Shown here: in pieces, positions 1-64,000 of the stretch
How the letters are laid out: each line of letters opens with the position of its first letter
Position numbering within the stretch: position 1 is the stretch's first letter
Notes under the pieces: model-generated
Databases searched by the model: none
What the model was told of the DNA's origin: nothing
The model's input: the letters and a program-made list of their open reading frames with translations, nothing else
Source of the DNA: a virus
Lineage: Duplodnaviria > Heunggongvirae > Uroviricota > Caudoviricetes
Reading direction: 5' to 3' (one strand)
Virus record (IMG/VR): IMGVR_UViG_3300011337_000467
Span: 31,723 to 95,722 of that record
Length of the DNA: 64,000 bases
Program-made: the position numbers and the translations under genes

Positions 1-378
1 TTGAGCATCACCGGCAACACAGCCACAGTGACCACAGCCAACTACTCCATTGGTTACTTGAATATTCCTCAAATAAGTCTTGCTGCCAACACCACCACTG
101 CACTCACAGACAGTGGCAAACATTACTATTCGACTAGTGCTTCAAACTTGTCACTAACCATTGCCGATAACTCTTCAGTTGCCTGGCCAGTAGGAACTGC
201 TATTTCAATTGTGAATGCCAACACAGGAAACATTTTGATAAATCAAGGTACAGGCGTAAGCCTCTATCTAGCAGGCAATGCAACTGCAGGCAACAGAGTG
301 TTGAGCACATTTGGTATGGCCACCATTATGAACACCGCAGCCAATGTTTGGTTCATTAACGGAACAGGACTAACATAA
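1..378 (+). CDS. Structural (tail-fibre-like) protein, C-terminal fragment; the ORF runs off the 5' edge of the window
   Basis: Open frame from base 1 with no in-window start. Thr/Asn/Gly/Ser-rich, low-complexity composition typical of fibre or adhesin proteins. Confidence 0.4.
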   Translation: MSITGNTATVTTANYSIGYLNIPQISLAANTTTALTDSGKHYYSTSASNLSLTIADNSSVAWPVGTAISIVNANTGNILINQGTGVSLYLAGNATAGNRVLSTFGMATIMNTAANVWFINGTGLT

Positions 379-1124
379 TGAGCGGAATCATGATGAGCGG
401 TATGAACAATATTGTGCCTGCTAGTTCAGTAAGTTATACTGCACTTGCGGGTAGTTTGCAATTTAACGGCAGCAGTCAATATCTCTCAATGACACCAGGA
501 TTTGCGTTAGGTAGCGGTGCTTACACTATAGAAGGCTGGTTCTACAACAACAGTACCTACGCTGCCCAAAAGGGATTTGTTGCTACAGATCAATCGGCTG
601 CCCTAAGTTTATTCAACAATGATGCACAGTCATTTACCTTGGACAAATACGGCGGCCTAGGTGCTAGAACTTATACTTTTCCCAATAACACCTTACAAGT
701 CAATCAGTGGCAGTACATCATCCTCAACCGTAATGCTAGTACACTAGTAGAAACTATGTGGGTAGGCACTTTTGTCAATACTAGTGCTTATGTGACTTGT
801 AATCGTGCTACTGCTGCCGCAGGAGGTTCTAGTGTGAGCGGGGGAACACAGGTTAACAATCTTGATTACACAGGTGTCTGTAACTGGATAGGCAGATTCT
901 ATGGTGGATATTGGCCTGGCTTTATAACTAACCTTAGAATCACTGTTGGGTCGGCTGTGTATAACAGCACCAGTAGTACAGTTACAGCACCGTCGGCGCC
1001 ATTGCCCAGTCTGGCTAACACCAAATACTTGATGTTGGGTGCGGCGGTGACTACAGACACATCAGGCACACAAACTGTAACCAATAACGGCACAGTGACA
1101 CAAACTGCAACCGTACCATTCTAA
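378..1124 (+). CDS. Structural protein with a concanavalin-A/LamG-like lectin domain signature
   Basis: 248-aa ORF whose start overlaps the previous stop (TAATG). Contains 'YTIEGWF' and 'NQWQYIILNR', which resemble LamG/glucanase-fold strands. Thr-rich C-terminus. Confidence 0.4.
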   Translation: MSGIMMSGMNNIVPASSVSYTALAGSLQFNGSSQYLSMTPGFALGSGAYTIEGWFYNNSTYAAQKGFVATDQSAALSLFNNDAQSFTLDKYGGLGARTYTFPNNTLQVNQWQYIILNRNASTLVETMWVGTFVNTSAYVTCNRATAAAGGSSVSGGTQVNNLDYTGVCNWIGRFYGGYWPGFITNLRITVGSAVYNSTSSTVTAPSAPLPSLANTKYLMLGAAVTTDTSGTQTVTNNGTVTQTATVPF

Positions 1125-1135
1125 AGAGGTAACAT

Positions 1136-1663
1136 ATGACAACAAAAATGTCAGAGTCAGAAAAGAAAAAAGAAGATTGGATGAACTCCAAATGGCGTCC
1201 AATGATGGGTTGGTCATACATGCTGACCTGTATTGCATACTTTGTGATATTTCCAGTGCTATGGTCAATTCTGCAAAGTGTAAGCAAAGGCCAAGTCAAC
1301 GTGCAGTGGCAACCTATTACACTGCAAGGTGCAGGCTTGTATCACATTGCCATGGGTGCTGTGCTGGGTATTGCGGCTTATGGTCGCACACAAGAAAAAC
1401 TGGGAGGAGCCAACAATGGAGGAATCCAACTACCACCGAATGTGGGTACAACATATACGCCGCCGCCAGCAGTGGGACAACAGCCCAGTAACTTTGGTGC
1501 ACCAGTGGCCACAACAATTACCCAAAGTTTCGGCACCCCTGTGTCAGCAGGCTATGGCGTACCCACCGCTGCCGCTTGGGGTACAACAGCCACCGCAGAC
1601 GTAACAGCGGGATGGGGAGGCAAAAAAGCACCCCCAGTCATTACAGATTTTCCAGAGAGATAA
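1136..1663 (+). CDS. Membrane protein with an N-terminal TM helix and a Gly/Pro/Thr-rich extracytoplasmic tail
   Basis: AAGAGG Shine-Dalgarno 7 nt upstream. Hydrophobic segment 'WSYMLTCIAYFVIFPVLWSIL' followed by a low-complexity G/P/T/A tail. Confidence 0.45.
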   Translation: MTTKMSESEKKKEDWMNSKWRPMMGWSYMLTCIAYFVIFPVLWSILQSVSKGQVNVQWQPITLQGAGLYHIAMGAVLGIAAYGRTQEKLGGANNGGIQLPPNVGTTYTPPPAVGQQPSNFGAPVATTITQSFGTPVSAGYGVPTAAAWGTTATADVTAGWGGKKAPPVITDFPER

Positions 1664-1664
1664 A

Positions 1665-1871
1665 ATGAAAAATATTATATTTGTAGCAGGATTGATTCTT
1701 TGCTTGCCAGCTGTGGCTGACGAACCCAAACAAACCCGAAAGGTCTGTGTAGACGTCAAAGACAAAGAAGGCAAAGAAGTCAAGGACAAGAACGGTAAAG
1801 TCAAACAGAACTGCAAAGAAATCAAACAGCACAAAAAGCTGGATGGCGAAAAAGTTCCTGAAAAGAAGTAA
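1665..1871 (+). CDS. Small secreted Lys-rich protein
   Basis: Signal peptide 'MKNIIFVAGLILCLPAVA|DEP' followed by a KEGK/KDK-rich mature part. Start overlaps the upstream stop. Confidence 0.4.
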   Translation: MKNIIFVAGLILCLPAVADEPKQTRKVCVDVKDKEGKEVKDKNGKVKQNCKEIKQHKKLDGEKVPEKK

Positions 1872-1874
1872 GGA

Positions 1875-1903
1875 TTTGACAACGCTGGTTGGACGTAGTA
1901 TAA
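1875..1903 (+). promoter_or_regulatory. sigma70-type promoter (TTGACA-17-TATAAT) driving a near-leaderless DnaJ-like transcript
   Basis: TTGACA at 1875-1880, exact 17-nt spacer, TATAAT at 1898-1903. The ATG at 1913 lies only ~10 nt downstream of the -10. Confidence 0.6.
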
Positions 1904-1912
1904 TTACTAGCT

Positions 1913-2698
1913 ATGTCTGACCATTATGCCACACTAGGTGTTGCCCGAACTGCCACACCGGATGAAATCAAACGAGCCTTCCGCAAGTTGGCCTCACAGC
2001 ATCATCCTGACAAAGGTGGCAATACCCAAAAGTTTCAAGAGATACAAGCAGCCTATGACACCCTAGGCGATGCTGCCAAACGAGCTGACTACGACAATCC
2101 ACGCCCTCAGTTTTCTGGCATGCCTGGTGGCGCACACTTCAACATGAATGACATCTTTTCAAGCATGTTTGGTGGCCAATCACCATTTGGGCAACAACCA
2201 CGTAGACAGCAATCGCACACCAGAATGACGTTATGGATCCGCATGACTGATGTGGCACAAGGTGGTACTCGACCAGTAGCAGTGGGCACACCACACGGAC
2301 AAAGCACCATTGAAGTGGAAATACCACTTGGTATCAATGATGGTGACAACGTGCAGTATCAGGGCCTAGCACCTGGTGGAGGAGATTTGGTCATACAGTT
2401 TAGAGTGCATCCAGATCCCTTATGGCAACGCAATGGTCTAGACCTTGTGACTGATGTCACAGCAGATATCTGGAGCATGATTCTAGGATCAGATATCACA
2501 GTACAAACACTTACCGGATCCCAATTGACCACTAGCATGCCGCAGTATACACAACCCAAAACACTCATAAGATTGCGTGGACATGGCCTGCGTGATCGAT
2601 CAGGCAACACTGGTGATCTCATGATCCGTGTGATGCCCACAATACCCAAAACCATTCGCCCCGAATTGCTCGAAGCCATTGAAAAATACCGTGAATAA
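1913..2698 (+). CDS. DnaJ-like co-chaperone (J domain plus DnaJ C-terminal substrate-binding region)
   Basis: 'DYYATLGV..A...EIK.A.RKLA...HPDK' J-domain with the HPD motif. Gly/Phe-rich linker. No zinc-finger CxxCxGxG repeats, so it resembles the DnaJ/CbpA class. Confidence 0.8.
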   Translation: MSDHYATLGVARTATPDEIKRAFRKLASQHHPDKGGNTQKFQEIQAAYDTLGDAAKRADYDNPRPQFSGMPGGAHFNMNDIFSSMFGGQSPFGQQPRRQQSHTRMTLWIRMTDVAQGGTRPVAVGTPHGQSTIEVEIPLGINDGDNVQYQGLAPGGGDLVIQFRVHPDPLWQRNGLDLVTDVTADIWSMILGSDITVQTLTGSQLTTSMPQYTQPKTLIRLRGHGLRDRSGNTGDLMIRVMPTIPKTIRPELLEAIEKYRE

Positions 2699-2710
2699 AT
2701 ATCAAAACAC

Positions 2711-2739
2711 TTGCATGCTGTTTGAAATTGCAGTATAAT
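2711..2739 (+). promoter_or_regulatory. sigma70-type promoter (TTGCAT-17-TATAAT) upstream of the ClpA-like gene
   Basis: TTGCAT at 2711-2716, 17-nt spacer, TATAAT at 2734-2739. AAGGA Shine-Dalgarno before the ATG at 2757. Confidence 0.55.
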
Positions 2740-2756
2740 AACAAAAACTACCAAGG

Positions 2757-5036
2757 ATGCTAATGCAACAAAATCCCGAAATTGAACACATCATTGAACA
2801 AGCAGTGAGCATTGCTCGTGTTGAGAAACATGAGTTTGTGATCACAGAGCATTTATTGCTGGCACTGATTCAGTACGATCCATTCCGCAAGTGCCTGGAT
2901 CGATTTGGTGTGGAAGTCACACAGATGGAACAAGAAATTGTGAATTACTTGAGCAGTCTGCGCAGTATCACAAAAACAGAAGACTATCAGCCAAAGAAAA
3001 CACAGACCATTGAACGCATATTCAACAGGGCCAATGTGCAGGTGATGTTTACAGGGCGTCGAGCAATGACCACTATTGACTTGTATCTGTCAATCATGGC
3101 CGAAACCAACAGCCACGCACACTACTTCTTTCTCAAGTATGGCGTGAAAAAGACTGAGTTTGTGAAACACTGGGAGTCCAGCTACAATCGACAAGACGTC
3201 AAAATGACTGACAAACAGGCCACAGAAATCTTGACAGAATACTGTACCAATCTTACTGATAGCGCCCGAAACAATCAGTTGGAGCCGTTGATTGGTCGAC
3301 GAGAAGAACTGGCAGAAATGATTGCTGTGTTGGCTCGTAGATTCAAATCAAATGTGCTGATGGTTGGCGATCCTGGTGTGGGCAAGACTTGCATTGTGGA
3401 TGGACTGGCACAAGAACTCATAGCCGGCAACGTGCCAGAGTTCTTGAAAGATCACGAAGTATGGTCGCTAGAGATTGGCACACTGCTGGCAGGATCCAAG
3501 TATCGCGGTGAGTTTGAAGAAAAGTTCAAGGCAGTGATTGCGGCCTTAGAAGCCAAGAAGAAATGCATCCTGTTCATTGACGAAGCACACACCATGCGTG
3601 GTGCTGGATCAGGTTCAAACAGTTCATTAGACTTTGCCAACATGTTGAAGCCTGCTATTACCAAGGGCAGTTTGAAAGTTATTGGGTCAACCACTTGGGA
3701 AGAATACTATGAATCGTTTGAGAAAGATCGCGCACTCATGCGTAGATTCTACCGCTTGAGTATTGATGAGCCGGATACTGCGACCACAGAGCAGATTCTT
3801 ATTGGCTTATCTCCCCGGCTGGAAACGTTTCACAATGTGCTGATCGAAACTGATGCCATAATGAGTGCTGTGGAGTTTGGCAACAGATACATTCACGACA
3901 AAAAGAATCCTGACAAAGCAATTGACTTGTTGGATGCTGCCTGTGCTAGAGAGCGTGTGAAAGATGCTGGTACAATCAAAGTCACTAGGGATCAAATCAT
4001 GGCACAGGTATCGCGTGTGACTTCTGTACCCATGGATCGCTTGCAGAACGAGCGTTCTGCAAAGATTGTGGAACTGGATTCAAACATCAAACAACGGTTG
4101 TATGGTCAAGACGCCGCAGTAGACTCGGTGCTAGAACGTGTGTACATCAACTTCTCAGGTATTGGTCAAGACAAAAAGCCCATTGCTAGTTTCTTGTTCC
4201 TGGGTCCCACAGGCACAGGCAAAACAGAATTGGCTCGATTGTTAGCCGACAACTTGGACATGAAACTGTTGAAATATGACATGAGTGAATATCAAGAACG
4301 CCATACTGTATCAAGTTTGATTGGTGCTCCTCCTGGCTACGTGGGATTTGACGACTCTAATGTGAGTGGTGGCAAACTGATCTCTGACATCAGCAAGAGC
4401 CCATTTGCTGTGTTGTTGTTTGACGAAATTGAAAAAGCACACCCTGATGTGGTAAACATCATGTTGCAGATGTTGGACGAAGGTCGCATCACAGGTGCAA
4501 ACGGCAAGAGTGTGGATCTAAAGAACACTATCATCATCATGACTTCAAACTTAGGAGCACGAGATTCGGAAGCAAATAACATCGGCTTTGGTAGCTTTGA
4601 AAAGACTGGTGAAGATGACCGAGCCCTCAAAGAGTTCTTTAGGCCTGAACTGCGCAACAGGATTGACCAGATTGTCAAGTTTGCCAAGCTGGACACCTTG
4701 GCCATCAAGAAAGTTGTGGTCAAGTTTGTGGATGAACTCAAAACGAGTTTGCTTGCAAAAGGTATACGCCTCAATCTATCCGAATCAGCCGTTGACACAC
4801 TTGCTGACAAAGGCTACGATTCGAAGATGGGTGCGCGACCACTCTCTCGCAAGATTGACGAATTGATCCGTGTGCCGTTGAGCAAGAAGATCTTGTTTGA
4901 TCGCTTGCGTGATTGCTCAATCACTGCTGATGTTGTGGCGGATGAAATTGTGTTTGATGTTCAAGCAGACATCCCGGTGGAAGTTGTGGCCAGTGTGAAC
5001 GCTGATGGAATCATAGTGGTGGACAATGAGAAGTGA
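2757..5036 (+). CDS. ClpA/ClpB-family double-AAA+ ATPase (unfoldase/chaperone)
   Basis: Two AAA modules with Walker A 'GDPGVGKT' and 'GPTGTGKT', Walker B 'LLFDEIEKAH', and sensor region 'IIIMTSN'. The 759-aa length fits ClpA-type proteins without the ClpB middle domain. Confidence 0.85.
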   Translation: MLMQQNPEIEHIIEQAVSIARVEKHEFVITEHLLLALIQYDPFRKCLDRFGVEVTQMEQEIVNYLSSLRSITKTEDYQPKKTQTIERIFNRANVQVMFTGRRAMTTIDLYLSIMAETNSHAHYFFLKYGVKKTEFVKHWESSYNRQDVKMTDKQATEILTEYCTNLTDSARNNQLEPLIGRREELAEMIAVLARRFKSNVLMVGDPGVGKTCIVDGLAQELIAGNVPEFLKDHEVWSLEIGTLLAGSKYRGEFEEKFKAVIAALEAKKKCILFIDEAHTMRGAGSGSNSSLDFANMLKPAITKGSLKVIGSTTWEEYYESFEKDRALMRRFYRLSIDEPDTATTEQILIGLSPRLETFHNVLIETDAIMSAVEFGNRYIHDKKNPDKAIDLLDAACARERVKDAGTIKVTRDQIMAQVSRVTSVPMDRLQNERSAKIVELDSNIKQRLYGQDAAVDSVLERVYINFSGIGQDKKPIASFLFLGPTGTGKTELARLLADNLDMKLLKYDMSEYQERHTVSSLIGAPPGYVGFDDSNVSGGKLISDISKSPFAVLLFDEIEKAHPDVVNIMLQMLDEGRITGANGKSVDLKNTIIIMTSNLGARDSEANNIGFGSFEKTGEDDRALKEFFRPELRNRIDQIVKFAKLDTLAIKKVVVKFVDELKTSLLAKGIRLNLSESAVDTLADKGYDSKMGARPLSRKIDELIRVPLSKKILFDRLRDCSITADVVADEIVFDVQADIPVEVVASVNADGIIVVDNEK

Positions 5037-5721
5037 ATCGCGTAGTTCGTTGTATTACAACGCATATGAATATGCCATGACCTGGCAGCAGGACGAGATT
5101 GGCTGTATTCGCAGTCTTGATCAAAACAAAATGCTGTCGCACATTCGCATGAGAATGGATTACGAACAAAGTAGAAATTCTCATTACCAACGATATAACG
5201 AAAAATTTGAAAGCAAATTTACCACACGCTGTCGCGACAATTTAGAAGGCATGCGAGCACTGTTAGCCGCAGAAACTCACCCAAAGAAAATGGTGTTCTT
5301 TAACAATTTTCTCACAGTGTACACAAACAATCTTGGCCTGCATGGTCGATTGATGGCGTGCGATTGGATTGAGTCTGTAGATCTCAAACGAGCAGAACTC
5401 AACTTGCCACCTGATACCATACTGTTGAAAAATCCACAATATCAGTACCGCACTTATTTCCGTGGACGATCACTTGGCAAAACACAAAAGGCCCGACTGG
5501 CTGCATGGGTAACCACCCAGGGCGATGACATTGCAGCCAGCAAGAGTTTGCAGGCATTTTTAAATATTGAAATCAGTCCAAAACAAATGTACTGGTGGCG
5601 CGGCGACGCCACTGAAAGCTATTACTACATTGAGCACAACAGTTTACAATACGAAACCATGTTGAGTATGATATGTCCGGGCATGGTTAGAAAAACCCTG
5701 CCCATAGTAAAAAAACAATAA
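5026..5721 (+). CDS. Hypothetical protein
   Basis: 231-aa ORF overlapping the clpA-like stop. The true start may be the internal Met 'MTWQQDE' (~5077). No recognisable motif. Confidence 0.4.
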   Translation: MRSESRSSLYYNAYEYAMTWQQDEIGCIRSLDQNKMLSHIRMRMDYEQSRNSHYQRYNEKFESKFTTRCRDNLEGMRALLAAETHPKKMVFFNNFLTVYTNNLGLHGRLMACDWIESVDLKRAELNLPPDTILLKNPQYQYRTYFRGRSLGKTQKARLAAWVTTQGDDIAASKSLQAFLNIEISPKQMYWWRGDATESYYYIEHNSLQYETMLSMICPGMVRKTLPIVKKQ

Positions 5722-5731
5722 ATAACACACT

Positions 5732-5896
5732 ATGGCAAAAATACACGAAGAAATAGTTGTGATCAAACTATCAAAATTGGTCAAAGACGATGCCTCAGTG
5801 CAAGCAATTGCCACTGATGACATTGTGGCAGCATTGCAATCAGTAGCAGAAGAACTGGCTGGCGCCGGTGTTGTTGTGGAAGCGGACCGCGCATAA
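5732..5896 (+). CDS. Small hypothetical protein (54 aa, acidic/Ala-Val-rich)
   Basis: ATG at 5732, stop overlapping the next ATG (TAATG at 5894-5898). It exactly fills the gap between two genes. Confidence 0.3.
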   Translation: MAKIHEEIVVIKLSKLVKDDASVQAIATDDIVAALQSVAEELAGAGVVVEADRA

Positions 5897-6261
5897 TGTC
5901 GCAAACGCAGACCATCTTAGCTACCACAGTTTACGGGCAAGCATCCGGCAACTATGACGGATCAAGCCAAGACTGGTATTCAGATCCTGCACAAGCCGCA
6001 GATTATTATCGTGGGCGTGGTGGACTACAAACTGTAACGTTTAGCCTGGATCAATTTGAAGGAAGAATTGTGTTGCAGGCCACACTAGATACTGTGCCTG
6101 CTACTGCCACATGGTTTGATGTGTATGAAATAGGTGATGGCAGTAGTATTCCACTTACTGATTATCACCCCGAAAGCATTGTGGGCAATTTTGTATGGGT
6201 CCGCACCAATGTCACTGCATTTGAAGGTGGCACTATAAATTCTGTAACTATCACTTATTAA
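5896..6261 (+). CDS. Hypothetical protein
   Basis: 121-aa ORF, tightly packed, no motif recognised. Confidence 0.4.
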   Translation: MSQTQTILATTVYGQASGNYDGSSQDWYSDPAQAADYYRGRGGLQTVTFSLDQFEGRIVLQATLDTVPATATWFDVYEIGDGSSIPLTDYHPESIVGNFVWVRTNVTAFEGGTINSVTITY

Positions 6262-6263
6262 CT

Positions 6264-6701
6264 ATGACACAAGAAAATCTCACCCCATTTCGTTGCGAAA
6301 TTAGCACTTCTGATCCAACTGTGCCGTTGAGCCTGCGTGTAATTTTAAACGGCCAGGTAATACTTGATCAGCAACATGTAAAAGAAACCATACCATTTGA
6401 ATGTTGGATTCCAGATGCTGAACAACAGCACACATTGATATTTGAAATGTCGGGCAAAACACAGCAACATACTGTGGTCAATGACGCTGGCGAAATTGTT
6501 AAAGATGCACTGTTGACATTAACCAATTTTAGTATTGATGAGATATCGTTAGACAACATCAAAACATTCAAATACGAACACAATTTCAACGGCACAGGTG
6601 ACAAAACTATCAATCCTTTTTATGGAAATATGGGTTGTAATGGCCAGGTAATTGTAGAATTTTCCACACCAATTTATCTGTGGTTGCTGGAAAATATGTA
6701 A
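6264..6701 (+). CDS. Hypothetical protein
   Basis: 145-aa ORF starting 3 nt after the previous stop. Confidence 0.4.
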   Translation: MTQENLTPFRCEISTSDPTVPLSLRVILNGQVILDQQHVKETIPFECWIPDAEQQHTLIFEMSGKTQQHTVVNDAGEIVKDALLTLTNFSIDEISLDNIKTFKYEHNFNGTGDKTINPFYGNMGCNGQVIVEFSTPIYLWLLENM

Positions 6702-6717
6702 CTACTAAATACAGTGT

Positions 6718-7815
6718 ATGACCACTGTAGTAATCATGCCCGGGGGATTTCATCCTTTCCATGCAGGGCACCTAGCACTTTATCAATCCGCGCAACGGGC
6801 ATTCCCTGACGCTGAAGTTTTTGTGGCAGCCACCAATGATACCTCAGCTAGACCATTTCCGTTTGCAGTAAAAGAAAAACTGGCCAAGCTGGCTGGGGTA
6901 GATGCTGGTCATTTTGTACAGGTTAAATCACCGTTTCGTGCTGAAGAAATTACTAGTAGATTTGATCCTGCTCGGGACACGTTAATTTTTGTGCGTTCAG
7001 ACAAAGACGCTACAAAACAGCCACAGGCCGGCGGCATAAAGAAAGATGGCAATCCTGCGTACTTGCAACCACTGATAGGTGCCAAGCGACTGGAGCCGTT
7101 TGCCAAGCACGCCTACATGGCCTACTTGCCCACAGTGGAGTTTGGTCCCGGAATGACGTCAGCTACAGAAATTCGTAGCGCATGGCCACAATTGAATAAT
7201 CAGCGAAAAACTGCACTAGTAATGAGTCTGTACCCAAAGACTCAAGGCAATCTCAAGCTGGCACAGACTGTGGTCAAAATATTAGACGCAGCAATAGGCA
7301 GCACAGAAAGTGTTACCGAAGCTGTCAAAAAGTGCCCTCCTGCCACACAAGACATTACACTGAATCTCAAGAACAGACAAAAAGCCATCGACGAATATGG
7401 CTACGGACCACTCAACCCAGACATGCCCAACACCAAGTTTTGGATGAAGAAGGTTGACGAATGGAATCTTGACAGCATGGAAGAAGCACAGCAAAGTCTG
7501 TGCGGCAACTGTGCGGCATTTGACATACGTCAAGACACACTAGACTGCATTGCCCAAGGTATTGACAGCGACTCACCCGAGGACGCTGAAGGTGTGATTG
7601 ACGCAGGAGATCTGGGCTACTGCAAGTTCCTAAAATTCAAGTGCGCCAGTCGCAGAACCTGCGATGCCTGGGTCACAGGTGGTCCTCTGATGGACAAACC
7701 TGATGTGGCAGAAATGGACGGACAAAACTTTGTGGGCGGAATGACCGCCAGTTATCAACAACGTGAAAATCAACCCATTGCAGAAGATTACATTGACGAA
7801 CGATCAAACCGATAA
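6718..7815 (+). CDS. Nucleotidyltransferase (HxGH cytidylyl/adenylyltransferase fold) with a Cys-rich C-terminal domain
   Basis: N-terminal 'VVIMPGGFHPFHAGHL' matches the (T/H)xGH signature of class-I nucleotidyltransferases. The C-terminus carries several CxxC-like pairs (CGNCAAF...CKFLKFKC). Confidence 0.5.
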   Translation: MTTVVIMPGGFHPFHAGHLALYQSAQRAFPDAEVFVAATNDTSARPFPFAVKEKLAKLAGVDAGHFVQVKSPFRAEEITSRFDPARDTLIFVRSDKDATKQPQAGGIKKDGNPAYLQPLIGAKRLEPFAKHAYMAYLPTVEFGPGMTSATEIRSAWPQLNNQRKTALVMSLYPKTQGNLKLAQTVVKILDAAIGSTESVTEAVKKCPPATQDITLNLKNRQKAIDEYGYGPLNPDMPNTKFWMKKVDEWNLDSMEEAQQSLCGNCAAFDIRQDTLDCIAQGIDSDSPEDAEGVIDAGDLGYCKFLKFKCASRRTCDAWVTGGPLMDKPDVAEMDGQNFVGGMTASYQQRENQPIAEDYIDERSNR

Positions 7816-7846
7816 TCCTTACTACTGCCCGTTAATTTTTAACGGA

Positions 7847-8932
7847 ATGTATGTAGAAAAAGTCAATCAAGACAAAGTAAAAATATCCGCATGCTGTGTC
7901 AATACTCTTGGCCCAGAAACAGATACAATCGACTTTGATAATGACCTATATCTCCAATCACAGCGTGAGTTAGTTAGATCACGGCAATTGGTGCCTGGTT
8001 GTGATCGTTGTGATAATAATCCCAAAAACTTCAGTTTAAGGGACAGTGCAATTCAACAGTTTAACTCAGTTACAGTAAATCTGAATCAACCAACTCTTAC
8101 CAAATTAGACTGGAATGTGGATCCCATCTGTAATGCTCGTTGCATTCAGTGCAGTTCGCACTTTAGTAGTGCCTGGGCAGCAGAGGATGCGGCGCATGGC
8201 GTAATCATTGATGTGCGAGTAACTAACGCCACCAGGCACAACTCTGCCTGGGAATCCATTGATGTATCTCAATTGACGAGCCTTTATTTCAACGGCGGTG
8301 AACCCATGTTGAGCAAAGAGCCCTTGAAGTTTTTAAGAAAAATTGACCAAATTGGTACTATTTCTCAATTGAACCTATCATTTAATACCAATGGTAGCAT
8401 TAGGCCATCACAGGAGTTTATACAACTGGCAGCCAAGTGTAAATCACTGGTGGTAAATTTCAGTATTGACGGAACTGGATCAGCATTTGAATACATTAGA
8501 AATCCCTTGAACTGGGAAACTGTTGAGCAAAATATTTGTTGGTGGCATGAACAAAACATACCTGTTGTGAGTTTTAACGTGGCCTTTGTATTGGGTGTGT
8601 ACAATATTGACATTGCCGAAGACACTTACAATTGGTTTAGGAATATGCGCCAAACTTACAAAAAAATGTCAGGATTTGTAATTCATCCCTGCTACGGAAT
8701 TTTAGCATTGGAGTACAGTTCTGAAAAACTAAAACAAGTTTGGATGGAAAAATATGCTGGGCATAACTATGTCCACTCCACGATTCGTGACATATTAAAA
8801 AAATCCACCAGCACCCAAGATAACGGAAGCTGGCAACAATATCTAAAATCTATTGACAATAGACGCAATTTAGATTGGACCACGTGCTTGCCTAAACTAC
8901 ATGAGGCCTGGAAAAAATCCGAGTCTTTATAA
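7847..8932 (+). CDS. Radical SAM enzyme (subfamily A; N-terminal Cys-containing extension)
   Basis: 'CNARCIQC' CxxxCxxC cluster and 'FNGGEP' SAM-binding glycine motif. The track ORF starts at 7763 but overlaps the upstream gene, so the start was chosen at Met 7847. The start is uncertain. Confidence 0.55.
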   Translation: MYVEKVNQDKVKISACCVNTLGPETDTIDFDNDLYLQSQRELVRSRQLVPGCDRCDNNPKNFSLRDSAIQQFNSVTVNLNQPTLTKLDWNVDPICNARCIQCSSHFSSAWAAEDAAHGVIIDVRVTNATRHNSAWESIDVSQLTSLYFNGGEPMLSKEPLKFLRKIDQIGTISQLNLSFNTNGSIRPSQEFIQLAAKCKSLVVNFSIDGTGSAFEYIRNPLNWETVEQNICWWHEQNIPVVSFNVAFVLGVYNIDIAEDTYNWFRNMRQTYKKMSGFVIHPCYGILALEYSSEKLKQVWMEKYAGHNYVHSTIRDILKKSTSTQDNGSWQQYLKSIDNRRNLDWTTCLPKLHEAWKKSESL

Positions 8933-8970
8933 CCCTAGTAAATAATACACAACTTTTATGGAGACCTTCA

Positions 8971-9891
8971 ATGGCTGATCAAGCACAAACACAAATTCAA
9001 GTCAACATCGATTACTTGAAAACCACTCGAGTTCATATCTGCATGCCCTGTTATGGCGGCCAGCTGACAGAATCAACTTTTATGAGTTTTATCAAATGGG
9101 CCAATACCGCACGCCAACTGGGCATTGATTGGACAGTAGAAACCATGACAAACGAAAGTTTGATCAGTCGTGCTAGAAACACACTCACAGCCAAGTTCTT
9201 GAACACAGAAGGTTCCACACACTTGATGTTTATTGACGCTGACATTGGCTGGGAGCCATGGCACCTACTGGTGTTGCTAGACGCACAAAAAGATGTTATA
9301 GGCGGCCTATACCCAATGAAATCACTGCCTGTGAAATGGTGTGTGAACGGCATTCCTGGCCAAGCAGAAGATCCTACCTCTAACCATGTTGAAGTTACAA
9401 AAACTGGCACTGGTTTCTTGTTGATGAAACGTGAAGTATTTGAGAAATTGAATGCTCACCCCGCTGTGCGTCATTTCAACAATGACATTGGGCTTGACTC
9501 TAGTCTAGACAAATACATGAAAACCTACTTTGACACTGCTGTGCGTGAAAATCGCTACTACTCAGAAGACTGGACATTCTGTGAAAACTGGCGTGATCTG
9601 GGTGGTCAGGTTTGGATTGACAAGCGTATCCTGTTGCGTCACACAGGCACCTATGTGTTTGATTACAACACACATGAACAACTGTACAAGGATCTACGTG
9701 TGATGTTTGATCCCGAAGCTGCTCAAGCTGCCGCTGCAAAGGCCGCTAAGGCCACTGAGGAAGTGGCAGCAATGAATGCTACTCTTGCAGCCACACCAGC
9801 TGTGTTGGCTGATTCTGCCCCTGCAGAAGTCAAAACAGAAGTGTTGGCAAGTAGCAAGAAGAAATCCAAGAAAGAAGCAGCCGCGGCTTAA
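8971..9891 (+). CDS. Putative GT-A-like glycosyltransferase with an Ala/Lys-rich (histone-H1-like) C-terminal tail
   Basis: 'ICMPCYGG..LISRARN..FIDADIGW' resembles a nucleotide-sugar transferase core (DxD-like 'DAD'). The last ~60 aa are AAKAAKA/KKKSKK low-complexity. Confidence 0.3.
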   Translation: MADQAQTQIQVNIDYLKTTRVHICMPCYGGQLTESTFMSFIKWANTARQLGIDWTVETMTNESLISRARNTLTAKFLNTEGSTHLMFIDADIGWEPWHLLVLLDAQKDVIGGLYPMKSLPVKWCVNGIPGQAEDPTSNHVEVTKTGTGFLLMKREVFEKLNAHPAVRHFNNDIGLDSSLDKYMKTYFDTAVRENRYYSEDWTFCENWRDLGGQVWIDKRILLRHTGTYVFDYNTHEQLYKDLRVMFDPEAAQAAAAKAAKATEEVAAMNATLAATPAVLADSAPAEVKTEVLASSKKKSKKEAAAA

Positions 9892-9908
9892 CGGTAAATA
9901 CAGTTCGT

Positions 9909-12900
9909 ATGCATATTACAGAACTGGACTCCTTTAAACTAAGCGATGCTGTAAAGTTTCACAATCGTCTCAACCCTAAAATCTGGGGGCGAGACGAGCA
10001 CTTGTTGCCCGAGGTGCGTGAAAAACTCATGGCCATTGCGGACAATTTTCGCGAATTTCTTGGCGTGGGCGACCTTGACGTCCGAGACATAACCATCTCA
10101 GGCAGCAATGCTGCCTACAGCTATACTCCATATTCCGACATTGATCTACACCTTGTGGTAGAATTTCCTGCTGACGACGAAGTTTATCAGGAACTGTTCA
10201 ATGCCAAAAAATATCAATACAACGACGAACACAATCTAGCCATTGGCGGCGTGCCTGTGGAATTGTATGTGCAAAATGCAGCCGAATCCCCTGTGAGCCA
10301 AGGCGAGTATTCTATCCCACGTGAAGAATGGATTCAAGTACCACGCAGAAAACGTGCTAGAATTGATGATACCTGTGTGCGAGCCAAGGTAGAAGATTTG
10401 GATGCCAGAATACATTCTGCCATCCAATCTGGCAATGCTGAACACATGAGCAGACTGTGGGACAAGATCAAGTCCATGCGTCAAAGTGGCTTGGATGCTC
10501 ACGGTGAGTTTGGTTGCGAAAACATTGTGTTTAAAATTCTGCGCAACAAAGGCTGCATTAAAGATTTGCGCACAGCCAGAACAGCCGCACAAGATCATGA
10601 ACTAAGTCTAAAAGAACAAGACCATGCTCCGCAATTCCATTGGGGATTTGCAGAAGGCCATCAAGGTCAACCCTACAGCTCACCAGATGGCGTGGCACCC
10701 AGCACACAAATGTTCTTGAACGAAGATGACACTGAAAACATGGTGCAACAGTTCATTCAAGACACTGCTGAACGCTTGGGCATTGAGCGCATGCCTGAAA
10801 TTGTGCTGCATGACAATGATGGATGGAGTGAAGAAAATCATTCGTTTGGCATGTACATTCCCGATCAACATGTGTTGCATGTGAACATTCGCAATCGTCA
10901 TATCATGGATATTTTGCGAACCACAGCACATGAACTGGCACACTGTCGTCAAAATGAATTAGAACAATTGGATCACACATCTGGCAACACAGGGTCACCT
11001 ATAGAAAATGAAGCACACGCTGTGGCAGGCATCATCATGCGAGACTTTGCAGATGCACACCCAGACTTGTTTGACCAAGAAGCCATTCGTGAATCATCAG
11101 GATATATTCCTACCAAGGCACAAGCAAACGATCCACGCTTTAAGATGGCACTAACTGTTGATGTGCAACCAGGACAAACAGGTAAAGAAGCCAACAAGAT
11201 GAGACTGGCTACTGATGCACAAGGTCATCCACAACTGTTGCGAGCAGACGGCAAGATAAAGTTGGCAGAAAGCCTTGCCCAAGAATTTGAATTGTTTGAA
11301 GAACAAGACCTGTTTGAAATAAACATGGGCAGCAAGAGTCTACGCCGAGAAGCAGCCAAGACAGGTGCCATTGCTGGCATGGAATTTGAAATGATTGTGC
11401 CTGGCATGGAGTCTGAAGATCCTGAACAGGAACCCGACTATGATCAGGATGAACGCTGTGTTAGTATTGATGATGCTGTGAACTTCTTTCATGACGGCGA
11501 CTACAACGGTCGAAGAGAAGTTGCTGAATTACGTGACAGAATGTACAACGATTTCACTGAATGGCAGGATGATAAAATTCGCGATTCCTGGGGCATGGAC
11601 GGCGAAGAATACCTCAGAGAATGGATTGTGAATAATGTAGATGAAGACGAGTGGGCAGACCTTGATGCAGACAAAACCGATTCACTTGATCAATTTGTTG
11701 CTAATGTTTATGCTGATCCTTCTAGTGATTACTACAATCAGGCCTTTGATGAATACCGTGAAGAAAATCAGGACAACTGGGACGAAAGCGATTGGTTAGA
11801 TGCCGAAGACCTTGACCGCATGAGTGGCATTGAAAGTGCCTATGATATAACTTGGCCATACTGGACTAGCATAAACAGCGGCGAGATTGACGCAGATCAA
11901 GTGGCTGACGAATTCAGTCAGGCTGTGGGCCGTGAAGTGCGAGTGAACACAAGATATCATCAGTCCGGTGCCAGACCCGATCCAAGCAATCAGTTCTATG
12001 TGGTGGAACCAGACGGCAGTTTGGAAGGCGACAATCCAGGCGACGAAGGCCTGGAGTTTGTGAGCCCGCCCATGCCCATAGATGAACTATTGAAAGATTT
12101 GAACGCTGTCAAGTCCTGGGCTGGACGTATGGGTGTTTATACCAACAGTTCAACTGGCTTGCACATCAACATTTCAGTGCCTGACTACAGCAGAGACCGA
12201 TTGGACTTTGTGAAATTGGCCCTTCTGTTGGGCGACGAGTATGTGCTCAAACAATTTGGTCGTAGCTCAAATACCTATACCAAATCCGCCTTGGGCAAGG
12301 TGCGTGATCGTGTGCGATCCAACCCTGAAGACGCACAACGTTTACTGGACAAGATGAAGGGCCAAATGGGTGAACTGGCTTCTAAAGCCATCCATTCAGG
12401 CAGCACAGACAAATACACATCAATCAACACCAAAGACGGACACATTGAATTCCGCTCGCCCGGTGGCGACTGGTTGGACGACAACTTTGACAAGATTGAA
12501 AACACTCTGTTGAGATTCACAGTGGCTATGAGTGCGGCATTAAATCCTGAAGCCTATCGAGAAGAATACCAAAAGAAACTGTACAAGCTGTTGACTCAGG
12601 ATCAAAAGGATTCAGACACAATCCGATACTTCTCAGACTATGTGGCAGGCAAGATTCCCAAGGCTGCCTTGCGTAGTTTTGTGAAACAAGCACAACTAGA
12701 ACGCAAGGTAAAACGCGGTGAAGCCGGCAATCAAAAGATGTGGTGGAGCGTTACCAATCCCCCGCAAAGTTCTGCCGGTATAGAAGTTGTTGCTACCTCT
12801 CGAGAAGAAGCCATTGAAAAGGCCCTAGGCCCAGATGGCTATCCTTCGTGGACCAACACAAGACAATCCATTGTGGCCAAGCCCGTGCGTCCATACGAAG

Positions 12901-14915
12901 AAAAACCTGCACAAGATCAAGACAGTGCAACCTCTGGCAATTGGGGTGTTTGGGTAGCAATGCTTGATCGCTATGCTGAAATGAATGTTGACGGTCAGTC
13001 TGTAACTAGAAGATTTACTGACCAGGCGGCTGCGCAAGACTGGATACAGGATTACAACACACGGCAACCAGGAAATGGTCTTGCATTAGTTGCTCAAGAG
13101 ATTGAACCATCAGAACCACGAGACACATCACAGTTTGGTGCAGCACGTGGTGCTCCAAACTGGGAAATTCGACGTAACAGTGATCAAGAAGTTGTTCATC
13201 GCTTCAATGCAGACAATCAAAATGCTGCTATGATCCAAGCAACTGATTTTATGAACACTCAAGGATGGAGTAACGACGATTACACTATTCAATCAGCCAA
13301 CAGTCAAACAAATGTAAACCCTTTACGCCCAACTGGTCCAGGTCCGTGGGAAGTGGCCAACAGAAACAACAACCAAGTGTACTACAATACAGAGTTCACA
13401 AATCGCGGTGCCGCAGAATCAGAAGCAAGAACTTGGCTAAGTCAAAATGGCCACAATCCCAACGACTTTGAAGTAAGAACTAGAGAAGGTTCTAGATCAG
13501 ATGCTGAACAAAACGGTATCATTGACATTGAGCCAGACCTAGAATTTGCAAGCCCACAACAATACGAAATTTTTAATAATGATACTGGGCAAATTGCTGT
13601 TGCATTCCTTGCCCCCGATGATAGTGCGGCTATACAAAGATTACTACAGTACCGTGAAACCCATGGAGATGCTGACTATCGTACCCGCCGGTCTGCTGTT
13701 GCAGGATCCACAGCAGCCTTGGCACAACAGAGAGCCACGCCAGGCACATTCTCTGGTGCATGGAAGGTGTTGGTCAACGGTGAAGAAGTTTATAGATTCT
13801 CAGGCGTGGGTAATAGTCAATCGGATGCCAACAGAGTTGCAGCCACTTGGTTGCGAAACAATGGACGGGGCGTGTCAGGCGAAGGCTTTGAAGTGTATCC
13901 TATCATGACAGAAGGCAAGGATCGCTACGGCAATTTTGATCCTCCTGGTCCAGAGACACCGCCCACAATGCCAGCTGGCACTGTGCGAGTGGATGTGAGT
14001 GATGTGTATGACTGGTACAAACTGGGTCAGCATATTTCAAACATGAAGGGTCTGGGCAAACATGACTTTGGCAAAGGACCACCCAGTGCTATCATAAGTT
14101 TTGGTGACGAAGATCTAGAACATCAGTATATACAGGCATTGAAACAAACTGGGCTAACCACTACTGACATTGATCCTGTGGATCCCGCACAACCTGCAGG
14201 CATGCCGCGTCAAAAGACTGATCCTACCTACAATGTAACTGAAGCTGATGCCAGCGACTATGAACTGCATGATAGACCCAAGCTGGACCAAGTGTTGGCC
14301 AAATGCTGTCGCATGGTTGTACAAGGTCAACAGCGAGATCCCAAACGCTATGGACAAGTTGCTGCCTGTGTGATTGACCCCGACAACCGAATGATCTACG
14401 GCATCAACTTGCCTGCTAAAGATGGCACACGCCGCCATGCTGAACGAGTGGCCATAGACAAGTATAGAAAATCCATTGGTGAAATTCCACAAGGTAGTAT
14501 TGTGGTTACAACTTGCAGTCCCTGCAACTCGCCCATGGAAGAACGCCACGGAGAAAGTTGCAAAGACTTGTTAAACTCTGTAGGCATACACAAAGTATAT
14601 GCCGGCTATCAAGACCCCACACAGCATGACGATTCGGACGCTGACTTCCGTGTGTATGTGACTGAGAATGACCAACTATGGGGCGAATGTCAGTTGTTTG
14701 CTCAAACATTCTTGGGCAAGGAAGAACTGCCTGAAAACTTTGCTGATGGTCGGAATCCGCAAGACAAGGGCGATTCAAAAAGACACGGCGTGCCCACCAA
14801 AGCATCAGTAAGCACCTTGCGTAAAGTGGCCAAACAAGGCGGTCGCAAAGGGCAACTGGCACATTGGATGGCCAACATGAAGGCTGGGCGGGCTAAAGCC
14901 AAACGCAATAAATAA
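9909..14915 (+). CDS. Giant polyvalent protein: nucleotidyltransferase + HExxH metallopeptidase + GS-like amidoligase + 5 tandem repeats + CDA-like nucleotide deaminase
   Basis: Motifs in order: 'GSNAAYSYTPYSDIDLHLVV' (minimal NTase G[GS]...DxD), 'HELAH' (Zn peptidase), 'GLEFVSPP...GLHINISV' (amidoligase_2-like), five ~45-aa repeats, then 'HAE...TCSPCNSPMEE' (deaminase H[AC]E/PCxxC). Confidence 0.7.
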   Translation: MHITELDSFKLSDAVKFHNRLNPKIWGRDEHLLPEVREKLMAIADNFREFLGVGDLDVRDITISGSNAAYSYTPYSDIDLHLVVEFPADDEVYQELFNAKKYQYNDEHNLAIGGVPVELYVQNAAESPVSQGEYSIPREEWIQVPRRKRARIDDTCVRAKVEDLDARIHSAIQSGNAEHMSRLWDKIKSMRQSGLDAHGEFGCENIVFKILRNKGCIKDLRTARTAAQDHELSLKEQDHAPQFHWGFAEGHQGQPYSSPDGVAPSTQMFLNEDDTENMVQQFIQDTAERLGIERMPEIVLHDNDGWSEENHSFGMYIPDQHVLHVNIRNRHIMDILRTTAHELAHCRQNELEQLDHTSGNTGSPIENEAHAVAGIIMRDFADAHPDLFDQEAIRESSGYIPTKAQANDPRFKMALTVDVQPGQTGKEANKMRLATDAQGHPQLLRADGKIKLAESLAQEFELFEEQDLFEINMGSKSLRREAAKTGAIAGMEFEMIVPGMESEDPEQEPDYDQDERCVSIDDAVNFFHDGDYNGRREVAELRDRMYNDFTEWQDDKIRDSWGMDGEEYLREWIVNNVDEDEWADLDADKTDSLDQFVANVYADPSSDYYNQAFDEYREENQDNWDESDWLDAEDLDRMSGIESAYDITWPYWTSINSGEIDADQVADEFSQAVGREVRVNTRYHQSGARPDPSNQFYVVEPDGSLEGDNPGDEGLEFVSPPMPIDELLKDLNAVKSWAGRMGVYTNSSTGLHINISVPDYSRDRLDFVKLALLLGDEYVLKQFGRSSNTYTKSALGKVRDRVRSNPEDAQRLLDKMKGQMGELASKAIHSGSTDKYTSINTKDGHIEFRSPGGDWLDDNFDKIENTLLRFTVAMSAALNPEAYREEYQKKLYKLLTQDQKDSDTIRYFSDYVAGKIPKAALRSFVKQAQLERKVKRGEAGNQKMWWSVTNPPQSSAGIEVVATSREEAIEKALGPDGYPSWTNTRQSIVAKPVRPYEEKPAQDQDSATSGNWGVWVAMLDRYAEMNVDGQSVTRRFTDQAAAQDWIQDYNTRQPGNGLALVAQEIEPSEPRDTSQFGAARGAPNWEIRRNSDQEVVHRFNADNQNAAMIQATDFMNTQGWSNDDYTIQSANSQTNVNPLRPTGPGPWEVANRNNNQVYYNTEFTNRGAAESEARTWLSQNGHNPNDFEVRTREGSRSDAEQNGIIDIEPDLEFASPQQYEIFNNDTGQIAVAFLAPDDSAAIQRLLQYRETHGDADYRTRRSAVAGSTAALAQQRATPGTFSGAWKVLVNGEEVYRFSGVGNSQSDANRVAATWLRNNGRGVSGEGFEVYPIMTEGKDRYGNFDPPGPETPPTMPAGTVRVDVSDVYDWYKLGQHISNMKGLGKHDFGKGPPSAIISFGDEDLEHQYIQALKQTGLTTTDIDPVDPAQPAGMPRQKTDPTYNVTEADASDYELHDRPKLDQVLAKCCRMVVQGQQRDPKRYGQVAACVIDPDNRMIYGINLPAKDGTRRHAERVAIDKYRKSIGEIPQGSIVVTTCSPCNSPMEERHGESCKDLLNSVGIHKVYAGYQDPTQHDDSDADFRVYVTENDQLWGECQLFAQTFLGKEELPENFADGRNPQDKGDSKRHGVPTKASVSTLRKVAKQGGRKGQLAHWMANMKAGRAKAKRNK

Positions 14916-14921
14916 ACAATC

Positions 14922-15269
14922 ATGACTTACAAAGAGATTCTCGAAGCCTGCTGGGACGGTTATCGCCGCAAACCCGGCACCACCGAGTATTCCAAAGGCA
15001 GTTGTGAAAAGATCAGCGAGCAGGATCTGGAAGAAAATCTCCGAAACTGGTTCAAAGAAAAATGGGTACGCTTTGGGCCTGATGGCAAAATCCGTGGTAA
15101 TTGTGCCAGAGACAGTTCAAAAGAAGGCAAGCCCAAGTGTTTGCCGCAGGCCAAGGCACATGCTCTAGGCAAGAAAGGCCGAGCATCAGCAGCAGCCAGA
15201 AAACGCAGACAAGATCCCAATCCCAACCGCAAAGGACCGGCCATTAATGTGGCCACAAAGAAAAAATGA
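14922..15269 (+). CDS. Small basic protein (Lys/Arg-rich C-terminus), possibly a nucleic-acid-binding or internal virion protein
   Basis: 115-aa ORF 6 nt after the giant gene. C-terminus 'KKGRASAAARKRRQDPNPNRKGP'. Confidence 0.4.
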   Translation: MTYKEILEACWDGYRRKPGTTEYSKGSCEKISEQDLEENLRNWFKEKWVRFGPDGKIRGNCARDSSKEGKPKCLPQAKAHALGKKGRASAAARKRRQDPNPNRKGPAINVATKKK

Positions 15270-16489
15270 TTATAACTGACTTATTTGAATCTCATCAAAC
15301 CTGCCCCGAATGCGGCGGTCCTTCGTTTTCAGACTTGATCCTGGCTGAGAAAAAAGATGCCTGTTACTATAAAGTCAAAGCGTCGGCTAAGGTATGGCCA
15401 TCAGCCTATGCGTCAGGACGACTGGTTCAGTGTCGTAAAAAAGGCGCTGACAACTATGGCAACAGCAAGAACGAAGGTGTGATGGAAATGGACAAATCAC
15501 AAACTCCTCCGGGTCGTGATGGTAGTAACGATTCAGACGCCGGCAAGAAAGAATACACTGCTAAAGCAACCACTGCTAAAAAAGTAGCCCAGGATGCTGA
15601 AAAGATTCTAAACAAAGAGTTAAACAAGAAGAAAGGCATGGCGGAAGGCTTCCCTCATGATGTTGACCACATGCCGGGTCCTGTGATTCGCAATGCTGAT
15701 ATGACTACAGATAATGTCAAGACCAAAGACCAAGCAGAATGGGACAGAGCCACTGATAGCATTAACGCACGGGTGTTTGATGACATGAGTGAATTTCGCA
15801 CCGACAGCAAAGGTGAAACAGTTGTCGGTGATAGCGCAGTTTGGGCCAAGTGGGACAACGCCACGCAAACAGGTTGGTTCAATGCTAAAGGTCGCCCATT
15901 AAAGCCTTGGCCTGTTAAAGAGCAAGGTGTGGCAGAAGACCAGTTGGCAGAAAAGTCAGTGAGCCAAGCACAATTCCGCACCATGGCAGCGGCAGCACAC
16001 AATCCCAAATTTGCCAAGAAAGTTGGCATCAGTCCGGCAGTGGCAAAAGAGTTTCACTCTGCAGACAAAAACAGCAACTACAAAAAACTTCCTGACCGCA
16101 CCACAGAAGGCGAAGTTGAAAAAACCAAAACAGGCATGATACATCGTAGCAGTGGTGCATATGGTGGTGGTGAAGCACCACGTGCTTATTATGATCCGGG
16201 CAAATATGCCAAAGACATTGATCATTTAGACAAAGGTTTAACTGCCAAATTAGACAAGAGTATGGGCATTAAATGGCCACATGGTAACAAAAAATCAGGC
16301 ATGGACGAAGGCGAACAACAAAAGGGTGCTGACTATCGTGATCCGCCCGAAGCCGACTACGGCGATGACTATCAAGACATGGTTGCCAGAGTGAAAAAAT
16401 TAGCTGGACTGGGTCCGTTAAAAACTGTGTATGATCCTGCCCGGCGTGTGTACCGAAATGTACCAACAGCTCAACAACCTAAAAAATGA
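15266..16489 (+). CDS. Lys-rich protein with an N-terminal zinc-ribbon (CPECGG...C)
   Basis: ATGA start/stop overlap with the upstream gene. 'CPECGG' plus downstream Cys. Long K/E/D-rich low-complexity body. Confidence 0.4.
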   Translation: MIITDLFESHQTCPECGGPSFSDLILAEKKDACYYKVKASAKVWPSAYASGRLVQCRKKGADNYGNSKNEGVMEMDKSQTPPGRDGSNDSDAGKKEYTAKATTAKKVAQDAEKILNKELNKKKGMAEGFPHDVDHMPGPVIRNADMTTDNVKTKDQAEWDRATDSINARVFDDMSEFRTDSKGETVVGDSAVWAKWDNATQTGWFNAKGRPLKPWPVKEQGVAEDQLAEKSVSQAQFRTMAAAAHNPKFAKKVGISPAVAKEFHSADKNSNYKKLPDRTTEGEVEKTKTGMIHRSSGAYGGGEAPRAYYDPGKYAKDIDHLDKGLTAKLDKSMGIKWPHGNKKSGMDEGEQQKGADYRDPPEADYGDDYQDMVARVKKLAGLGPLKTVYDPARRVYRNVPTAQQPKK

Positions 16490-16989
16490 GAATCTCAGAC
16501 ATCGTAACTGAAAACACCCTAGGAACTGTGTTGACATGGCCTTGGGTTGTTAACAAAATCAACAGCGCAATGAAAGCCACGGGCTGGAAAGGGCAACGTC
16601 AAAGCGATGGCACTTTTATGTTTAGTGTGAAAGGTCAAGAAACTGATGACCAGTTTTATTTTGTTATTATAGAAAACGCTGGGGAAGGTTTCTTTTCATA
16701 CGCATTAGGCACAGTAGAAGAAGGTGATCCATACATTGATGATGCTTATAGAGGTAAATTGCCCAACACAGAAGCCAGTGTAAGCGAGTTAATGAATGAG
16801 ATTCGTGAAGGGTTTGGACTAAACGAAGAGCAGCTAAACGAGCTCACCTTTATGGGTTCACAATGCACCAAAGACTGTTCCGGACACCGTGCTGGATACA
16901 ATTGGAGTGTTGCTCGAGGACGCAAGAGTGCAGCTTCATGGTCAAACTCATTCAACAAAGGCGCTGAATTAGCAGCCACTGGACATTGA
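16486..16989 (+). CDS. Hypothetical protein
   Basis: ATGA overlap with the upstream gene; 167 aa. Confidence 0.4.
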   Translation: MRISDIVTENTLGTVLTWPWVVNKINSAMKATGWKGQRQSDGTFMFSVKGQETDDQFYFVIIENAGEGFFSYALGTVEEGDPYIDDAYRGKLPNTEASVSELMNEIREGFGLNEEQLNELTFMGSQCTKDCSGHRAGYNWSVARGRKSAASWSNSFNKGAELAATGH

Positions 16990-17004
16990 CCCATACATAA
17001 GTGC

Positions 17005-17814
17005 ATGATTGATATCTGCACAGTTGTATTTGAATCCGAACTTGACATTCTAAAACTACAAGCCCGTAGCATTGAGCTATATTGTAAAGACATCGGCTTG
17101 AAAAATATCTTTGTAATGGTGAATGATCTTAGCCGAGTAGATCCTGCCTGGTATGGTGCATTTGCTGATCATGTAAAAATCGTTCCAAGATCTGCATTTG
17201 GTTGCGCTTGGAGTGACAACGGTTGGGTCAGTCAACAAGTGTTAAAGATATTAGGTGCAGCTCAGAGTGAGAATACCTGGTGCATGATTGTAGATGCCAA
17301 AACACTATTTGTGCGACCAATTGAGTTGGATCAAGTGATAGTAGACGGGCGTGCTGCTACAGGAAGTATGCCAATCTATCCTGTATTTGATGCCAGCCGA
17401 AACATAACCAACCAGTTGTTTGATATTGATTTGCCAGCACAGTTAGGCCCCGGTGGTGTGCCATTTTTTGTTGAACCCAGTTTAACAAGAGAAATGATTC
17501 AAGAAGTAGAACACAGAACTGGCCAAGACTTTAGTGACTACTTTCAACAACAGGGTCGGCTTACAGAGTTCATATTGTATTCAGGCTATGTGTGGTACCG
17601 AGATTGCACATTTGACAAGAGATATCACACACAATCAAACATTCATCCTGCTAATCTTTGCCACAGTGAAACAGGCATCTTTGATTCAAAACTTAACACA
17701 ATGAATCAGCCCAAAACTCTCACAGTAAGCATACACAGAAATGCATGGTCACAACTAAGCAAAGAACAACAGCAACAATATCATACATTGTTAGCCGAAA
17801 GAGGCATCTTATGA
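17005..17814 (+). CDS. Hypothetical protein
   Basis: 269-aa ORF; no motif recognised. Confidence 0.4.
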   Translation: MIDICTVVFESELDILKLQARSIELYCKDIGLKNIFVMVNDLSRVDPAWYGAFADHVKIVPRSAFGCAWSDNGWVSQQVLKILGAAQSENTWCMIVDAKTLFVRPIELDQVIVDGRAATGSMPIYPVFDASRNITNQLFDIDLPAQLGPGGVPFFVEPSLTREMIQEVEHRTGQDFSDYFQQQGRLTEFILYSGYVWYRDCTFDKRYHTQSNIHPANLCHSETGIFDSKLNTMNQPKTLTVSIHRNAWSQLSKEQQQQYHTLLAERGIL

Positions 17815-18326
17815 AAGCCTTGTGCTTGGTAGCACATCCAGATGACTGTGTGATATTTGCACTCAGTTATATTCACAATCATGCTGACCATGACTGGACT
17901 ATTGGCTACTTGACCTATACAGAGCAAGATCCTCGTGGATCAGAACTCTCTGACTTTTGGCACAAGCGTGGAATCAACTGTGTGTTCTTGGGCTTTGAAG
18001 ATCATTGGCACGACAATGAACAACAACGATTCACATGCTGGTCTGCACTAGATGCAGAAACAGCCTGCGCACAGTTGGCAGCCAACTACGACTTGATTCT
18101 CACACACGACAAGCAGGGGGATTATGGACACATACATCATCGTTTGGTTTACCGAGCTGTAGCCAATCATCCACGAGTGGTTACTTTTGCTCCGCCGGGC
18201 CAAGGAACTGTGACCTACACTGTGCCACCAGATACATATAGCATAGATGAACTACCACTGCATGGTGAGATTGTGCGTGGCTTTCATCCCATAACACATC
18301 AAAACGATTACAAGGAACGTCAATGA
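17811..18326 (+). CDS. LmbE/PIG-L family N-acetylglucosaminyl deacetylase-like protein
   Basis: 'LVAHPDDCVIFA' matches the AHPDDE zinc-binding signature of PIG-L/LmbE deacetylases. Start chosen at the ATG overlapping the upstream stop (ATGA at 17811). Confidence 0.55.
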   Translation: MKALCLVAHPDDCVIFALSYIHNHADHDWTIGYLTYTEQDPRGSELSDFWHKRGINCVFLGFEDHWHDNEQQRFTCWSALDAETACAQLAANYDLILTHDKQGDYGHIHHRLVYRAVANHPRVVTFAPPGQGTVTYTVPPDTYSIDELPLHGEIVRGFHPITHQNDYKERQ

Positions 18327-19132
18327 AATTAATGGTAGCAGGCTGTTCATTTTCAGCTGTGAGTCAAACTTTACCGGGCACTGCCTGGAGTGAACGCCTG
18401 GCTGAAAAACTAGGCGGCTGGGAATTGGTCAATCTTGCTAGACAAGGCTGTTCAAATGGCGGCATACGCATTCAAATAGATGAAATTCGTAGACAGCGTC
18501 CAGACTTTGCTGTGATTGGGCCTACCTTTTGGGATAGGATGGAAATACCTGCCAACTCTGTGCCTTATGACTGGACTCAAGCGCCTAGTGCAGGAGAAAA
18601 TCCTCCATTGGAACAGCACTTACAGAATAGAAAACTAGGTAATGGTTACTGCAGAGAAGATGGCATACGCAATGTAAACTATGGTCGAGAGCAATCAAAC
18701 ATGATCTGTGAAACTATCTTTACACTAGCTGAAAACTTTGATCATCCGTACAGAATGGGCCGCATTACTAAACAAGCGCAGACGGGTGTGCGGCATTGGA
18801 TTGATTCAATCTACGACAATGCCTGGAAAAAACAACAGGACGAGTGGATGATACGAGAAGGTGTGATCACCATGTTCTTAGAAGACATCCAGTTCTTGGT
18901 GCTGCCTAACTTGTTATGGCCCTTTGACCCTGCCAATGTCAATCAGTGGCGCGAAGCATTTCCTGCTCTTGTACCTGATCACTATATCAACTTGGACGAA
19001 GCACGCTCGCCACAGGCCATTTGCGGTAACAATCCGTTTACGGGCGAAGATCCTGGCTATCACTCAAGCCCTGCTGGACAAGAAATCATTGCTGAACACT
19101 TCTATCAGCACTGGCTTGCTTACTTCAAGTGA
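18323..19132 (+). CDS. SGNH/GDSL-like hydrolase (paralogue of 47728..48456)
   Basis: N-terminal 'MVAGCSFS' (GDS(L)-like block I) and a C-terminal His-containing block. Clear similarity to the 47728 ORF ('YVNGCSHT'). Confidence 0.35.
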   Translation: MKLMVAGCSFSAVSQTLPGTAWSERLAEKLGGWELVNLARQGCSNGGIRIQIDEIRRQRPDFAVIGPTFWDRMEIPANSVPYDWTQAPSAGENPPLEQHLQNRKLGNGYCREDGIRNVNYGREQSNMICETIFTLAENFDHPYRMGRITKQAQTGVRHWIDSIYDNAWKKQQDEWMIREGVITMFLEDIQFLVLPNLLWPFDPANVNQWREAFPALVPDHYINLDEARSPQAICGNNPFTGEDPGYHSSPAGQEIIAEHFYQHWLAYFK

Positions 19133-20247
19133 TTCACAACAAAATTCTGTAGCTGTTGAGTGTTTTCCTGTTCAAACTCATACAGTCTATTGTGATTGTG
19201 GTCTAGTCTGGGTTTTAATTTTTTCAGCAGTGCAGGCAAATCTTGACTGCACAACCATTGCACTTGTTCAAGCGCACCATGCCATCTTGCAATGTCGTCT
19301 GGCTTGTTGTCGTATGATTCGTCTATGACATCGCCAAAAGTTTCAAATCCCCAGTCTCGGTAATATTGCAAAAACCCTTGTATAGCAAATACCACAAACA
19401 GTCTGCGAGCTTGCAGGCATTTGGCCATTTTTTCTGCTGACAAAAATATGCGGTCTTCAGAGACGTGTTTGCCCAGAGTTTCACACACCACTGAAAACCA
19501 AGTACGATTGTATATTTCCCATGGCACAAATCCACTGACTGAATGGTCCATTTGAGATTTTACTTCCCATAAAGGGTCAAGGTGTGGGCTCACATAAGGA
19601 TATTGCAATTTTGTGTTGTTAAACAGTGCAGTCACACGTTCAGGAGTTTGATTGATCCAATGGCCCACAAACAGATCTCTGTAGGTCACAATGCCTTGCT
19701 CCAGTAATCCTGATTGTTGTAGACCCAGCATGGCAAAGTCTCTGTGCTCGCGCCTGGCTCCTAGCAAACACTCAAATGCATACGGGCGGTCAAGTGGGAA
19801 ATCCACACGTGGTGGATTCCAACGTAGGAAATTAAAACTCCAGGCTGGTCTGTAAATTACTCTTGGGTCAGCAGGTTCATCCAACCAAATGCTGGCTGTG
19901 TGCAATAGCCAATTTTTGACTCCTGTGGTCTCGATCCAGGTCACAAGTTCTTTTTTGCTGCGCCATTCGATGTCAGTGAATAACACAAGATCAAACTCAT
20001 GCAAAGGAAATTGCATGTACTCTGGACAATAATCAAACTTGTTAGGCAAACTGTAAAACACTGGCATCACTGCTATGCGATGCGGCTGTGCCAGGGCAGT
20101 TGGCAAATCCACAATCTGCTTGAAATCAAACCCCCATTCAGTTGCGTGGTAACCCGGAGAAAATACCTTAAGTGTGGCGTGCAAGTCTTTCACGAATCTT
20201 GTCCATGTAGTAATCAAACTTAGGAATTTCTTTTTTGTCCCAGTCAA
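19120..20247 (-). CDS. GT10-like (fucosyltransferase-family) glycosyltransferase, paralogue 1
   Basis: C-terminal block 'FLSAEKMAKCL...GFETFGDVIDESYD' is shared with the 52167 and 55315 minus-strand ORFs ('ITEKT..IPILIGHPG...F.D..D.SYD'), reminiscent of the GT10 YxTEK/IPV motif. Confidence 0.35.
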   Translation of the reverse strand: MTGTKKKFLSLITTWTRFVKDLHATLKVFSPGYHATEWGFDFKQIVDLPTALAQPHRIAVMPVFYSLPNKFDYCPEYMQFPLHEFDLVLFTDIEWRSKKELVTWIETTGVKNWLLHTASIWLDEPADPRVIYRPAWSFNFLRWNPPRVDFPLDRPYAFECLLGARREHRDFAMLGLQQSGLLEQGIVTYRDLFVGHWINQTPERVTALFNNTKLQYPYVSPHLDPLWEVKSQMDHSVSGFVPWEIYNRTWFSVVCETLGKHVSEDRIFLSAEKMAKCLQARRLFVVFAIQGFLQYYRDWGFETFGDVIDESYDNKPDDIARWHGALEQVQWLCSQDLPALLKKLKPRLDHNHNRLYEFEQENTQQLQNFVVNHLK

Positions 20248-21052
20248 ACTGCAAACTGCGACTTAGGTCAGGCACAGCATCACACACAGCAGTATGGTAA
20301 GTGGGGTCAAAGTCGCCAATCTTTTCCATGTCGTCATAGTGATATCTACGCTGGAATTCCATGGTTATATCCTGACGACTCATGGCCCAGTTGCCAATGA
20401 ATTCGTATTCAGAGAACCAACGAATCAGTTCACCATTGCCCCAAGGTGGCACAGTAGGCTCGGGCGGGCATGAGTCAATCATGGCATTCAGCCATTTTTT
20501 GTTGTGTGTTTGTTCCAGGAACTTCACAAGGTCGTTGAAGTCTTTTTTCAGCACAGGCACAAACTCTGAAATAAAGCAGTGTGGTGTGAGTCGGTCAAAG
20601 CCCAGAGCATTCTTGATGCTCTCATAGTAACCCCAACTGTGCCGTTCGTTTTCTAACACCATAAAGTTCAGCTTGCCATCTTTAAAGGGCTCGTAGTCTT
20701 TGATCAACAAGCAATCACAGTCATGCATGATCATGAGATCGTAATCTAAATAATCTAAGAAAGCAAACTTGATGGCCTGTTGACGCAACCAGTAGGTTCT
20801 ATAGTCGCCTTCAAAAACCCAGTCATTAACTTCAGGATATATTCTGTAAATTTCCGAGTCAGGTGCATAGTCAAATTTTGCAGTGTCTATACCGTGCTTT
20901 TCAAATACTTCCCAAAGTTCATCTTTGGGCACAGGACTGGCAATGCAAGTTCTATCCACACCAATAAGGTGTTGAGTAAATTCTGGTTGTAGGCTCATTA
21001 TAGCATGCGGCACACGATAGCGTGCTAGGTATAAGATTTTTGCGCTGGTCAT
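20168..21052 (-). CDS. Hypothetical protein
   Basis: Minus-strand ORF. Start set at Met 'MTSAK' (21052) to avoid overlapping the upstream minus gene. No motif recognised. Confidence 0.4.
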   Translation of the reverse strand: MTSAKILYLARYRVPHAIMSLQPEFTQHLIGVDRTCIASPVPKDELWEVFEKHGIDTAKFDYAPDSEIYRIYPEVNDWVFEGDYRTYWLRQQAIKFAFLDYLDYDLMIMHDCDCLLIKDYEPFKDGKLNFMVLENERHSWGYYESIKNALGFDRLTPHCFISEFVPVLKKDFNDLVKFLEQTHNKKWLNAMIDSCPPEPTVPPWGNGELIRWFSEYEFIGNWAMSRQDITMEFQRRYHYDDMEKIGDFDPTYHTAVCDAVPDLSRSLQFDWDKKEIPKFDYYMDKIRERLARHT

Positions 21053-21060
21053 GGCATTAA

Positions 21061-22125
21061 TTATAGAGTAGCAACAGCAGAGGCTGTTTTCCCGCAAGTG
21101 CTAACACACTGATATGGTCTGCCTTCGGCAATGCTGGATTTGCTCCATGCTTGTTCTACACTTTCAAACCAGGCCAAACAATGTTCCAATGGATACTGCA
21201 ACGCATTGTTTTCTTGTACCATGGGTGCCAGTTCCTTGTTGCCCGGATGACTCATGGTGTGTGGATAAAACCCTAAAAAGCAACATGGATACACACTACC
21301 ATCTGCGGCAATGTATATTTCTTGATTTTGTTTGTGAATACAGTTCATTGACAAATTTGGAACATCTTTGTGAGAACGATATGTTTTAGAATCATACCAA
21401 GTGACATGATTTTCTAACAATGCTTCAATTGTTGGAACTTCACCAGGTTCAGCGAGTCCAATCACATGACTAAACTTTCCATCTCTAGTGAATACTGGTC
21501 CACGATCTCGTCCATCGTATATGTTTTCAAATTCAAAAAAACCCAGATCATGTGCCAGCTGGCGGCATTCTTGTTCTTGATGGCGATTGTGATCAAAAGG
21601 CACAAATCGCCACACAGCCCGACCTCCTGCACGAATTAGTGCTTGTGCATGATCAATGATTCTGTGCCAATCTGTGTCTTGACGATATAATTTGTGAGTG
21701 TCACTCATGCCGTCGATTGCAAATCCCACTGTGACTCTGGGTAGTGCTAGTCTGCTCCACCAGTCTGGGCTGCGTAAACTACCATTGGTATTGATATGAA
21801 CTGGCACGTTGTGAGCAGCAATATATTCAACTATGTCTACCGCATCACGAGCTGATGCAAAATCACCAAGATTGCCATTAAATGTAATGCCTCTAAATCC
21901 AAACACTGTTGGTATTCGACCATTAATAGGTTCGTCAGGGCGAATTAGTTGCGCCAGCAGTTCAGGAGTAACAATGTGTTTGAAATCTGCTAGAGACAAT
22001 TCACATGTTGGGTATCCAGAATTGTATTCGTACCCTCTATAATTTCGCATGCACATGGGACATCTTGCATTGCATCTTGTGGTCAATTCAATATGCAATC
22101 GACGAATTTCTGATAGTTTTAACAT
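21061..22125 (-). CDS. Radical SAM enzyme (subfamily B; C-terminal Cys-rich SPASM/twitch-like extension)
   Basis: 'IELTTRCNARCPMC' CxxxCxxC within ~25 aa of the chosen start, and 'PCCF' plus further Cys near the C-terminus. Strong paralogy with 50795..51820. Confidence 0.6.
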   Translation of the reverse strand: MLKLSEIRRLHIELTTRCNARCPMCMRNYRGYEYNSGYPTCELSLADFKHIVTPELLAQLIRPDEPINGRIPTVFGFRGITFNGNLGDFASARDAVDIVEYIAAHNVPVHINTNGSLRSPDWWSRLALPRVTVGFAIDGMSDTHKLYRQDTDWHRIIDHAQALIRAGGRAVWRFVPFDHNRHQEQECRQLAHDLGFFEFENIYDGRDRGPVFTRDGKFSHVIGLAEPGEVPTIEALLENHVTWYDSKTYRSHKDVPNLSMNCIHKQNQEIYIAADGSVYPCCFLGFYPHTMSHPGNKELAPMVQENNALQYPLEHCLAWFESVEQAWSKSSIAEGRPYQCVSTCGKTASAVATL

Positions 22126-22162
22126 TGTGATATTTATAGCTGTATATTTGACTAAATATCTA

Positions 22163-22462
22163 ATGCAGACCAAATCAGTTCAAGTTCATTGTGATGTTTA
22201 TTGCAAGTGGGATGGCAATGACACCCGCTATAGACTGTATGTAAATGACGAGTTGTTTACAGAAAGATCATGGATTTGGAATGGTAAAGAGTATTACTTA
22301 GAAGAAGTGATAGTGATTGAAGCACCTCCAGGATTGTACAAAATTAAATATGAACTGGTGGAACCGTGTGGCAGCAAACTAAAAATAAGAAACATGCGAG
22401 TAGTCAGTAAAAATGCTGCGATACACGACGATCAAATAACATTGGAAATACCATCATCATGA
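22163..22462 (+). CDS. Hypothetical protein
   Basis: 100-aa ORF starting at Met 'MQTKS', divergent from the minus-strand radical SAM gene. Confidence 0.35.
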   Translation: MQTKSVQVHCDVYCKWDGNDTRYRLYVNDELFTERSWIWNGKEYYLEEVIVIEAPPGLYKIKYELVEPCGSKLKIRNMRVVSKNAAIHDDQITLEIPSS

Positions 22463-22677
22463 GAATGAAAGAAATAATGGAAAATGCGTCAGTAGGTGGC
22501 ACTAGTTCAGGGTCTATAGCACCTGTAAGTCAGCCATTGGGCATGGTGTCAAGATCTGGCGGATCCATGTTAAGTGGTAAATATGTAACAGGCTCTGATC
22601 CTACACCGAACACGCCTAAGGAATACAAAAGGAATAAACATGTTAGCGGACGCTTTAAAAACTCTCCTGGCAACTGA
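22459..22677 (+). CDS. Small Gly/Ser-rich hypothetical protein
   Basis: ATGA overlap with the upstream gene. 72 aa. The 3' end overlaps the Dps-like gene start. Confidence 0.3.
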   Translation: MRMKEIMENASVGGTSSGSIAPVSQPLGMVSRSGGSMLSGKYVTGSDPTPNTPKEYKRNKHVSGRFKNSPGN

Positions 22678-23083
22678 GTATGCTTTCAGCATCAAAGCCC
22701 AGCTGTTTCACTGGAATGTGGAAGGACCGGACTTTGCTCAATTACACGAGTTTTTTGGAAACTTGTATGAAGAAGTCTATAACGGATCAATAGACCGAAC
22801 CGCTGAATACATTCGCGCACTAGGCGACTACTCGCCGGGCAGTTTTGAGCGTTTTGCTGAGCTGTCAGAAATCAAGGGCCAGACCAAGATACCTCGTGCC
22901 CGACTCATGATTGAAGAACTGTTGGCTAACAACACCCAACTGTTGGAACTTCTTAACCAATGCTTTGCTGTTGCTGAACAAGAAAATCAACAAGGCATCG
23001 CTAATTTTATAGCAGAACGCATTGATGCTCAACAAAAGCATGGCTGGATGCTGAGAAGTTTCTTGAAAGACGAAAGAGCATGA
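22640..23083 (+). CDS. Dps-like (DNA-binding ferritin-like) protein
   Basis: 'AQLFHWNVEGPDFAQLHEFFGNLYEEV' matches the Dps ferroxidase-site block (HWNV.G..F..LHE.FEE.Y). The 147-aa length is typical. Confidence 0.6.
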   Translation: MLADALKTLLATEYAFSIKAQLFHWNVEGPDFAQLHEFFGNLYEEVYNGSIDRTAEYIRALGDYSPGSFERFAELSEIKGQTKIPRARLMIEELLANNTQLLELLNQCFAVAEQENQQGIANFIAERIDAQQKHGWMLRSFLKDERA

Positions 23084-23766
23084 GCAACGACATTAGAGAC
23101 ATACTGCAACGTTTGAGTATAGTAGAAGGCAAAACTACTCCAGTAAACGTTAAACATGGACTTAATCAACAACAAAAATCAGTGCATCAATTGCCAGCAT
23201 TGTTCAAGCCGCACAGCATTCGAGCACTAGGTGCCAAGACAGATCCTCAACATCCCATGCATGGTGAGTTAGTGGGCGACTCTGTTGTTCCAAAGAAACC
23301 ATCGCTTGGAGAGGCCATGCAAGAAGTCGAAGAAGATATGTTGAGCAAGGTCAAAAAAGACCTCACACAGTATCTTGATCAACTGGAGAAAAAAGTCCGA
23401 GTTGATCGTGAACTCAAAGACAAAGCCAAAGACGCTGTGGAAAAACACACCGCCGAAGAAGAAATTGAAGAAAACGATTATGAACTAACTGATCCTAGCA
23501 CAGTGCATGGCATCGAAGACAACATAGATACCCAACTAGGCAATCCACAACAGCCCATCAAAGTCATGGAACTGGATGACGGTGCCATATTTGAAATACA
23601 CGGTGATGAAGGCAACGGTTATGAAATACGCCATCGTGGTCGTAGCTTGCCCAGTCGATTCCGCACATCTGACGAAGCAGGCATAGCAGTTGATTTGTTC
23701 CGCGCTCATAAACAGCGTAATCGGCCAGAACAAAATCTCAATCAAGATTACATAGAAGAACGATAA
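23080..23766 (+). CDS. Acidic hypothetical protein
   Basis: ATGA overlap with the upstream gene. 228 aa, D/E-rich with a predicted coiled coil. Confidence 0.4.
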   Translation: MSNDIRDILQRLSIVEGKTTPVNVKHGLNQQQKSVHQLPALFKPHSIRALGAKTDPQHPMHGELVGDSVVPKKPSLGEAMQEVEEDMLSKVKKDLTQYLDQLEKKVRVDRELKDKAKDAVEKHTAEEEIEENDYELTDPSTVHGIEDNIDTQLGNPQQPIKVMELDDGAIFEIHGDEGNGYEIRHRGRSLPSRFRTSDEAGIAVDLFRAHKQRNRPEQNLNQDYIEER

Positions 23767-23767
23767 T

Positions 23768-24136
23768 ATGAAACTTGCTGATTTATTTGAAAACGATAGT
23801 TTGACAGATTATTTCAAACAGCTACAAAAAAATAATCCTCAATTTGCCAATCTCCGTATACATGGTGATCCAGAACATGACGAGCTACGCAAACAAGATC
23901 GAACAGCGTATCTGGCTCGACAAACACAAGCAGCAAAATCTGCAGCAGCAGATGCAGCGTCAGTTGATGTTGATGCATTGAAAAGAGAACTGTCTGCAAA
24001 ACAAGACAAATATAAACAACTAGGCGGCGACAGTTATCAATATGCCGACCGCATGATGCCCCGAGACCTCGAGGCACAGGCATTACACCAACAGATCAAT
24101 TCCCTAGCGAGAAGAATTCAAGCCGCAGGTGGCTAA
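23768..24136 (+). CDS. Hypothetical protein
   Basis: 122-aa ORF 2 nt after the previous stop. Confidence 0.4.
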   Translation: MKLADLFENDSLTDYFKQLQKNNPQFANLRIHGDPEHDELRKQDRTAYLARQTQAAKSAAADAASVDVDALKRELSAKQDKYKQLGGDSYQYADRMMPRDLEAQALHQQINSLARRIQAAGG

Positions 24137-24222
24137 CCAAACTCAGCCTTAGGACCGAGTAGGCGGCTGCTGCCTGGGTCAATGGATTCGCTACCTTGCG
24201 ATCCAAAGTGAGCAAATTCATC

Positions 24223-24251
24223 TTGACATTCCTCTGCTAAAACTGTATACT
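24223..24251 (+). promoter_or_regulatory. sigma70-type promoter (TTGACA-17-TATACT)
   Basis: TTGACA at 24223-24228, 17-nt spacer, TATACT at 24246-24251. AGGAGG Shine-Dalgarno and ATG at 24271 follow. Confidence 0.55.
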
Positions 24252-24270
24252 TGTTTTTTTAGGAGGCTCT

Positions 24271-24528
24271 ATGAGCAAGACATTTAACGGCGAACAAAAA
24301 CTCAAACTTACCCAAATCATCAACGAAGGCATGCAAGTGCTTCACGAGATCGAAACACTCAACGGCGGACTCACTGACACTATCAAGGCTGTGGCCGAAG
24401 AGTTGGAAATCAAACCTGCCATTCTCAAGAAGGCCATCAAACTGGCACACAAGGCTGAATTTGGCAAAGAAAAACAAGATCACGAAACTCTAGAAACAAT
24501 TCTTGAAACTGTTGGAAAAACTCTTTAA
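24271..24528 (+). CDS. Small hypothetical protein
   Basis: Preceded by the promoter and a strong AGGAGG Shine-Dalgarno. 85 aa. Confidence 0.5.
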   Translation: MSKTFNGEQKLKLTQIINEGMQVLHEIETLNGGLTDTIKAVAEELEIKPAILKKAIKLAHKAEFGKEKQDHETLETILETVGKTL

Positions 24529-24533
24529 GAGTA

Positions 24534-25121
24534 ATGCAACAATCATTTCTAATGTCTGCTAAGTCTATAGTTCTTGTGTCTGCCAGCAGAACTGGGTCAA
24601 TGTTAGTGTGGCATAATTTGAATTGGCACGTCAAATTCAAACTTCCAATAGTTCACACTCACAATGCCTTGGTTGACGTTGCAGATGATCAACTGGTGGT
24701 TATAAGTCGACGACAAAATAACTTTGACACTATTGTCAGCAGTTTGGTAGGACAACGTACCAAAGAATTTGTAAAGTATACTGGCAAAAACATTAGTAGT
24801 TTTTTTGTAAGTAAAGACGAGTTTGAAAAAACTTTTTGGTTTGTGGAATGTCATCAGCAGCTGACTCAAACAAGATTTACAGAAGCAGTTATTGTTGAGT
24901 TTGAACCGTTGATTAATGATTCTCTCTACTTGTTTGGTTTATTTGGCATTGCCAAAGAAACAGATTATCGATTTCTACAAAAGTCGCCGTATCGTGCTTG
25001 CGACTTGATTGAAAATTATGTAGAATGCAAGTCTTGGTTCAATCAATTAAAAGAAGAGACATCTTTAGACCATAATATAATGGGCAACTTCTTATCCGAG
25101 CACAAACAAATGTACAGCTGA
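24534..25121 (+). CDS. Hypothetical protein, possibly sulfotransferase-like
   Basis: 'VLVSASRTGSMLV' resembles the PAPS-binding P-loop of Stf-type sulfotransferases. Weak, single motif only. Confidence 0.3.
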   Translation: MQQSFLMSAKSIVLVSASRTGSMLVWHNLNWHVKFKLPIVHTHNALVDVADDQLVVISRRQNNFDTIVSSLVGQRTKEFVKYTGKNISSFFVSKDEFEKTFWFVECHQQLTQTRFTEAVIVEFEPLINDSLYLFGLFGIAKETDYRFLQKSPYRACDLIENYVECKSWFNQLKEETSLDHNIMGNFLSEHKQMYS

Positions 25122-25200
25122 TAATTGTCAGCATAAGTAACAGTAGAGTCGCCTACTTTACAGGCATGTATCATGGCACACCAGCCACAATTGGAGATCA

Positions 25201-27861
25201 ATGAGCTATATCGACGCACTGTTTGATCGTGAACACGATCGCATTCATGTTGTAGAACGCCGCAATGGCGAACGAGTCTACAAAGAATATCCTGCCAACT
25301 ACATCTTCTATTATGACGATCCTAGAGGCAAGTTCCAAAGTATTTACGGCACACCTGTAAATAGATTCTCATCGCGCAACAACAAAGAATTTCGCAAGGA
25401 AGTTCGCAGCCAGTCTGGCAAGCAGTTGTATGAATCAGACATCAATCCCATCTTTAGATGCTTGGAAGAAAACTACAAAGACCAAGATGCTCCGGAACTG
25501 CACACAGCATTTTTCGACATTGAAGTTGCGTTTGACCAAGAGCGCGGATTCTCACCTGTGGCAGATCCATTCAATCCTATCACTGCAATATCTGTATATT
25601 TGGACTGGTTGGATCAGATGATCACACTGGCAGTGCCGCCCAAACATCTAAGTTGGGACACAGCACAAGAGCTGGTGAGTGAGTTTGAAAACACCATCTT
25701 GTTTGAGCGTGAAGAAGACATGATCAAGATGTTCCTGGACGTGATTGAAGGTGCAGATGTACTTACAGGCTGGAACTCAGAAGGCTATGACATTCCTTAC
25801 ACAGTAAATCGTACCACACGAATACTCAGCAAGGACGACACAAGGCGTTTTTGTTTGTGGGGTCAGTTTCCCAAGCAACGTATGTTTGAACGCTTTGGCG
25901 CAGAGAATCAGACCTACGACTTGATTGGTCGTGTGCATATGGACTATATGCAGTTGTATCGCAAGTACACATACGAAGAACGCCACTCATACAGTTTGGA
26001 TGCTATTGGCGAATACGAACTGGGCGAACGCAAAACACAGTTTGAAGGCACACTGGATCAGTTGTACAACCAACACTTTAAGAAGTTCATTGAGTACAAC
26101 CGCCAAGACACCATGATCATTGCCAAACTGGACAAGAAATTGCGCTTCTTGGATCTGGCCAATGAACTGGCACATGCCAATACTGTGTTGCTACAAACCA
26201 CAATGGGTGCGGTGGCAGTGACTGAACAGGCCATTATCAATGAAGCACACGAACGTGGCATGGTTGTGCCCAATCGCAAGCAACGCCTCACAGATGATGA
26301 CACACAGGCTGCAGGTGCTTACGTAGCATATCCTAAAAAGGGCTTGCACATGTGGATTGGATCAGTGGACATCAATTCACTATATCCATCAGCCATTCGT
26401 GCCATGAACATGGGTCCAGAAACTGTGGTAGGTCAATTGCGGCAGACCATGACTGATCATTTGATCAAAGCCAACATGGCCAAGGGACAAAGTTTTGCGG
26501 CTGCATGGGAAGGCCTGTTTGCCAGCTTAGAATACACAGCCGTAATGGAACAGCAACGTGGCACAGAAATTACCATTGACTGGGAAGGCGGCGAAGAGTC
26601 AGTCCACTCGGCCATGGAAATCTGGCACATGATCTTTGATAGCAACCAGCCCTGGATCCTCACTGCCAATGGTACCATTCTCACTTACGAGAAGAAAGGT
26701 ATCATCCCCGGCTTGCTAGAACGCTGGTATCGTGAGCGACAAGAGCTACAGGCCAAGAAGAAAGAAACCAAGGATCCCAAAGAGATTGCGTTCTGGGACA
26801 AGCGTCAGCTGGTCAAGAAGATTAACCTTAACTCCTTGTATGGTGCTATTTTGAATCCAGGCTGTAGATTCTTTGACAAGCGCATTGGGCAGTCAACCAC
26901 ACTGGCAGGCAGATCAATTGCCAAGCACATGGATGCTCACATCAACGAGTGTATCACAGGCGAATATGATCACACAGGCAAGGCCATCATCTATGGTGAT
27001 ACAGACTCATGCTATTTCTCTGCGTGGCCCATACTGGAAAAAGAAGTTGCAGAAGGACGTATGGAATGGTCAAAAGAAACTTGCATCCAACTGTATGACT
27101 CAATTGCTGATCAGGTAAACGAGAGCTTTCCAGCGTTTATGGAACAGGCATTCCATTGTCCCAGAGACATGGGATCCTTGATCAAAGCTGGCCGTGAACT
27201 GGTTGCTGACCGCAGTTTGTTCATTACCAAGAAGCGTTATGCTGTGAACATCATTGACTTGGAAGGCAAGCGATTGGATGTGGATGGCAAGATTGGCAAG
27301 ACCAAGGCTATGGGCTTGGATTTGAAACGCAGTGATACTCCCAAAGTAATTCAAGACTTCTTGCTAGAAATTCTAAATAAAGTACTGGCAGGTACACAAC
27401 GAGATGAAATTATTGAACGCATTAGAGAATTCAAGTATGAATTCAAAGAGCGGCCAGGCTGGGAGAAAGGGTCACCCAAGCGTGTGAACAACTTGACCAA
27501 GTATGCGGCAGAAGAAGCACGTCTTGGCAAAGCAAACATGCCCGGGCACGTTAGAGCCGCAATGAACTGGAATCAAATGCGTAGAATGAATTCAGACAAC
27601 TACTCAATGCAGGTCGTGGATGGTATGAAAACCATTGTGTGCAAACTCAAATCAAATGCACTTGGATGGACGTCAATTGGCTATCCTACCGATGAACAAA
27701 GATTGCCTGCATGGTTTACTGAACTGCCGTTTGACGATGGGTTAATGGAAGCAACTGTTGTGGATCAAAAGGTCGATAACTTGCTGGGTGTGTTGGAGTG
27801 GGACCTTGCGGCTGCTACCAACACAGAAAACACTTTTACATCACTATTTTCATTCGAATGA
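25201..27861 (+). CDS. Family B DNA polymerase (T4 gp43-like) with 3'-5' exonuclease domain
   Basis: Exo I 'FFDIEV', motif A 'DINSLYPSAI', 'KKRY' and motif C 'YGDTDS' are all present in the expected order. Confidence 0.9.
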   Translation: MSYIDALFDREHDRIHVVERRNGERVYKEYPANYIFYYDDPRGKFQSIYGTPVNRFSSRNNKEFRKEVRSQSGKQLYESDINPIFRCLEENYKDQDAPELHTAFFDIEVAFDQERGFSPVADPFNPITAISVYLDWLDQMITLAVPPKHLSWDTAQELVSEFENTILFEREEDMIKMFLDVIEGADVLTGWNSEGYDIPYTVNRTTRILSKDDTRRFCLWGQFPKQRMFERFGAENQTYDLIGRVHMDYMQLYRKYTYEERHSYSLDAIGEYELGERKTQFEGTLDQLYNQHFKKFIEYNRQDTMIIAKLDKKLRFLDLANELAHANTVLLQTTMGAVAVTEQAIINEAHERGMVVPNRKQRLTDDDTQAAGAYVAYPKKGLHMWIGSVDINSLYPSAIRAMNMGPETVVGQLRQTMTDHLIKANMAKGQSFAAAWEGLFASLEYTAVMEQQRGTEITIDWEGGEESVHSAMEIWHMIFDSNQPWILTANGTILTYEKKGIIPGLLERWYRERQELQAKKKETKDPKEIAFWDKRQLVKKINLNSLYGAILNPGCRFFDKRIGQSTTLAGRSIAKHMDAHINECITGEYDHTGKAIIYGDTDSCYFSAWPILEKEVAEGRMEWSKETCIQLYDSIADQVNESFPAFMEQAFHCPRDMGSLIKAGRELVADRSLFITKKRYAVNIIDLEGKRLDVDGKIGKTKAMGLDLKRSDTPKVIQDFLLEILNKVLAGTQRDEIIERIREFKYEFKERPGWEKGSPKRVNNLTKYAAEEARLGKANMPGHVRAAMNWNQMRRMNSDNYSMQVVDGMKTIVCKLKSNALGWTSIGYPTDEQRLPAWFTELPFDDGLMEATVVDQKVDNLLGVLEWDLAAATNTENTFTSLFSFE

Positions 27862-28799
27862 AGCTAAGCCAAGTTGTTGCATACTTAAACATGTTAGACA
27901 GTACTGACATGGATCCTTCTTATGGTAATATAACTGACAAGTTAGATAACATTTTGCATGCGGTAAAAAATCGAGACTTGCAATATCATTCCGCAAACTC
28001 AGATCTTGATGAAAAACTTGCAGGTGTCAAACATTCTATTGGTAAATTTGATCAATCACTTCAGGCATTAAAACAACAATTACAAAACGACGTTGATCGC
28101 TTGGCCCCTGAATATTATGCAGAAAGTTGGAAGAGATACGAGCAGGAGATGTGTTTTGAAACAGTAGAACATCTGATCAATCGCAAGTTGAATATTGATT
28201 TTGACGATCACGAACGCCTGCGCAACACAATAAAAAACTATACCGATTGGAGATTACCCGGTATGGTTCTTGGTGCCAGACGCGAAACATTTATAGAAGA
28301 TATGGTGCCTATGGATCCGCTGTATCTTGTGGACCATGATCGAGAATTAATTAACGTTGCAATGAGTCCGTTTACTCAAGAATACCAACGGCGACTGAGA
28401 CCTTATGTGATCAACGACTGGAAAAACACAGAAATTTTTACAGCACTTCCGTCTAACCAATTTGGACTAGTTTTTGCCTACAACTATTTTAATTGGAAAC
28501 CCATTGAGATGATTGAAAAGTTTCTCACAGAGATATACCAAAAACTACGTCCTGGTGGTGCATTAGTGTTTACCTACAATGAATGCGACAACTGGAACGG
28601 TGTTGGAGCAGTAGAAAACGCTTGGATGTGTTATACACCAGGCAGTCGGATACAAACAATAGCCAGAAATCTTGGCTATAAAATTATCGAACAATGTACC
28701 GGTACTGGTGACATTGCTTGGTTTGAAATGCACAAGCCCGGAGAAGTCCGTAGCTTGCGTGGCGGGCAAGTTCTGGCAAAAGTAATTCGCCAAGAATGA
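27858..28799 (+). CDS. Hypothetical protein (C-terminal 'LRPGGALVFT' block weakly methyltransferase-like)
   Basis: Start chosen at the ATG overlapping the polymerase stop (ATGA at 27858). The track ORF began 60 nt upstream inside the polymerase. Confidence 0.4.
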   Translation: MKLSQVVAYLNMLDSTDMDPSYGNITDKLDNILHAVKNRDLQYHSANSDLDEKLAGVKHSIGKFDQSLQALKQQLQNDVDRLAPEYYAESWKRYEQEMCFETVEHLINRKLNIDFDDHERLRNTIKNYTDWRLPGMVLGARRETFIEDMVPMDPLYLVDHDRELINVAMSPFTQEYQRRLRPYVINDWKNTEIFTALPSNQFGLVFAYNYFNWKPIEMIEKFLTEIYQKLRPGGALVFTYNECDNWNGVGAVENAWMCYTPGSRIQTIARNLGYKIIEQCTGTGDIAWFEMHKPGEVRSLRGGQVLAKVIRQE

Positions 28800-28828
28800 T
28801 TGCAAATTCTAAATACATCTGTTATAAT
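28800..28828 (+). promoter_or_regulatory. sigma70-type promoter (TTGCAA-17-TATAAT)
   Basis: TTGCAA at 28800-28805, 17-nt spacer, TATAAT at 28823-28828. AGGAG Shine-Dalgarno and ATG at 28849 follow. Confidence 0.5.
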
Positions 28829-28848
28829 TAAACACTTAGGAGTATACA

Positions 28849-29571
28849 ATGAGAGATTATCTATTAGACTTAGTACAACACACACATGACCTTGGTTGCA
28901 TTGACTTGATCAAGATTGTGGGTGATGACAAATCCACACAGATCGTAGGCTTGGCCGAAGATATGAGTGTGGTTGTGGAAGGTGAATTTAAAAACCCACA
29001 CCCTGATTTTGTGGGCACATTTGGCATGCCAAACTTGAGCAAGTTGAAAATTCTGTTGAGCTTGCAAGAGTACAAAGAAAATGCCAAACTCAGCTTGAGT
29101 CGTCGTGCAGGTGGAGAACCCGATGGCATCAACTTTGAAAATGCTGTGGGCGACTTTAAAAACAACTATCGGTTTATGGCCGAAGCAATTGTGACTGAAA
29201 AGCTCAAGACGCCCAAGTTCAAAGGTGTTAACTGGCATATTGAATTTGAACCCACTGTGGCTGCAATCAATCGATTGCGTATGCAGGCACAGGCCAATGC
29301 CGAGGAACCACATTTTCAAGCCAAGACCGAAAACGGCGACTTGAAGTTTTTCTTTGGTGACCATAGCACACACTCTGGCAACTTTGTGTTCCACCCTGGT
29401 GTGAATGGTCAGTTGAAACGTGCATGGTCTTGGCCTGCTCAACAAGTCATGAGTATCTTGGCCCTCACCGGTGACAAGACCATTCGCATCAGTGATGATG
29501 GTGCTGCCAAGATCACTGTGGATTCAGGCATTGTTGTTTATAACTACATCTTACCGGCACAAAGCAAGTAA
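28849..29571 (+). CDS. Hypothetical protein; its size and position beside the polymerase fit a sliding-clamp-like accessory, but no motif is seen
   Basis: 240-aa ORF with its own promoter and Shine-Dalgarno. The function is guessed from context only. Confidence 0.35.
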   Translation: MRDYLLDLVQHTHDLGCIDLIKIVGDDKSTQIVGLAEDMSVVVEGEFKNPHPDFVGTFGMPNLSKLKILLSLQEYKENAKLSLSRRAGGEPDGINFENAVGDFKNNYRFMAEAIVTEKLKTPKFKGVNWHIEFEPTVAAINRLRMQAQANAEEPHFQAKTENGDLKFFFGDHSTHSGNFVFHPGVNGQLKRAWSWPAQQVMSILALTGDKTIRISDDGAAKITVDSGIVVYNYILPAQSK

Positions 29572-29574
29572 TAG

Positions 29575-30567
29575 ATGATACAAGTAAATCCTTTTATTTT
29601 TTCAAGTTATTCAAGAGGAAGTACTGAGATTGCACACGACTGTGATCGACCGTTTAAAACTTTGACCGTCAATCTTGAGGGAAATTGTTTTTTATGTATA
29701 TGTGATGCATGGTTACCGGTTAGTGTAGGCAACGTACTCGATTTTGAATCACTGAGTGATATTTGGAACAATCCTATAGCACAGAAACTACAACAAACTG
29801 TCAAGGATCGTAAATTTACCTATTGTGCTGTAGATACGTGCGGTGTTATGGACAGAAATATAACAACACCGGACTACAGAATTAATTTTGCCATTGATGA
29901 TAGTTGCAATTTGGCCTGTCCAAGTTGTCGCGTCGGTGCTATTAACTATATCGAAGGCCCTGTGTTTGAACGTAAACTTGCACAGGTTAAACATTTTGTT
30001 AAACTGATTAATGAATTTACAGAACCGATGTCAATCGTTATGACAGGTAATGGTGATCCATTGGCCAGTTTGATCATGCGCCCATTGGTGTTAAATTGGA
30101 AACCAAAATCAAATCAAAGTGTTATACTTTTTACCAATGGATTGTTGATGAAAAAATTATTACCAGACAGTGGTATATTACCAAACATTCAAGAATTTCT
30201 AATTAGTGTAGATGCTGGTAGTAAAGAAGTTTACGAAGTAGTCAGGCGTCCTGGGCGGTTTGATGTACTACAGGATAATCTTAGTTGGTTATCTAAAAAC
30301 CGTAGACCGAACACAAATGTACTATTAAAATTTGTGTTACAATCAAAAAACTTTAATGATCTTGAAAACTTTTCTAATATGTGTCTTGAGTATGGATTTC
30401 TAGGAGAAGTTACTAAAATTGATAAATGGAATATCAAGGATTTTGATAGTCACGATGTTATTGGTAATAAGCAACATCCAAATCATGAATTGGCTGTACA
30501 AAAATTGCTCGAGATTTCAACATATAAACACATAACCATTGGATCGAGTCTTAAACAATTACTATGA
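29575..30567 (+). CDS. Radical SAM enzyme (subfamily A; N-terminal Cys-containing extension)
   Basis: 'DDSCNLACPSCRVG' CxxxCxxC and 'MTGNGDP' glycine motif. The N-terminal ~100 aa carry 'CFLCICDAW' and 'CAVDTC', analogous to 7847..8932. Confidence 0.6.
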   Translation: MIQVNPFIFSSYSRGSTEIAHDCDRPFKTLTVNLEGNCFLCICDAWLPVSVGNVLDFESLSDIWNNPIAQKLQQTVKDRKFTYCAVDTCGVMDRNITTPDYRINFAIDDSCNLACPSCRVGAINYIEGPVFERKLAQVKHFVKLINEFTEPMSIVMTGNGDPLASLIMRPLVLNWKPKSNQSVILFTNGLLMKKLLPDSGILPNIQEFLISVDAGSKEVYEVVRRPGRFDVLQDNLSWLSKNRRPNTNVLLKFVLQSKNFNDLENFSNMCLEYGFLGEVTKIDKWNIKDFDSHDVIGNKQHPNHELAVQKLLEISTYKHITIGSSLKQLL

Positions 30568-32114
30568 CACAAGATAACTTAACTACCAAGCAATTGGATT
30601 ACGCTGTGTTTCTTCCAGCCATCAGCGGATTCTATTCCACATTTGTGGGCAAGCAAAGGAATGAACAATATGTAGATCCCGCACGGTTTCCACAGGGCCT
30701 TACAGACATGGAACAGCTTAATTGGCTCAACTCCACCAAGGCTTTATTTCCGTATCGTTGGTCACTTGCGTCTGGAGGACATGCTAACCTCGATCTCTCA
30801 AAACAAGACTGGTCTGAGGACATGGTACGAAACCGAGAGCCTGGTACATTTCTCCTGGGCGACTCTGGTGGTTTCCAGATTGCCAAAGGTCTGTGGGAAG
30901 GTGATTGGAAGGCCAACTCAGGTTGTGCTAAAGCTCAAAAGAAACGCGAGCTTGTGCTTAATTGGCTGGACAATGTGTCTGATTACTGCATGACACTTGA
31001 TATTCCAACCTGGGTCATTCACGATAAAAAAGCCAGCAAGGCCTGTCAAATCTCCACACTGCAAGAAGCAGTAGACGCTACCAAGTTCAACAACGAATAC
31101 TTTATGAAACATCGTAAGGGTATTCGTAATGGTGGTACTAGGATTCTAAATGTATTGCAAGGCGACAACCACAGCAGTGCAGACCAATGGTACGAAACCA
31201 TGAAAGAATACTGTGATCCTGTCAAGTATCCAGACACACATTTTGACGGTTGGTCAATGGGTGGACAAAACATGTGTGACGTTCATTTGGTTCTACGTCG
31301 CCTGGTAGCCCTGCGCTATGACAATTTGTTGCAAGAAGGTGTGCATGATTGGATGCACTTCTTGGGCACATCAAAGTTAGAATGGGCTGTGCTACTGACC
31401 GTAATTCAACGAGCAGTTAGAAAATACGTTAATCCGGCTTTTACTATTAGTTTTGATTGTGCCAGTCCATTCCTTGCCACAGCCAACGGACAAGTGTATT
31501 ACGAAAATGTATTTGAACATGATTCAAAGTGGTCGTATCGCATGGGTCCTAGTGCCGACGATAAAAAATACAGCCTAGACACACGCAAGTGGTCAACTGG
31601 CGTGGTAGCAGATGGAATCTATCCACGCTGGGAAGACAGCCCACTAAGTGACTTGTTTCAGATGAAAGATATTTGCATTTACAAGCCCGGCGACCTAAAT
31701 AAGATTGGCAAAGAAGGCAAGACATCATGGGATTCATTCTCATATGCACTGCTGATGGGGCACAATGTTTGGATGCATCTAACTGCTGTGCAAGAAGCCA
31801 ATCGACGATTTGATGCAGGTGAACATCCTGCCATGATGCGCCGTAGCACAGGCGATTATGCTCGATTTGAAGACATTGTGGAAGCAATCTTTGCCGCACC
31901 AGATCGAGAAACTGCTGACGCTATTATTGAAACATATGATAGTTATTGGATGGAGATTGTGGGCACACGAGGATTCAAAGGTAAGAAGACCAAAAACGCT
32001 CGCACACAATTCAACGCACTGTTCTCTTTCGAACAACCAGAAGTTGACACAGAACCCGAAGACCAGTTACAATTAGAAGCATTACAACTGCTTGAAAGTG
32101 AGCAAATCAAATGA
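30564..32114 (+). CDS. dpdA: DpdA-like tRNA-guanine-transglycosylase-family protein (candidate DNA 7-deazaguanine transglycosylase)
   Basis: 'LLGDSGGFQI' matches the TGT catalytic DSGGFQ block. 516 aa. ATGA overlap with the upstream radical SAM gene. Confidence 0.55.
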   Translation: MTQDNLTTKQLDYAVFLPAISGFYSTFVGKQRNEQYVDPARFPQGLTDMEQLNWLNSTKALFPYRWSLASGGHANLDLSKQDWSEDMVRNREPGTFLLGDSGGFQIAKGLWEGDWKANSGCAKAQKKRELVLNWLDNVSDYCMTLDIPTWVIHDKKASKACQISTLQEAVDATKFNNEYFMKHRKGIRNGGTRILNVLQGDNHSSADQWYETMKEYCDPVKYPDTHFDGWSMGGQNMCDVHLVLRRLVALRYDNLLQEGVHDWMHFLGTSKLEWAVLLTVIQRAVRKYVNPAFTISFDCASPFLATANGQVYYENVFEHDSKWSYRMGPSADDKKYSLDTRKWSTGVVADGIYPRWEDSPLSDLFQMKDICIYKPGDLNKIGKEGKTSWDSFSYALLMGHNVWMHLTAVQEANRRFDAGEHPAMMRRSTGDYARFEDIVEAIFAAPDRETADAIIETYDSYWMEIVGTRGFKGKKTKNARTQFNALFSFEQPEVDTEPEDQLQLEALQLLESEQIK

Positions 32115-32644
32115 ATCGCCAAGGACACGCAGACACCAACTTCTTTGTAGGTACAGAAGTTGAGGCCAGCCCTGTTGCTGGACACCGCACATTGTTTGTG
32201 GTAGGATTGCAAACTGCATCAGATATTGACTGGAAGCGTGGCGAAATTGATGCACGATCAAAACTACCAATCACACACATCTATTTTGGTGCCAATCAAA
32301 GTTTTCCAAATCCCACTATCAATGATGCTGAAGCCTGGACTGCGTGGGAACGCATGATTCAACCGTGGTTGGACAAAGGATACTGGTGTACACTAGATCT
32401 TGATGTCAGTGCTGTGGAAGGCCTAGCTGAAGGCAGTTTGTGCGAACAGTCACAATTTATCCCAATGATATCTGTAAAACTACCTTACGTCAAACTGCTA
32501 GGTTACAATACCACAATCAAACTGGACGACAAAGATTTCAAAGCAACCAACCCCGGAGTATGGTGTCACAGCCTGCATAATTTGCTGGATAGAAAAACAT
32601 TTACCTCATGGGATCAATACACAAAGGACGAAGTAATCAAATGA
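32111..32644 (+). CDS. Hypothetical protein
   Basis: ATGA overlap with the dpdA-like gene; 177 aa. Confidence 0.4.
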   Translation: MNRQGHADTNFFVGTEVEASPVAGHRTLFVVGLQTASDIDWKRGEIDARSKLPITHIYFGANQSFPNPTINDAEAWTAWERMIQPWLDKGYWCTLDLDVSAVEGLAEGSLCEQSQFIPMISVKLPYVKLLGYNTTIKLDDKDFKATNPGVWCHSLHNLLDRKTFTSWDQYTKDEVIK

Positions 32645-33084
32645 TACAAGCTGAACGAGACACTGTAGAAAGAATCAAGCATGCCGCTCAAAGACAAATC
32701 TGGGTTACCTTCCAAAGAGAAGGCATCCACTGTTACCCAGCAGCCGCAACAGATCCAGCCCTTAAGACGGGCGATGAGTATGACGTTAGTTTCCTTGGTA
32801 CTCCTCACCGTCATATCTTCCACTTCCGGGTGTGGATTTCTGTTGTACACAATGATAGAGACATTGAATTCATCCAGTTCAAGCGATGGCTCGAAAAGCT
32901 CTACAAAGAAGGAACCATCCAACTTGACTACAAGTCATGTGAAATGATGTCGGACGATTTGTATTTGCAAATCGCTGGCAGGTATCCCGGACGCTCAGTC
33001 TGGATTGAGGTCTCTGAAGATGGTGAAAATGGAGCCCTTATTAAATATGAAACTCACCGCCCCAATATCAACATTGCTATCTAA
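32641..33084 (+). CDS. Hypothetical protein
   Basis: Start at the ATGA overlap (32641); 147 aa. Confidence 0.4.
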   Translation: MIQAERDTVERIKHAAQRQIWVTFQREGIHCYPAAATDPALKTGDEYDVSFLGTPHRHIFHFRVWISVVHNDRDIEFIQFKRWLEKLYKEGTIQLDYKSCEMMSDDLYLQIAGRYPGRSVWIEVSEDGENGALIKYETHRPNINIAI

Positions 33085-33095
33085 TAGGAAACAAA

Positions 33096-33317
33096 ATGGC
33101 AAAAATTACATACAAATCTAATCCCCGCGTGATTGAAATCCAAGAAGACTTGGAAAAACTTTTGGAGTTCTGTCAGGACTATGGTTACCGTTACAATGAG
33201 GCCGATTTGTACAACTTTAAGAGTTATGCGTGGCAACAGTTTAACAAATACTCACAAGGCAAAAACGCCAAGAACATGTGGGACGAAGACACTCGTCGCT
33301 TTGCCGGAAGATACTAA
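33096..33317 (+). CDS. Small hypothetical protein
   Basis: 73-aa ORF in the 12-nt gap after the previous gene. Confidence 0.35.
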   Translation: MAKITYKSNPRVIEIQEDLEKLLEFCQDYGYRYNEADLYNFKSYAWQQFNKYSQGKNAKNMWDEDTRRFAGRY

Positions 33318-34531
33318 TGAGAAAACTATTCTACATGGGCTTGGAAAGTTATGAAGCCCGCTACACACTGCAACTGACAGAATGGAATCGACGTGTGTTT
33401 GACCGCAGAGGACTAGATGTTGTGTATGTGCCTGGCACCACAATCGACAACACACAAGCCATCTCGGTAGGCCAGGTGTTGGACGCACACGGACGCAGTT
33501 ACTTTGCCATGAGCCAGATGATGAACTTGGTTCAGCTCATGAAGAACGGTGATGTAACTGGTGATGATGTGATCTACTTTGAAGACATGTTCCAACCAGG
33601 CTTTGAAAGTCTTGGCTACATCATGAACCAGATTCCACAAGAACAATGTCCAAAGATCTATGTTCGTTGTTTGGCACAGGCCATTGATCCTGATGACTTC
33701 GTGCATGTGTGGGGAATGGCAAAGTGGATGAACTTGTATGAACAAATGGTCAATGAGATGGTGGCTTTCTCGGGGGGTGCAGTATTGGCTACCAATGAAG
33801 AAATGGTCGCGCACATGCGCATCGCTGGATGGACTGCTCCAATCTACAACATTTCCGGCCTGGCATTTGGCAAATCAGAAGTTCTGGAGAGAATTGGCGG
33901 AACGGGAAATATCACGCCGTTTGCTTCGCGTCCGCGGAGGGTGGGTTTCGCAGCAAGGTTCGATCAAGAGAAGCAACCTGGCTTCTTTATGGACCTCATT
34001 GAGATGTATGGTGAGCTCACCAGCGAGCCATGTGAGTTTGCAATATACAGTGGCGGACCTCTCCGATCCAACAATCCAGAGTATATTGAACGTGCCCGCC
34101 GTATGGAGGCACAAGGCAAGCTCAAAATCTACGACAACATAAGCAAAAATGAATACTATGCTCATCTTAACAATACTCGTGTGTTGTTTAATTGTGCTTT
34201 ACAAGATTGGGTTTCAAACACCGTATCAGAGGCCGATACTCTTGGATGCAATGTGTTATATCCAGCGTATCGCAGTTTTCCTGAAACCTTCGCAAACGAT
34301 CCCAATAGACTGTATATTCCCTGGAGCATAGATGATGCTTATCACAAAATGCAAAACCTACTTCGCGAGCCGCACCACAACATGGGACTTATTTCCGACT
34401 GGAACAATTCCACTGTGGATCGTGTTGTGGATATTATTAGCGGTGTGGGTGAGCAATGGAATAGAGCGGGCAATCGCTATCGTGACCACGCTTCTCACGA
34501 AAAATATCAAGTTGTAAAGATCGAAGCATGA
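33317..34531 (+). CDS. GT-B (GT4-like) glycosyltransferase
   Basis: 'FAARFDQEKQPGFFMDLIE' resembles the GT4 'GRL.x.KG...L..A' donor-binding block. Start chosen at Met 'MRKLFY' (ATGA overlap). Confidence 0.5.
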   Translation: MRKLFYMGLESYEARYTLQLTEWNRRVFDRRGLDVVYVPGTTIDNTQAISVGQVLDAHGRSYFAMSQMMNLVQLMKNGDVTGDDVIYFEDMFQPGFESLGYIMNQIPQEQCPKIYVRCLAQAIDPDDFVHVWGMAKWMNLYEQMVNEMVAFSGGAVLATNEEMVAHMRIAGWTAPIYNISGLAFGKSEVLERIGGTGNITPFASRPRRVGFAARFDQEKQPGFFMDLIEMYGELTSEPCEFAIYSGGPLRSNNPEYIERARRMEAQGKLKIYDNISKNEYYAHLNNTRVLFNCALQDWVSNTVSEADTLGCNVLYPAYRSFPETFANDPNRLYIPWSIDDAYHKMQNLLREPHHNMGLISDWNNSTVDRVVDIISGVGEQWNRAGNRYRDHASHEKYQVVKIEA

Positions 34532-35490
34532 TTGTAATTGTAACCGGCTCAGCTGGATATATTGGTGGTCAGACCATGCTCACATTGAAAGATGCTGGGC
34601 ATACAGTGTACGGCATTGACCGTAGAGATCCTCCCAAGCATCTTCAAGGTGTGCCCGACGGATTCTTGTGTGAAGATTTTTCTACTGATACTGCCCTAAG
34701 TTGGATCATACAAAAACAACCCAATGCTATTATCCATTGTGCTGGCACCAGTCTTGTGGGTCCTTCAGTAAAGAATCCTTCAGAATACTACAACAACAAT
34801 GTGGCCAAAACATTGAAGTTGTTGGACATTGTTAAACAAAGCATGCCTCGTTGTAAGTTGGTGTTTAGTTCTAGTGCTGCCACATACGGCGAACCTATCA
34901 TGAATCCCATACACGAAGTGGATCCTAAAGAGCCTGTCAGTCCGTATGGTGAATCTAAACTGATGATTGACATGATGCTGGAAAGCTATCACCGGGCATA
35001 CGGTCTTGACTATGTGAGCTTTCGTTACTTCAATGCTTGTGGTGCCGATCCTGAAGGTAGGCACGGACAAGAGCCAGGTGCCACACACTTGATTGCTAAA
35101 TTTTTAGAGGCCACAAGAGATGATGGACAGTTCAGAATATATGGTGATGATTACCCTACTGCTGATGGTACTTGCATTCGCGATTATGTGCATGTGGATG
35201 ATATCGCCCGAGCCCACGCTTTGGCGTTGTATCACAAAATCCCTGCAGGGGTCTACAACCTTGGATCAAATCAAGGGTTCAGTGTCAAACAGGTAATAGA
35301 GCAGGCAAAAACTATCACTGGCAAGATGCCTCACATTGGCACAGAGGCTCGTCGAGCAGGCGATCCACCTGAACTGATTGCAAGTCCAGACAAGTTTAAC
35401 CTGGTTGCAGGGGCTTGGCGGCATCATGATTTAGATGACATGATTCAACACGCATGGAACTGGTATGTTCGACAAGATAAAAAAGTTTGA
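34528..35490 (+). CDS. NAD-dependent sugar epimerase/dehydratase (GalE-like short-chain dehydrogenase)
   Basis: 'VTGSAGYIGG' Rossmann motif and 'SPYGESK' catalytic YxxxK. 320 aa. Confidence 0.8.
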   Translation: MIVIVTGSAGYIGGQTMLTLKDAGHTVYGIDRRDPPKHLQGVPDGFLCEDFSTDTALSWIIQKQPNAIIHCAGTSLVGPSVKNPSEYYNNNVAKTLKLLDIVKQSMPRCKLVFSSSAATYGEPIMNPIHEVDPKEPVSPYGESKLMIDMMLESYHRAYGLDYVSFRYFNACGADPEGRHGQEPGATHLIAKFLEATRDDGQFRIYGDDYPTADGTCIRDYVHVDDIARAHALALYHKIPAGVYNLGSNQGFSVKQVIEQAKTITGKMPHIGTEARRAGDPPELIASPDKFNLVAGAWRHHDLDDMIQHAWNWYVRQDKKV

Positions 35491-36061
35491 AGACGAACTA
35501 GCAGAGTTCACAGGAGCACCGTATGCTGTCATGACTGATTGCTGTACACATGCCATTGAACTTTGCTTGCGATATAATCGAGTGAGAGAAGTTGTAATGA
35601 CTCCATATACCTATCTCAGCATACCTATGACCATGCACAAATTGGGTATCAAATACTACTACCGAGAAGAGGAGTGGACCGGCGAATATCGGTTCCATGG
35701 CACCCGCATATGGGACTCGGCTCGTAGACTCGAATCAGGCATGTATCGCCTGGGTACCATGCAGTGTTTGAGCTTTGGCCATAACAAGCCATTGGCAATT
35801 GGGCATGGTGGTGCCATATTGTTAGATGACAAGATAGCATATGAAACTATATTGCGTCAACGCTATGATGGCAGAGACTTAACTGTGGTTCCGTGGCAAG
35901 ACCAAAAGACTTTTCATGTGGGCTATCATTACAAACCCAGTATCGAAGATGCTGTTCAAGGTATGGCATTGTTGCAAGGTGTCAAAGAACACAATCCCAA
36001 ACCCGTACATGTGCCATACCCTGACTTGAGAAATATCAAAATCGTTGACGATTCCGTCTAA
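35465..36061 (+). CDS. Short DegT/DnrJ/EryC1-like (sugar aminotransferase fold) protein
   Basis: 'ELAEFTGAPYAVMTDCCTHAIELCL' resembles the DegT N-terminal block and 'SFGHNKPLAIGHGGAIL' the SFxxxK PLP-lysine block. At 198 aa it is only about half the size of canonical DegT enzymes. Confidence 0.35.
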   Translation: MFDKIKKFEDELAEFTGAPYAVMTDCCTHAIELCLRYNRVREVVMTPYTYLSIPMTMHKLGIKYYYREEEWTGEYRFHGTRIWDSARRLESGMYRLGTMQCLSFGHNKPLAIGHGGAILLDDKIAYETILRQRYDGRDLTVVPWQDQKTFHVGYHYKPSIEDAVQGMALLQGVKEHNPKPVHVPYPDLRNIKIVDDSV

Positions 36062-36113
36062 ATACTTTACAATTACACAAAGGTCATCCACGACCTAAAC
36101 TCGGAGAATAAAA

Positions 36114-36806
36114 TTGGAAAAACACTTATCACAAGTCCTTCGCGAACAGATGAAGGCAGAAGGCAAAAGATTTTGGGCAGGAGACAACATCAGTGAGTAT
36201 GTTGATGAAGAGACCAAACACAGTTTAATCAACGAAGCTACCAACGCATTTGAACAAGTGCTTGATGTATTACTAATCGACAGGGAAAATGATCCAAACT
36301 CAAAAGGTACCGCACAGCGTCTTGCCAAAATGTACTTCAATGAAATTATGGCTGGCCGTTATGAGGAGAGCCCTAATGCTACAGCGTTTCCAAATGACAC
36401 AGAAGGAGCGTACGAAGGTATGTTGGTGGTGCGTTCAGAGCTTAAGAGCATGTGTAGCCATCATCACCAACCTGTTACGGGTGTGGCTTATATTGGAATC
36501 ATTGCTGGACCCGTGCTCATTGGTCTATCCAAGTACACGCGGATCGCGCAGTGGTGTGCAAGACGTGGGACTCTCCAAGAAGAACTATGTATGGATATTG
36601 CTCGCGAAATTGAATTTGCGACCGGGTCAAAAGATGTCGCAGTTTATATTCAAGCTACCCATGGTTGTTGTGAGAATCGCGGTATCATGGCACACTCTAG
36701 TCTTACACAAACCACAGTTTTACACGGTGCGTTTAAGTCAGACCAAAGCGTGAAGAAAGAATTCTTTGACAACATCAAACTACAACAGGACTTTGCACCA
36801 CGATGA
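36114..36806 (+). CDS. folE: GTP cyclohydrolase I (FolE)
   Basis: 'TAQRLAKMYFNEIMAG' and 'MCSHHHQPV' match FolE blocks (TPKRVAKMY / CEHH). TTG start with a GGAG Shine-Dalgarno 8 nt upstream. Confidence 0.75.
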   Translation: MEKHLSQVLREQMKAEGKRFWAGDNISEYVDEETKHSLINEATNAFEQVLDVLLIDRENDPNSKGTAQRLAKMYFNEIMAGRYEESPNATAFPNDTEGAYEGMLVVRSELKSMCSHHHQPVTGVAYIGIIAGPVLIGLSKYTRIAQWCARRGTLQEELCMDIAREIEFATGSKDVAVYIQATHGCCENRGIMAHSSLTQTTVLHGAFKSDQSVKKEFFDNIKLQQDFAPR

Positions 36807-36916
36807 TTATTATATCTAACAAAACTGGTAACATTCAATTTCCAGTTGAAGAAGGATTGTTGGAATGGTTGCAAGCAACCTATCCCTACTCTCAGTACCA
36901 CTTGGCGGAGATTTAA
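36803..36916 (+). CDS. Micro-ORF (37 aa) coupled on both sides by overlapping start and stop codons
   Basis: ATG overlaps the folE stop (ATGA at 36803) and its TAA abuts the next ATG (TAAATG). It exactly fills the inter-genic gap. Confidence 0.3.
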   Translation: MIIISNKTGNIQFPVEEGLLEWLQATYPYSQYHLAEI

Positions 36917-37243
36917 ATGACTCGAAAAAAACCAAAGGTATCCGAAGCAGAACTGGCAGCAGCTCTTGAAGAGTTGAAACAGGAATTTGAAGCATTAACT
37001 ACAGAGGAAAATCAAATGGCAAAATCAAAAACAAAGGCCGCAGGGTCTGTTAAAAAACTCAGCGACAAGTTGACCAAGGTCAATGAAAACTTTACCATCA
37101 ACATGTATGACAATGGCTACATGATCGAGGTGGGCGGCAGAGACGACGAAGACAACTGGAAGACTGCCAAGATCATTGTTGACACTGTGGAAGAACTGTT
37201 GTTGTTGGTTCGCGAAGCAACTGAAATTGAGCGAGCAGACTAA
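36917..37243 (+). CDS. Small acidic coiled-coil protein
   Basis: 108 aa, E/K-rich N-terminal helix, acidic C-terminus. Confidence 0.4.
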   Translation: MTRKKPKVSEAELAAALEELKQEFEALTTEENQMAKSKTKAAGSVKKLSDKLTKVNENFTINMYDNGYMIEVGGRDDEDNWKTAKIIVDTVEELLLLVREATEIERAD

Positions 37244-37626
37244 TGTCCACCTGGGTGCTAACTACCAAGACCAAAAAGAACGCTGTTGAAAAGCAGTTTT
37301 GGACCAAGGATGGGCGAACTATCATCCGTGAAGAAGGCTATCGTTGGGGCAAGTTCTACTGCGAAAACGACGAGCGCCCTGATGTGGATCTTGCCAACCC
37401 AGATGGCTATGAACTTGGCGACAGTGAGTATGACTGGGAACTTGACCATCTTGATGATGGCTGTTGGGCAGACTGGACATTTCCAGATGACATGACTGAA
37501 GAAGAACAACAAGCAATCGAAGCAGCCTGGGACGAAGACTTTTACGATGGTATGGAAGGTCTAGGCTGGAGCAATGATGATACTGAATACTGGTTCTACG
37601 GTGAACTGGAACTGGAACAAGCATGA
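37243..37626 (+). CDS. Highly acidic Trp-rich protein (DNA-mimic or anti-restriction candidate)
   Basis: 127 aa with long D/E runs ('DWELDHLDDGCWADWTFPDDMTEEEQQAIEAAWDEDFYDG'). Confidence 0.4.
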   Translation: MSTWVLTTKTKKNAVEKQFWTKDGRTIIREEGYRWGKFYCENDERPDVDLANPDGYELGDSEYDWELDHLDDGCWADWTFPDDMTEEEQQAIEAAWDEDFYDGMEGLGWSNDDTEYWFYGELELEQA

Positions 37627-38546
37627 CCCTACCATTACAGCCTGAATTGATTGGACGGCCTTATGCGCCGGCTGAATGTGTTGTGGAGCAACAGCAACTT
37701 GATCTAACCCATCAAGTGTTGCAATCTACTGCACTTAACAACTTGGGCGATTCAGTAGTACCCGACTACTGTGCTCAATTTCAAAATTGGATTTTGAGCA
37801 GCCAACTAAACACTGTGACTGGGTTGGATACATTGCCAGTTGTGGCATTTAGTCAAGGCACTACAGAAGCCTTTGATAATTTTTATATCCGACATCATGA
37901 TCGACGGTTTAGAGTATTTCGTGGAGAATACATCTATCACAAACGTATATGGCAGCGTCACTATGCAGACCAATGGACGTTTATAGATGTTGATGATATC
38001 AAAACAAATGATGCAGTGATTGTGAGTTGGCCATTTGCTGATACCGGAAACACACACGAACATTTTAATCAGAAGTTCTTGGACAAGTGTTATGAATTGG
38101 GCGTGCCTGTACTGATTGACGCTGCCTTCTTTGGTGTGTGCGCAAATCAACATTATGACTTTTCTCATCCAGCTATTCAAGAGGTGGTGTTTAGTCTTAG
38201 CAAAAGTTTTCCGGTAAATGCCTTGCGTATTGGTATTAGATTTGCTAGAGAAGATTTTGAAGACGGCATGCAAATCTATCACAGCACTCAGTACGTAAAC
38301 AAGTTATCGGCTGCAATTGGTCTCAAATTAATGGCCAGTAGAAATCCAGATACCACGTTTACCAAATGGCGTTCTAAACAATTGGAGTTTTGCAATCAGT
38401 TAGATCTTGAACCAAGTGATACAGTACTGTTTGGCATAGACACCGAGCACAAATATGATCACTACAATCGTGGCAGTTTGCAAACCAATAGATTGTGTTT
38501 TAGTCGCTACTATGAGTCTGGAAAGTTAGTAGTAGATGAGCGTTAA
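37623..38546 (+). CDS. Enzyme of uncertain family (PLP-aminotransferase-like 'SLSKSFP' block or amidotransferase-like 'GVCANQ'), translationally coupled to the PP-loop gene
   Basis: ATGA overlap upstream, and its 3' end overlaps the next start by 11 nt. The motifs are only partial matches. Confidence 0.35.
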   Translation: MTLPLQPELIGRPYAPAECVVEQQQLDLTHQVLQSTALNNLGDSVVPDYCAQFQNWILSSQLNTVTGLDTLPVVAFSQGTTEAFDNFYIRHHDRRFRVFRGEYIYHKRIWQRHYADQWTFIDVDDIKTNDAVIVSWPFADTGNTHEHFNQKFLDKCYELGVPVLIDAAFFGVCANQHYDFSHPAIQEVVFSLSKSFPVNALRIGIRFAREDFEDGMQIYHSTQYVNKLSAAIGLKLMASRNPDTTFTKWRSKQLEFCNQLDLEPSDTVLFGIDTEHKYDHYNRGSLQTNRLCFSRYYESGKLVVDER

Positions 38547-39369
38547 CACATGGCATCCAGCTGGCCATAATGGCTGGTGCAGTGTAAATCTTACACCTGA
38601 ACAGTTTTCATTTCGAGTTAACAATCCTGCTACTGAAGAATTGGATTTTCAATCAGCATGTGACATTGCTGCACAAATGCTATGCCAGGAGTGGAGCAAC
38701 CGGCCACTATATCTCAGCCTTAGTGGCGGACTCGACAGTGAATTGATTGCCAACACTTTTGTTAGAAACCATATTTCATTTACACCAGTGATCCTTCAAG
38801 TTAGCAATCTCAATGCCGCAGAGTCTTGGTATGCTGAATATTGGTGCCAACAACACAACGTAACTCCGTTAATTAAAACAGTAACTATTTCTGAGTATGA
38901 GGACATTGTTAAAAAGTATTTGTTAGTGTTAAGAAACACTCACCAAACTGGTATTGTAGCTAATTTATATCTAGCTGACGAAATTCAAGCTCTTGGCGGA
39001 TACTATGTAAATGGTGTGGGTGATATCAATCAAGATCAAGATCAAGATCACTTTTATTGTAACATTGTGGACTTTGCGTTAGATGTGTTTAGATCCGGTC
39101 AACACCCTACAGGATTTTTTATGTATACTGCCGAATTAGCATTGGCATATATCAAAATGTTTGATTCAGCAATAAATGAGCAGTATAATAAACTAAGATT
39201 TTATAATGTGTCGCCAAGGCCTAAAATTGCCTGGGTAGAACAAGTGATTTCTAGTAGTACACGACTGTTTCGCATGTTAGACTTTTGGTATACACATGTA
39301 CCAAATTCTCAACCACACCAGTTTGGTAACAAACAAGATGTAATCAACGTATTAAAAGGAGTTAAATGA
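38536..39369 (+). CDS. PP-loop ATP pyrophosphatase (QueC-like / adenine-nucleotide alpha-hydrolase superfamily)
   Basis: 'LYLSLSGGLDSELIA' SGGxDS PP-loop near the N-terminus. No C-terminal CxxC...C zinc site as in canonical QueC. Confidence 0.55.
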   Translation: MSVNTWHPAGHNGWCSVNLTPEQFSFRVNNPATEELDFQSACDIAAQMLCQEWSNRPLYLSLSGGLDSELIANTFVRNHISFTPVILQVSNLNAAESWYAEYWCQQHNVTPLIKTVTISEYEDIVKKYLLVLRNTHQTGIVANLYLADEIQALGGYYVNGVGDINQDQDQDHFYCNIVDFALDVFRSGQHPTGFFMYTAELALAYIKMFDSAINEQYNKLRFYNVSPRPKIAWVEQVISSSTRLFRMLDFWYTHVPNSQPHQFGNKQDVINVLKGVK

Positions 39370-39761
39370 CTGATTTAGAAATTGCACGTCAACAAGGCAT
39401 TGCACCCTGGGACGACCGTGTGGAAGAACTTTCGGACTTTCATGTAGCTGCGTTCCGTGATCGCTTTCCAGTAACTTCAGGACATTTGTTGTTTGTGCCA
39501 CAATACAATACTGATGATGTAATCATGGAATGTTTTGAATCAGCCATGTTGCATGGTCGGCGTATGGTAGCTGATGGCAAGTGTGATGCGTTCAACATTG
39601 GCATCAACATGGGGCGAGAAGCAGGGCAAACTGTAATGTATCCGCATGTGCATTTGATTCCACGACGTGTGGGCGATTGTGCAGATCCTGTGGGTGGGGT
39701 ACGTGGAGTTATTCACGGACAAGCCAACTACAAAACAACAGGCTATCAACAACCTGCATAA
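39366..39761 (+). CDS. HIT-family (histidine-triad) nucleotide hydrolase/transferase-like protein
   Basis: 'AFRDRFPVTSGHLLFVPQ' and 'GQTVMYPHVHLIPR' match HIT blocks. The triad is degenerate (HVHLI instead of HxHxH). ATGA overlap with the upstream gene. Confidence 0.55.
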   Translation: MTDLEIARQQGIAPWDDRVEELSDFHVAAFRDRFPVTSGHLLFVPQYNTDDVIMECFESAMLHGRRMVADGKCDAFNIGINMGREAGQTVMYPHVHLIPRRVGDCADPVGGVRGVIHGQANYKTTGYQQPA

Positions 39762-39797
39762 GTATTTCTCTAAGCGGCCTGTCCGGCATCATCCCGC

Positions 39798-39826
39798 TAT
39801 ACAAACTCTGCTGCCTATGCTATAAT
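39798..39826 (+). promoter_or_regulatory. Candidate promoter (TATACA-17-TATAAT) upstream of queD
   Basis: Perfect -10 TATAAT at 39821-39826 with a 4/6 -35 at 39798-39803. GGAGG Shine-Dalgarno follows. Confidence 0.4.
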
Positions 39827-39844
39827 GTCATAGGAGGACAAATA

Positions 39845-40342
39845 ATGCAACCGATAACATACAAATTTACTTCAACCAAAGAGTACCATGACGCATTTCC
39901 ATGTGCGTATAGACAGTGGAGGGCTGACAGCCACTGCAATCTAATTCATGGTTACAGTTTTTCGATGAAGTTTTACTTTGGCACAGACAACCTGGATGTA
40001 CGCAATTGGGCAGCCGATTATGGTGGTCTCAAAGAACTCAAGAAGCAATTGGAAGATCAATTTGATCATACCTTACTAGTATCTGCAGATGATCCAGAGC
40101 TGGAAACATACAAGCTCTTGCAAGAGAAGAAAATGGCCAAACTCACCATCCTACCACGGCTGGGCTGTGAAGGCCTAGCAGACATGCTGTACAAGTATGT
40201 GAACGGTGTTTACATTCCGGACCTGTGGGGACCGGGTGAAGCAGAGCGTCTCTGGTGCTATCGTGTAGAAGTGCGTGAAACACAGAGCAACATGGCTTTC
40301 CGAGAAGGCCATCGCGAGTGGATGGAAGATCTGTTCGTTTAA
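39845..40342 (+). CDS. queD: 6-carboxy-5,6,7,8-tetrahydropterin synthase (QueD/PTPS fold)
   Basis: 'CNLIHGYSF' (CxxxHGH-type zinc motif) and 'DHTLL' (DHxxLN-like). Start at Met 39845 with a GGAGG Shine-Dalgarno. Confidence 0.65.
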   Translation: MQPITYKFTSTKEYHDAFPCAYRQWRADSHCNLIHGYSFSMKFYFGTDNLDVRNWAADYGGLKELKKQLEDQFDHTLLVSADDPELETYKLLQEKKMAKLTILPRLGCEGLADMLYKYVNGVYIPDLWGPGEAERLWCYRVEVRETQSNMAFREGHREWMEDLFV

Positions 40343-40359
40343 TATAACAAGGAAAAATC

Positions 40360-40986
40360 ATGTTAGATCGAATCTTAAATGGTGTTGACCGTGCATTGGC
40401 CTACAAGCTCATGCTGGCACATATCATTATTATTGCTGTTAGCAATTACATCGTGCAATTTAAATTCTCAGTGTTTGGTGCACCATTGGCAGCAGCCGCG
40501 TTCACATTTCCACTAGTGGTTGTGTTGACCGACTTGACTGTGCGAATGTTAGGCAAACAAACTGGTCGTGCCGTGATTGCCTTGGCATTCATCCCTGCCA
40601 TCATTGTATCAATGGCGGTAGTCAAATTAGGCGGTGCTCCTGACTCAGTGGCTTTCCGGATTGGTCTTGGTTCAGGTGTTGCATACTTTGTGAGCAATTT
40701 GCTTGATGTGTACGTGTTCCAATACATTCGTGAGAAGTATGCTACTTGGTGGATTGCACCTGCGTTGAGTTCAATTGTGAGCACATTCTTTGATACCTAT
40801 GTGTTCTTCTTTACTGCATTTGCCGGTGGTGCCAATGAGTTTATGGCTGCTAACTGGCACATTGTTGCAACCAACAATTCAATCAGCAAAGTCATTGTGA
40901 GCTTATTGGTTATCCTACCTGCTTATGGATTGTTGTTGAGTCACTTGCAGAAAAAAATAGTAGAAGATATTAAACAACCTAACTAA
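40360..40986 (+). CDS. yhhQ: YhhQ/Vut-family queuosine-precursor (preQ0/preQ1) transporter
   Basis: 'AVSNYIVQ', 'FTFPLVVVLTDLTVR' and ~6 TM segments match the YhhQ (DUF165) pattern ('SSNYLVQ...FLATDLTVR') closely. Confidence 0.75.
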   Translation: MLDRILNGVDRALAYKLMLAHIIIIAVSNYIVQFKFSVFGAPLAAAAFTFPLVVVLTDLTVRMLGKQTGRAVIALAFIPAIIVSMAVVKLGGAPDSVAFRIGLGSGVAYFVSNLLDVYVFQYIREKYATWWIAPALSSIVSTFFDTYVFFFTAFAGGANEFMAANWHIVATNNSISKVIVSLLVILPAYGLLLSHLQKKIVEDIKQPN

Positions 40987-41003
40987 TGGACATTGACCAT
41001 AAC

Positions 41004-41029
41004 AAAAACCCAGGTAACTCTGGGTTTTT
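41004..41029 (+). terminator. Rho-independent terminator hairpin
   Basis: AAAAACCCAG-gtaact-CTGGGTTTTT: 5-bp GC-rich stem, 6-nt loop, A-tract before and T5 after. Confidence 0.6.
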
Positions 41030-41069
41030 AACAAGTTATATCCAGGGCACAGAACAGATTAAATAAGAC

Positions 41070-43043
41070 ATGAACAAAAAAACAATAAGTTTTGTACAGC
41101 CCAACTTTCAACAAGGGCCTAAAGAATTCAATGCCTACTACTTGCCGTATTCTGCAGGTGTGATTTTGAGTTACGCCTTTGGGTTTGAGCATATTAAAAA
41201 TGCCTGGGAAATTGATGAATTAATTTGGCGTAGAGAGCCCATTGAAGAAGCAGCCGCAAGATTGCAACACAATGACATTGTGGCGTTTAGTGCCTATGTA
41301 TGGAATCACAGATACAACTACAAACTAGCACGTCGAATCAAAGAACTCAATCCCAAAGTAAAAATTATATTTGGTGGACCCGAGCCTGCTATTACGGATC
41401 CTGAATTGTTTGTGAAAGAACCTTTCATGGATCTTGTGAGCAAGATGGAAGGCGAGATCACATTCAAACGCATCCTAGAAGATTTTGACACAGACTTTAC
41501 GCACATTCCTGGCTTGTTGATTAACACACCAGCAGGGCTAGTAGACACTGGAGATTGTGCCAGAATCGACAATCTAGATCAAATCCCCAGTCCTTACCTT
41601 GCCGGCATCTTTGATCGAATCATAGCTGAAAATCCTGATGTAATTTGGAATGCTACATTGGAAACCAATCGCGGTTGCCCTTATCAGTGTACCTTTTGTG
41701 ACTGGGGCAGTCTCACTTACAACAAGGTCAAGAAATTTGAACTCACTAGAGTGTTCCATGAATTAGAATGGATTGGTCGCCATTGCGGATTTGTCACAAT
41801 CACAGATGCCAACTTTGGCATGTTCATTGAACGTGACAACATGATTGTGGACAAGTTGATTGAAGTACAAAAGCAATGGGCCAAGCTGGCGTCATTTTCT
41901 ATGACATGGGCCAAGAATCAAAAGAACGAAGTAGTGGGCATTGTAAAGAAATTGATCGACGAAAGCCCCAACTTTGGTCAAGGCCTTACTGTGAGTGTGC
42001 AAAGCATGGACCACGATGTGTTGGAAAACATCAAGCGTAGAAATCTTGATCAACACAAGATTGACGAAATCTTTGCTTTGTGTGATCGCAACAATATTCC
42101 TGTGTACACAGAAGTTATCTTGGGCTTGCCAGGTGAAACTGTGGAAACTTGGAAAAATGCTTTTTGGCAAATCTTCCGTGCAGGTAACCATACTGGTGTG
42201 AACATTCTCCAAGCGCAGTTGTTGGAAAATGCCGAGATGAATCTCTTGCAAAAACGAATGTGGAAGCTGGATTCAGTGCCAGTGTATGACTACATGAGTG
42301 GCAGCTATGGTGATGTAGACATGGACGAGTGTGTGGATGTTGTGGTAGGAACCAAAGACATTCCACGAGAAATGATGTTGGACACACTGGTATGGAACAG
42401 TTTTATTCAAACTTTTCACATCAACGGGTTGACCACGTACATTGCTAGATACTTGGCCAAAGCTCATGACATTGACTACAGTGAGTTCTACGACAGTTTG
42501 TACAAGTATATTGAAAGCGATGCATGGTTTCAACAACAGTTTGATGAGACACGCAGTTACTTTAGAAACTGGACCACAGACGGTCGTATCAATCATCCTC
42601 GAATTGGCAACATCGAAGTGTTTGGATGGAATCTTGTGCATCGAACCACTTTGTATATGCAACAGCAACAAAAGATCAATCATGTGTTCGATATCATTGA
42701 CAACTTTGTAAGAACCACGTATACTATTGACAGCAACATACTAAATCAGTTGTTGCAGTTTCAGAGAAACTATGTGATTGATTACAAAGATTTACCAGCA
42801 TTGCCAATTCAACAAAAGTTTGACTATGACTTTCTTGGATATCTACTGGACGATGCTGACATCAACACACCATGCTTGTACAAATTTGACAGCGTGGAAG
42901 ATAAAACCATGAGCATGGATCGGTTCTTAGAGAACATGTATTTTGCTCGCAAGCGGAATTTTGGAAAAACAACAATAACAAAAACTAATTCAGCCAACTT
43001 ACCTGAAATAGAATATGACAACAGAGAACTTATTACCCCTTGA
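41070..43043 (+). CDS. Class B (cobalamin-binding) radical SAM enzyme
   Basis: N-terminal B12-binding-like region (IVAFSAYVWNH...KIIFGGPEP) followed by 'NRGCPYQCTFCDW' CxxxCxxC. 657 aa. Confidence 0.65.
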   Translation: MNKKTISFVQPNFQQGPKEFNAYYLPYSAGVILSYAFGFEHIKNAWEIDELIWRREPIEEAAARLQHNDIVAFSAYVWNHRYNYKLARRIKELNPKVKIIFGGPEPAITDPELFVKEPFMDLVSKMEGEITFKRILEDFDTDFTHIPGLLINTPAGLVDTGDCARIDNLDQIPSPYLAGIFDRIIAENPDVIWNATLETNRGCPYQCTFCDWGSLTYNKVKKFELTRVFHELEWIGRHCGFVTITDANFGMFIERDNMIVDKLIEVQKQWAKLASFSMTWAKNQKNEVVGIVKKLIDESPNFGQGLTVSVQSMDHDVLENIKRRNLDQHKIDEIFALCDRNNIPVYTEVILGLPGETVETWKNAFWQIFRAGNHTGVNILQAQLLENAEMNLLQKRMWKLDSVPVYDYMSGSYGDVDMDECVDVVVGTKDIPREMMLDTLVWNSFIQTFHINGLTTYIARYLAKAHDIDYSEFYDSLYKYIESDAWFQQQFDETRSYFRNWTTDGRINHPRIGNIEVFGWNLVHRTTLYMQQQQKINHVFDIIDNFVRTTYTIDSNILNQLLQFQRNYVIDYKDLPALPIQQKFDYDFLGYLLDDADINTPCLYKFDSVEDKTMSMDRFLENMYFARKRNFGKTTITKTNSANLPEIEYDNRELITP

Positions 43044-43872
43044 CAATCCCATCGACATCAGTATTTTATTGCCCACTCGTGGCAGACCAAAACCACTAGA
43101 ACAATGCCTACGCACTCTACTTGACCGGGCCAAAGACCCCAGTCGAATAGAAGTGATGTTGGCATTTGATAATGATGATAGTGAAAACATCAAACACTTT
43201 GTGGATGTCGTACAACCTTATCTTGATGACCTTGGTGTAGAATACAGCGCCATACAGTTTGAAAGATTAGGGTACATGCGACTAAACGAGTACCTTAACG
43301 AGTTGGCCAAGCACAGTCAAGGCTCTTGGTTGTTCTTTTGGAATGACGATGCTGTGATGAAAACACAGGATTGGGATCAGGTGATTCGAGACAACGGGCA
43401 AGAATTCAATTTGCTCCGTGCCGAAACCAATCACGAACACCCTTATGCTATCTTTCCTATCCTGCCAAAGAAGTGGGTGGAAATTACTGGCCATTTGAGT
43501 CCGCATCAAATCAACGATGCCTGGACCAGCCAAGTGGCTTGGATGTTGGATATTGTGAAAACAATTCCTGTAATGGTACACCATGAACGCTATGATCTTA
43601 CTGGCGAGAACTTGGATGAAACATTCAAAGAACGTATCATGTTGGAAAACATGCCCGGCAATGATCCTAGAGATTTCAATCACATTACCTGGCGCAAACG
43701 CAGGGTTGAAGAAACTGAAAAAATTGCAGACTATCTTGACAGCATAGGCCGCGATACCACGTGGTTTAGAGATTCAATGACCGGTAAAAATCCAAACATC
43801 TGGGCCAGAATGGTCCTGCAAGATCCACACAAACGATTAAGACAATGGAAGGACAGTCCCTTTGAGCAATGA
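43015..43872 (+). CDS. GT-A fold (GT2-like) glycosyltransferase
   Basis: 'ISILLPTRGRP..L..CL.TLL....DPSRIEVMLAFDNDDSE' matches the GT2 N-terminal block with a DxD-like 'DNDD'. Start may lie a few codons later since it overlaps the radical SAM stop. Confidence 0.5.
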   Translation: MTTENLLPLDNPIDISILLPTRGRPKPLEQCLRTLLDRAKDPSRIEVMLAFDNDDSENIKHFVDVVQPYLDDLGVEYSAIQFERLGYMRLNEYLNELAKHSQGSWLFFWNDDAVMKTQDWDQVIRDNGQEFNLLRAETNHEHPYAIFPILPKKWVEITGHLSPHQINDAWTSQVAWMLDIVKTIPVMVHHERYDLTGENLDETFKERIMLENMPGNDPRDFNHITWRKRRVEETEKIADYLDSIGRDTTWFRDSMTGKNPNIWARMVLQDPHKRLRQWKDSPFEQ

Positions 43873-44635
43873 ACTAATAGACAAGATTGTGCAGTACTGG
43901 GATCGCCAGCCCTGTAACATCAACCACAGCGCCAGTGAAGTTGGTACTGAACAATTCTTTAACGAGAATAGCGAAAAACGCTACTTTGTTGAACCACATC
44001 TCAAAGATCTAGCACAGTTTCATTTGTATGCTGGCAAACGTGTGTTAGAAATTGGATGTGGCATTGGTGCCGATGCAGCTGAGTTTGCCAAGCATGGTGC
44101 CGAGTATGTTGGTATCGATCTCAGCAGTGAAAGCATTGCATTGGCCCGGAAACGATTTGAAGTTTTGGGACTGGAAGGTCAATTCATTCAAGGTAGCGGC
44201 GATGATGACTTGTCACACTTGGGCAAATTTGATTTGGTTTACAGTTGTGGTGTGTTACATCACTATCCAGACATTGATCGTGTGATTGAAAACATACACA
44301 GTTTGACCGTGGACGGTGGCGAGTTCAAAATGCTAGTGTATGCTCGTGACAGTTGGAAGTATGCCATGATCCAAAAAGGTCTGGACCAATACGAAGCACA
44401 AGCCGGATGTCCGTATGCCAAAGCCTACACAAAAGAAGAAGTCTATCAGTTGCTAGAGGGCAAATTCCATATCGGACGCATTAGACAAGCGCATTGTTTC
44501 ATGTATAATGTACCTAAGTACAAGCAAGGTATCTATGAACTGGAACCTTGGTTTGCGGCAATGAGCGAAGAAATGCGTCAAGCAGTTCGCGAATACTTGG
44601 GTTGGCATCTACTGGTTAAAGCAACAAAAATATGA
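43862..44635 (+). CDS. Class I SAM-dependent methyltransferase
   Basis: 'VLEIGCGIGADAAEFAKHGAEYVGIDLS' motif I/II and 'LVYSCGVLHH' motif IV-like block. Confidence 0.7.
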   Translation: MSNELIDKIVQYWDRQPCNINHSASEVGTEQFFNENSEKRYFVEPHLKDLAQFHLYAGKRVLEIGCGIGADAAEFAKHGAEYVGIDLSSESIALARKRFEVLGLEGQFIQGSGDDDLSHLGKFDLVYSCGVLHHYPDIDRVIENIHSLTVDGGEFKMLVYARDSWKYAMIQKGLDQYEAQAGCPYAKAYTKEEVYQLLEGKFHIGRIRQAHCFMYNVPKYKQGIYELEPWFAAMSEEMRQAVREYLGWHLLVKATKI

Positions 44636-45504
44636 AATTAAAAGTTAGTGAGTTATTTTATTCTGCACAGGGCGAAGGACGCTTTGTTGGTGTTCCTTCA
44701 GTGTTCCTACGCACATACGGATGCAACTTCACTTGCTCAGGCTTTGGCTGCGCTCCGGGCGTACAGTCTACCGAAGCAGACCAAGTGGCAAAGAACATAC
44801 ACCTGTACAAGGATTTTCTTGAACTGCCGCTTGTGAACACCGGATGTGATAGCTACGCTTCGTGGCATCCTGCATTTAAGGAACTAAGTCACACACTCAC
44901 ACATGATGAACTGATTGAAAAGATGTTGGTTCTTACACCCAATCATCACTGGCAACAAGACAACGGCAATGATGTGCATCTTGTGATCACAGGTGGTGAA
45001 CCGCTGTTGGGTTGGCAGCGTGGATACGAAGAACTGCTGTCGCAAGGCAGTATGGGTGACTTAAAGAACATCACATTCGAAACCAATGGCACTCAAAAGT
45101 TACAGCCAGCATTTCGAACATTTTTGCACGAATGGCGTCGCCCTGCACTAGGGGCCGTGCCCACGCGAGAAATTACTTTCTCAGTAAGTCCCAAGCTATC
45201 AGCGTCAGGCGAATCGTGGTCGGATGCTATCAAGCCCGAGATTGTGGCAGACTATCAAATGCATGGCACAGTATATTTAAAATTTGTGGTAGAAACACTG
45301 GCACACTTTGAAGAAGTTGATCGTGCTGTGGCTGCATATCGTGAAGCAGGTTTCCGTGGTGTTACCTATGTGATGCCACAAGGCGGTGTGGTCACTCCAT
45401 ACGAACGCAACCGAGTGAATGTAGCTGACTGGGCACTGGCTCGTGGTTATAACTATAGCCCAAGATTGCATGTGGATCTCTGGGGCAATGGCTGGGGCAA
45501 ATAA
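44632..45504 (+). CDS. queE: 7-carboxy-7-deazaguanine synthase-like radical SAM enzyme (QueE family)
   Basis: 'SELFYSAQGEGRFVGVPSVFLRTYGCNFTCSGFGC', 'VITGGEP' and 'FSVSPKL' parallel the E. coli QueE blocks. ATGA overlap with the methyltransferase gene. Confidence 0.65.
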   Translation: MKLKVSELFYSAQGEGRFVGVPSVFLRTYGCNFTCSGFGCAPGVQSTEADQVAKNIHLYKDFLELPLVNTGCDSYASWHPAFKELSHTLTHDELIEKMLVLTPNHHWQQDNGNDVHLVITGGEPLLGWQRGYEELLSQGSMGDLKNITFETNGTQKLQPAFRTFLHEWRRPALGAVPTREITFSVSPKLSASGESWSDAIKPEIVADYQMHGTVYLKFVVETLAHFEEVDRAVAAYREAGFRGVTYVMPQGGVVTPYERNRVNVADWALARGYNYSPRLHVDLWGNGWGK

Positions 45505-45708
45505 ATGTCCGAAACAAAAAAACGTACAGTAGCAAGGATGCTTACATATAGATTGACAGCCTGGCTGTTCACAATCTTTTGGACATACCTATTTACAGGT
45601 AATCTAGGCAACTCAGCAGGGTTTGCTACTGCATTACACATTCTGTTGAGTGTTGATTACTACATACACGAACGTATATGGTTGAAAATCAAATGGGGAC
45701 TCAAGTAA
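45505..45708 (+). CDS. Small two-TM membrane protein
   Basis: Starts 1 nt after the queE stop. Two hydrophobic helices. Confidence 0.4.
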   Translation: MSETKKRTVARMLTYRLTAWLFTIFWTYLFTGNLGNSAGFATALHILLSVDYYIHERIWLKIKWGLK

Positions 45709-45761
45709 TGACCAGTCTCCAAAGCAAACAAACATGTTATTTTTAAAATTAAAAGGAATTA

Positions 45762-46862
45762 ATGAGTTATCTATTTACAAGTGAAAGTGTGTCAGAAGGA
45801 CATCCGGACAAAATCGCGGATGCTATTAGCGATGCAGTGCTAGACATTGTGATGGCTAAACAGGATCCCGCTCTACGTTGCGCATGCGAAACGTTGGTTA
45901 CTACCAATCGTGTGGTGGTGGCAGGAGAATACAAAGGCGTTTTACATGCTGAGGAAGTTGAATCAGCAGTGAGAAAAGTTATCAAGGATGTGGGTTACGA
46001 ACAGTCAGGTTTTGATTGGCGTACGGCAGAAATTACCAACTTGTTACACGGGCAAAGTGCAGATATTGCACTGGGTACAGATACGTTTGGCGCAGGCGAT
46101 CAGGGCTTGATGTTTGGTTATGCCTGCAACGAAACTGATAATCATATGCCCAGTGCAATCTATTGGAGCCATCGTATTGTAGAAACTTTGACTCGTGTAC
46201 GAAAAAGTTTAGCACTGCCGTGGTTAGGACCAGACGCCAAAAGTCAAGTAACGTTTGAATACAACGACAATGGTACTCCCAAACGCATTGCCAAAGTAGT
46301 TTGCTCAACTCAGCATCATGAGTCCGTGGACATCGACCAAGTTCGAATGTCTGTTGAAAGTGTAATCCGTGGTACTCTTCCTGAAAAATATGTTGATGAC
46401 AAAACTGAATTTTATATTAACCCTACTGGTAGATTTGTTATTGGTGGGCCTGATGGCGATACTGGGCTTACTGGCCGCAAGATTATTGTTGACACTTACG
46501 GCGGGTATAGTCCTCATGGTGGCGGAGCCTTCAGCGGCAAAGATCCTACTAAAGTGGATCGCAGTGCTGCCTACTTAACACGCTGGATTGCCAAGAACAT
46601 TGTGGCAAGTGGTCAAGCACCGTGGGCTACAGTGCAGATCAGTTACGCAATTGGACTTGCACAACCCATGAGTTTCTACGTGGAAACAGCTGACGCACAA
46701 CAAGGACGTGATCTAACTAAATGGATTCAGGATAACGTTGACTTGACACCCAAGGGTATTATTGAACGTTTTGACTTGTTCCGCCCTATCTATAGTACAA
46801 CAACTAACTACGGGCATTTTGGCAAAGACTATTTGCCTTGGGAAACTGTGGATTTATTCTAA
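45762..46862 (+). CDS. metK: S-adenosylmethionine synthetase (MetK)
   Basis: 'LFTSESVSEGHPDKIAD', 'GAGDQG' and 'DTYGG' match MetK blocks. 366 aa. Confidence 0.9.
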   Translation: MSYLFTSESVSEGHPDKIADAISDAVLDIVMAKQDPALRCACETLVTTNRVVVAGEYKGVLHAEEVESAVRKVIKDVGYEQSGFDWRTAEITNLLHGQSADIALGTDTFGAGDQGLMFGYACNETDNHMPSAIYWSHRIVETLTRVRKSLALPWLGPDAKSQVTFEYNDNGTPKRIAKVVCSTQHHESVDIDQVRMSVESVIRGTLPEKYVDDKTEFYINPTGRFVIGGPDGDTGLTGRKIIVDTYGGYSPHGGGAFSGKDPTKVDRSAAYLTRWIAKNIVASGQAPWATVQISYAIGLAQPMSFYVETADAQQGRDLTKWIQDNVDLTPKGIIERFDLFRPIYSTTTNYGHFGKDYLPWETVDLF

Positions 46863-46871
46863 GGAAACTAT

Positions 46872-47258
46872 ATGGGATTTTTTGATAGATTTAAAAAGAA
46901 ATCTGAGCCCAAGGTCAAGGCCGAGACCAAGCCCAAGGTACCGGTAAAAACAGAAAAGCAACTTGCTACAGAAAAGGGCGAGCCTTATGTGGCTGTGCTT
47001 AGTATGGATGTGGATCCCAACAACCTGCATCAAGGTGCATTTGAACTAGACTGGAACGAAATCTTTGTGGCACGACTGGTCAAGGCTGGCTATATGTTGA
47101 AACCTGCTGACAGTGACGGCGAGATTGTGGATCGATGGTTTCAAAATGTGTGCCGACATGTTGTGATGGAAACATGGGAACAAGAACAAGCAATTAAAAA
47201 CTCCGGCATGTATGTGCAAAAACGTGATCTCGGAGACGGACGGAGCGAAATAGGATGA
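46872..47258 (+). CDS. Hypothetical protein (Lys-rich N-terminus)
   Basis: 128-aa ORF; no motif. Confidence 0.4.
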   Translation: MGFFDRFKKKSEPKVKAETKPKVPVKTEKQLATEKGEPYVAVLSMDVDPNNLHQGAFELDWNEIFVARLVKAGYMLKPADSDGEIVDRWFQNVCRHVVMETWEQEQAIKNSGMYVQKRDLGDGRSEIG

Positions 47259-47731
47259 TATTCAATCACATTAAAGACCTCAAAGCCGAAGGTAAAAAAA
47301 TCGGCATCACATTCAGTCAATTTGACATGCTACATGCAGGACACATTGCCATGTTGGCTGAAGCAAAAAATCATTGCGATTATCTAATTGTAGGCCTGCA
47401 AACAGATGCCAGCATTGACCGACCGGGAATTAAAAATCCCCCTGTGCAAAGCATTGTGGAACGCCAGATACAATTGAGTGCATGTAGATTTGTAGACGAA
47501 ATTGTTGTGTACACTACCGAACAAGACCTAATTGACTTGATACTAACCTTGCCAATCGATGTACGCATACTTGGTCGAGAATATGAAGATACTAACTTTA
47601 CTGGTCGCAATGAAGGTGCTGGGCAACACATTGAGCATGTGTTTAACAGCAGAGATCATTCATTCTCAAGTTCAAGCCTGCGCAAGCGTGTGGTGGCTGC
47701 CGAAACAGAAAAAGTATTACTACAACGATGA
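47255..47731 (+). CDS. Cytidylyltransferase-fold sugar-phosphate nucleotidyltransferase (RfaE domain II / TagD-like)
   Basis: 'IGITFSQFDMLHAGHIAMLAEAKNHCDYLIVGL' matches the GTFDxxHxGH...YLIVG signature. ATGA overlap upstream. Confidence 0.65.
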   Translation: MIFNHIKDLKAEGKKIGITFSQFDMLHAGHIAMLAEAKNHCDYLIVGLQTDASIDRPGIKNPPVQSIVERQIQLSACRFVDEIVVYTTEQDLIDLILTLPIDVRILGREYEDTNFTGRNEGAGQHIEHVFNSRDHSFSSSSLRKRVVAAETEKVLLQR

Positions 47732-48456
47732 TATTATATGTAAATGGATGCAGTCACACAGCGGCTGCAGAAGCAGTGGTTCCTGATGCGTTTGCTGTGG
47801 ATGATGGCCGATACGGCATTGACCGCCGCCCTCATCCCATCAACTTGGAAGCCAGCTGGGGCAAGAATTTGAGTCGATTGCTCAACACTGAATTTTACTG
47901 TGATGCCGAAACAGCAGCCAGCAATGATCGTATACTGCGCACTACTACAGATTGGATTCACAACAATTATAGCCGCTTGTATGATACTGTGATGGTGATT
48001 CAATGGACCACATGGGAACGAGAAGAATGGGTGTTCGAAGGCAAGCACTATCAAGTAAATGCCAGTGGTGTAGACATGGTGCCACCAGAACTTGAAGCTA
48101 GATATCGTCAGTACATTTTGGATGTGAATTGGAATCAAAAAACAGATGAGTGGCACAATAAAATCTGGCATCTGCATTGTCGACTAAAAGACCTTAATGT
48201 GCGGCATCTTTTCTACAGCGGTAACAGCACATTCAGTGATATGCCAAATCAAAGAGATTGGCAAAATCACTACATCCAACCTTACTCAAGAGAACACAGT
48301 TGGAATGCCATACTAAAAAACAACGGATTCGAACATGTGAATCCCAAAAGTTATCACTTTGGAGCCAATGGTCATAGATTTTGGTCGGAATATGTGTTAC
48401 AATACTTAAAGCAACACAAACTTCTGGACCGATTTGATGAAATATCTACTGATTGA
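47728..48456 (+). CDS. SGNH/GDSL-like hydrolase (paralogue of 18323..19132)
   Basis: 'ILYVNGCSHT' N-terminal block and a C-terminal 'GANGHRFW' His block. ATGA overlap upstream. Confidence 0.35.
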   Translation: MILYVNGCSHTAAAEAVVPDAFAVDDGRYGIDRRPHPINLEASWGKNLSRLLNTEFYCDAETAASNDRILRTTTDWIHNNYSRLYDTVMVIQWTTWEREEWVFEGKHYQVNASGVDMVPPELEARYRQYILDVNWNQKTDEWHNKIWHLHCRLKDLNVRHLFYSGNSTFSDMPNQRDWQNHYIQPYSREHSWNAILKNNGFEHVNPKSYHFGANGHRFWSEYVLQYLKQHKLLDRFDEISTD

Positions 48457-49471
48457 TACTGCCAACATGTTCTTCCGTGCCCGCCATTCGGCGCACAGGG
48501 CTAGCGACACATGGACTAAATTAGGCTTTGCACTGCACTTGACCATGATGAGTGCTAATAAAGTAGCTAGACGTTTTGGTGTAGACCATGTGGTTTTTGC
48601 ATTGGAAGGACGCAGCTGGCGCAAAGACCACTACAAACCCTACAAAGCCAATCGTGCTGTGGCACGTGGTGCCATGAGCGAAACTGAAGCAGAAGAGGAC
48701 AAGTTGTTTTGGGAAACCTATGATGAACTGACTAAATACTTGTCTGAGAAAACAAATTGTAGCGTGATCCGTTGCGCAACAGCAGAAGCGGACGATATCA
48801 TAGGCCGCTGGATTGCACTACACCCCCAAGATGAACATATTATCGTTAGCAGTGATTCAGACTTCGTTCAGTTGGTTGCACCAAATGTGCAATTGTACAA
48901 TGGCATAAACGATCACCTGTTCAGTGTTAATGGCGTAACAGATGCCAAAGGCAACAAATTGAGCTTTACAATTGAAAGCAATTCCAAGATCAAAGTAGGC
49001 AAAGCTGATAAAGACTTTGTGGCTCCAACTGACTATCAGAAGTGGGTGTTGTTCTTGAAATGTGTACGCGGTGATCCCGGCGACAATGTGTTCTCGGCAT
49101 ACCCTGGTGCACCAGTTAAAGGCACAAAGAATCGTGTGGGCATTACAGAAGCATTTGAAGATCGCAACAAAAAAGGCTACAATTGGAACAATCTCATGTT
49201 GCAACGTTGGACTGACCACGAAGAAAAAGAACACAAGGTGCTTGACGACTACGAACGTAATGTCACACTGATTGACCTCACTGCACAACCACAAGAAGTG
49301 AAAGATACTGTGGATGCTGTGATCAGTGAACAAGTCAGTGCTAAAGACACGGGCATGGTGGGCGCACACTTTCTTAAATTCTGTGGCAAGTATGAACTCA
49401 CCAAGCTGAGTGACCAAGCAGAGCCAATTGGTCGCTGGCTGAATCAAACATATCAAGGAGTGTTAAAATGA
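48434..49471 (+). CDS. Flap endonuclease / 5'-3' exonuclease (T4 RNase H / T5 D15-like)
   Basis: 'LLIDTANMFFRA', 'YKANR', 'AEADDIIG' and 'SSDSDFVQL' match FEN-family metal-binding blocks. Confidence 0.75.
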   Translation: MMKYLLIDTANMFFRARHSAHRASDTWTKLGFALHLTMMSANKVARRFGVDHVVFALEGRSWRKDHYKPYKANRAVARGAMSETEAEEDKLFWETYDELTKYLSEKTNCSVIRCATAEADDIIGRWIALHPQDEHIIVSSDSDFVQLVAPNVQLYNGINDHLFSVNGVTDAKGNKLSFTIESNSKIKVGKADKDFVAPTDYQKWVLFLKCVRGDPGDNVFSAYPGAPVKGTKNRVGITEAFEDRNKKGYNWNNLMLQRWTDHEEKEHKVLDDYERNVTLIDLTAQPQEVKDTVDAVISEQVSAKDTGMVGAHFLKFCGKYELTKLSDQAEPIGRWLNQTYQGVLK

Positions 49472-49914
49472 TAGTAGCAAAACCAGTAATTGACAATCAA
49501 TACTGGATTCTCAAACAAAACAATCAAAAGATTGGTAACATTGAGGCCAGTGCAGATGGTTATGTTGTAAAAATACAAAATCAAGTATCCAATTACAAGA
49601 CCATGCCCATGGTTAGAGAAGTGATTGACATCACTTTTGAACCTTCCGAAACAGTCACCCCACCACCTAATGATTCAGTTCACGGTTATGAAACCGGGTG
49701 TAAGACCTACAATGGATTGTGGAATGTGAGACTGAAGTTGCCGCTGTTTACCAAACAAGAGAAATCCAAGTCATGGTTCGCAGCCGGATGGTACACAGTA
49801 AAACAACATCGCTCATGGAAGATTGTGCGCAACCCTAAACTGATTGCACTTGATCGTTACAAGTATCAAGGACCATTTTACACCAAGGAGCTGGCTAGTG
49901 AATCCCTTTCGTGA
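49468..49914 (+). CDS. Hypothetical protein
   Basis: ATGA overlap with the FEN gene; 148 aa. Confidence 0.4.
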   Translation: MIVAKPVIDNQYWILKQNNQKIGNIEASADGYVVKIQNQVSNYKTMPMVREVIDITFEPSETVTPPPNDSVHGYETGCKTYNGLWNVRLKLPLFTKQEKSKSWFAAGWYTVKQHRSWKIVRNPKLIALDRYKYQGPFYTKELASESLS

Positions 49915-49927
49915 TCAAGAAAAATTT

Positions 49928-50263
49928 ATGAAGGCTTGTGACCAAAGCGTTGACAAATTTAATGGCACACAGTTTGATATGTACTGTGCTCTCATCGAAG
50001 AAGAACACAAAGAGCTCAAGGTTGCTCTTGCCGAGGACGACGAAGTTGAAATAGTCGATGCGTTGCTGGATATCCTTGTTGTTACAATTGGTGCATTACA
50101 CAGCTATGGTGCTGATGCCGAAGGTGGCTGGAAGGAAGTCATGACCACAAACTTTGCCAAGATCGACAAAGAAACAGGCAAGGTTCGCAAGCGCGAAGAT
50201 GGTAAGGTACTCAAGCCAGTAGGCTGGACTCCTCCTAATTTAGAACCATATCTTAAAAAATGA
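49928..50263 (+). CDS. MazG-like nucleoside triphosphate pyrophosphohydrolase
   Basis: 'CALIEEEHKELKVALAEDDEVEIVDALLDILVVTIGAL' matches the MazG/HisE EExxE...D core. Start chosen at the first ATG after the upstream stop. Confidence 0.6.
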   Translation: MKACDQSVDKFNGTQFDMYCALIEEEHKELKVALAEDDEVEIVDALLDILVVTIGALHSYGADAEGGWKEVMTTNFAKIDKETGKVRKREDGKVLKPVGWTPPNLEPYLKK

Positions 50264-50472
50264 GTTTGCACATCAATCGGTTTATTGACTCAATCAAGGC
50301 AGCAGAAAGCCGTGGACAGAAAGATCTTATCATGTCCGTGCGTGATGCCAAAGACTTGCATGGTGATATAACCAAGTTGTTGTTGGCGCTAGAACAATCA
50401 CGCAGAGAACAGGCCAGGCAAAATGAGCCAATTGAGGTAGTTTTGTCAGGTGGCAGTTTTAAATCTGCATAG
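50260..50472 (+). CDS. Small hypothetical protein
   Basis: ATGA overlap upstream; 70 aa. Confidence 0.35.
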   Translation: MSLHINRFIDSIKAAESRGQKDLIMSVRDAKDLHGDITKLLLALEQSRREQARQNEPIEVVLSGGSFKSA

Positions 50473-50503
50473 TTATTGGGATAAATAAACACGGAGTTTA
50501 TCT

Positions 50504-50791
50504 ATGTCACGACCCAAGCCACAGGTGTTAATTGAAATCACCAACAAACAAACTTACAAGACCGAGCAAGTGTTGGCCTCGGAAGGCGTATGGGCAGTTT
50601 TTTACGAAAACAAACCAATCAACTTAAAAACTTCAAATATGCTTACTCAGTATCCTGGTCCTAAGTACAAAAAAGTCTCATTCTCAAATCCTGGACATGC
50701 CAAAAATCTGGCTCGCAAACTTAACACACAGTTTCAAACCACAAAGTTTTCAGTAGTGTTGTTGACTACTGGTGATAAAATTTATCCATAA
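50504..50791 (+). CDS. Hypothetical protein
   Basis: 95-aa ORF with a GGAG Shine-Dalgarno upstream. Confidence 0.4.
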   Translation: MSRPKPQVLIEITNKQTYKTEQVLASEGVWAVFYENKPINLKTSNMLTQYPGPKYKKVSFSNPGHAKNLARKLNTQFQTTKFSVVLLTTGDKIYP

Positions 50792-50794
50792 CGT

Positions 50795-51820
50795 ATGTTT
50801 GACAAATGGCCGACCAAACTTAATATCGAGTTGTCAACAGCCTGTAACGCAGCCTGTCCGCAGTGTTCTAGATATCTAGATGATGATCCAGAACTTGGTA
50901 TTGTAGAAAATCCTAACTTACCACAAAACACATTGACCTTGGATGTGTTAAAAACTTTGATAGATCATGAATGGTTAAAACAAGCCAAGCATGTTAAATT
51001 CGAAGGCACTCATGGCGAACCAACCATGGCCAAAGATTGCACTGACATACTCAGATGGTTTAGAGAAGTAAATCCCACTGTTACCTTTGCATTGCATACC
51101 AATGGTAGTACAAGAAATAAAGAATGGTGGCGCGAGCTTGCACAATTTTTTCAATACAATCCGGAACGACGCAGTACAGTGACTTTTAGTTTGGATGGCA
51201 TAGAAGATACCAATCACATATATCGTCGACGCACTGTGTGGAAAAAGATCATGGAAAATGCTCAGGCATTCATTGATGCTGGTGGGGTGGCTGTGTGGGA
51301 TATGATTGTATTTGAACACAACGAGCATCAAGTGTTGAAGGCGCGGAAGTTGGCCAAGAGCATGGGATTTTATTCATTCGGGGTCAAAGTCAGTCAGCGA
51401 ACTCTTATTAGGCCAATTGAATGGCTCAAGCAACCCAAAACTTGGAAAGAAAATCAAGGCACTGGCACGGTCAAAATTAATTGCATAGGCAAGCAATTTG
51501 ATGAGTTGTTTTTAAGTGCCAACGGACTTTATATGCCGTGTTGTTTTATCAACGAAAATGCATACGGTCCTGCTATGCCTTCAACACAAAAAGAAATTGA
51601 AGAAGTGCTAGGAGATTTTTCTCAATATCACAGCAGTCACGGACTTGATCATGCTCTTGAATTATTTCATCGTGTGAGTGATCGGTGGGAAACCAATCCC
51701 ATGGAAATTTGCAAAAATATGTGTGGCAATGGCCATTGGCCGGACCGAATGCAACAAAAACAAGTGACTGAAGCATGGCCCGAACGGTTCCAAGCACAAC
51801 ACAATCAACCTACTTTGTAA
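50795..51820 (+). CDS. Radical SAM enzyme (subfamily B; C-terminal Cys-rich extension), paralogue of 21061..22125
   Basis: 'IELSTACNAACPQC' near the N-terminus. Blocks 'HTNGSTRNKEWW', 'DGIEDTNHIYRRR', 'DAGGVAVW' and 'PCCF' align with the minus-strand paralogue. Confidence 0.6.
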   Translation: MFDKWPTKLNIELSTACNAACPQCSRYLDDDPELGIVENPNLPQNTLTLDVLKTLIDHEWLKQAKHVKFEGTHGEPTMAKDCTDILRWFREVNPTVTFALHTNGSTRNKEWWRELAQFFQYNPERRSTVTFSLDGIEDTNHIYRRRTVWKKIMENAQAFIDAGGVAVWDMIVFEHNEHQVLKARKLAKSMGFYSFGVKVSQRTLIRPIEWLKQPKTWKENQGTGTVKINCIGKQFDELFLSANGLYMPCCFINENAYGPAMPSTQKEIEEVLGDFSQYHSSHGLDHALELFHRVSDRWETNPMEICKNMCGNGHWPDRMQQKQVTEAWPERFQAQHNQPTL

Positions 51821-51824
51821 GTCG

Positions 51825-52190
51825 GTGATCACCAAAGAAGAAATTACACAGAAAATTCTCCAAGGTCTTCCTGAAGAAGATCGTCCCACTTATGAAGAAG
51901 CGTGTAAATCATGGTGGATGAACTTTAGAGAAGGCGGCGGGTTTAGACTGACCAATGCTGGATACATGGCCTTGAGCACATGGAAGTTTGAAACATACTC
52001 ATTTGCTGTTCCGACTAACATAGTTGCTATTGCTAGACATTTGCTGACCTTGGACAAAAAGTTGGATTGTCCTTACTACATCAAAATTGGCAAGAATCCG
52101 CAAATTGTTCTGTTTGGCAGCCAGCAGGCAGTGATGTTAGCCATGTACAACGACTTGGAAAAATGGTTAAAGTATCTTAATCGCACATGA
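51825..52190 (+). CDS. Hypothetical protein
   Basis: 121 aa. Its 3' end overlaps the convergent minus-strand gene by 24 nt. Confidence 0.4.
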   Translation: MITKEEITQKILQGLPEEDRPTYEEACKSWWMNFREGGGFRLTNAGYMALSTWKFETYSFAVPTNIVAIARHLLTLDKKLDCPYYIKIGKNPQIVLFGSQQAVMLAMYNDLEKWLKYLNRT

Positions 52191-53114
52191 TTGTGCCTGG
52201 CGTACAAAATTTGCTCGTATCCAATTAGGGTACACATCAAGCACAAATTGTTTTTGATGTTGCAATCGTTCTTGGTATGGCTTGAGATCAATATTGCCTA
52301 GTATTAACTCTTTATTAAGTTTTAATGCTTCTTCGACTCTACGGTCATTGGGCAACCAATCATACGACGTGTTTACTAAATCTTCAAACATATCAAATCC
52401 AAGTTCTCGACAGTCTTGCACAATACCCGGATGTCCAATCAAAATAGGTATCTGTCCGGCAATCATTGCCTGCAATGTTTTTTCAGTTATTATGCCGGGT
52501 CGGTCTTCATACTGTGTTTCTGTAACAATGTTTACAGAGCACTGAGAATACAATGGTGCTAGACGCACAAAGTTTTTGTCATTTTCAGTACCGCGATAGC
52601 TAGAATAGTTCCATTGGTCAAGTAATATTTCGTCCCCATAACTTAAAATACCATCTGGCCAGGTTTTAAGAATGTTTACTACTTGCAATCTGTGATTGCA
52701 TTTTCTACCATTCAGACATTGCCAGGCCATGGATCTAGGTTGTTCAAAGTGATATTGCCATTCTGTTTGTCGTTTTCTAATAGTCTCGCAGGTTGCTAGA
52801 TTATGATTGCTAAACTCAATAAGATTGATAGGCCCAGAGTACAGCTGATCTAGCCCATGACTCCAATATGTTACCACCACTTGATTAGAATGCTGACCAT
52901 AGTGTGATTGTACTTGTGCTAATTCTGTTAATCCTGGAGTAACAAAGTCTTGAAAGTGTAGCAGTATCAACGTGCGTGGACCAAACTCAACATTGGGCAA
53001 TCGAAGAGGCCAGCCAGATTGTGAGTTGTAAGGGGGTTGAAAACAGTTGTATTCAGCCACAAGTTCTACACCCAATTGATCAAATGTATGGGCAATTAAT
53101 TCAGCATAGTTCAC
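52167..53114 (-). CDS. GT10-like (fucosyltransferase-family) glycosyltransferase, paralogue 2
   Basis: 'GIITEKTLQAMIAGQIPILIGHPGIVQDCRELGFDMFEDLVNTSYD' is close to the GT10 'YxTEK...IPV..G' C-terminal motif. Confidence 0.45.
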   Translation of the reverse strand: MNYAELIAHTFDQLGVELVAEYNCFQPPYNSQSGWPLRLPNVEFGPRTLILLHFQDFVTPGLTELAQVQSHYGQHSNQVVVTYWSHGLDQLYSGPINLIEFSNHNLATCETIRKRQTEWQYHFEQPRSMAWQCLNGRKCNHRLQVVNILKTWPDGILSYGDEILLDQWNYSSYRGTENDKNFVRLAPLYSQCSVNIVTETQYEDRPGIITEKTLQAMIAGQIPILIGHPGIVQDCRELGFDMFEDLVNTSYDWLPNDRRVEEALKLNKELILGNIDLKPYQERLQHQKQFVLDVYPNWIRANFVRQAQSCAIKIL

Positions 53115-53133
53115 AGGAGTATTTACTAAGTAT

Positions 53134-53844
53134 TTGATGTACTGGAATAATCCGTTAATTGAAGCACATTTTCCCGGCGACCAAGATCCTGTTCATGACA
53201 GTTTACACAATGGCACACATTGTTTATTTTGGAATCCAACCGCAGAATTTCAAAACTTACCAACCAACCAACGACTTGGTGAACTGTGCAGATGGGCCAT
53301 GGAATGGCTTGATCACGACGGCATAGATGGGTTTGCTGCCGATGCTCGCAATCATTATGATATTGCTAACTTGGTCAAATTGAATCTGTGGATACATGAT
53401 ATTCGAACACAAGGTATTGTGAAACCTTGGTTGTTGCTGGATCAAGATGGTACACTAGTCCCTGGTACCGGGGACAGTAGATTGAGATGTCTGGAACGCA
53501 TACCAGAAATTCAAACTGTACCAGCATTCATAAGCACACATGTCAACAGAGCCGATCAGTATCAGCATCTTGAGCCTGTGACCACGTTGGATCAGTTTGC
53601 TCGATTATGCGGAGCACGGCCTGGACAGTTGTTTACTTTTAGGCTGACAGATTCCGCTGCACCATTTGGCATGTACTGGTACGAATACAACAGTGACCAG
53701 ACCAGATGGGTCACACCTAATGAATCAGATTGTGTGCAGGCCTTTGTGGCCTATGCCCATGCTCATCCAGAAATTGTTATTACTCCTGAGTGGTTTGATC
53801 ACGTGATTGACTGGAATCAATACCACAATATTGTAAAAAAGTAG
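53134..53844 (+). CDS. Hypothetical protein
   Basis: 236 aa, divergent from the minus-strand GT gene. Its 3' end overlaps the asparagine-synthetase stop region. Confidence 0.4.
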   Translation: MMYWNNPLIEAHFPGDQDPVHDSLHNGTHCLFWNPTAEFQNLPTNQRLGELCRWAMEWLDHDGIDGFAADARNHYDIANLVKLNLWIHDIRTQGIVKPWLLLDQDGTLVPGTGDSRLRCLERIPEIQTVPAFISTHVNRADQYQHLEPVTTLDQFARLCGARPGQLFTFRLTDSAAPFGMYWYEYNSDQTRWVTPNESDCVQAFVAYAHAHPEIVITPEWFDHVIDWNQYHNIVKK

Positions 53845-55315
53845 CCAACTGAATCTGTTTCCACTGTTCAGATCGATCAAGAGATGCAGGCACATGTACC
53901 CCCATCCAAGGCAAACTGTCGTTGCAGTGTCCTGCAAATCCTTGTTTGGGCAACAGTAAATCTCTAGGCCATTTTTCTAAAAACTTGTTTTGTAATAATG
54001 GTTTGCCTTGCCTCAAGTGCCAAGGTAAGTTAAGAGCAAACTTTATAATCTTAGGATGCATGAATGGCGAACGCGGTTCTATACTGTGTGCCATGGTCAT
54101 GGTATCTACGCCACGTGCATCAACTGCTGTGATCTGCACAAGGTAATCCATTAGTAGTGTGGCAGCACCTGCATGCCCTTGTGACGCAGACACACACTGA
54201 TCCCAAAGACGTTGACTGTCTGTGTCTGATGGATCAAAACAACTGTAAGGACTTGCAGATGTTTTGATGTCAAATGCCATGTTGCGATACACAGGATATC
54301 CGCCAAATAATTCATCAGCGGCTATGCCAGTAAACAAGATACGTTGTTGACAGTGATGAGCAATGTGCCATTGGCCAACAAAACTCCAACTCTGCACAGG
54401 CATTTGTGAACACTCAATGATGTCAACATAGTCCTGTGCCCAGTCACGTTCGGTCATGGGCAACTCAGTGAGATTTTGACATTGTTGATCAGTTAAGAAA
54501 TCTCTAATTCTCATGCTCACAGTGTCTTTGCCTTCACACACTGTGGTATACAATCCCGCAAACTCCGGCATGGCAGCCAGTATGATTCCAGAGTCCACGC
54601 CACCACTAAAGGTCAATCCTGCAGGTTCCGTAGGGCGCATGTCTGCTATGACCTTGTTAAATATCCAATCAAATTCTTCTTGAGCTTCTGAGTCACTCAT
54701 AGACTGTGGTGCTTGGACCCAGTCAAACATGCTGTCAAGCTGAAAACTCAAGCCAGTTTCGGTATACAATCGACCTGGTTCACAGCGTTCAATGCCCTGA
54801 TAAGGTGTGCGGCGTATGGTAGGCCAGTGCTTTTGACTCCATGCGTCAACTTGAATTTTGGGCTGTGTATAACACAAGATTGCCGACACTTCACTACTAA
54901 CAATCAAAATATCATCGTCTTGATATCGATACAAACAACGCTCGCCTTGTGGATCTGTTGCAAATCTCACTGACTCAAAATCAGTGTACACCCAAGCCCA
55001 AGGACCTTCAAAGTACGGAATCTTTTTGTAGTTTTGTTCTCGCACAGTGCGATACACTAATTCTGTGTCTGTAGTGTATCGGCCAAACCAACGATAGTTA
55101 TAAACTTCACCATTGTAGGCCAAGAAGTCTGATCGTGGTCGATGATAAAACTCATCTTCACCTGTGATATGTAACACAGTTTGCGCTATAAAAATATTGT
55201 CATGATGCTGGTAATGTGTGAAGTCTGGGCCACGAGCATGTATTTTATCAACTGCTTGTAGGTGTAGGTCAAGGTCAAGAGGCCGCTGACTTTTCACAAA
55301 CAATATGCCGCACAT
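53780..55315 (-). CDS. Asparagine synthetase (glutamine-hydrolysing) family amidotransferase
   Basis: N-terminal 'MCGI' Ntn nucleophile Cys2 and central 'LTFSGGVDSGIILA' PP-loop. 511 aa. Confidence 0.8.
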   Translation of the reverse strand: MCGILFVKSQRPLDLDLHLQAVDKIHARGPDFTHYQHHDNIFIAQTVLHITGEDEFYHRPRSDFLAYNGEVYNYRWFGRYTTDTELVYRTVREQNYKKIPYFEGPWAWVYTDFESVRFATDPQGERCLYRYQDDDILIVSSEVSAILCYTQPKIQVDAWSQKHWPTIRRTPYQGIERCEPGRLYTETGLSFQLDSMFDWVQAPQSMSDSEAQEEFDWIFNKVIADMRPTEPAGLTFSGGVDSGIILAAMPEFAGLYTTVCEGKDTVSMRIRDFLTDQQCQNLTELPMTERDWAQDYVDIIECSQMPVQSWSFVGQWHIAHHCQQRILFTGIAADELFGGYPVYRNMAFDIKTSASPYSCFDPSDTDSQRLWDQCVSASQGHAGAATLLMDYLVQITAVDARGVDTMTMAHSIEPRSPFMHPKIIKFALNLPWHLRQGKPLLQNKFLEKWPRDLLLPKQGFAGHCNDSLPWMGVHVPASLDRSEQWKQIQLATFLQYCGIDSSQSRDQTTQE

Positions 55316-56397
55316 TATTTTATTTTTTCAATTACACTGGGCCACCAGTTGGCAAAATCTGTAGGCCAGTTGGATTGCATTTGCGCTAATAAATTTTGGT
55401 TATGCTGTGCGGCTTGTTCACAGCGTTGAGATAGTTCAGGCCACGACGTAGCTTTAATCTTTTCGACAGCATCATGTCCTTCAAAGATAAAAACTACCAT
55501 TTTATCTCCAGGGTCAGCAGTTTTATTTTCAATTATACTATCATAGTCATGATTGATTAAGTCATGTAAAACATCAAATCCCAAACTGTGCAAGTATGCC
55601 ACAGTATGTTTGCCCGAATACACAATCCACGGCACAGGCAAACACAAAGCTCTAAACATTTTTTCACTGAGGGCTACAGTGGTATCCGAACTGTAAGTTT
55701 CTATTACAATATTAGCCCAGGCTTGTAAATGTGATTGTTTGTGTTCGAGATCATGATTACAAAACGGCATGTGTGGTAACAAGTCGTCATATACATGTTG
55801 ATAAACTTCTTGATACTGCAATTCCAATTGTTGCCATTGCTGTGTAAAATTTTCTTTCAATCCATTGACTGAACCGTTGTCGCCAGACCAGGACCAACAA
55901 TTAAAATTAATATAATCCAAATTGTCAACCTTGAATCCGTTAAGTGCCATTAACATAACACGGTTCCATATTTCTAATAATACCAACATACGTTTAGTAT
56001 CCAACCTGTTTACACTAAAATTAAAACGTCTGTCAGGGTTCCATTTTGCGTCAGACGGTGTATGATTGTATATGCCAAAAAAACTAGGAGGTAGTTGGCA
56101 CACTTGATATTGAGTTGGGACAGTAATGTAATTGTCTGTGATGACTACTGTGTCTTTATCAAAAAGATAAGGCAACGATGTGTTGTGATTTGTGCTACAG
56201 GTTGAAAAATCATCAACCAGGCATATCACAACTTGGCGTGTGCCACGTTGATAAACTTTATTATTGTCGCTTAGTGGTTCATATCCAAGTGATAACAAAT
56301 TGCTTCGAAAGAAATTCATGAGCATATTTTCATGCCAAATACATTGACTCTTTTGAAATATTTCTCCCTGATAAATTTGATGGTATAAATCTGTCAT
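55315..56397 (-). CDS. GT10-like (fucosyltransferase-family) glycosyltransferase, paralogue 3
   Basis: C-terminal 'LSEKMFRALCLPVPWIVYSGKHT...GFDVLHDLINHDYD' matches the paralogue motif. The long track ORF (to 56796) would overlap the plus-strand GIY-YIG gene, so the start was set at Met 'MTDLY' (56397). The start is uncertain. Confidence 0.4.
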   Translation of the reverse strand: MTDLYHQIYQGEIFQKSQCIWHENMLMNFFRSNLLSLGYEPLSDNNKVYQRGTRQVVICLVDDFSTCSTNHNTSLPYLFDKDTVVITDNYITVPTQYQVCQLPPSFFGIYNHTPSDAKWNPDRRFNFSVNRLDTKRMLVLLEIWNRVMLMALNGFKVDNLDYINFNCWSWSGDNGSVNGLKENFTQQWQQLELQYQEVYQHVYDDLLPHMPFCNHDLEHKQSHLQAWANIVIETYSSDTTVALSEKMFRALCLPVPWIVYSGKHTVAYLHSLGFDVLHDLINHDYDSIIENKTADPGDKMVVFIFEGHDAVEKIKATSWPELSQRCEQAAQHNQNLLAQMQSNWPTDFANWWPSVIEKIK

Positions 56398-56438
56398 GTC
56401 AATACTTAGTAACACCAATGACCCTGGGCTAAAATAGC

Positions 56439-56480
56439 AAAAAGTAGTACTTTTTACACCCAAAAAAGGTAGTACTTTTG
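56439..56480. promoter_or_regulatory. Two copies of an A5-GTAGTAC-T5 palindromic element (operator-like) in a divergent intergenic region
   Basis: AAAAAGTAGTACTTTTT (56439-56455) is a perfect 8+1+8 inverted repeat. A near copy, AAAAGGTAGTACTTTTG, lies at 56462-56480. Confidence 0.4.
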
Positions 56481-56506
56481 TTGTATTTTTGCAACAGACA
56501 TTTTGG

Positions 56507-56535
56507 TTGACGGAAAATGCCCGAAATGCTATAAT
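56507..56535 (+). promoter_or_regulatory. sigma70-type promoter (TTGACG-17-TATAAT) for the GIY-YIG gene
   Basis: TTGACG at 56507-56512, 17-nt spacer, TATAAT at 56530-56535. It shares the 17-mer TGCTATAATACACACAT with the promoter at 56868. Confidence 0.55.
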
Positions 56536-56541
56536 ACACAC

Positions 56542-56871
56542 ATGATGCGAAAGAAACGTACTGATCGAAGCCACATAGTGTACTGTATCCAAATTGGATT
56601 TGAGTACTACATTGGTATTACCGCAAAAACCCAGCGCACAATTAACATGTCGCTCCGTAGCCGTGTGAACAAGCACATCTACCGTAGCCGTACAGAAGAC
56701 AAAGCCTGGAACCTGTACGAAGCAATTCGTGCCGCTGGCGAATCGGCTATCAACTACACCATCATCGACATTGTGCGTGGCAAAGATGCCGCACACAAGT
56801 TGGAGCGCGAGTTAATACAAAAGTATGCACCTGCGCTGAACACGGATGTTCGCGTGAAGCAAAACGGTTGA
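56542..56871 (+). CDS. Free-standing GIY-YIG endonuclease-domain protein (homing-endonuclease-like)
   Basis: '[18 protein letters not shown]' contains the GIY...YIG core, followed by Arg/His/Glu/Asn positions. ~109 aa, so only the catalytic domain is present. Confidence 0.6.
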
Positions 56872-56896
56872 CACCAAATCACCGTTTTGCTATAAT
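56868..56896 (+). promoter_or_regulatory. sigma70-type promoter (TTGACA-17-TATAAT), duplicate of the 56507 promoter core
   Basis: TTGACA at 56868-56873, 17-nt spacer, TATAAT at 56891-56896, followed by the identical ATACACACAT. AAGGAG Shine-Dalgarno and ATG at 56925 follow. Confidence 0.6.
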
Positions 56897-56924
56897 ACAC
56901 ACATAGACAACAAAGGAGCCCGAT

Positions 56925-57125
56925 ATGACCACTATAACTGTAGCACAAATGATTGAGGCACTCAGTGCCCTGCCCGCTGATGCTCGCTTGGTAGTGACCG
57001 AGTCTGGTTATTACTCCTACAGTGAGTTTGCGGATATCATGTTGCCGGAAGTGTATACTCCGGAAAATGATTTGACGCCAGGCGCACCCGTGTATCGTAT
57101 TGGACATTCACATCAATCTTATTAA
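56925..57125 (+). CDS. Small hypothetical protein
   Basis: 66 aa with a strong AAGGAG Shine-Dalgarno. Confidence 0.45.
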   Translation: MTTITVAQMIEALSALPADARLVVTESGYYSYSEFADIMLPEVYTPENDLTPGAPVYRIGHSHQSY

Positions 57126-57135
57126 GGAGCCCAAC

Positions 57136-57528
57136 ATGACCAACTGGACTGACCCTATCATACATTGGAATCAACTGCCCGGCACGGAAGTCAAACGACT
57201 GCTGGCCACATGGGGCATGGATGAAAAAGCCATAGCCCGCTATGATGCCAAGCATGGCTTTGCGCCGACACCGTTGAAAGTGCCTGCACCTGCAAAGGCA
57301 GTGGCAGTAAAGCCTGTGGTGGTTGCAGTGCCTAAAGCACCTGCAAAAAAGGCCGCACCTGCAAAGCCAGTGGCTCGTCAAAAGCATACAGGTGCGGACG
57401 GTGAGGTGAAGTTTGTGCCGCACCGCAATCTGTTTGTGGGCTTCTGGGGTGGTCGAGTGGTGGTGACCAAGCGCACCGAAGCCGCATGTGTGGAGTTTTT
57501 GAAAGCCTGCCAGGCACAAGGAGAGTAA
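57136..57528 (+). CDS. Hypothetical protein with an Ala/Lys/Pro-rich linker
   Basis: Start at Met 'MTNWT' with an AAGGAG Shine-Dalgarno. The linker 'PAPAKAVAVKPVVVAVPKAPAKKAAPAKP' is low complexity. Confidence 0.45.
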   Translation: MTNWTDPIIHWNQLPGTEVKRLLATWGMDEKAIARYDAKHGFAPTPLKVPAPAKAVAVKPVVVAVPKAPAKKAAPAKPVARQKHTGADGEVKFVPHRNLFVGFWGGRVVVTKRTEAACVEFLKACQAQGE

Positions 57529-57529
57529 C

Positions 57530-57943
57530 ATGCCCTGTAGAGACTATGCGTCAGACAGTTATTCCAGCCCCACTGACAGTAGGCAGTATCGCGATCTCAA
57601 AGATCGTGCTGACCTGCTGGCTCGCATTGCCTGCAAGGCCATGACTGAACTGGAAAACAACAAGATTGAAGATATGCTGTTGCTCCGTGATGACGAAGTG
57701 CGTGAATGGTGGGCCAAACACAAAGAAGCAGACCGCAAGGCCCGCGAAAAGGAAGAACGCAAACAAGAGCGTGTGCGCCTGCGGCGGGCGGCCCTGCGTA
57801 AACTCACAGCAGAAGAAAAGGTTGCACTGGGTCTCAAAAAGAGCACTGACCCAGACCTCGAGGAAGATGTCACGCAAGACCTGTTGGCAGTGGCTGACAA
57901 GATTCTCAAAAAACGCTTTACAAGAAAGGAATGGCAAATATGA
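57530..57943 (+). CDS. Hypothetical coiled-coil protein (Arg/Lys/Glu-rich)
   Basis: 137 aa; starts 2 nt after the previous stop. Confidence 0.4.
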   Translation: MPCRDYASDSYSSPTDSRQYRDLKDRADLLARIACKAMTELENNKIEDMLLLRDDEVREWWAKHKEADRKAREKEERKQERVRLRRAALRKLTAEEKVALGLKKSTDPDLEEDVTQDLLAVADKILKKRFTRKEWQI

Positions 57944-58209
57944 ACAAAGAAATTGAACTGGTGCCCGGTGGTGGCCGTTACTACCGTGCAATGACATTTC
58001 ATTGGCTGGTTGTGGCTGTGCTGATTGTGCCTGTGGCCACAGCCTTGATTGTGGCCATTGTGAATCCCTTGTGGTTCCGCAGTGCCATGTTTGACTGGGT
58101 TGAGCGTGGTGTGAACCGTCTGAGCCAGTGGCGCAATTATCAAAAGTATCGCATCTACTTGGGCACCGATCCCCGCATGTGGCACACCCTCAAAGGCGAC
58201 TTGAAGTGA
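57931..58209 (+). CDS. Small membrane protein
   Basis: 92 aa with one long hydrophobic stretch (HWLVVAVLIVPVATALIVAIV). Confidence 0.4.
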   Translation: MANMNKEIELVPGGGRYYRAMTFHWLVVAVLIVPVATALIVAIVNPLWFRSAMFDWVERGVNRLSQWRNYQKYRIYLGTDPRMWHTLKGDLK

Positions 58210-58445
58210 ACGAACGAATTCAAGAACTTGCTGAACAGTGTCGAATTGAAACTTATGGTGTCAATGGTGAACTGTTAACATTTGGGTTTGACGAGGAAAA
58301 GTTCGCCGAGTTGATTGTTCGGGAATGTATGAATATTGCTAAAAATTGGCAGGATCAACTTGAAAATGCCAACAGTCTCAGCGAATCAAATGCAGTGGGC
58401 ATTGTTGCATATCGGATTGCACGACAATTTGGAGTTAAAGAATGA
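58206..58445 (+). CDS. MNERI/EKFAELIVREC/HFGV(E/K)E small-protein family, copy 1 (GTG start)
   Basis: GTGAACGAACGAATT mirrors the ATGAACGAACGAATT start of copy 3. Contains 'EKFAELIVREC' and ends 'QFGVKE*'. Confidence 0.5.
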   Translation: MNERIQELAEQCRIETYGVNGELLTFGFDEEKFAELIVRECMNIAKNWQDQLENANSLSESNAVGIVAYRIARQFGVKE

Positions 58446-58669
58446 ATGAACGAATTAAACAACTTGCTCTACAATCGCAGTTAGTGTATGAAACCACTGA
58501 TGGTAAAGTATACAACTCGTGGGAAGATTATGTTGATTTGACTGAATATGTTGAAAAGTTTGCCGAGTTGATTGTTCGGGAATGTGCTGATACAGTATTA
58601 GGGTTTCATAATCAATTCGGTGATAGTGCCCACAATGAGATTAGACAACATTTCGGAGTTGAAGAATGA
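58442..58669 (+). CDS. MNERI/EKFAELIVREC/HFGVEE family, copy 2
   Basis: 'MNERIKQLALQ...EKFAELIVRECAD...QHFGVEE*'. ATGA overlap with copy 1. Confidence 0.55.
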   Translation: MNERIKQLALQSQLVYETTDGKVYNSWEDYVDLTEYVEKFAELIVRECADTVLGFHNQFGDSAHNEIRQHFGVEE

Positions 58670-58788
58670 CGGCAGGTGAGCGGGCAGGCTGGTGGGCCAT
58701 TGTATACCTACTCTTGGTAGGTGCGGCTGCTTACTTCGTGATCTTTATGGTCGTTTTTAGTTTTGTTAAAAAATTGATTTGGGGTTGA
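58666..58788 (+). CDS. Micro-ORF encoding a 40-aa single-TM peptide
   Basis: Begins at the ATGA overlap with copy 2. Hydrophobic core 'WWAIVYLLLVGAAAYFVIFMVVF'. Ends in the GGGGTTGAAGAATGA junction motif. Confidence 0.3.
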   Translation: MTAGERAGWWAIVYLLLVGAAAYFVIFMVVFSFVKKLIWG

Positions 58789-58791
58789 AGA

Positions 58792-59016
58792 ATGAACAAG
58801 CGTAAAATCACTACCCGAGTTATCTTTGATGGTGTTGTGGATAGTACCTTTACCCAGATGCGACAAGTGTATACTGATGACCGGGGCGAGTATGTAAACT
58901 GCGACCGCAATCGGTATCACATTGAGAATGATAGTTTTGACATTGTTTATACCACGGGCAGAGCAATTAGTGGTAAAGATTTGTTCAAAGAACATTTTGG
59001 AGTTCACAGTGCCTAA
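58792..59016 (+). CDS. Small protein sharing only the C-terminal 'EHFGV' block with the family
   Basis: 74 aa; 'KDLFKEHFGVHSA*'. Confidence 0.4.
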   Translation: MNKRKITTRVIFDGVVDSTFTQMRQVYTDDRGEYVNCDRNRYHIENDSFDIVYTTGRAISGKDLFKEHFGVHSA

Positions 59017-59023
59017 ATTGTAC

Positions 59024-59470
59024 ATGTTGGTAGGAGTGCCAGGATCAGGCAAAAGCACCTGGATCAAAGACCAGGTCTGGGCCTTGGGCTTGAGTGTGGT
59101 CAGCACAGATCCCTGGGTGGAAGATTATGCTCGTCAGCAGGGCAAGACCTATTCAGAAGTGTTTGAAGAATACATGCCTGTGGCAGTGCGGCTCATGACC
59201 AACCATGCGTTGACTGCACAGGCCAACAACAACGACATCATCTGGGATCAGACCAGCACCACACGGGCAAGCCGGGCCAAGAAGTTTCGCTTGTTGCCCG
59301 ACTACTCGGCCATTGCTGTGGTCTTTCCCACGCCCGAGCCGGCAGAACTTGAACGACGATTGGCCAGCCGTCCTGGCAAAACCATTCCACCCGATGTGAT
59401 CGAGCGCATGATTGAAGACTGGGAAGAGCCAGACTTGTCGGAAGGCTTTGATGAAATTTGGAGAGTGTGA
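59024..59470 (+). CDS. P-loop NTPase / kinase-like protein
   Basis: 'MLVGVPGSGKST' Walker A immediately after the start. ~148 aa, the size of small nucleotide or polynucleotide kinases. Start could instead be the GTG at 59009. Confidence 0.5.
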   Translation: MLVGVPGSGKSTWIKDQVWALGLSVVSTDPWVEDYARQQGKTYSEVFEEYMPVAVRLMTNHALTAQANNNDIIWDQTSTTRASRAKKFRLLPDYSAIAVVFPTPEPAELERRLASRPGKTIPPDVIERMIEDWEEPDLSEGFDEIWRV

Positions 59471-59676
59471 TGAACGAACGAATTCAAAAACTTGCTGAAC
59501 AGGCGCAAAAGATTGTAGGATACCTTGATGGTGGATATACTGAGATCAAAGCATTGGATCAGGAAAAGTTCGCCGAGTTGATTGTTCGGGAATGTGCCGA
59601 GTATGCTGAACATGAACTGGATATGGCAGGATACAAGAAAAAGTTTATGTTGAAACATTTCGGAGTTAAAGAATGA
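59470..59676 (+). CDS. MNERI/EKFAELIVREC/HFGVKE family, copy 3
   Basis: 'MNERIQKLAEQ...EKFAELIVRECAE...KHFGVKE*'. Confidence 0.55.
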   Translation: MNERIQKLAEQAQKIVGYLDGGYTEIKALDQEKFAELIVRECAEYAEHELDMAGYKKKFMLKHFGVKE

Positions 59677-59840
59677 TTGAAGTCAAAATTGATTTTATCA
59701 CAACCCCAAGGTTTGGACAAACTTACGAACAGGTTCAGTCTCTGATTAAAAGAAAACTCGATGAACTGGCGGTTGAAATTGAAGGTGATTATTACCATAC
59801 TCAATTTCTGATCGAACAAAACTTCAGTGGCAAAGAATGA
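59673..59840 (+). CDS. Micro-ORF (55 aa) between family copies
   Basis: ATGA overlaps at both ends (59673 and 59837). Confidence 0.3.
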   Translation: MIEVKIDFITTPRFGQTYEQVQSLIKRKLDELAVEIEGDYYHTQFLIEQNFSGKE

Positions 59841-59860
59841 TCTGGCATTGGAGATCGGCC

Positions 59861-59889
59861 TTGCTTTTTCTTTTGGTATGTGTTATAAT
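59861..59889 (+). promoter_or_regulatory. Candidate promoter (TTGCTT-17-TATAAT) inside the small-gene array
   Basis: TATAAT at 59884-59889 with a 17-nt spacer to TTGCTT at 59861-59866. Confidence 0.35.
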
Positions 59890-59929
59890 GTTTGGACCAA
59901 TGATTTATATAACATTTCAGAGTTGAAGA

Positions 59930-60169
59930 ATGAACGAAGAAATTGTAAAGAATTGGGTTACCGTTCCCAGAGTGAATGCTGATAAAGCATTGTCATGGGC
60001 AAAGCAATGGAATGAATACATTACCAATGACTATGCCGTGATTGGTGGTAGAACTGAACACTATCAAAAGGGCAATGACTATGACAATTTTGATTATTTC
60101 TTTGCGGTGGGTGGTATGGGGTCGGGTATCATTGACGAATTTAATAGATTGTTTGGAGTTAAAGAATGA
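59930..60169 (+). CDS. Small protein with the family C-terminus ('RLFGVKE')
   Basis: 79 aa. Preceded by the junction motif CATTTCAGAGTTGAAGAATGA. Confidence 0.45.
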   Translation: MNEEIVKNWVTVPRVNADKALSWAKQWNEYITNDYAVIGGRTEHYQKGNDYDNFDYFFAVGGMGSGIIDEFNRLFGVKE

Positions 60170-60507
60170 TTGACTACCACGAAGCAATTAAAGAAATGCA
60201 CCGTGGCAATGTTGTCAAATATGTAGGCACCATAAATGGTAATGTAATGACCGACAAAGGTTGGTGTTTCTGTATGCAACGAGGCGTCATCTTTGTCCAC
60301 AAGGACGGCAAGGTTGTGCCCAAGAGTTCTGGCAACATGGTTTACGATCCAGACTTTCGTTATGAATTGACAGGTGAAACCGTTGAACCAAGAGGATGGC
60401 CAAACAAACCCAAAAAGTATCCAGAGATTCGTCCGTTGGACAAACAAGGCCGTAAAGAGATAAAATCAAAGTTGGGTTATAGTAGAGTAGGATTGAGGAA
60501 TGTATGA
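60166..60507 (+). CDS. Hypothetical protein
   Basis: ATGA overlap at both ends; 113 aa. Confidence 0.4.
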   Translation: MIDYHEAIKEMHRGNVVKYVGTINGNVMTDKGWCFCMQRGVIFVHKDGKVVPKSSGNMVYDPDFRYELTGETVEPRGWPNKPKKYPEIRPLDKQGRKEIKSKLGYSRVGLRNV

Positions 60508-60794
60508 ATGAAAAGATTAAACTATTTGCTGAACAAGTAGACAAAGAATTTGATAATCCTGGTGCCAGACACAAAGCAATAGAAAGGTTTGCCGAATTGA
60601 TTGTTATGGAGTGTGCTGATATATTAATAGAAAATGGCAACAAACAATTTACTATTAGAACGGTAGAACCAGAATCACACAACAAAACCACTGATTGGAT
60701 GGAAGGCTACGAAGAAGCCGTTAAACATTATGGCAGTTTCTTGCTGAAGAAAAACGCCAAACTTATTAAGAAACATTTCGGAGTTGAAGAGTGA
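60504..60794 (+). CDS. MNEKI/ERFAELIVMEC/HFGVEE family, copy 4
   Basis: 'MNEKIKLFAEQ...ERFAELIVMECAD...KHFGVEE*'. Confidence 0.55.
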   Translation: MNEKIKLFAEQVDKEFDNPGARHKAIERFAELIVMECADILIENGNKQFTIRTVEPESHNKTTDWMEGYEEAVKHYGSFLLKKNAKLIKKHFGVEE

Positions 60795-60994
60795 CTGATG
60801 AAATTTTAGGTTATCGTAAAGCTGGTAAAGATAATTGGCAATCAATTGTTCAGCCTAAAGGTTATATGTATACAGCGGCTGTTATGACTTGCGGTTGTTG
60901 CGGTGGTTGGATTAGTGGTATGGGTGGTCCCGGTACCCAACATACATATTGTGTTCCTTGTTATGAGAAAGAACAAAATGAACGATCGAATTAG
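60791..60994 (+). CDS. Small Cys-rich protein (CGCCGG...CVPC)
   Basis: 67 aa; GTGA-type overlap with the upstream stop. Possible zinc-binding. Confidence 0.35.
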   Translation: MTDEILGYRKAGKDNWQSIVQPKGYMYTAAVMTCGCCGGWISGMGGPGTQHTYCVPCYEKEQNERSN

Positions 60995-61205
60995 AGAACT
61001 TGCTCATGAGGCTGGATTACCAACATACAATCCAGATGGTATCCCAACCAAGCTGGAAAAGTTTGCCCTGTTGATTGTAAGAGAATGTATCGGTTGTTGT
61101 GAGCAAGCGATTAGTGATCCTGTTCCCGAATCGGTAGACACTTGGTTGAATGGTGGTTCGCAATGTATTAGCGAGATTAAAGAACATTTCGGAGTTGAAG
61201 AATGA
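60978..61205 (+). CDS. MNDRI/EKFALLIVREC/HFGVEE family, copy 5
   Basis: 'MNDRIRELAHE...EKFALLIVRECIG...EHFGVEE*'. Start chosen at the internal Met of the track ORF. Confidence 0.5.
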   Translation: MNDRIRELAHEAGLPTYNPDGIPTKLEKFALLIVRECIGCCEQAISDPVPESVDTWLNGGSQCISEIKEHFGVEE

Positions 61206-61378
61206 TTAGAATAATTCTAGCTTTTGTTGTGGTGTTTGGCATGTTCTTTTTTGGTATTCGGTACATGCGGAACATGTCCGGAAAAGAAACATGGAGTTTG
61301 GTAAAACTCTTGACTTACAGTGCATTTTGTGCTATACTTACTTTTGGTAGTCTAATCGCCCTTGTGGTGCTTTTTTAA
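61202..61378 (+). CDS. Micro-ORF encoding a 58-aa two-TM peptide
   Basis: ATGA overlap with copy 5. 'IILAFVVVFGMFFFGI' and 'AFCAILTFGSLIALVVLF' hydrophobic helices. The downstream promoter lies inside it. Confidence 0.3.
   Translation: MIRIILAFVVVFGMFFFGIRYMRNMSGKETWSLVKLLTYSAFCAILTFGSLIALVVLF
61310..61338 (+). promoter_or_regulatory. sigma70-type promoter (TTGACT-17-TATACT) for the SPFH lipoprotein gene
   Basis: TTGACT at 61310-61315, 17-nt spacer, TATACT at 61333-61338. AAGGA Shine-Dalgarno before the ATG at 61388. Confidence 0.5.
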
Positions 61379-61387
61379 GGATATAAA

Positions 61388-62182
61388 ATGAAACGTATTT
61401 TGACTCTCTCCGTTCTTGCCGCGGCTGTGCTGGCAACAGGTTGTACTCGTATTGAAACAGGTGAAGTTGGTGTCCGTGTTGGCTTTGATAAACAAGTACA
61501 GCAAGGTGAACTTTTGCCTGGCTCGTTTAATCAAACTTTCTGGGGTGATGTTCTTACATTTCCAATCAAGGATGTGAATGTTAGATTGGACGACATGACC
61601 CCAGTGGCCAAAGATAACTCAACAATGAAAGACTTTGATGCTGTGGTTATCTATAACATCAATCAAGCACAGGTTGCAGAGCTGTACTCAACCAAGAGCC
61701 AAGCATTCCATGCTCGACAAAACGGCGACATTTATTTGATGTTTAATTATATTGTCCAAACTGCTCGTAATGCTATCTACAAAGAAGCTCGCAAGTATGA
61801 GGCATTGGATATGGCTGACAATCGTCAAGTGATGGAACAGGCAATCAAAGAACAAATTCAAAAGAGTTTGGCTGATGAAAAACTTGACGGTAGTTTGGTT
61901 GTTGGTCAAGTGTTGATTCGGAATATTGTACCTGCCGATTCAGTTGTTGCAAGTGCAAATGAGTTGGTTCGTGCTAAGAATGAATTGAAACAAAAAGAAG
62001 TTGAAGTTAAGACTGCAAAGATGGAAGCAGAGCGTATGCAAGCATTGAGTAATCAAGGTGCTCAGTCAATTGCTTACATGCAAGCGCAGGCTATGATGAA
62101 TATCTCAGAAGGTATCAAGAACGGCCGTGTGCAAACGATTGTTGTTCCTGCAAACTTCAATGCGCTGATGATGCAAAAATGA
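61388..62182 (+). CDS. SPFH/band-7 (HflK/C, prohibitin-like) domain lipoprotein
   Basis: Lipobox 'LATGC' after a signal peptide. 'GEVGVRVGFDKQ...' SPFH core, then a C-terminal coiled coil ('KNELKQKEVEVKTAKMEAERMQAL'). Confidence 0.65.
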   Translation: MKRILTLSVLAAAVLATGCTRIETGEVGVRVGFDKQVQQGELLPGSFNQTFWGDVLTFPIKDVNVRLDDMTPVAKDNSTMKDFDAVVIYNINQAQVAELYSTKSQAFHARQNGDIYLMFNYIVQTARNAIYKEARKYEALDMADNRQVMEQAIKEQIQKSLADEKLDGSLVVGQVLIRNIVPADSVVASANELVRAKNELKQKEVEVKTAKMEAERMQALSNQGAQSIAYMQAQAMMNISEGIKNGRVQTIVVPANFNALMMQK

Positions 62183-62355
62183 TCGATCTTGAAACTGCAC
62201 TAAAAAATCACGACTGGAGTCTGGATGGGTATAAAACTCGTCCCGACCTAGATCGTTTGATGAAAGAAAATCCCGACTCAAGTCAAGCACTTTGGGAACG
62301 ATACTGCCCATGGAGTGACACTAACGGTGGGTACATTGCTTGGAGTCGTAGATGA
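62179..62355 (+). CDS. Micro-ORF (58 aa) coupled to both neighbours via ATGA overlaps
   Basis: ATG at 62179 overlaps the SPFH stop; its TGA at 62353-62355 overlaps the next ATG (62352). Confidence 0.3.
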   Translation: MIDLETALKNHDWSLDGYKTRPDLDRLMKENPDSSQALWERYCPWSDTNGGYIAWSRR

Positions 62356-62720
62356 GCAATAAAATCACTGCGGCAATGCTTGACCGCAAGATTGCATGGT
62401 GTGAGCAAAAGCAAGCGGAAGCCAAGGCAGCGGCCATCCGGCACATGCAGGATTTCTATTTTGAAAAGACTCGTGCCAGTGTGACCGAGGCATGGCCTGA
62501 AAGTTTTAATGGACCCGATCTTGCTCAAGTATTAAATGTAGAACGTGTGAGTTATAGGATCTACTACAGTCAAGATAATCTCACTTGCCGACTGTTTGTG
62601 TTCCGTCCGCACTGCACGCCTTTTGAAACTGAAACAATGTTAGGCATGGGCTTTGTACCTGCACAAGATGGTGATACAGAAAACATTCCCAATCAACCCG
62701 TAGAGGAAGTTGAAAAATGA
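62352..62720 (+). CDS. Hypothetical protein
   Basis: 122-aa ORF. Confidence 0.4.
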   Translation: MSNKITAAMLDRKIAWCEQKQAEAKAAAIRHMQDFYFEKTRASVTEAWPESFNGPDLAQVLNVERVSYRIYYSQDNLTCRLFVFRPHCTPFETETMLGMGFVPAQDGDTENIPNQPVEEVEK

Positions 62721-63013
62721 ATCGATTTAGACCACAAGATATATCTAAAAAGTATATCATGCAAGAACGCCGAATGGGTATCTGGGTAAACTACAACTGG
62801 CAAACTCGCAACAAATGGTATCCTGCAGGCTGGAAGCCCAATCACATCAGCATTGGGCGCAGATTTGGCCACTTGCATTATCTTGCTTGCCATGCACCAG
62901 CACCCGTCCAAACGCAGTGGCGGGCGGCGTACCAGCGATTCTGTGACCAGCACATTCCCAGCCGTGCCAGCATGCGATATCTTGCTGCCTTCACTTATGA
63001 TTCCAGGCTATGA
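62717..63013 (+). CDS. Hypothetical protein
   Basis: ATGA overlap; 98 aa. Confidence 0.4.
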   Translation: MNRFRPQDISKKYIMQERRMGIWVNYNWQTRNKWYPAGWKPNHISIGRRFGHLHYLACHAPAPVQTQWRAAYQRFCDQHIPSRASMRYLAAFTYDSRL

Positions 63014-63135
63014 ACGCTGAACTTGAACGCCTGGTGCGGGCCGCTGGCGCACCCGAAGAAGTCATGACGGAACTTTGGTTTGCTATCTTCTGTCAACAAT
63101 TTGCTGATCTGCTGATTGCCGAAATGGAAGGTTGA
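63010..63135 (+). CDS. Micro-ORF (41 aa)
   Basis: ATGA overlap with the upstream gene. Its 3' end runs into the -35 box of the next promoter. Confidence 0.25.
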   Translation: MNAELERLVRAAGAPEEVMTELWFAIFCQQFADLLIAEMEG

Positions 63136-63160
63136 CAAACACTTCGCATTTTTGTATAAT
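63132..63160 (+). promoter_or_regulatory. sigma70-type promoter (TTGACA-17-TATAAT)
   Basis: TTGACA at 63132-63137, 17-nt spacer, TATAAT at 63155-63160. AAAGGG Shine-Dalgarno-like and ATG at 63190 follow. Confidence 0.55.
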
Positions 63161-63189
63161 AATTCTATACAAAATAGAAAGGGTATGCT

Positions 63190-63570
63190 ATGGAATTTCT
63201 TCCAGTATTAGAACTAATTGACAGACTCTGCATTGCCAGAGTAAAACATGCACGAACCAAAGGTGCCAACCAAGTTGAACTTGATTGGTACGAGGACAAG
63301 TTTCAACAACTACCACAAAGTCCCGAACTGGATTCAGACATTCAAGCCATGACCGATATCCATCATGCTATCTGGGATTTGGAATGGCAACTTAAATCAG
63401 GCGTGGAACAGATGTTGAGTCTACAAGAAATTGGCCGGCGTGCCATTGCCATTAGAGATCACAACAACAAACGCATTGCTTACAAAAATTCCATTGCCAC
63501 TATTTTGGGGCATCCAGTAAAGGAAATTAAACACGACCACTTGGCCGACGGCACAGTTGACACTAAATAG
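63190..63570 (+). CDS. Hypothetical protein
   Basis: 126-aa ORF downstream of a consensus promoter. Confidence 0.45.
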   Translation: MEFLPVLELIDRLCIARVKHARTKGANQVELDWYEDKFQQLPQSPELDSDIQAMTDIHHAIWDLEWQLKSGVEQMLSLQEIGRRAIAIRDHNNKRIAYKNSIATILGHPVKEIKHDHLADGTVDTK

Positions 63571-63593
63571 TTTTCCTGCTACAATGTAGCACA

Positions 63594-63668
63594 GGGCCAA
63601 TAGCTTAATGGTAAAGCAACCGACTCATAATCGGTCGAGTCTTGGTTCAATTCCAAGTTGGCCCACCA
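63594..63668 (+). tRNA. tRNA-Met (anticodon CAT; elongator-type or lysidine-Ile cannot be excluded)
   Basis: Cloverleaf with acceptor GGGCCAA/TTGGCCC, anticodon stem ACCGA/TCGGT, loop CTCATAA, T-arm CTTGG-TTCAATT-CCAAG, and an encoded CCA. No 3-GC anticodon-stem signature of initiator tRNA. Confidence 0.75.
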
Positions 63669-63672
63669 AACA

Positions 63673-63747
63673 CTGGCCGTAGTATAATGGATAATACAGT
63701 TGCCTTCTAAGCAATCAATCCAGGTTCGATTCCTGGCGGCCGGACCA
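63673..63747 (+). tRNA. tRNA-Arg (anticodon TCT)
   Basis: Acceptor CTGGCCG/CGGCCGG (one G-U pair), D-stem GTAT/ATAC, anticodon stem GTTGC/GCAAT, loop CTTCTAA, T-arm CCAGG-TTCGATT-CCTGG, encoded CCA. Confidence 0.7.
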
Positions 63748-63765
63748 TGCAGTAAATAACACAAA

Positions 63766-63851
63766 GCCAGAGTGGTGGAATGGTATACACAGCAGACTTA
63801 AAATCTGCCGCTTGAAAGGGCATACGGGTTCGATACCCGTCTCTGGTACCA
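63766..63851 (+). tRNA. tRNA-Leu (anticodon TAA), type II with a long variable arm
   Basis: Acceptor GCCAGAG/CTCTGGT, anticodon stem GCAGA/TCTGC, loop CTTAAAA, ~15-nt variable arm, T-arm ACGGG-TTCGATA-CCCGT, encoded CCA. Total 86 nt. Confidence 0.7.
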
Positions 63852-63857
63852 AATATT

Positions 63858-64000
63858 ATGAACAAAAGTCCTGCCCGCGGAACCTTTCACAGCCAATGCA
63901 GAATTGAAGATGTCATTGCGGAAGGAGGCAACCCTGATGAAGATGTTCAACGAGCTTTAGATCTTGAACGCATGATCAACGAACACAATGCCCAACGGTA
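63858..64000 (+). CDS. Hypothetical protein, N-terminal fragment (ORF runs off the 3' edge)
   Basis: ATG 6 nt after the tRNA-Leu CCA. Open to the end of the window (47 codons, no stop). Confidence 0.35.
   Translation, partial: MNKSPARGTFHSQCRIEDVIAEGGNPDEDVQRALDLERMINEHNAQR

Follow-up and report, generated by a model that had tools for sequence, protein, structure and literature searches.

The 64,000-nt window analysed here is a stretch of contig from an uncultured freshwater jumbo phage, and one of its ORFs encodes a 1668-aa protein (Table 1). The ORF and every motif claimed for it in the preliminary description are in place: GS-x10-DID at aa 65-79, HELAH at aa 341-345, EFVSPP at aa 716-721, GLHINISV at aa 750-757 and, in the deaminase, HAE at aa 1510-1512, CSPC at aa 1536-1539 and a distal Cys at aa 1551. 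Four independent contigs from four samples carry the identical protein, which rules out an assembly or fusion artefact. Near-identical DNA was sought in GenBank phages and none was found. The corresponding protein search gave piecewise matches but no full-length relative, so no cultured phage in GenBank carries the fusion; the matches left domain X, the deaminase and the tail uncovered. Sequence and profile searches of PDB with the protein returned only a weak match to RibD, and the window holds no paralogous copies of any module.

Table 1. Features of the 1668-aa ORF and the genes that follow it, in window coordinates. Slashes in sequences mark cleavage-type junctions.
Feature	Position (nt)	Strand	Remarks
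Whole ORF	9909..14915	+	ATG start; 1668 aa, 187.9 kDa, pI 4.9
N-terminal leader MHITE (I-x-E)	9909..9923	+	Family consensus MNIxE/LDSY; T4 Alt-like
Pol-beta-type nucleotidyltransferase (NTase) and helical domain, aa 6-236	9924..10616	+	phrog_36119 match
Disordered linker, aa 237-272	10617..10724	+	Ends in L270-N-E272 site
Minimal zincin-like metallopeptidase, aa 273-395	10725..11093	+	H341-E-L-A-H345, E366
Linker, aa 396-470	11094..11318	+	Conserved SGYIPT motif; L452-A-E454 and L468-F-E470 sites
Glutamine-synthetase-fold amidoligase (PF12224), aa 471-940	11319..12728	+	Pfam and fold searches
Repeat array (about six small beta-beta-alpha-beta units), aa 941-1335	12729..13913	+	Ends in M1333-T-E1335 site
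Sequence-significant repeat units	13158-13289, 13341-13475, 13755-13901	+	Iterated HMM
Uncharacterised conserved domain X, aa 1336-1445	13914..14243	+	...PETPPTMPAGTVRVDVSDVYDWYKLGQHISN...; no family match
RibD-like CDA-fold zinc deaminase, aa 1446-1609	14244..14735	+	Ends in L1607-P-E1609 site
Basic helical tail module, aa 1610-1668	14736..14912	+	6.4 kDa, pI 11.8
Three downstream ORFs (115, 407, 167 aa)	14922..16989	+	Capsid-targeting-like N-terminal leaders

The NTase, zincin, amidoligase and deaminase are four real enzyme domains in this single ORF, as had been proposed, and they are borne out by Pfam, fold matches and conserved residues. PF12224 and PF00383 scored above threshold, whereas the NTase fell below it and the zincin had no Pfam match at threshold. 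The catalytic residues of the NTase are G65, S66, D77, D79 and E118. PF01909 (NTP_transf_2) reached 18.1 bits against a cut-off of 21 (E 0.0036), and the domain is assigned to the Pol-beta NTase superfamily because of its conserved GS...DxD...E motif and its fold matches. A conserved L234-K-E236 site lies at the end of this part, before the disordered linker. The zincin has the alpha, three beta strands, alpha-HExxH, alpha-E layout of a zincin hub and closes with an invariant I393-R-E395 site. The amidoligase scored above the gathering threshold of PF12224 (Amidoligase_2) and has the glutamine-synthetase fold. Around aa 530-690 a large acidic insert, helical in structure, interrupts the domain, whose invariant residues are E492, E494, E716, H752, E847 and R849. 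Three of the six repeat units were significant by iterated HMM (aa 1084-1127, 1145-1189 and 1283-1331), with no matches in shuffled control sequences; the other three show up only in the AF2 model, where each has a beta-beta-alpha-beta fold. The confidence of that model is low in domain X. At threshold, Pfam matched neither the zincin nor the repeats, domain X or tail.

Polyvalent proteins are giant polypeptides of phages and conjugative elements joining biochemically unrelated enzymes, with predicted processing and delivery alongside DNA (Iyer, Burroughs, Anand, de Souza and Aravind, 2017; PMC5512222). The preliminary description had placed the protein in this class, and its architecture agrees with the published definition: the NTase, zincin, amidoligase and deaminase give it at least two unrelated catalytic domains per polypeptide, and the zincin hub is present. 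Shared features also include the ArdC/Wss1-like fold of that hub, a Pol-beta NTase and, in relatives, domains of the lysozyme or GNAT type. The main text of the published study does not mention amidoligases and uses deaminases as a fold comparison only (PMC5512222). The NTases described there are minimal, come from Firmicute conjugative elements and are fused to ArdC-N, whereas our NTase has two domains and is ANT/AadA-like. Also unlike the published proteins, the present family has a fixed core, a variable C-terminus and junction motifs of the prohead-protease type.

The family comprises approximately 1,916 clusters (50% identity) matching at E<=1e-30 and is uncultured. Its members are encoded on T4-related jumbo-phage contigs of 320-365 kb. 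The NTase, zincin, amidoligase and repeat form a constant core, and the C-terminal cassettes vary. In some relatives the deaminase gives way to, or is accompanied by, peptidoglycan hydrolases (GH19 with LysM, M23), M48 or GNAT; among 120 listed relatives, GH19 occurs in 15 (six of them with LysM as well), and M23, M48 and GNAT occur once each. A peptidoglycan hydrolase on a signal-less protein of 1,400-2,000 aa makes sense if the protein is delivered by the virion. In 35 independent clusters (50% identity), a gene of its own encodes the amidoligase part. These split genes begin within the region of the aa 396-470 linker with a 12-25-aa leader (M[RK][YF]x[ED][IL]...) that resembles the T4 capsid-targeting sequence and closes at [LM]xE/[IV]NMSP, which is the junction at aa 468-470 of the present protein. 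Conserved cleavage-type motifs and split genes indicate that the modules need not remain linked.

The T4 gp21 prohead protease cleaves after L/I-X-E, and its substrates include Alt and IPI-III, which are packaged and ejected (PMC9026906). The junctions in the present protein have the gp21 consensus, in the form [L/I/V/M]-x-E. Eight such sites lie at module boundaries (aa 3-5, 234-236, 270-272, 393-395, 452-454, 468-470, 1333-1335 and 1607-1609), all in low-pLDDT linkers, and they are kept in 69-100% of relatives with a free middle residue. When all class/residue pairs at positions i and i+2 in the linkers were compared, [LIVM]-x-E occurred eight times and the runner-up twice; the compared sequences are mutually related, and this pattern and the leader pattern were defined post hoc. 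In free-standing deaminases with tails, [LIVM]xE is found at the deaminase/tail junction in 85 of 87 proteins, with at least five tail types.

The protein and its neighbors resemble T4 Alt and IPI-III in several respects. The N-terminus, MHITE/LDSF, is similar to MELITE/LFDE of Alt, so that both have a short leader ending in I/L-x-E; C-terminal processing, predicted for the present protein, is also shared, as are small basic companions with capsid-targeting-like leaders, and the phage itself is part of the T4-related assemblage. The three downstream ORFs start with MTYKEILE/A, MIITDLFE/S and MRISDIVTE/N, the first of which compares with the capsid-targeting sequence MKTYQEFIAE/A of T4 IPII/IPIII. 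Of 84 window ORFs, six have the leader pattern, where 1.3 would be expected (P 0.002); the consecutive genes at 9909-16989 account for four of the six. The 115-aa (pI 10.0) and 407-aa (pI 8.9) products consist of short basic modules in series; the acidic 167-aa product (pI 4.8) has only the leader in common with them. The three are probably co-packaged small proteins. Alt differs in being a single ADP-ribosyltransferase, compared with a five-module precursor here, and sequence homology is absent beyond the leader.

Hydrolase cassettes, T4-type linker motifs, the Alt-like N-terminus and a homolog present in virions (gp196, discussed below) argue indirectly for packaging and injection. We consider it somewhat probable (roughly 55%) that the gene product is polyvalent cargo, packaged in the head of a T4-related jumbo myophage, processed by a protease and ejected. 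The 188-kDa precursor would enter the prohead, possibly by means of its short Alt-like leader, and a gp21-type prohead serine protease would cut it after [L/I/V/M]-x-E in the inter-domain linkers. Predicted products are the nucleotidyltransferase (26 kDa), the zincin peptidase (14 kDa), the amidoligase with repeats (97 kDa), domain X with the deaminase (30 kDa) and a highly basic peptide (6 kDa). Ejection would deliver these pieces along with the phage DNA, and they would act in the cell just infected. In this reading the C-terminal end is a landing pad for interchangeable effector cassettes: the present protein has the RibD-like deaminase there, and its relatives have cell-wall hydrolases, GNAT or other peptidases. 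In T4 both cleavage and packaging have been proven; for the present protein we infer the two, as well as ejection and any effect on the host.

The zincin itself, rather than a prohead protease, could recognize the [LIVM]-x-E junctions of a self-processing polyprotein. The modules would then come apart inside the producing cell, within the capsid or once injected, and the zincin would also cut free-standing deaminases and small basic proteins in trans. Zincin residues H341, E342, H345 and E366 are invariant across all relatives, the domain resembles Wss1, SprT and the ArdC peptidase domain in fold, and zincin autoprocessing is the model proposed for polyvalent proteins (PMC5512222). However, cleavage after L/I-X-E is documented for T4-type prohead serine proteases (PMC9026906), and no zincin with this specificity was found in our analysis. 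The Alt-like and capsid-targeting-like leaders also implicate the head-assembly machinery. We regard self-processing as unlikely to be the explanation for the junctions, although it and prohead-protease cleavage are not mutually exclusive.

The packaged-cargo reading draws on a homolog with proteomic data. The Agrobacterium jumbo phage Atu_ph07 encodes gp196 (AUZ94978.1), a PF12224 protein that is 30% identical to the amidoligase over 255 aa (E 9e-30) and shares its C-terminal helical extension. Proteomics of purified virions recovered 14 unique peptides of this protein, its gene is two genes from the portal gene, and it has L-T-E near its own N-terminus. Unlike the present protein, gp196 is a stand-alone protein of 500 aa with no NTase, zincin, repeats or deaminase. 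Atu_ph07 also encodes a gp21 homolog (gp204), and the DNA polymerase in the window is 47-51% identical to the Atu_ph07 and Phosso polymerases. The adjacent Atu_ph07 gp195, annotated as a nucleotidyltransferase, was considered as a counterpart of the N-terminal domain and rejected; it is RlaP-type, non-homologous and absent from the virion list. Virion proteomics of RsoM2USA covered only 10 gel bands and is uninformative on this point.

Other phage amidoligases suggest a different role. PF12224 proteins of LUZ24-like, phiEco32-like and OM43 phages have the same glutamine-synthetase-like fold, but their genes are free-standing, lie in early regions, and cluster with GATase, ATP-grasp and COOH-NH2 ligase genes; those of LUZ24-like and phiEco32-like phages are of metabolic type. 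The 1668-aa protein could be an unpackaged cytoplasmic multi-enzyme in which NTase activation, ATP-dependent amide ligation and deamination cooperate on a metabolite, nucleotide, DNA base or envelope component, alongside the products of neighboring radical-SAM, sugar-modifying and 7-deazaguanine-type genes. The metabolic-type neighbor genes, the early or replication-module location of LUZ24-like and OM43 PF12224 genes beside GATase and ATP-grasp, and the occurrence of free-standing deaminase genes near radical-SAM and acyl-activating genes fit such a pathway. On the other hand, no GATase, ATP-grasp or COOH-NH2 ligase gene adjoins the 1668-aa ORF. The deaminase is missing from about 80% of relatives, swapped or supplemented by hydrolases, GNAT or peptidases, which argues against an obligate pathway. 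The virion location of gp196 and the separability of the modules, evident from cleavage-type motifs and split genes, also speak against cytoplasmic cooperation, and we find it improbable.

Zinc-dependent CDA-fold deaminases are defined by an H-x-E and two-Cys zinc site. The deaminase in this study has that site and fold, and it scored 42 bits against PF00383 (E 9e-11, cut-off 25). Its closest structural and sequence matches are RibD domains (PDB 2hxv and 3zpc; Foldseek match to 2hxv at E 6.9e-6), and its zinc site is the RibD-type PC-x11-C. RibD is bifunctional with a reductase; the reductase domain is absent here, and the RibD equivalog TIGR00326 scored 18.2 bits, far below its cut-off of 156. 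The preliminary description had read the zinc signature as HAE...CSPC...C. Ligands H1510, C1539 and C1551 stand, but the first Cys of CSPC is unconserved. H1510, E1512, C1539 and C1551 do not vary among 109 homologs, so the deaminase is probably an active enzyme. It is known from phage contigs only, fused either with a basic tail or with the polyvalent protein, and is also encoded as a free-standing gene. The tail module of the 1668-aa protein is near-identical to the tail of one such free-standing deaminase, P0132. The preliminary description had linked proteins of this class to the countering of host defences early in infection, a role that stays conjectural here; a PADLOC search gave no meaningful match.

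The deaminase had also been put forward as a source of non-canonical bases, and no link to this function was found. In a central role, the enzyme would deaminate nucleotides or DNA, making non-canonical phage bases or mutating host DNA. Invariance of its catalytic H-x-E and both Cys ligands is compatible with this role, and FolE, QueD and radical SAM enzymes in the gene set of the phage are suggestive of base modification. To our knowledge, the known 7-deazaguanine pathways do not require such a deaminase. By sequence and fold, the enzyme is nearest to the RibD small-molecule deaminase, which acts on a free pyrimidine nucleotide, and is not close to APOBEC/DddA-type DNA deaminases, dCMP deaminases or T4 Cd. 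It has zero GenBank phage matches and is an optional cassette, found in about 20% of relatives. We consider such a central role of the deaminase very improbable.

For polyvalent proteins, a late or virion-gene setting is a further expected feature, and it is not seen in this window. Neighbors within 10 kb on either side encode DnaJ, ClpB, radical SAM, glycosyltransferase-like and small basic proteins, and no recognized head or tail genes are among them; a cytidylyltransferase gene also belongs to the surroundings. The T4 late promoter TATAAATA matched once (1.7 expected), which amounts to no late-promoter signal and is uninformative. A gp21-type protease could not be placed on the contigs covered: it was not matched by local tblastn on loci of the same lineage, was not found in the 10 kb beyond the window end, and an intersection of IMG/VR contigs identified none shared with a family gene.

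More broadly, it is possible, and we suggest it tentatively, that an abundant lineage of uncultured freshwater jumbo phages has a plug-and-play "ejectome" in which cargo liberated by the prohead protease is freely fused, split and swapped, with the amidoligase and RibD-like deaminase as new classes of injected effectors. Its enzymes (NTase, zincin, amidoligase, RibD-like deaminase, GH19/LysM, M23 and GNAT) and small basic peptides would share T4-like capsid-targeting leaders and [L/I]-x-E junctions. Effectors might, for example, ligate a tag to a host protein or deaminate a nucleotide-derived immune signal or pool. If true, a glutamine-synthetase-like amidoligase and a RibD-like deaminase would join the repertoire of phage-injected proteins, and the T4 logic of capsid targeting and gp21 processing would be scaled up in jumbo phages with thousands of modular variants. 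The junction motif could be used as a simple rule for recognizing, from sequence, which proteins of uncultured phages are packaged and what mature fragments they yield, and the separated modules are candidates for anti-defence or host-takeover biochemical screens or for enzyme reagents. In one relative, an ADP-ribosyltransferase gene adjoins the family gene.

The ORF at window positions 9909..14915 (+) encodes 1668 aa, and because the identical protein occurs on four contigs from four samples (JGI 3300011339, contig Ga0153700_10005, 90.9 kb; JGI 3300011338; two Logan runs), the ORF is real and an assembly artefact is ruled out. All motifs listed in the preliminary description are present (aa 65-79, 341-345, 716-721, 750-757, 1510-1512, and 1536-1551), and its placement among polyvalent proteins agrees with the published definition (PMC5512222). 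However, amidoligases are absent from the text of that paper, deaminases are named there only for fold comparison, and its NTases differ in type and context. Because the definition fits yet amidoligase, deaminase, and NTase type differ, the protein is new within a known class; searching the literature for polyvalent proteins that include a deaminase gave nothing further relevant. What is new is the architecture, undescribed so far and shared by a very large family, and, judging from sequence, an unusually explicit signature of putative processing and targeting.

Relatives number more than 1,500 in a search of 5.8 billion proteins, their contigs reaching 365 kb, and an exhaustive search with aa 1-1000 gave 1,916 clusters (50% identity) at E<=1e-30. 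The fusion protein was found in none of the GenBank phages. Aa 1-1000 plus one terminal repeat form a core common to 119/119 close relatives, only about 20% of which have the deaminase. Other cassettes are GH19 chitinase/lysozyme with or without LysM, M23, M48, and GNAT, sometimes coexisting with the deaminase. Directly downstream of one deaminase, LysM, and GH19 variant (P0008) is a gene for an ADP-ribosyltransferase exotoxin-family protein (locus L006, 6349-7326), followed by a GIY-YIG nuclease.

The deaminase domain exceeds the gathering score of PF00383 (E 9e-11) and is predicted with high confidence in an AF2 model of aa 931-1668. In Foldseek, deaminase domains of RibD rank first (2hxv, E 6.9e-6; 3zpc), ahead of dCMP deaminase, ADAT2/3, and guanine deaminase. 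The zinc site is RibD-type, H-A-E ... S-P-C-x11-C, both in phmmer's alignment with 2hxv and in two alignments of the family; the zinc deaminase described earlier is confirmed, but the first Cys of its "CSPC" is unconserved. The domain scores below the cut-off of the RibD equivalog model, and the reductase domain is absent. One rival reading puts the deaminase at the centre, as the source of the non-canonical bases first suggested; no support for it was found. An iterated HMM, seeded with the best-conserved repeat unit and converging over 120 family members, detects three significant units (aa 1084-1127, 1145-1189, and 1283-1331) and one to four per relative, with zero matches to shuffled sequences; the AF2 model contains six beta-beta-alpha-beta units. 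No family was found for the repeat array (Pfam), the conserved domain X (about aa 1336-1445), or the basic helical tail (aa 1610-1668).

Scanning of family alignments identified eight [LIVM]-x-E sites conserved in 69-100% of relatives (aa 3-5, 234-236, 270-272, 393-395, 452-454, 468-470, 1333-1335, and 1607-1609). Each of them falls in a low-confidence inter-domain linker and varies freely at the middle residue, whereas conserved [LIVM]-x-E inside folded domains has only one to three different middle residues. When all residue-class/residue pairs at i,i+2 were counted in linkers, [LIVM]-x-E, a motif defined post hoc on related sequences, occurred eight times and any other pair at most twice. 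Many genomes divide the family's modules among separate genes, with the breaks precisely at these junctions. The amidoligase part is encoded alone in 35 independent representative clusters, starting with a 12-25-aa leader (e.g., MKYQEIKKIKEDEDLFE/INMSP; slash, junction) that ends at the junction matching aa 468-470, and genes with NTase and zincin alone precede other modules. Free-standing deaminases (155-270 aa) are widespread on the same kind of contigs and bear interchangeable short basic tails; the polyvalent protein's own tail is virtually identical to that of P0132. At least five tail modules occur C-terminally on these RibD-like proteins (P0121-P0230; loci L009 and L010), including ENFADG...KRHG...LRKVAK, LSFLGSPCTKDCSGHRAGY, a PF19846 module, and the KRKRKLRKAAYGPGPYGW type. 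Each module follows an [LIVM]xE junction, present in 85/87 tailed proteins across at least five tail types, and the tails may bind DNA or have a role in capsid retention.

T4 prohead protease gp21 cleaves after L/I-X-E, its substrates include the packaged, ejected Alt and IPI-III, and S/A-X-E is the cut site in related jumbo phages (PMC9026906; PMC5694885). The polyvalent N-terminus (MHITE/LDSF; family consensus MNIxE/LDSY) resembles that of Alt (MELITE/LFDE), and the leader of the small basic ORF directly downstream (MTYKEILE/A) resembles the capsid-targeting sequence of IPII/IPIII (MKTYQEFIAE/A). This leader pattern, also defined post hoc, occurs in 6/84 window ORFs versus 1.3 expected (P 0.002), four of them in the consecutive genes 9909-16989. 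Two further small ORFs with such leaders may also encode packaged cargo. Within the basic-module ORFs, one block of 50 aa (residues 27-76 in the 407-aa ORF) has 80% identity to marine Synechococcus myophage hypothetical proteins, and a DUF3008-like block matches "virion structural protein" PHROGs. A gp21-type protease was not located on the examined contigs of this phage's lineage; the Atu_ph07 homolog is gp204 (PMC6102473 supplement). Gp204 (Atu_ph07 locus L016, 1086-1715) starts MSTKLTE/H, with L-x-E close to its own N-terminus, and T4 gp21 also has an N-terminal L-x-E (LIE-9; PMC9026906).

In the best-supported reading, we infer that the precursor would enter the phage head, that the prohead protease would split it at module boundaries, and that DNA ejection would carry the fragments along. 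The predicted fragments weigh 26 kDa (NTase), 14 kDa (zincin), 97 kDa (amidoligase with repeats), 30 kDa (domain X with deaminase), and 6 kDa (a basic peptide, pI 11.8). In a rival reading the protein's own zincin would do the processing, which most of the data would also allow. In another, a biosynthetic multi-enzyme that is not packaged would suit the metabolic-type neighbour genes and the early-region location of PF12224 genes in small phages, but the variable C-terminal cassettes, the peptidoglycan-hydrolase variants, and Atu_ph07 virion proteomics argue against it. Atu_ph07 gp196 (AUZ94978.1), encoded two genes from portal, is a PF12224 amidoligase homolog (30% identity over 255 aa, E 9e-30), and purified virions contain it (14 unique peptides, 30% coverage; PMC6102473 supplement).

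Features of the window around and beyond the polyvalent gene
Feature	Position	Remarks
DnaJ and ClpB-like AAA+ chaperone	1913-5036	upstream of polyvalent gene
Cytidylyltransferase-like, glycosyltransferase-like (phrog_1574), DUF6492 protein, PIG-L deacetylase	6718-7815, 8971-9891, 17005-18326	envelope/sugar-type, flanking polyvalent gene
Radical-SAM genes	7847-8932, 21061-22125 (-), 29575-30567, 41070-43043, 50795-51820	41070-43043, B12-binding
Two ORFs of short, highly conserved basic modules	14922-16489	
Small ORF, capsid-targeting-like leader	22459-22677	MRMKEIME...
Small ORF, capsid-targeting-like leader	23768-24136	MKLADLFE...
NAD-epimerase, DegT aminotransferase, aminotransferase, HIT protein, GT2, methyltransferase	34528-43872	rest of cluster
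GTP cyclohydrolase I	36150-36806	
PTPS/QueD	39845-40342	
Vut_1/YhhQ-family transporter	40360-40986	
Asn-synthase-like amidotransferase	53780-55315 (-)	
tRNA cluster Met-CAT, Arg-TCT, Leu-TAA	63594-63851	window's end

The window has the dense gene packing of a phage genome, with 74/84 ORFs on one strand, three tRNAs, and a B-family DNA polymerase. This polymerase is nearest to that of Sinorhizobium phage Phosso (51% identity), then to that of Agrobacterium phage Atu_ph07 (47%); Rak2/GAP32/CBB-type jumbo myophages come next. No structural genes were found near the polyvalent gene in the window. The order DnaJ, ClpB, intervening ORFs, upstream-adjacent ORF, polyvalent gene is kept in a 331-kb relative contig (L005), where a radical-SAM gene again lies ~8 kb downstream. 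ClpB and DnaJ are also encoded by Atu_ph07. The cluster at 34528-43872, to which the B12-binding radical SAM belongs, hints together with 53780-55315 (-) at hypermodification of DNA or nucleotides, both of the 7-deazaguanine type and sugar-based. With at least five radical-SAM enzymes in 64 kb, among them one of the SPASM type and one that binds B12, the window is unusually rich in them for a phage segment.

Follow-up and report, generated by a model that had tools for sequence, protein, structure and literature searches.

A Dps-type mini-ferritin gene in a conserved cassette of uncultivated jumbo phages

Known Dps proteins of bacteria and phages

Dps is a textbook bacterial stress protein. 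The dps gene studied here lies in a stretch of 64,000 nucleotides of viral DNA, the whole of which is referred to as the window, and the best match of its product, by both sequence and structure, is the Pseudomonas aeruginosa Dps PA0962 (PDB 8ff9). The two proteins are ~35-40% identical (35% in the structural match) and have in common the helix layout, the ferroxidase ligands, the lack of basic tails, and a segment that forms the pore at the turn joining the last two helices. The phage Dps differs in having Gly in place of Glu four residues after the second ligand His (H36+4), in one extra residue in helix B and the lack of an N-terminal coil, in the replacement of D129, E130, D134 and Q138 by Q117, Q118, N122 and E126, respectively, and in belonging to a separate virus-associated clade. 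Listeria innocua Dps (1qgh), of the classical tail-less type that does not bind DNA, superimposes on the phage Dps with a TM score of 0.91 at 22% identity. The two are alike in their minimal length, inter-subunit H/H/D/E site and, as predicted for the phage protein, acidic three-fold pores, and a pI of 4.87, the same as that of the phage Dps, was computed from what we take to be the L. innocua sequence. L. innocua D126 and D130 correspond to phage Q118 and N122, and the ligand spacing is 15 residues as opposed to 16 in the phage protein.

Dps genes were reported earlier in Lactobacillus plantarum myophages (PMC6669764) and in 'Gratiaviridae' and 36 other gut phages (PMC8008677), where the suggested role was to curb damage by iron and ROS in the infected cell. 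Given these genes and the existence of a PHROG family of its own (PHROG 3636), the rarity of phage Dps implied in a preliminary description of the window was overstated. Clostridium tetani phages phiCT9441A, phiCT19406A and phiCTC2A also carry Dps or ferritin-like genes. Like the window gene, those described earlier stand alone in tailed phages and share its PHROG or its fold. However, they are only 17-31% identical to it, belong to other lineages and hosts (anaerobes, Firmicutes), and no report makes any of them core to a clade of jumbo phages or ties them to late or head functions. The only lytic isolate matched by tblastn of the phage collection was Synechococcus phage S-SRM01, a cultured freshwater T4-like cyanophage. 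Its Dps (QPX48251.1) is 31% identical to the window Dps and shares the viral-lineage marks Gly at H36+4, G119 and N122, but lacks the helix-B insertion, and its gene lies among porin, histone H1-like and hypothetical genes with no family B DNA polymerase gene (polB) nearby. As phage Dps is already known, the novelty of the window gene is modest, and in its basic picture the product is a Dps.

The window Dps gene and its viral lineage

The features of the region are listed in Table 1. The Dps ORF is preceded by an AGGA Shine-Dalgarno sequence 6 nt 5' of its ATG. It matches the Pfam family PF00210 (Ferritin) over residues 4-144 of 147 (E 2.4e-24; 86.3 bits against a cut-off of 24.5), the PHROG 3636 profile (E 1.3e-27), and 56 PDB Dps sequences at E <= 0.01, with 8ff9 at the top (E 2.1e-23). 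Together, these matches to the Dps family lie far above chance.

Table 1. Coordinates of the dps cassette, its neighbours and associated promoter-like elements in the window.
Feature	Coordinates	Strand	Remarks
Radical SAM/SPASM gene	21061..22125	-	divergent neighbour of the cassette in 41/80 loci
TATAAATA motif of the radical SAM/SPASM gene	22131-22138	-	5 nt before the gene start
CTAAATA motif	22152..22158	+	ends 4 nt 5' of the cassette's first ATG; candidate T4-late-type promoter element (PMC5259590; PMC2984593)
p99	22163..22462	+	first gene of the conserved cassette
p72	22459..22677	+	small, basic (pI 10.2), low-complexity; in 75/80 loci
Dps (mini-ferritin) gene	22640..23083	+	147 aa, ATG to TGA
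p228	23080..23766	+	acidic; in 79/80 loci
p122	23768..24136	+	last ORF before the next promoter; variable, in 4/80 loci
Sigma70-type promoter-like site	24223..24251	+	TTGACA-17-TATACT, then TAGGAGG, ahead of p85 and polB
Family B DNA polymerase (polB)	25201..27861	+	taxonomic anchor of the window

The AlphaFold2 monomer model (pLDDT 96.9) predicts helices A (residues 2-26), B (32-60), C (87-114) and D (118-142), which form a four-helix bundle, and the Dps-specific short BC helix (69-75) in the long B-C loop. In a Foldseek search with this model, all of the top 50 matches were Dps 12-mers, of which 8ff9 was the best (TM 0.93, rmsd 1.1 A). A fifth helix is absent, and the closest structures are those of Dps rather than of ferritin or bacterioferritin, so the protein was not assigned to the bacterioferritin, ferritin or DpsL types. 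The ORF contains three His residues in total and no ExxH motif, and hence no bacterioferritin-type intrasubunit site. It scored below the cut-off of every NCBIfam Dps equivalog, including PRK09448 for the E. coli-type DNA-binding Dps (37.3 bits against 114). Removal of an N-terminal propeptide by a head protease (A-T-E at residues 11-13) was considered and rejected, as this tripeptide sits within helix A of the model.

The preliminary description had identified the product as a Dps-family ferritin and had named loss of the di-iron ligands or lack of a predicted ferritin fold as grounds for rejection. The ligands are present and the fold is predicted, and with the near-full-length PF00210 alignment the sequence and model confirm the ORF as a real, intact Dps-type mini-ferritin.

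The window polB product is 51% identical to that of Sinorhizobium phage Phosso and 47% identical to that of Agrobacterium phage Atu_ph07, and the ClpA-like ATPase encoded in the window is closest to homologues in the same two jumbo phages. Judged from these affinities, the window is part of a jumbo myovirus. Megablast of the 20 kb around dps against 50,697 phage records gave no match, so that no close relative of the window is known among sequenced isolates. At least 600 matches to the Dps were found in IMG/VR, on viral contigs of up to 300 kb with shared synteny, and homologues in metagenomes amount to thousands of proteins. Both the gene affinities and these syntenic viral contigs bear out the earlier view that the gene is phage-encoded. 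Dps was full-length in all 80 related IMG/VR loci retrieved, and polB lies downstream of it in 63 of these 80 close loci and in 11 far loci. The dN/dS ratio was 0.090 for dps and 0.067 for polB, as compared with 0.22-0.29 for the flanking genes, with dS saturated. By its sequence record, then, dps is a core gene, and a strongly conserved one, in a group of jumbo phages that is abundant and uncultivated. This status and the polB-like selection suggest that these phages have a lasting need to control iron and peroxide chemistry, for which dps is not an occasional accessory. A lake jumbo phage, LBVG_1, has been predicted to infect LD12 (bioRxiv 10.1101/655167); if it belongs to the same group, the likely setting would be oxic surface water, which is offered as a lead only.

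In a neighbour-joining tree, built without bootstrap support and with cellular sampling drawn from the best listed genome matches, every viral copy fell in one clade of 155 tips (44 IMG/VR-derived sequences, 110 representatives and L085), and 78 of the 81 cellular tips fell outside it. The sole nominally cellular tip inside, L085, is a misbinned phage contig carrying an ORF 74% identical to one on the viral contig L078. The contigs of the nearest representatives outside the clade (P0121 and P0125) were too short for useful gene context. Members of the clade are recognised by Gly at H36+4, by an insertion of one residue in helix B, and by an iron pore that has been remodelled.

Ferroxidase centre and iron pore

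The four ferroxidase ligands H24, H36, D52 and E56 are present, with W25 beside H24. The ligands are invariant in 332 of 332 sequences (81 close viral, 35 far viral, 135 metagenome-representative and 81 cellular), and W25 is found in at least 97%. H24, D52 and E56 are the counterparts of H37, D64 and E68 of P. aeruginosa Dps (PMC10002758). The segment carrying the ferroxidase signature reads HWNVEGPDFAQLHEFFGNLYEEVY. It matches the shorter pattern HWNV.G..F..LHE.F, but the full pattern HWNV.G..F..LHE.FEE.Y that had been reported for the ORF has no literal match: the residue at H36+4, Asp or Glu in classical Dps, is Gly, and 'YEEVY' starts two residues on. The reading of this Gly as a sign of lost function was rejected, as 30 of the 81 nearest cellular Dps have Met at the same position. 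The helix-B insertion, placed at N48 or G49, lies between the His and the Asp/Glu ligands and sets their spacing at 16 residues instead of 15 in 74 of 81 copies from the clade, with a possible effect on the geometry of the inter-subunit site.

The pore region of the phage Dps is represented by E113, Q117, Q118, N122 and E126. The near-invariant Asp residues of the cellular pore at 117 and 122 are replaced by Gln and Asn, and E113 is retained. Positions 122 and 126 covary: in the close clade, N122 goes with an acidic residue at 126 in 59 of 59 sequences and D122 with a non-acidic one in 23 of 23. The same pattern was seen in far loci (26/27 and 8/8) and among the representatives (83/98 and 30/32), and in cellular Dps D122 is paired with a non-acidic 126 in 73 of 77. 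Thus, one pore carboxylate is retained, at either 122 or 126, and the idea of a neutral pore was rejected on this ground. The pair is equivalent to D134 and Q138 of P. aeruginosa Dps, which bind the pore iron in that protein (PMC10002758). The sequences thus point to a clear constraint on the iron pore, and the swaps to Gln117 and Asn122 may make iron uptake kinetics or metal preference differ from those of cellular relatives. The displacement of the carboxylate between 122 and 126 amounts to a natural experiment on the Dps iron pore.

The reading favoured here, with moderate confidence, is that of a functional phage Dps, a 12-mer ferroxidase that would act late as a sink for iron and peroxide and guard the jumbo genome, and not as a coat for the DNA. 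Its subunits, each a four-helix bundle, would assemble into a hollow 12-mer, with two Fe2+ bound at each two-fold interface, where one subunit would contribute H24 and H36 and the other D52 and E56, and oxidised there, H2O2 being the preferred oxidant. Iron would enter by the acidic three-fold 'ferritin-like' pores, predicted to be lined in the phage protein by E113, Q117, Q118 and N122, with a carboxylate shifted one helical turn inwards to E126, and Fe3+ would then be deposited as a mineral core. The jumbo phage would make its own Dps, probably late, from the small operon p99-p72-Dps-p228, and in this way clear Fenton-active iron and peroxide from the vicinity of a very large genome during replication and packaging. 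Protection against Fe/H2O2 chemistry, one of the roles put forward originally, is still the most economical reading.

Cassette expression and possible roles of Dps

The cassette is conserved in 67-79 of the 80 loci. The start of p99 was placed at ATG 22163 and not at 22049, because the longer ORF would run into the antisense radical SAM gene and the alignment of distant loci begins only at ~22167. A leaderless mRNA starting at 22163 is predicted. The last 38 nt of p72 overlap the start of dps, and the start of p228 overlaps the dps stop codon (ATGA), which suggests translational coupling. The N-terminus of p72 matches PHROG 17311; otherwise p99, p72, p228, p122 and a 195-aa ORF had no informative match to a family in Pfam, PHROG or NCBIfam. 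The p228 model (pLDDT 67) has a disordered N-terminus, a long helix at residues 76-130 and a small beta/alpha C-terminal domain, ending in an invariant DY..E, and a fold search with it found no match at E < 0.1. The label 'HicB family nuclease', given by JGI to a truncated p228 homologue, could not be confirmed.

The CTAAATA motif ahead of p99 is conserved in 20 of 20 aligned related loci, even where the upstream gene differs. A relaxed NTAAATA search was informative, unlike one for the strict 8-mer T4 late promoter TATAAATA, for which the single match is no better than chance. A sigma70-like site at 22119-22148 was rejected as the cassette promoter, as its -10 hexamer varies among loci and both TAAATA motifs are conserved. 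By analogy, the TAAATA element before the cassette is regarded as a candidate late promoter. The motif also lies ahead of enzymatic-looking genes, such as the radical SAM gene and that for a 1668-aa deaminase/amidoligase protein. The sigma70-type site before polB is likewise conserved and indicates that the polB unit is transcribed separately from the dps cassette. This pairing of TAAATA ahead of the cassette with a sigma70-type promoter for polB is new to the authors.

Dps may be made late and packaged in the jumbo head, alone or via its cassette partners, where it would shield the genome from iron and peroxide outside the cell or enter the next host with the DNA. This is somewhat unlikely, but is the alternative that finds most in its favour. 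The ferroxidase chemistry would be as set out above, and only the site of action differs. In the related jumbo phage CBB, ATAAATA is found ahead of structural genes (PMC5259590), as the conserved late-type motif is ahead of the cassette here. Moreover, 46 of the best 150 among the 50%-identity representatives are longer than 200 aa, and the fusion partners in these whose PHROG has a named function are almost all head proteins. Head maturation protease accounts for 10 member-family matches, spread over 6 families, portal and virion structural protein for three each, and minor head protein and head morphogenesis for one each, where member counts can overlap between PHROG families. The sole named non-head partner was one DNA methyltransferase. 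Proteins with a Dps domain in BFVD (32-40% identity) are named prohead protease, and in one locus (L202) a Dps+Zeta_toxin protein is encoded between portal/Mu F and S78 prohead protease. A basic module of the window proteins p115 and p407, which matches 'virion structural protein' PHROGs, is fused to Dps in two representatives (P0150 and P0174) and adjoins it in two loci (L184 and L185). However, the window Dps stands alone, with neither an extension nor a recognisable targeting peptide, and its gene is surrounded by genes for replication, modification and chaperones instead of head genes. In addition, the fusions belong to other phages (~42-47% identity), and for the majority of the 46 long proteins no partner is annotated. 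For the earlier suggestion that Dps might be a structural component, the late-type motif and the fusions in other phages are an unexpected and indirect argument, and the stand-alone gene speaks against it. A capsid role would suit late expression and the head fusions no less than one confined to the cytoplasm, and there are hints of a link between the viral Dps lineage and late functions related to the head.

A broader form of this proposal, considered unlikely, is that the viral lineage as a whole is a head-associated mini-ferritin, fused to head proteins in many aquatic phages and loaded free and late into the capsid here. If so, the virion would carry its own iron and peroxide sink, guarding the genome in sunlit, peroxide-containing water or co-injected for the benefit of the incoming DNA, as a phage counterpart of the ferritin-like cargo of encapsulins. 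The likeness to that cargo, a ferritin-superfamily iron oxidase inside an HK97-type shell, is suggested by the fusions of head protease or portal to Dps in other phages and is an analogy only. Encapsulated ferritins are annular (bioRxiv 10.1101/785121). They are decamers with a C-terminal targeting peptide and not Dps 12-mers, and the window Dps has no targeting peptide and no linked shell gene. Searches of the available literature that paired Dps with jumbo phages, auxiliary metabolic genes, prohead protease or virion proteomics returned nothing relevant, no description of a virus-associated Dps clade repeatedly fused to head-maturation proteins was found there, and a survey of polyvalent proteins mentions neither Dps nor ferritin. 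The fusions could open new work on how phages protect packaged DNA.

The preliminary description had also proposed that Dps could sequester iron needed by the many radical SAM enzymes of the window. Five such genes are indeed present in the 64 kb, at 7763, 21061 (minus strand), 29575, 44632 and 50795, one of which encodes QueE of the 7-deazaguanine pathway. In this form, Dps would be an iron depot supplying [4Fe-4S] assembly of the phage radical SAM enzymes, and the radical SAM/SPASM neighbour, with its back-to-back TAAATA motif, and the constraint on the iron pore are consistent with it. Yet Dps cores are small and serve mainly as protective sinks, and the genes around dps were found to include no partner for iron release, no Fe-S scaffold of the IscU/SufB type and no reductase. 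In far viral loci, dps occurs without a radical SAM neighbour. The sequenced stretch of 39 of the 80 close loci has no radical SAM gene, and some of the loci, such as L016 and L021, have ~7 kb upstream that is filled by other genes. Thus, the abundance of these genes and their adjacency in 41 loci stand, the evidence bears neither way on iron supply itself, and a depot function is judged distinctly improbable.

A role directed at DNA, by condensation as with E. coli Dps or cutting as with P. aeruginosa Dps, for compaction of the phage genome or degradation of the host chromosome, is very unlikely. The label of PHROG 3636, 'DNA binding protein', and the position of dps upstream of polB would favour it, but the former is an inherited annotation and polB is under a separate and different promoter. 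Furthermore, with a pI of 4.87 and a net charge of -8 per subunit the protein is acidic, and it has no basic N- or C-terminal tail: helix A begins at residue 2, a single basic residue is present among the first 12, and there is no C-terminal tail. Condensation of DNA is therefore improbable, and the compacting function suggested at the outset was not upheld.

Lastly, although IMG pipelines give the protein the usual bacterial name, 'starvation-inducible DNA-binding protein', the possibility that the gene is not of the phage, whether because the contig is cellular and the dps bacterial or because the gene was captured from a host in recent times, is virtually excluded by the phage affinities of polB and the ClpA-like ATPase, the shared synteny of the IMG/VR matches, a best identity of only 43% among the 589 cellular matches listed, the separate viral clade, and a GC content equal to that of the surrounding sequence.

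Identity of the Dps gene and of its phage

The Dps gene is an ORF of 147 codons with an ATG start, a TGA stop and a ribosome-binding site, AGGA, 6 nt 5' of the ATG. Residues 4-144 of the encoded protein match Pfam Ferritin (PF00210; E 2.4e-24), and the protein also matches PHROG 3636 (E 1.3e-27) and 56 solved Dps sequences, the top one being P. aeruginosa Dps (Pa Dps; PDB 8ff9; E 2.1e-23). The AlphaFold2 model, computed from 50 diverse homologues, has a mean pLDDT of 96.9, with helices at 2-26, 32-60, 87-114 and 118-142 and, within the long loop, the short helix 69-75 that is a hallmark of Dps. The top 50 Foldseek matches in the PDB were all Dps dodecamers, the best again being 8ff9 (TM 0.93, rmsd 1.1 A). 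No variation was seen at H24, H36, D52 and E56 among 81 close viral, 35 distant viral, 135 metagenome cluster representative and 81 cellular sequences, and W25 is conserved in at least 97% of the sequences compared. The ligands correspond to H37, D64 and E68 of Pa Dps (PMC10002758). The window Dps sequence contains no ExxH motif, and a bacterioferritin-type or DpsL-type site is therefore ruled out. The motif string quoted in the preliminary description is absent in its literal form, the actual sequence being HWNVEGPDFAQLHEFFGNLYEEVY, in which the residue four positions beyond the second His is Gly, not the Asp or Glu of classical Dps; the ORF, family and ligands that it named are real, and neither outcome that it gave as refuting, loss of the di-iron ligands or lack of a predicted ferritin fold, was observed. 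The family assignment is secure and the finding real.

The phage origin of the gene was likewise borne out. The family B DNA polymerase (polB) of the window shares 50.7% identity with its counterpart in Sinorhizobium phage Phosso (469 kb) and 46.8% with the one in Agrobacterium phage Atu_ph07 (490 kb), followed by jumbo phages of the Rak2/CBB/GAP32 type at ~42%, and the nearest relatives of the ClpA-like ATPase are again Phosso and Atu_ph07. This ATPase and the phage-encoded DnaJ make up a chaperone/unfoldase pair. Three tRNA genes stand at the end of the window. Megablast of 20 kb around Dps against 50,697 phage records found no close isolate at the DNA level. In IMG/VR, at least 600 stretches encode a Dps of the window type, the best 80 of which (contigs up to 300 kb) are 75-99% identical in amino acids; an identical protein with unchanged gene order is encoded by a 90.9-kb JGI contig, and a large protein database holds 4752 Dps relatives. 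The Lake Biwa jumbo phage LBVG_1, which is related to Atu_ph07 and has the freshwater SAR11 lineage LD12 as predicted host (bioRxiv 10.1101/655167), may belong to the same phage group, which is a lead and not a result.

A virus-associated Dps lineage and its iron pore

By tblastn, only four distinct phages in the phage isolate collection, three Clostridium tetani phages and Synechococcus phage S-SRM01, have a Dps match, at ~31% identity. When one genome per species was scanned for 185,579 bacterial and archaeal species, identity among the 589 confirmed matches listed peaked at 43%, and metagenome cluster representatives reach 44-68%. In a neighbour-joining tree, which carries no support values and draws its cellular tips from among the matches listed, all IMG/VR-derived copies and 110 representatives form one clade of 155 tips, and 78 of 81 cellular sequences form another with Pa Dps. 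The sole 'cellular' tip within the viral clade, L085, is a 4.8-kb contig (CAZDNV010000128.1) binned in a 'Bathyarchaeia' MAG; besides the Dps it carries an ORF with 74% identity to one of the viral contig L078 (300 kb), and it is therefore most likely a misbinned phage fragment. Gly four residues after H36 is found in 75/81 close and 34/35 distant viral copies and in 83/135 representatives, and the cellular sequences have Glu (48), Met (30) or Gly (1) there. Further marks of the viral lineage are G119 and Asn, not Asp, at 122, and the S-SRM01 Dps has all three in common with it. A one-residue insertion in helix B, giving a ligand spacing of 16 instead of 15, occurs only in the window's own clade (74/81 copies).

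In Pa Dps, D125, D129, D130 and D134 line the ferritin-like three-fold pores, with D134 and Q138 seen to hold iron (PMC10002758); in the aligned 8ff9 chain, position 130 is Glu, not Asp. The pore positions in the window Dps are E113, Q117, Q118, N122 and E126, at first sight a loss of charge. Yet an almost perfect covariation links positions 122 and 126, which are separated by one helical turn. N122 is accompanied by an acidic 126 in 59/59 close copies, 26/27 distant loci and 83/98 representatives, and D122 by a non-acidic 126 in 23/23, 8/8 and 30/32, respectively, counts that are inflated by sequence kinship, with both states present in all three groups. Cellular sequences have no Asn at 122, and D122 goes with a non-acidic 126 in 73/77. 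This covariation implies, as judged from the alignment, that one ring of pore carboxylates would always be retained, and we read the pattern as probable selection for a working iron channel.

Gene order, predicted transcription and probable allele exchange

The order p99-p72-Dps-p228 (proteins named by length) is retained in 67-79 of the 80 best IMG/VR loci; a variable insert, then p85 and polB, follow p228, and upstream the cassette is flanked by a divergent radical SAM/SPASM gene in 41/80. The start of Dps overlaps the end of p72 by 38 nt, and the Dps stop overlaps the p228 start (ATGA). Amino acid identity of the Dps-flanking genes falls to 32-60% across the 80 loci. Nei-Gojobori dN/dS is 0.090 for Dps, 0.067 for polB and 0.066 for p85, and 0.25, 0.285 and 0.22 for p99, p72 and p228. 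The 85-aa p85, conserved like polB, matches the 'transcriptional regulator' PHROG 639. A 195-aa ORF inserted between p85 and polB had no family match; it is missing from the close relative L043 and seen in only 3/80 loci, and is thus possibly mobile or accessory.

DNA identity between the window and L043 is 93-100% in the flanks, 73-82% in the Dps ORF region (22700-23099) and back to 100% directly 3' of the ORF. This drop, confined to the Dps ORF, points to gene-precise mosaicism, in which the Dps allele would have been swapped by recombination among close relatives in the phage population. A comparable dip lies within the radical SAM gene (21400-22000).

The motif NTAAATA has 29 sites in the window, 15 of them in the 7.7% that is non-coding (binomial 5e-10), and ends 4-8 nt 5' of seven start codons without an intervening Shine-Dalgarno sequence. 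It is like the T4 late promoter TATAAATA and also resembles the late promoter of T4-like cyanophages, NATAAATA (PMC2984593), and ATAAATA, which in the related jumbo phages CBB and GAP32 stands in front of structural genes (PMC5259590). As a candidate promoter of T4-late type, it would yield leaderless or very short-leader mRNAs. The copy in front of p99, the first gene of the Dps cassette, is kept in 20/20 aligned loci, even with a different upstream gene, the rest of the spacer being variable. A near-consensus sigma70 promoter (TTGACA-17-TATACT) with a TAGGAGG ribosome site lies 5' of p85/polB, and its exact form is kept in 39/77 loci. By analogy, we take the Dps cassette to be a probable late transcription unit, distinct from that of polB; the cassette mRNA is possibly leaderless or has a very short leader. 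NTAAATA also lies 5' of enzymatic-looking genes. The 1668-aa ORF, with GTAAATA upstream, has a precomputed Pfam cytidine/dCMP deaminase domain and a weak Amidoligase_2 match, and resembles phage 'polyvalent' multi-enzyme proteins. CTAAATA also stands 24 nt 5' of the tRNA cluster.

Features of the window discussed in the text
Feature	Position	Strand
DnaJ (J and C-terminal domains)	1913-2698	
ClpA/ClpB-like ATPase, 759 aa	2757-5036	
NTAAATA before starts 6718, 9909, 14922, 41070	6705, 9894, 14908, 41059	+
Radical SAM-type	7763-8932	
1668-aa ORF	9909-14915	
p115	14922-15269	
p407	15266-16489	
Sugar-modifying set	17005-17814, 17745-18326, 20168-21097, 34528-36061, 43015-43872	
Radical SAM/SPASM, divergent cassette neighbour	21061-22125	-
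NTAAATA before divergent radical SAM gene	22131-22138	-
CTAAATA before p99	22152-22158	+
Dps ORF (exact extent)	22640-23083	+
p85/polB promoter and ribosome site	24223-24280	
195-aa ORF	24534-25121	
polB	25201-27861	
Radical SAM-type	29575-30567	
GTP cyclohydrolase I (FolE)	36114-36806	
QueD-like	39677-40342	
Radical SAM-type, QueE-like	44632-45504	
Radical SAM-type	50795-51820	
NTAAATA before start 53114 (-)	53120	-
tRNA cluster (Met-CAT, Arg-TCT, Leu-TAA)	63594-63851	

Predicted function of the phage Dps

The window Dps most likely acts by the standard Dps ferroxidase mechanism. Its subunits would form a 12-mer with inter-subunit ferroxidase sites, at which H2O2-driven oxidation of iron would yield a mineral core, and the protein would serve the phage, probably at a late stage of infection, as a sink for iron and peroxide. 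A phage Dps is not new, with earlier reports of such genes (PMC6669764, PMC8008677) and an existing PHROG for the lineage. Four features merit further work: the gene is core to an abundant clade of jumbo phages, a late-type promoter motif precedes its cassette, a carboxylate has changed position in the pore, and members of the viral lineage are repeatedly fused to head proteins.

The window Dps, a stand-alone copy, may act in the cytoplasm, inside the phage head or in both, a role in the head being rather improbable in our view. The fusions come from other phages. Among the best 150 representatives (50% clustering), 46 exceed 200 aa, all with the PHROG 3636 domain, and their partners of named PHROG function are all head proteins except one DNA methyltransferase: head maturation protease (six families, 10 member-family matches), portal (3), virion structural protein (3), minor head protein (1) and head morphogenesis (1), counts that may overlap as a single protein can match several families. 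The metagenome proteins P0172 and P0254 have protease and portal-like regions, then Dps; on a lake contig of 55 kb, P0215 (Dps and Zeta_toxin) is flanked by portal/Mu F and an S78 prohead protease, and BFVD includes Dps-domain proteins labelled prohead protease (32-40% identity). A basic Cys-containing module (KWVRFGPDGKIRGNCAR...KCLP), present in window p115 and p407, occurs as a fusion with Dps in P0150 and P0174 (PF11450 DUF3008 in P0174 is comparable) and adjoins it in the related loci L184 (4740-5150) and L185 (8914-9380); it is 67-80% identical between phages with Dps only 40-45% identical, and a short part of it matches 'virion structural protein' PHROGs. No mention of Dps fusions to head proteins was found in the searchable literature. 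Indirectly, the viral Dps lineage would thus often be a head-associated protein. The 777-aa metagenome protein P0122 has two tandem Dps domains (two matched stretches), which is unusual for the family.

It is also conceivable that Dps supplies iron to the phage radical SAM enzymes, which the preliminary description had rightly called many: the window has five such genes, two with SPASM domains, together with FolE and QueD. Among the window genes, none was recognised as a partner for Fe-S assembly or iron release, and distant viral Dps genes lack a radical SAM neighbour.

The proposed compaction of DNA fared worse. Helix A starts at residue 2, with one basic residue within the first 12, and the protein lacks a C-terminal tail; its subunit is acidic (pI 4.87, net charge -8). 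E. coli-type condensation is therefore unlikely, and a DNA-directed activity of another kind is improbable, with nothing in the data pointing to it. L. innocua Dps is not known to bind DNA, and what we take to be its sequence has the same computed pI.

FolE and the QueD-like and QueE-like genes constitute the start of a 7-deazaguanine (preQ0-type) pathway, which suggests modified DNA in this phage. The window also has a sugar-modifying set of two DUF6492 genes, a PIG-L deacetylase, an NAD-dependent epimerase/dehydratase, a DegT-type aminotransferase fragment and a glycosyltransferase.

Follow-up and report, generated by a model that had tools for sequence, protein, structure and literature searches.

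We find that the stretch analyzed here, a 64-kb window of an uncultured phage genome, probably encodes a QueC-less, DpdL-type 7-deazaguanine DNA modification system, seated among the replication genes of a jumbo phage whose genome, as judged from related contigs, would be ~350 kb. From the genes alone, the candidate end product is a 7-deazaguanine-type base other than preQ0, possibly decorated with a sugar, and it likely protects the DNA from restriction. A sequence-only reading had called the locus a preQ0-type toolkit with a QueC-like PP-loop enzyme, and that reading is partly supported: profile searches confirmed its FolE, QueD, QueE, and YhhQ but not its QueC.

The modification block lies between the genes for DNA polymerase and a 5'-3' exonuclease, that is, inside the DNA replication module, and most of its genes overlap or are separated by gaps of <20 bp. 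Genes in this region include the following:

29575..30567, + strand, radical-SAM/SPASM enzyme (PF13186 and PF04055), overlapping the DpdA-like start by 4 bp
30564..32114, + strand, DpdA-like transglycosylase of TGT fold, 516 aa; GDSGGFQ (D100) and SFDxxSP (D298) are invariant
32111..32644, + strand, conserved 177-aa partner, its start overlapping the end of the DpdA-like gene by 4 bp
32608..33084, + strand, DpdL homolog, a QueD-paralog T-fold protein (phrog_17812, 4e-35); its start may be at ATG 32641
33096..33317, + strand, conserved 73-aa protein, which related contigs L006 and L009 carry at the equivalent place
33317..34531, + strand, GT-B/GT4 glycosyltransferase (PF00534; group-1 GT 7ec7)
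36114..36806, + strand, FolE, GTP cyclohydrolase I (PF01227, 1.3e-38, above cutoff; NF006824, 5e-41)
39842..40342, + strand, QueD, 6-carboxytetrahydropterin synthase, phage CxxxHGY variant (PF01242, 2.3e-16; phrog_2389, 6.9e-36)
40360..40986, + strand, YhhQ/COG1738 queuosine-precursor transporter (PF02592, 78 bits above cutoff; TIGR00697, 100 bits above cutoff; NF008406, 6.9e-49)
44632..45504, + strand, QueE, 7-carboxy-7-deazaguanine synthase (phrog_2076, 4.9e-52, full length)
45762..46862, + strand, MetK, S-adenosylmethionine synthetase (all three MetK Pfam domains, 1e-33 to 1e-58)

On homology, FolE, QueD, and QueE would carry GTP to 7-carboxy-7-deazaguanine (CDG). QueD is 52% identical to its ACP17 counterpart, and its CxxxHGY motif is common to phiST, ACP17, BUCT-ZZ01, and pf16. 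QueE falls in a phage clade with an insertion within the Fe-S cysteine motif in the alignment; NCBIfam models cover only its N terminus, and it is 30 to 32% identical to QueE of PA5oct and Vibrio phage 2.275.O. YhhQ is a genuine transporter by PF02592 and TIGR00697, but because its gene is missing from related contigs, the salvage previously proposed from it becomes an optional extra, in which YhhQ would import deazapurine precursors. MetK, also missing from related contigs, probably supplies SAM for the radical-SAM and methyltransferase enzymes and would thereby top up the supply.

By HMM search, the DSGGFQ protein lies outside all curated TGT/DpdA models, and it had no match in Pfam, PHROG, NCBIfam, or PDB sequences. 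Its predicted place in the TGT/DpdA superfamily, as claimed earlier, was rescued by structure and profile-profile comparison, both of which support it. For the AF2 model (pLDDT 85.6; pTM 0.87), the best 23 Foldseek matches in the PDB were all TGT, QTRT1, or ArcTGT enzymes (best E 7e-8), with TGT matches (E<=7e-4) clearly separated from those to other TIM barrels (E>=9e-3). In hhalign, it aligned to DpdA2 at 86.5% (E 4.6e-6; 207 columns), and DpdA2 aligned to E. coli TGT at 85%. ACP17 gp123 is homologous to YP_008125322 of nt-1, which is named DpdA2 (PMC6884629). The window enzyme is not DpdA2 at the BLAST level (E 0.017); it is ~100 aa longer than DpdA2 and belongs to a separate clade, and its catalytic motifs do not vary across homologs of just 30 to 35% identity. 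The fold, the invariant Asp, and the gene context suggest that it would swap genomic guanine for a deazapurine after replication, with D100 (GDSGGFQ) as general acid/base and D298 (SFD) as nucleophile. Since the GTP-to-CDG pathway and a DpdA-type transglycosylase are found together in the replication module, modified virion DNA is likely, and this part of the earlier reading is upheld.

It is very improbable that the TGT-fold enzyme acts instead on phage or host tRNA, or that the pathway feeds the nucleotide pool, with no exchange of DNA bases. The solved structures closest to it are those of tRNA enzymes and the phage encodes tRNAs, but the three seen (Met, Arg, and Leu) are outside the Q family (Asp, Asn, His, and Tyr; PMC12518689), and the window lacks QueA, QueG, and QueF for completing queuosine. 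Location among replication genes also argues for a DNA target, as do the nearest functional relatives, the DpdA2 enzymes, which have been demonstrated to modify DNA (PMC10516641 Table 2), and the DNA of PA5oct, which is restriction-resistant at G-containing sites.

The DpdL homolog would process the CDG. DpdL was named in DpdA2 + DpdL systems by Cui/Hutinet et al. (NAR 2023; PMC10516641), where it is tied to QueC-less systems and 2'-deoxy-7-deazaguanine. The window protein fits the LxxxHRHxF signature described there (LGTPHRHIF), is 57% identical to ACP17 gp125, and is 32.5% identical (E 3e-17) to the phiST DpdL, CGPG_00067. Decarboxylation of CDG to 7-deazaguanine by DpdL is a proposal only in that work: reconstitution in E. 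coli failed, the DpdL+DpdA pairs of ACP17 and phiST gave no dDG, and the authors suggested missing enzymes (PMC10516641); phiST DNA itself is fully dDG.

The PP-loop protein belongs to the AsnB-type amide synthetases, not to QueC, to which it had been likened.

38536..39369, + strand, stand-alone AsnB-type PP-loop amide synthetase (formerly "QueC-like")

It had no QueC HMM match, QueC ranked merely 22nd in structure comparison, hhalign with QueC reached 39% probability across the PP-loop only, and the zinc-binding cysteine cluster of QueC is missing. No homolog was found in any cultured phage record. Neither the 64-kb window nor the complete genome of the cultured phage PA5oct contained a detectable QueC, QueF, Gat, or QueA, and with DpdL present the preQ0-type label is not supported.

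A preQ0-type Dpd system, in which the PP-loop protein would stand in for QueC without being its ortholog (CDG to ADG to preQ0), or preQ0 would come from the host or be imported by YhhQ, and DpdA would insert preQ0, is improbable. A carboxylate-adenylating PP-loop ATP-pyrophosphatase would chemically suit the first half-reaction of QueC, and YhhQ, from a family known for preQ0/preQ1 transport, would suit a preQ0 substrate, which counts against our main reading. QueC could also lie elsewhere in the genome, beyond the visible 64 kb, or be host-supplied. In PA5oct and Vibrio phage 2.275.O, homologs of the DpdA-like gene adjoin QueE, DpdL, QueC, or QueF, and because the Vibrio member occurs alongside QueC, QueF, and an amidotransferase, this clade is not bound to a single substrate. 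However, relatives lack YhhQ, PA5oct shares the core without QueC or a PP-loop homolog, and AsnB-type enzymes produce amides; to our knowledge, nitrile formation by such enzymes is unprecedented. DpdL, moreover, is a gene reported from QueC-less phages (PMC10516641).

In the QueC-less, DpdL-type system that we favor, the GT4 glycosyltransferase and the 177-aa protein look like obligate partners of the core. PF00534 matched 7/7 members of the GT4 family at E<=1 (best 8e-12), with the window copy alone at E 0.057, and the family profile matched the group-1 GT 7ec7 in the PDB at 1.9e-5. GT4 homologs lie beside or <~3 kb from DpdL in ACP17, Phosso, the PA5oct group, X1/BUDD, BCSR5, and BUCT-ZZ01; both genes occur in 18 of 23 records, spanning six lineages, to which the window's lineage is additional. 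The 177-aa protein, without homology in Pfam or PDB, belongs to a family of 503 representative clusters and is 28% identical to ACP17 gp122, a neighbor of DpdA2, and 45% identical to PA5oct EST35_0364. The GT4 enzyme would most likely act further on the DNA or its modified base. Since 7-deazaguanine has no evident sugar acceptor, this role does not fit a simple dDG scheme, a point against our main reading. By analogy, galQ and manQ in vertebrate tRNA are precedents for placing a sugar onto a 7-deazaguanine derivative (PMC12518689), and T4 glucosyl-hydroxymethylcytosine is one for postreplicative decoration of phage DNA bases by GT-B enzymes (PMC13216743), but there the sugar goes onto a cyclopentenediol or hydroxymethyl group, neither of which is predicted for the window.

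Among known systems, ACP17 (Acidovorax), X1 (Xanthomonas), and BUCT-ZZ01 (Synechococcus) resemble the window in having FolE, CxxxHGY QueD, QueE, LxxxHRHxF DpdL, a TGT-fold transglycosylase, no QueC nearby, and GT4 adjoining DpdL/DpdA; ACP17 also has the 177-aa partner. In the window, ~12 accessory enzymes come on top of this set, as do YhhQ and MetK. PA5oct, a jumbo phage of Pseudomonas (Wroclawvirus), has a DpdA of the same clade (35% identity; unnamed and labelled "hypothetical" in its published description), all seven core genes, no QueC, and a backbone arranged as in the window: DNA polymerase, 240-aa protein, DpdA-like, GT4, DpdL, QueE, 128-aa protein, exonuclease. Unlike the window, it lacks the AsnB-type ligase, PLP enzymes, full-length GalE, GT2, B12-rSAM, HIT, YhhQ, and MetK, and its FolE, QueD, and 177-aa genes are located elsewhere in the genome. 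phiST (Cellulophaga; DpdA3 + DpdL; 100% dDG) shares the QueC-less FolE/QueD/QueE/DpdL set, but its DpdA3 (259 aa, no DSGGFQ) reaches just 62% across 94 columns in hhalign, and its locus has neither GT4 nor the 177-aa partner. Enterobacteria phage 9g, CAjan (DpdA1/QueC; dG+ or dPreQ0), and bacterial Dpd systems share the GTP-to-CDG enzymes, a DNA guanine transglycosylase, and anti-restriction, but need QueC (and Gat-QueC or QueF) for preQ0 and G+, whereas the window has DpdL and no QueC; nor did it contain DpdB- or DpdC-type partners. In Campylobacter phage CP220 (dADG), synthesis likewise ends at CDG, without canonical QueC, and another enzyme is needed for the ADG amide (PMC10516641). The AsnB-type synthetase could in principle form such an amide, although CP220 uses a different DpdA subfamily (DpdA3).

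Accessory enzyme genes are interleaved singly with FolE, QueD, and QueE, with 4-bp stop/start overlaps:

34528..35490, + strand, GalE, UDP-glucose 4-epimerase (TIGR01179, 302 bits versus cutoff 262; PF01370, 1.4e-51)
35465..36061, + strand, compact DegT/DnrJ/EryC1-type PLP sugar-aminotransferase-like protein, 198 aa (PF01041, 1.7e-16; SFGHNK lysine motif)
37623..38546, + strand, class I/II aminotransferase-fold PLP enzyme, 307 aa (PF00155, 2.2e-5; SLSKSF lysine motif)
39366..39761, + strand, HIT-family nucleotide hydrolase or transferase (PF01230, 1.1e-10; HinT-like, 4e-12)
41070..43043, + strand, B12-binding radical-SAM enzyme, KedN5-like C-methyltransferase family (PF02310 and PF04055; NF033712, 2.1e-64, below cutoff)
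43015..43872, + strand, GT2-family glycosyltransferase (PF00535, 4.1e-6)
43862..44635, + strand, class I SAM-dependent methyltransferase (PF08242, PF13649, and PF13847, ~1e-19)
47255..47731, + strand, sugar-phosphate nucleotidyltransferase, RfaE domain II/TagD-like (PF01467, 2.7e-10; TIGR02199, 3.2e-22)

Together with the AsnB-type ligase, these lineage-specific enzymes may tailor the base or an attached sugar, which we put forward tentatively. The entire block is kept in relatives whose PP-loop protein is merely 40 to 44% identical to the window's. The 307-aa PLP gene (nearest to CobD, 1.3e-9, and HisC) adjoins the PP-loop gene in every relative, and this pair adjoins PTPS or FolE in all variants seen.

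That the accessory genes form a separate auxiliary pathway for glycans or small molecules, for example one glycosylating virion proteins or the host envelope, is a serious possibility short of an even chance; only the seven core genes would then act on DNA. GalE, DegT, GT2, and nucleotidyltransferase genes are classic polysaccharide genes, PA5oct and ACP17 have the core without the accessory genes, and elsewhere in the window, far from the block, are PIG-L, two DUF6492 proteins, and three further radical-SAM enzymes. Against this, the accessory genes are interleaved with the pathway rather than set apart, and the PP-loop/PLP pair keeps its place beside PTPS or FolE.

Rather unlikely is a deazapurine decorated beyond every described derivative. 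CDG, the sole carboxylate-bearing intermediate in the published scheme (PMC10516641), could be amidated by the AsnB-type ligase with an amine or amino-sugar from the PLP enzymes and GalE, and other examples are glycosylation by GT4/GT2 and C- or N-methylation by the B12-rSAM enzyme or methyltransferase. The tight linkage of GT4 with DpdL and DpdA, repeated across seven lineages, the interleaving kept in diverged relatives, the known galQ and manQ, and the missing enzymes suggested for ACP17 and phiST favor such decoration, as does QueC-family Cap9, a PP-loop precedent for forming amides from CDG. However, decarboxylation by DpdL and amide ligation of the same carboxylate are mutually exclusive per molecule, phiST makes plain dDG and has no GT4 gene within the 14-kb locus examined, and the accessory block is missing from both PA5oct and ACP17. 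That block is tied to the pathway by gene order in one viral lineage only, which for the sugar, PLP, and amide-ligase genes also counts against our main reading. In a variant locus (L016), a hydroxylase and an FAD oxidase replace the B12-rSAM, DegT, and HIT genes, so the chemistry is not fixed.

The radical-SAM/SPASM gene next to the DpdA-like gene is specific to the window lineage, being missing there in L006, L009, and L016. The DegT-type protein keeps its size (198 to 201 aa) in relatives, and GT2 is present in them as two paralogs, one of which occupies the position of YhhQ in the window.

The island at 30564-45504 combines a DpdA clade that is invisible to HMM searches, a recurrent glycosyltransferase partner, and possible further hypermodification, the last testable in cultured relatives. 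The window is phage DNA, with three tRNAs, matches to virion proteins, a 5'-3' exonuclease, and a family-B DNA polymerase (phrog_262, 2.6e-193); nearly all long ORFs around the island lie on the + strand. The bounds coincide exactly with the start of the DSGGFQ gene (30564) and the stop of QueE (45504). Between them are ~21 closely spaced genes, with many stop/start pairs overlapping by 4 bp and a largest gap of 110 bp. Terminator-like sites were at chance level in our scan (18 versus 16.3 expected), and a slight enrichment of promoter-like sites was uninformative. Megablast against 50,697 phage records returned no close nucleotide relative of the whole block, which leaves it without a close relative in culture.

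Genes at the start of the island
30564-32114, DpdA-like (DSGGFQ) protein, 516 aa
32111-32644, 177-aa protein, overlapping the DpdA-like stop codon
32608-33084, DpdL homolog
33317-34531, GT-B/GT4 family protein

The sequence-only reading had proposed a preQ0-type pathway, and several of its enzymes were borne out by profile searches. FolE matched PF01227 at 1.3e-38 (132.7 bits versus a Pfam cutoff of 27), with NCBIfam equivalogs at 1e-34 to 1e-41, below their strict cutoffs. QueD matched PF01242 at 2.3e-16 (60 bits versus a cutoff of 22) and the "QueD-like" phrog_2389 at 6.9e-36, with TIGR03367 below cutoff, and the YhhQ transporter exceeded the cutoffs of both PF02592 (78 bits versus 27.2) and TIGR00697 (100.4 bits versus 50.95). 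QueE stands as QueE-like: phrog_2076 covers its full length at 4.9e-52, and the NCBIfam QueE equivalogs cover residues 2-51 only, far below cutoff. These models reach only the first ~50 residues because of a ~36-aa insert between CNFTC (the CxxxC pair) and the third aligned radical-SAM Cys; the GGEP motif is present. The insert is common to the QueE proteins of the cultured phages PA5oct, X1, and BUCT-ZZ01 (loci L001, L013, and L014) and is lacking in those of ACP17 and phiST. QueD carries CxxxHGY rather than CxxxHGH, as do all phage QueDs compared, phiST included. As both features are shared with reference phage proteins, we do not read them as defects. Inactivity of the HGY variant was considered and rejected, as phiST carries the same variant and has modified DNA.

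The PP-loop protein (38536-39369), previously called QueC-like, is not QueC. It does have the SGGxDS loop (SGGLDS at residues 63-68, invariant), which is common to the whole PP-loop superfamily. No QueC match (PF06508) was found in Pfam or NCBIfam at E<=0.01, and a few of its homologs instead gave a weak match to PF00733 (Asn_synthase). The C-terminal Cys4 zinc motif of QueC, TCYD..C..CP.C, is invariant among phage QueCs and absent from this family, in which C104 is the single invariant Cys. QueC was also not the closest structure, the figures being 13.6 for human ASNS, 12.9 for beta-lactam synthetase, and 12.4 for carbapenam synthetase. No homolog of the PP-loop protein was found in cultured phages by tblastn.

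Three components had been missed. The ORF at 32608-33084 is, by its profile match and motif, a DpdL homolog (phrog_17812, 4e-35; LGTPHRHIF). The DpdL signature is a change of the QueD CxxxHGH to LxxxHRHxF, and DpdL has been reported in phages with DpdA, FolE, QueD, and QueE but without QueC (PMC10516641). It is the proposed decarboxylase of 7-carboxy-7-deazaguanine (CDG) on the route to 2'-deoxy-7-deazaguanine (dDG), an activity that is itself only a proposal (PMC10516641). LxxxHRHxF is kept in the window, in two related contigs (L006 and L009), and in ACP17, X1, BUCT-ZZ01, and phiST. ACP17 gp125 shares 57% identity with the window protein, and the founding DpdL, phiST CGPG_00067, shares 32.5% (E 3e-17). 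The combination of DpdA, FolE, QueD, and QueE without QueC holds within the 64-kb window and in the complete PA5oct genome.

The DSGGFQ protein was harder to place. Neither its single sequence nor its profile matched anything in Pfam, PHROGs, NCBIfam (families at E<=0.01), or PDB sequences, and neither the curated TGT model PF01702 nor DUF6610, for DpdA4, was matched. The sole match from HMM searches, to an anti-CRISPR (E 0.16), was judged spurious. With these searches empty, fold comparison was needed, and a 67-sequence family alignment taking in both branches was used as input for an AlphaFold2 model (pLDDT 85.6, pTM 0.87). All 23 Foldseek matches in the PDB at E<=1e-3 were TGT, QTRT1/2, or ArcTGT (best 7e-8, probability 1.0), and unrelated TIM barrels, the next fold class, started only at E 9e-3. 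The model thus predicts a TGT-type (beta/alpha)8 barrel. Across the alignment (33-38% identity), invariance is complete for GDSGGFQ (with D100), LDxP, HxLG, and SFD (with D298) and almost complete for LNVLQG and GWxxGG. Aligned to DpdA2 by hhalign, DSGGFQ falls over DSGGLQ and SFD over SYD; SFD also falls over MFD of E. coli TGT, where comparison of the family with that single sequence reached only 24% probability, so that the motif alignment is sensible and illustrative rather than proof. By analogy with TGT, we take D100, in the DSGGFQ loop, to be the catalytic Asp and D298, in the (M/S)FD motif, to be the nucleophile. The canonical TGT zinc site, CxCxxC...H, is absent from the protein and also from the DpdA2 alignment; the cysteines of the protein are at 121, 142, 161, 217, 238, 299, and 371, and C371 alone is nearly invariant.

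The nearest subfamily, as judged from profile comparison, is DpdA2 (nt-1, VH7D, and ACP17), yet the clade is separate. The DpdA2 set was anchored by nt-1 YP_008125322, a protein named DpdA2 (PMC6884629). Against this set, hhalign gave 86.5% (E 4.6e-6) over 207 columns, from DSGGFQ to SFD, and DpdA2 against E. coli TGT gave 85%. BLASTP of the DpdA-like protein against ACP17 gp123 reached E 0.017, and tblastn with gp123 retrieved neither the PA5oct group nor other members of the window's clade. The comparison with phiST DpdA3, of the subfamily to which CP220 also belongs, was weak (62%, 94 columns only); there was no BLAST similarity between the two, and phiST DpdA3 lacks DSGGFQ. A tblastn search found no homologs of the nt-1 DpdA2 in plasmids. 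By predicted fold and catalytic motifs the DSGGFQ protein is a member of the TGT/DpdA superfamily, and to that extent the original assignment stood; it forms a separate clade outside every curated model.

This clade is abundant in metagenomes, where its unannotated family comprises at least 7,311 clusters (90% identity) at E<=0.001 out of 8,000 scored candidates; contigs of 346-359 kb are among those that carry it. Cultured members fall into three groups only, all annotated as hypothetical proteins.

Cultured homologs of the DSGGFQ protein
PA5oct group of Pseudomonas jumbo phages, 35% identity
Sinorhizobium phage Phosso, 29% identity
Vibrio phage 2.275.O, 34% identity, partial coverage

In Vibrio phage 2.275.O (locus L003, 11905-18931), the protein is 596 aa with a large insertion, and its gene is followed in order by QueF, YhhQ, QueC, an Ntn amidotransferase, and FolE. 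The presence of QueC, QueF, and Gat beside this gene suggests that the clade also serves preQ1/G+-type pathways and that substrate choice varies.

The other two missed genes recur with DpdL and DpdA. The GT4 protein of the window alone reached only E 0.057 against PF00534, whereas all seven family members tested matched at E<=1 (best 8e-12), and the family profile matched PDB group-1 glycosyltransferases at 1.9e-5. With regard to the EX7E-type C-terminal motif expected of GT4 enzymes, the family has invariant R..EK.P and E305. Homologs occur in 23 cultured-phage records, 18 of which also have DpdL, and the two genes are adjacent or within ~3 kb in ACP17, Phosso, the PA5oct group, X1/BUDD, BCSR5, and BUCT-ZZ01. 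The pairing is therefore seen in six independent lineages in addition to that of the window. The 177-aa protein has homologs in ACP17 (gp122, next to DpdA2) and PA5oct (45% identity). Its 57-sequence profile gave no credible homology in Pfam or the PDB, and we regarded matches to picornavirus VP2 (E 0.006-1) as spurious. Longer family members (260-350 aa; P0330, P0341, P0364, P0380, and others) have disordered, low-complexity C-terminal tails and no informative fused domain. At the end of these tails is a conserved peptide, AAxAYAEGAxxDPLG...KK, a possible motif for docking or targeting.

PA5oct offers a cultured proxy for the window phage. Its complete genome (286,783 bp) encodes homologs of all seven core genes (FolE, QueD, QueE, DpdL, DpdA-like, GT4, and 177-aa), and the backbone order is the same in both: DNA polymerase, 240-aa protein, DpdA-like, GT4, DpdL, QueE, 128-aa protein, exonuclease. 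No QueC, QueF, amidotransferase, or canonical TGT was found in this genome at E<=0.01 or in the window. PA5oct DNA is restriction resistant, from which a modified G was inferred by the authors (PMC12191111); this resistance is indirect evidence that the DpdA-like enzyme exchanges guanine in DNA. In the parts of that report available to us, QueE and a PTPS are noted, no transglycosylase is named, and no mass spectrometry on PA5oct is described (PMC12191111). In MK797984.1, two genes annotated "hypothetical" are homologs of the window's phage-type QueD (EST35_0258, 171501-171971, 33.5% identity) and of the 177-aa partner (EST35_0364, 252640-253146, 45%). In addition to DpdL, PA5oct therefore encodes two PTPS-fold proteins, and three loci share its deazaguanine genes.

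The remaining genes form an accessory block.

Accessory genes, interleaved with the core
GalE, bona fide (TIGR01179 above cutoff)
Compact DegT-like PLP protein
Class I/II-fold PLP enzyme, nearest to CobD and HisC
AsnB-type ligase (the PP-loop protein)
HIT protein
GT2 glycosyltransferase
41070-43043, B12-radical-SAM enzyme of the KedN5 C-methyltransferase type
SAM methyltransferase
Sugar-phosphate nucleotidyltransferase
MetK
29575-30567, SPASM radical-SAM enzyme

The 198-aa DegT-like ORF was considered as a pseudogene fragment, which we rejected since its size is kept in relatives. Most of the block is kept gene for gene in the related contigs, where the PP-loop protein is only 40-44% identical; YhhQ, MetK, and the SPASM enzyme are missing there. 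Between FolE and the PLP enzyme, at 36917-37626, the window has two small ORFs of 108 aa and 127 aa, the latter very acidic; L006 and L009 have nothing equivalent there, and HIT directly follows FolE in them. In a variant form of the island (loci L016 and L017; GCA_013573075.1 and GCA_013565695.1), a fatty-acid-hydroxylase-like protein and a DAO-type FAD oxidase replace the B12-radical-SAM, DegT, and HIT genes, and these swaps imply a different tailoring chemistry in sister lineages. At ~7100-14200 of L016, an Hc1 histone-like protein, the hydroxylase-family protein, and the FAD oxidase lie between PTPS and a QueE-sized gene. A PLP/PP-loop pair sits beside FolE or PTPS in every variant seen. 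It is possible that the accessory enzymes decorate the DNA base, a reading that we hold only tentatively because the synteny comes from within one viral lineage and because other glycan and radical-SAM genes lie far from the block in the window.

How might these enzymes act together? Homology supports a route in which FolE would convert GTP to H2NTP, QueD would convert this to CPH4, and QueE would convert CPH4 to CDG. DpdL would then act on CDG, the literature proposal being decarboxylation to 7-deazaguanine, and the DpdA-like enzyme would put the deazapurine in place of guanine in double-stranded phage DNA via D100 and D298, as in TGT. The sequence-only reading was largely right in what it observed and right as to the kind of system, probable 7-deazaguanine DNA modification, but not as to its type, which is probably not preQ0. 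More speculatively, the AsnB-type ligase might amidate the carboxylate of CDG, the only one in the pathway, by analogy with QueC-family amide chemistry. No position on plain 7-deazaguanine obviously accepts a sugar. Either the product of GT4-containing systems would therefore differ from plain dDG, or GT4 and the 177-aa protein would act elsewhere, e.g., as accessory subunits. Glycosylated 7-deazaguanines occur in tRNA (PMC12518689), and our literature search found no published description of them in DNA. We consider it rather unlikely, though worth stating, that DpdL-type systems go beyond plain 7-deazaguanine in such a way that GT4 is a required third catalytic partner and that this lineage uses its AsnB-type ligase, its PLP enzymes, GalE, GT2, and its methylases to make a 7-deazaguanine in DNA that is glycosylated and/or amide-linked. 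If this reading were true, a purine hypermodification bearing a sugar would have been found in a phage genome for the first time; its carriers would be a widespread clade of uncultured jumbo phages, and the enzyme inserting it would belong to a DpdA subfamily missed by current HMM libraries.

It is important to point out that 7-deazaguanine DNA modification in phages is already established, and the headline finding is not new. What is new relative to the published scheme, insofar as its text was available to us, is a large DpdA-like clade (>7,000 clusters at 90% identity; contigs to ~360 kb) that is invisible to Pfam, PHROGs, and NCBIfam, and the recurrence of GT4 and the 177-aa protein alongside DpdL and DpdA in phages that are not related to one another. 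A third point is that the genes for the amide ligase, PLP enzymes, sugar enzymes, and methylation, interleaved with the core, hint at additional purine-base chemistry that has not been described. As the clade is invisible to HMMs, surveys by DpdA signature undercount modified phages, the therapeutic-candidate PA5oct group included. In E. coli, DpdL together with DpdA failed to yield dDG (PMC10516641), and the association with GT4 and the 177-aa protein is a possible explanation of that failure, testable in cultured PA5oct, ACP17, and X1. The identity of the base bears on restriction and CRISPR evasion, on sensing by type IV and END nucleases, and on artefacts in metagenome sequencing.

The window has other features of interest. 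The 240-aa protein (28849-29571, +; phrog_12062) is encoded between DNA polymerase and the DpdA-like protein, with equally placed counterparts in PA5oct (gp314, 37% identical) and Vibrio phage 2.275.O (32%). PA5oct gp314 is annotated from MS data as a "structural protein"; a role as an accessory protein of replication would also fit its size and its position next to the polymerase. Six radical-SAM enzymes in 64 kb, with MetK encoded alongside, is an unusual density for a phage.

Radical-SAM enzymes of the window (two SPASM, one B12-dependent)
7763-8932
21061-22173, - strand
29575-30567, phrog_21308
41070-43043
44632-45504
50795-51820, phrog_21308

Carbohydrate-type genes outside the island, namely two DUF6492 proteins and a PIG-L family de-N-acetylase (17005-18326 and 20168-21097, the latter on the - strand), suggest a second glycan-related module. 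At 1913-5036 lie a full DnaJ (J domain and C-terminal domain) and, after it, an ATP-dependent protease of 759 aa (phrog_4871, 3.5e-239). DnaJ and Clp/FtsH components are also encoded by PA5oct, and this proteostasis set seems to be phage borne and common to both phages. The tRNA cluster at 63594-63851 comprises tRNA-Met(CAT), tRNA-Arg(TCT), and tRNA-Leu(TAA), and the tRNA region of PA5oct is annotated with tRNA-Met, tRNA-Leu(UUA), and tRNA-Arg(AGA).
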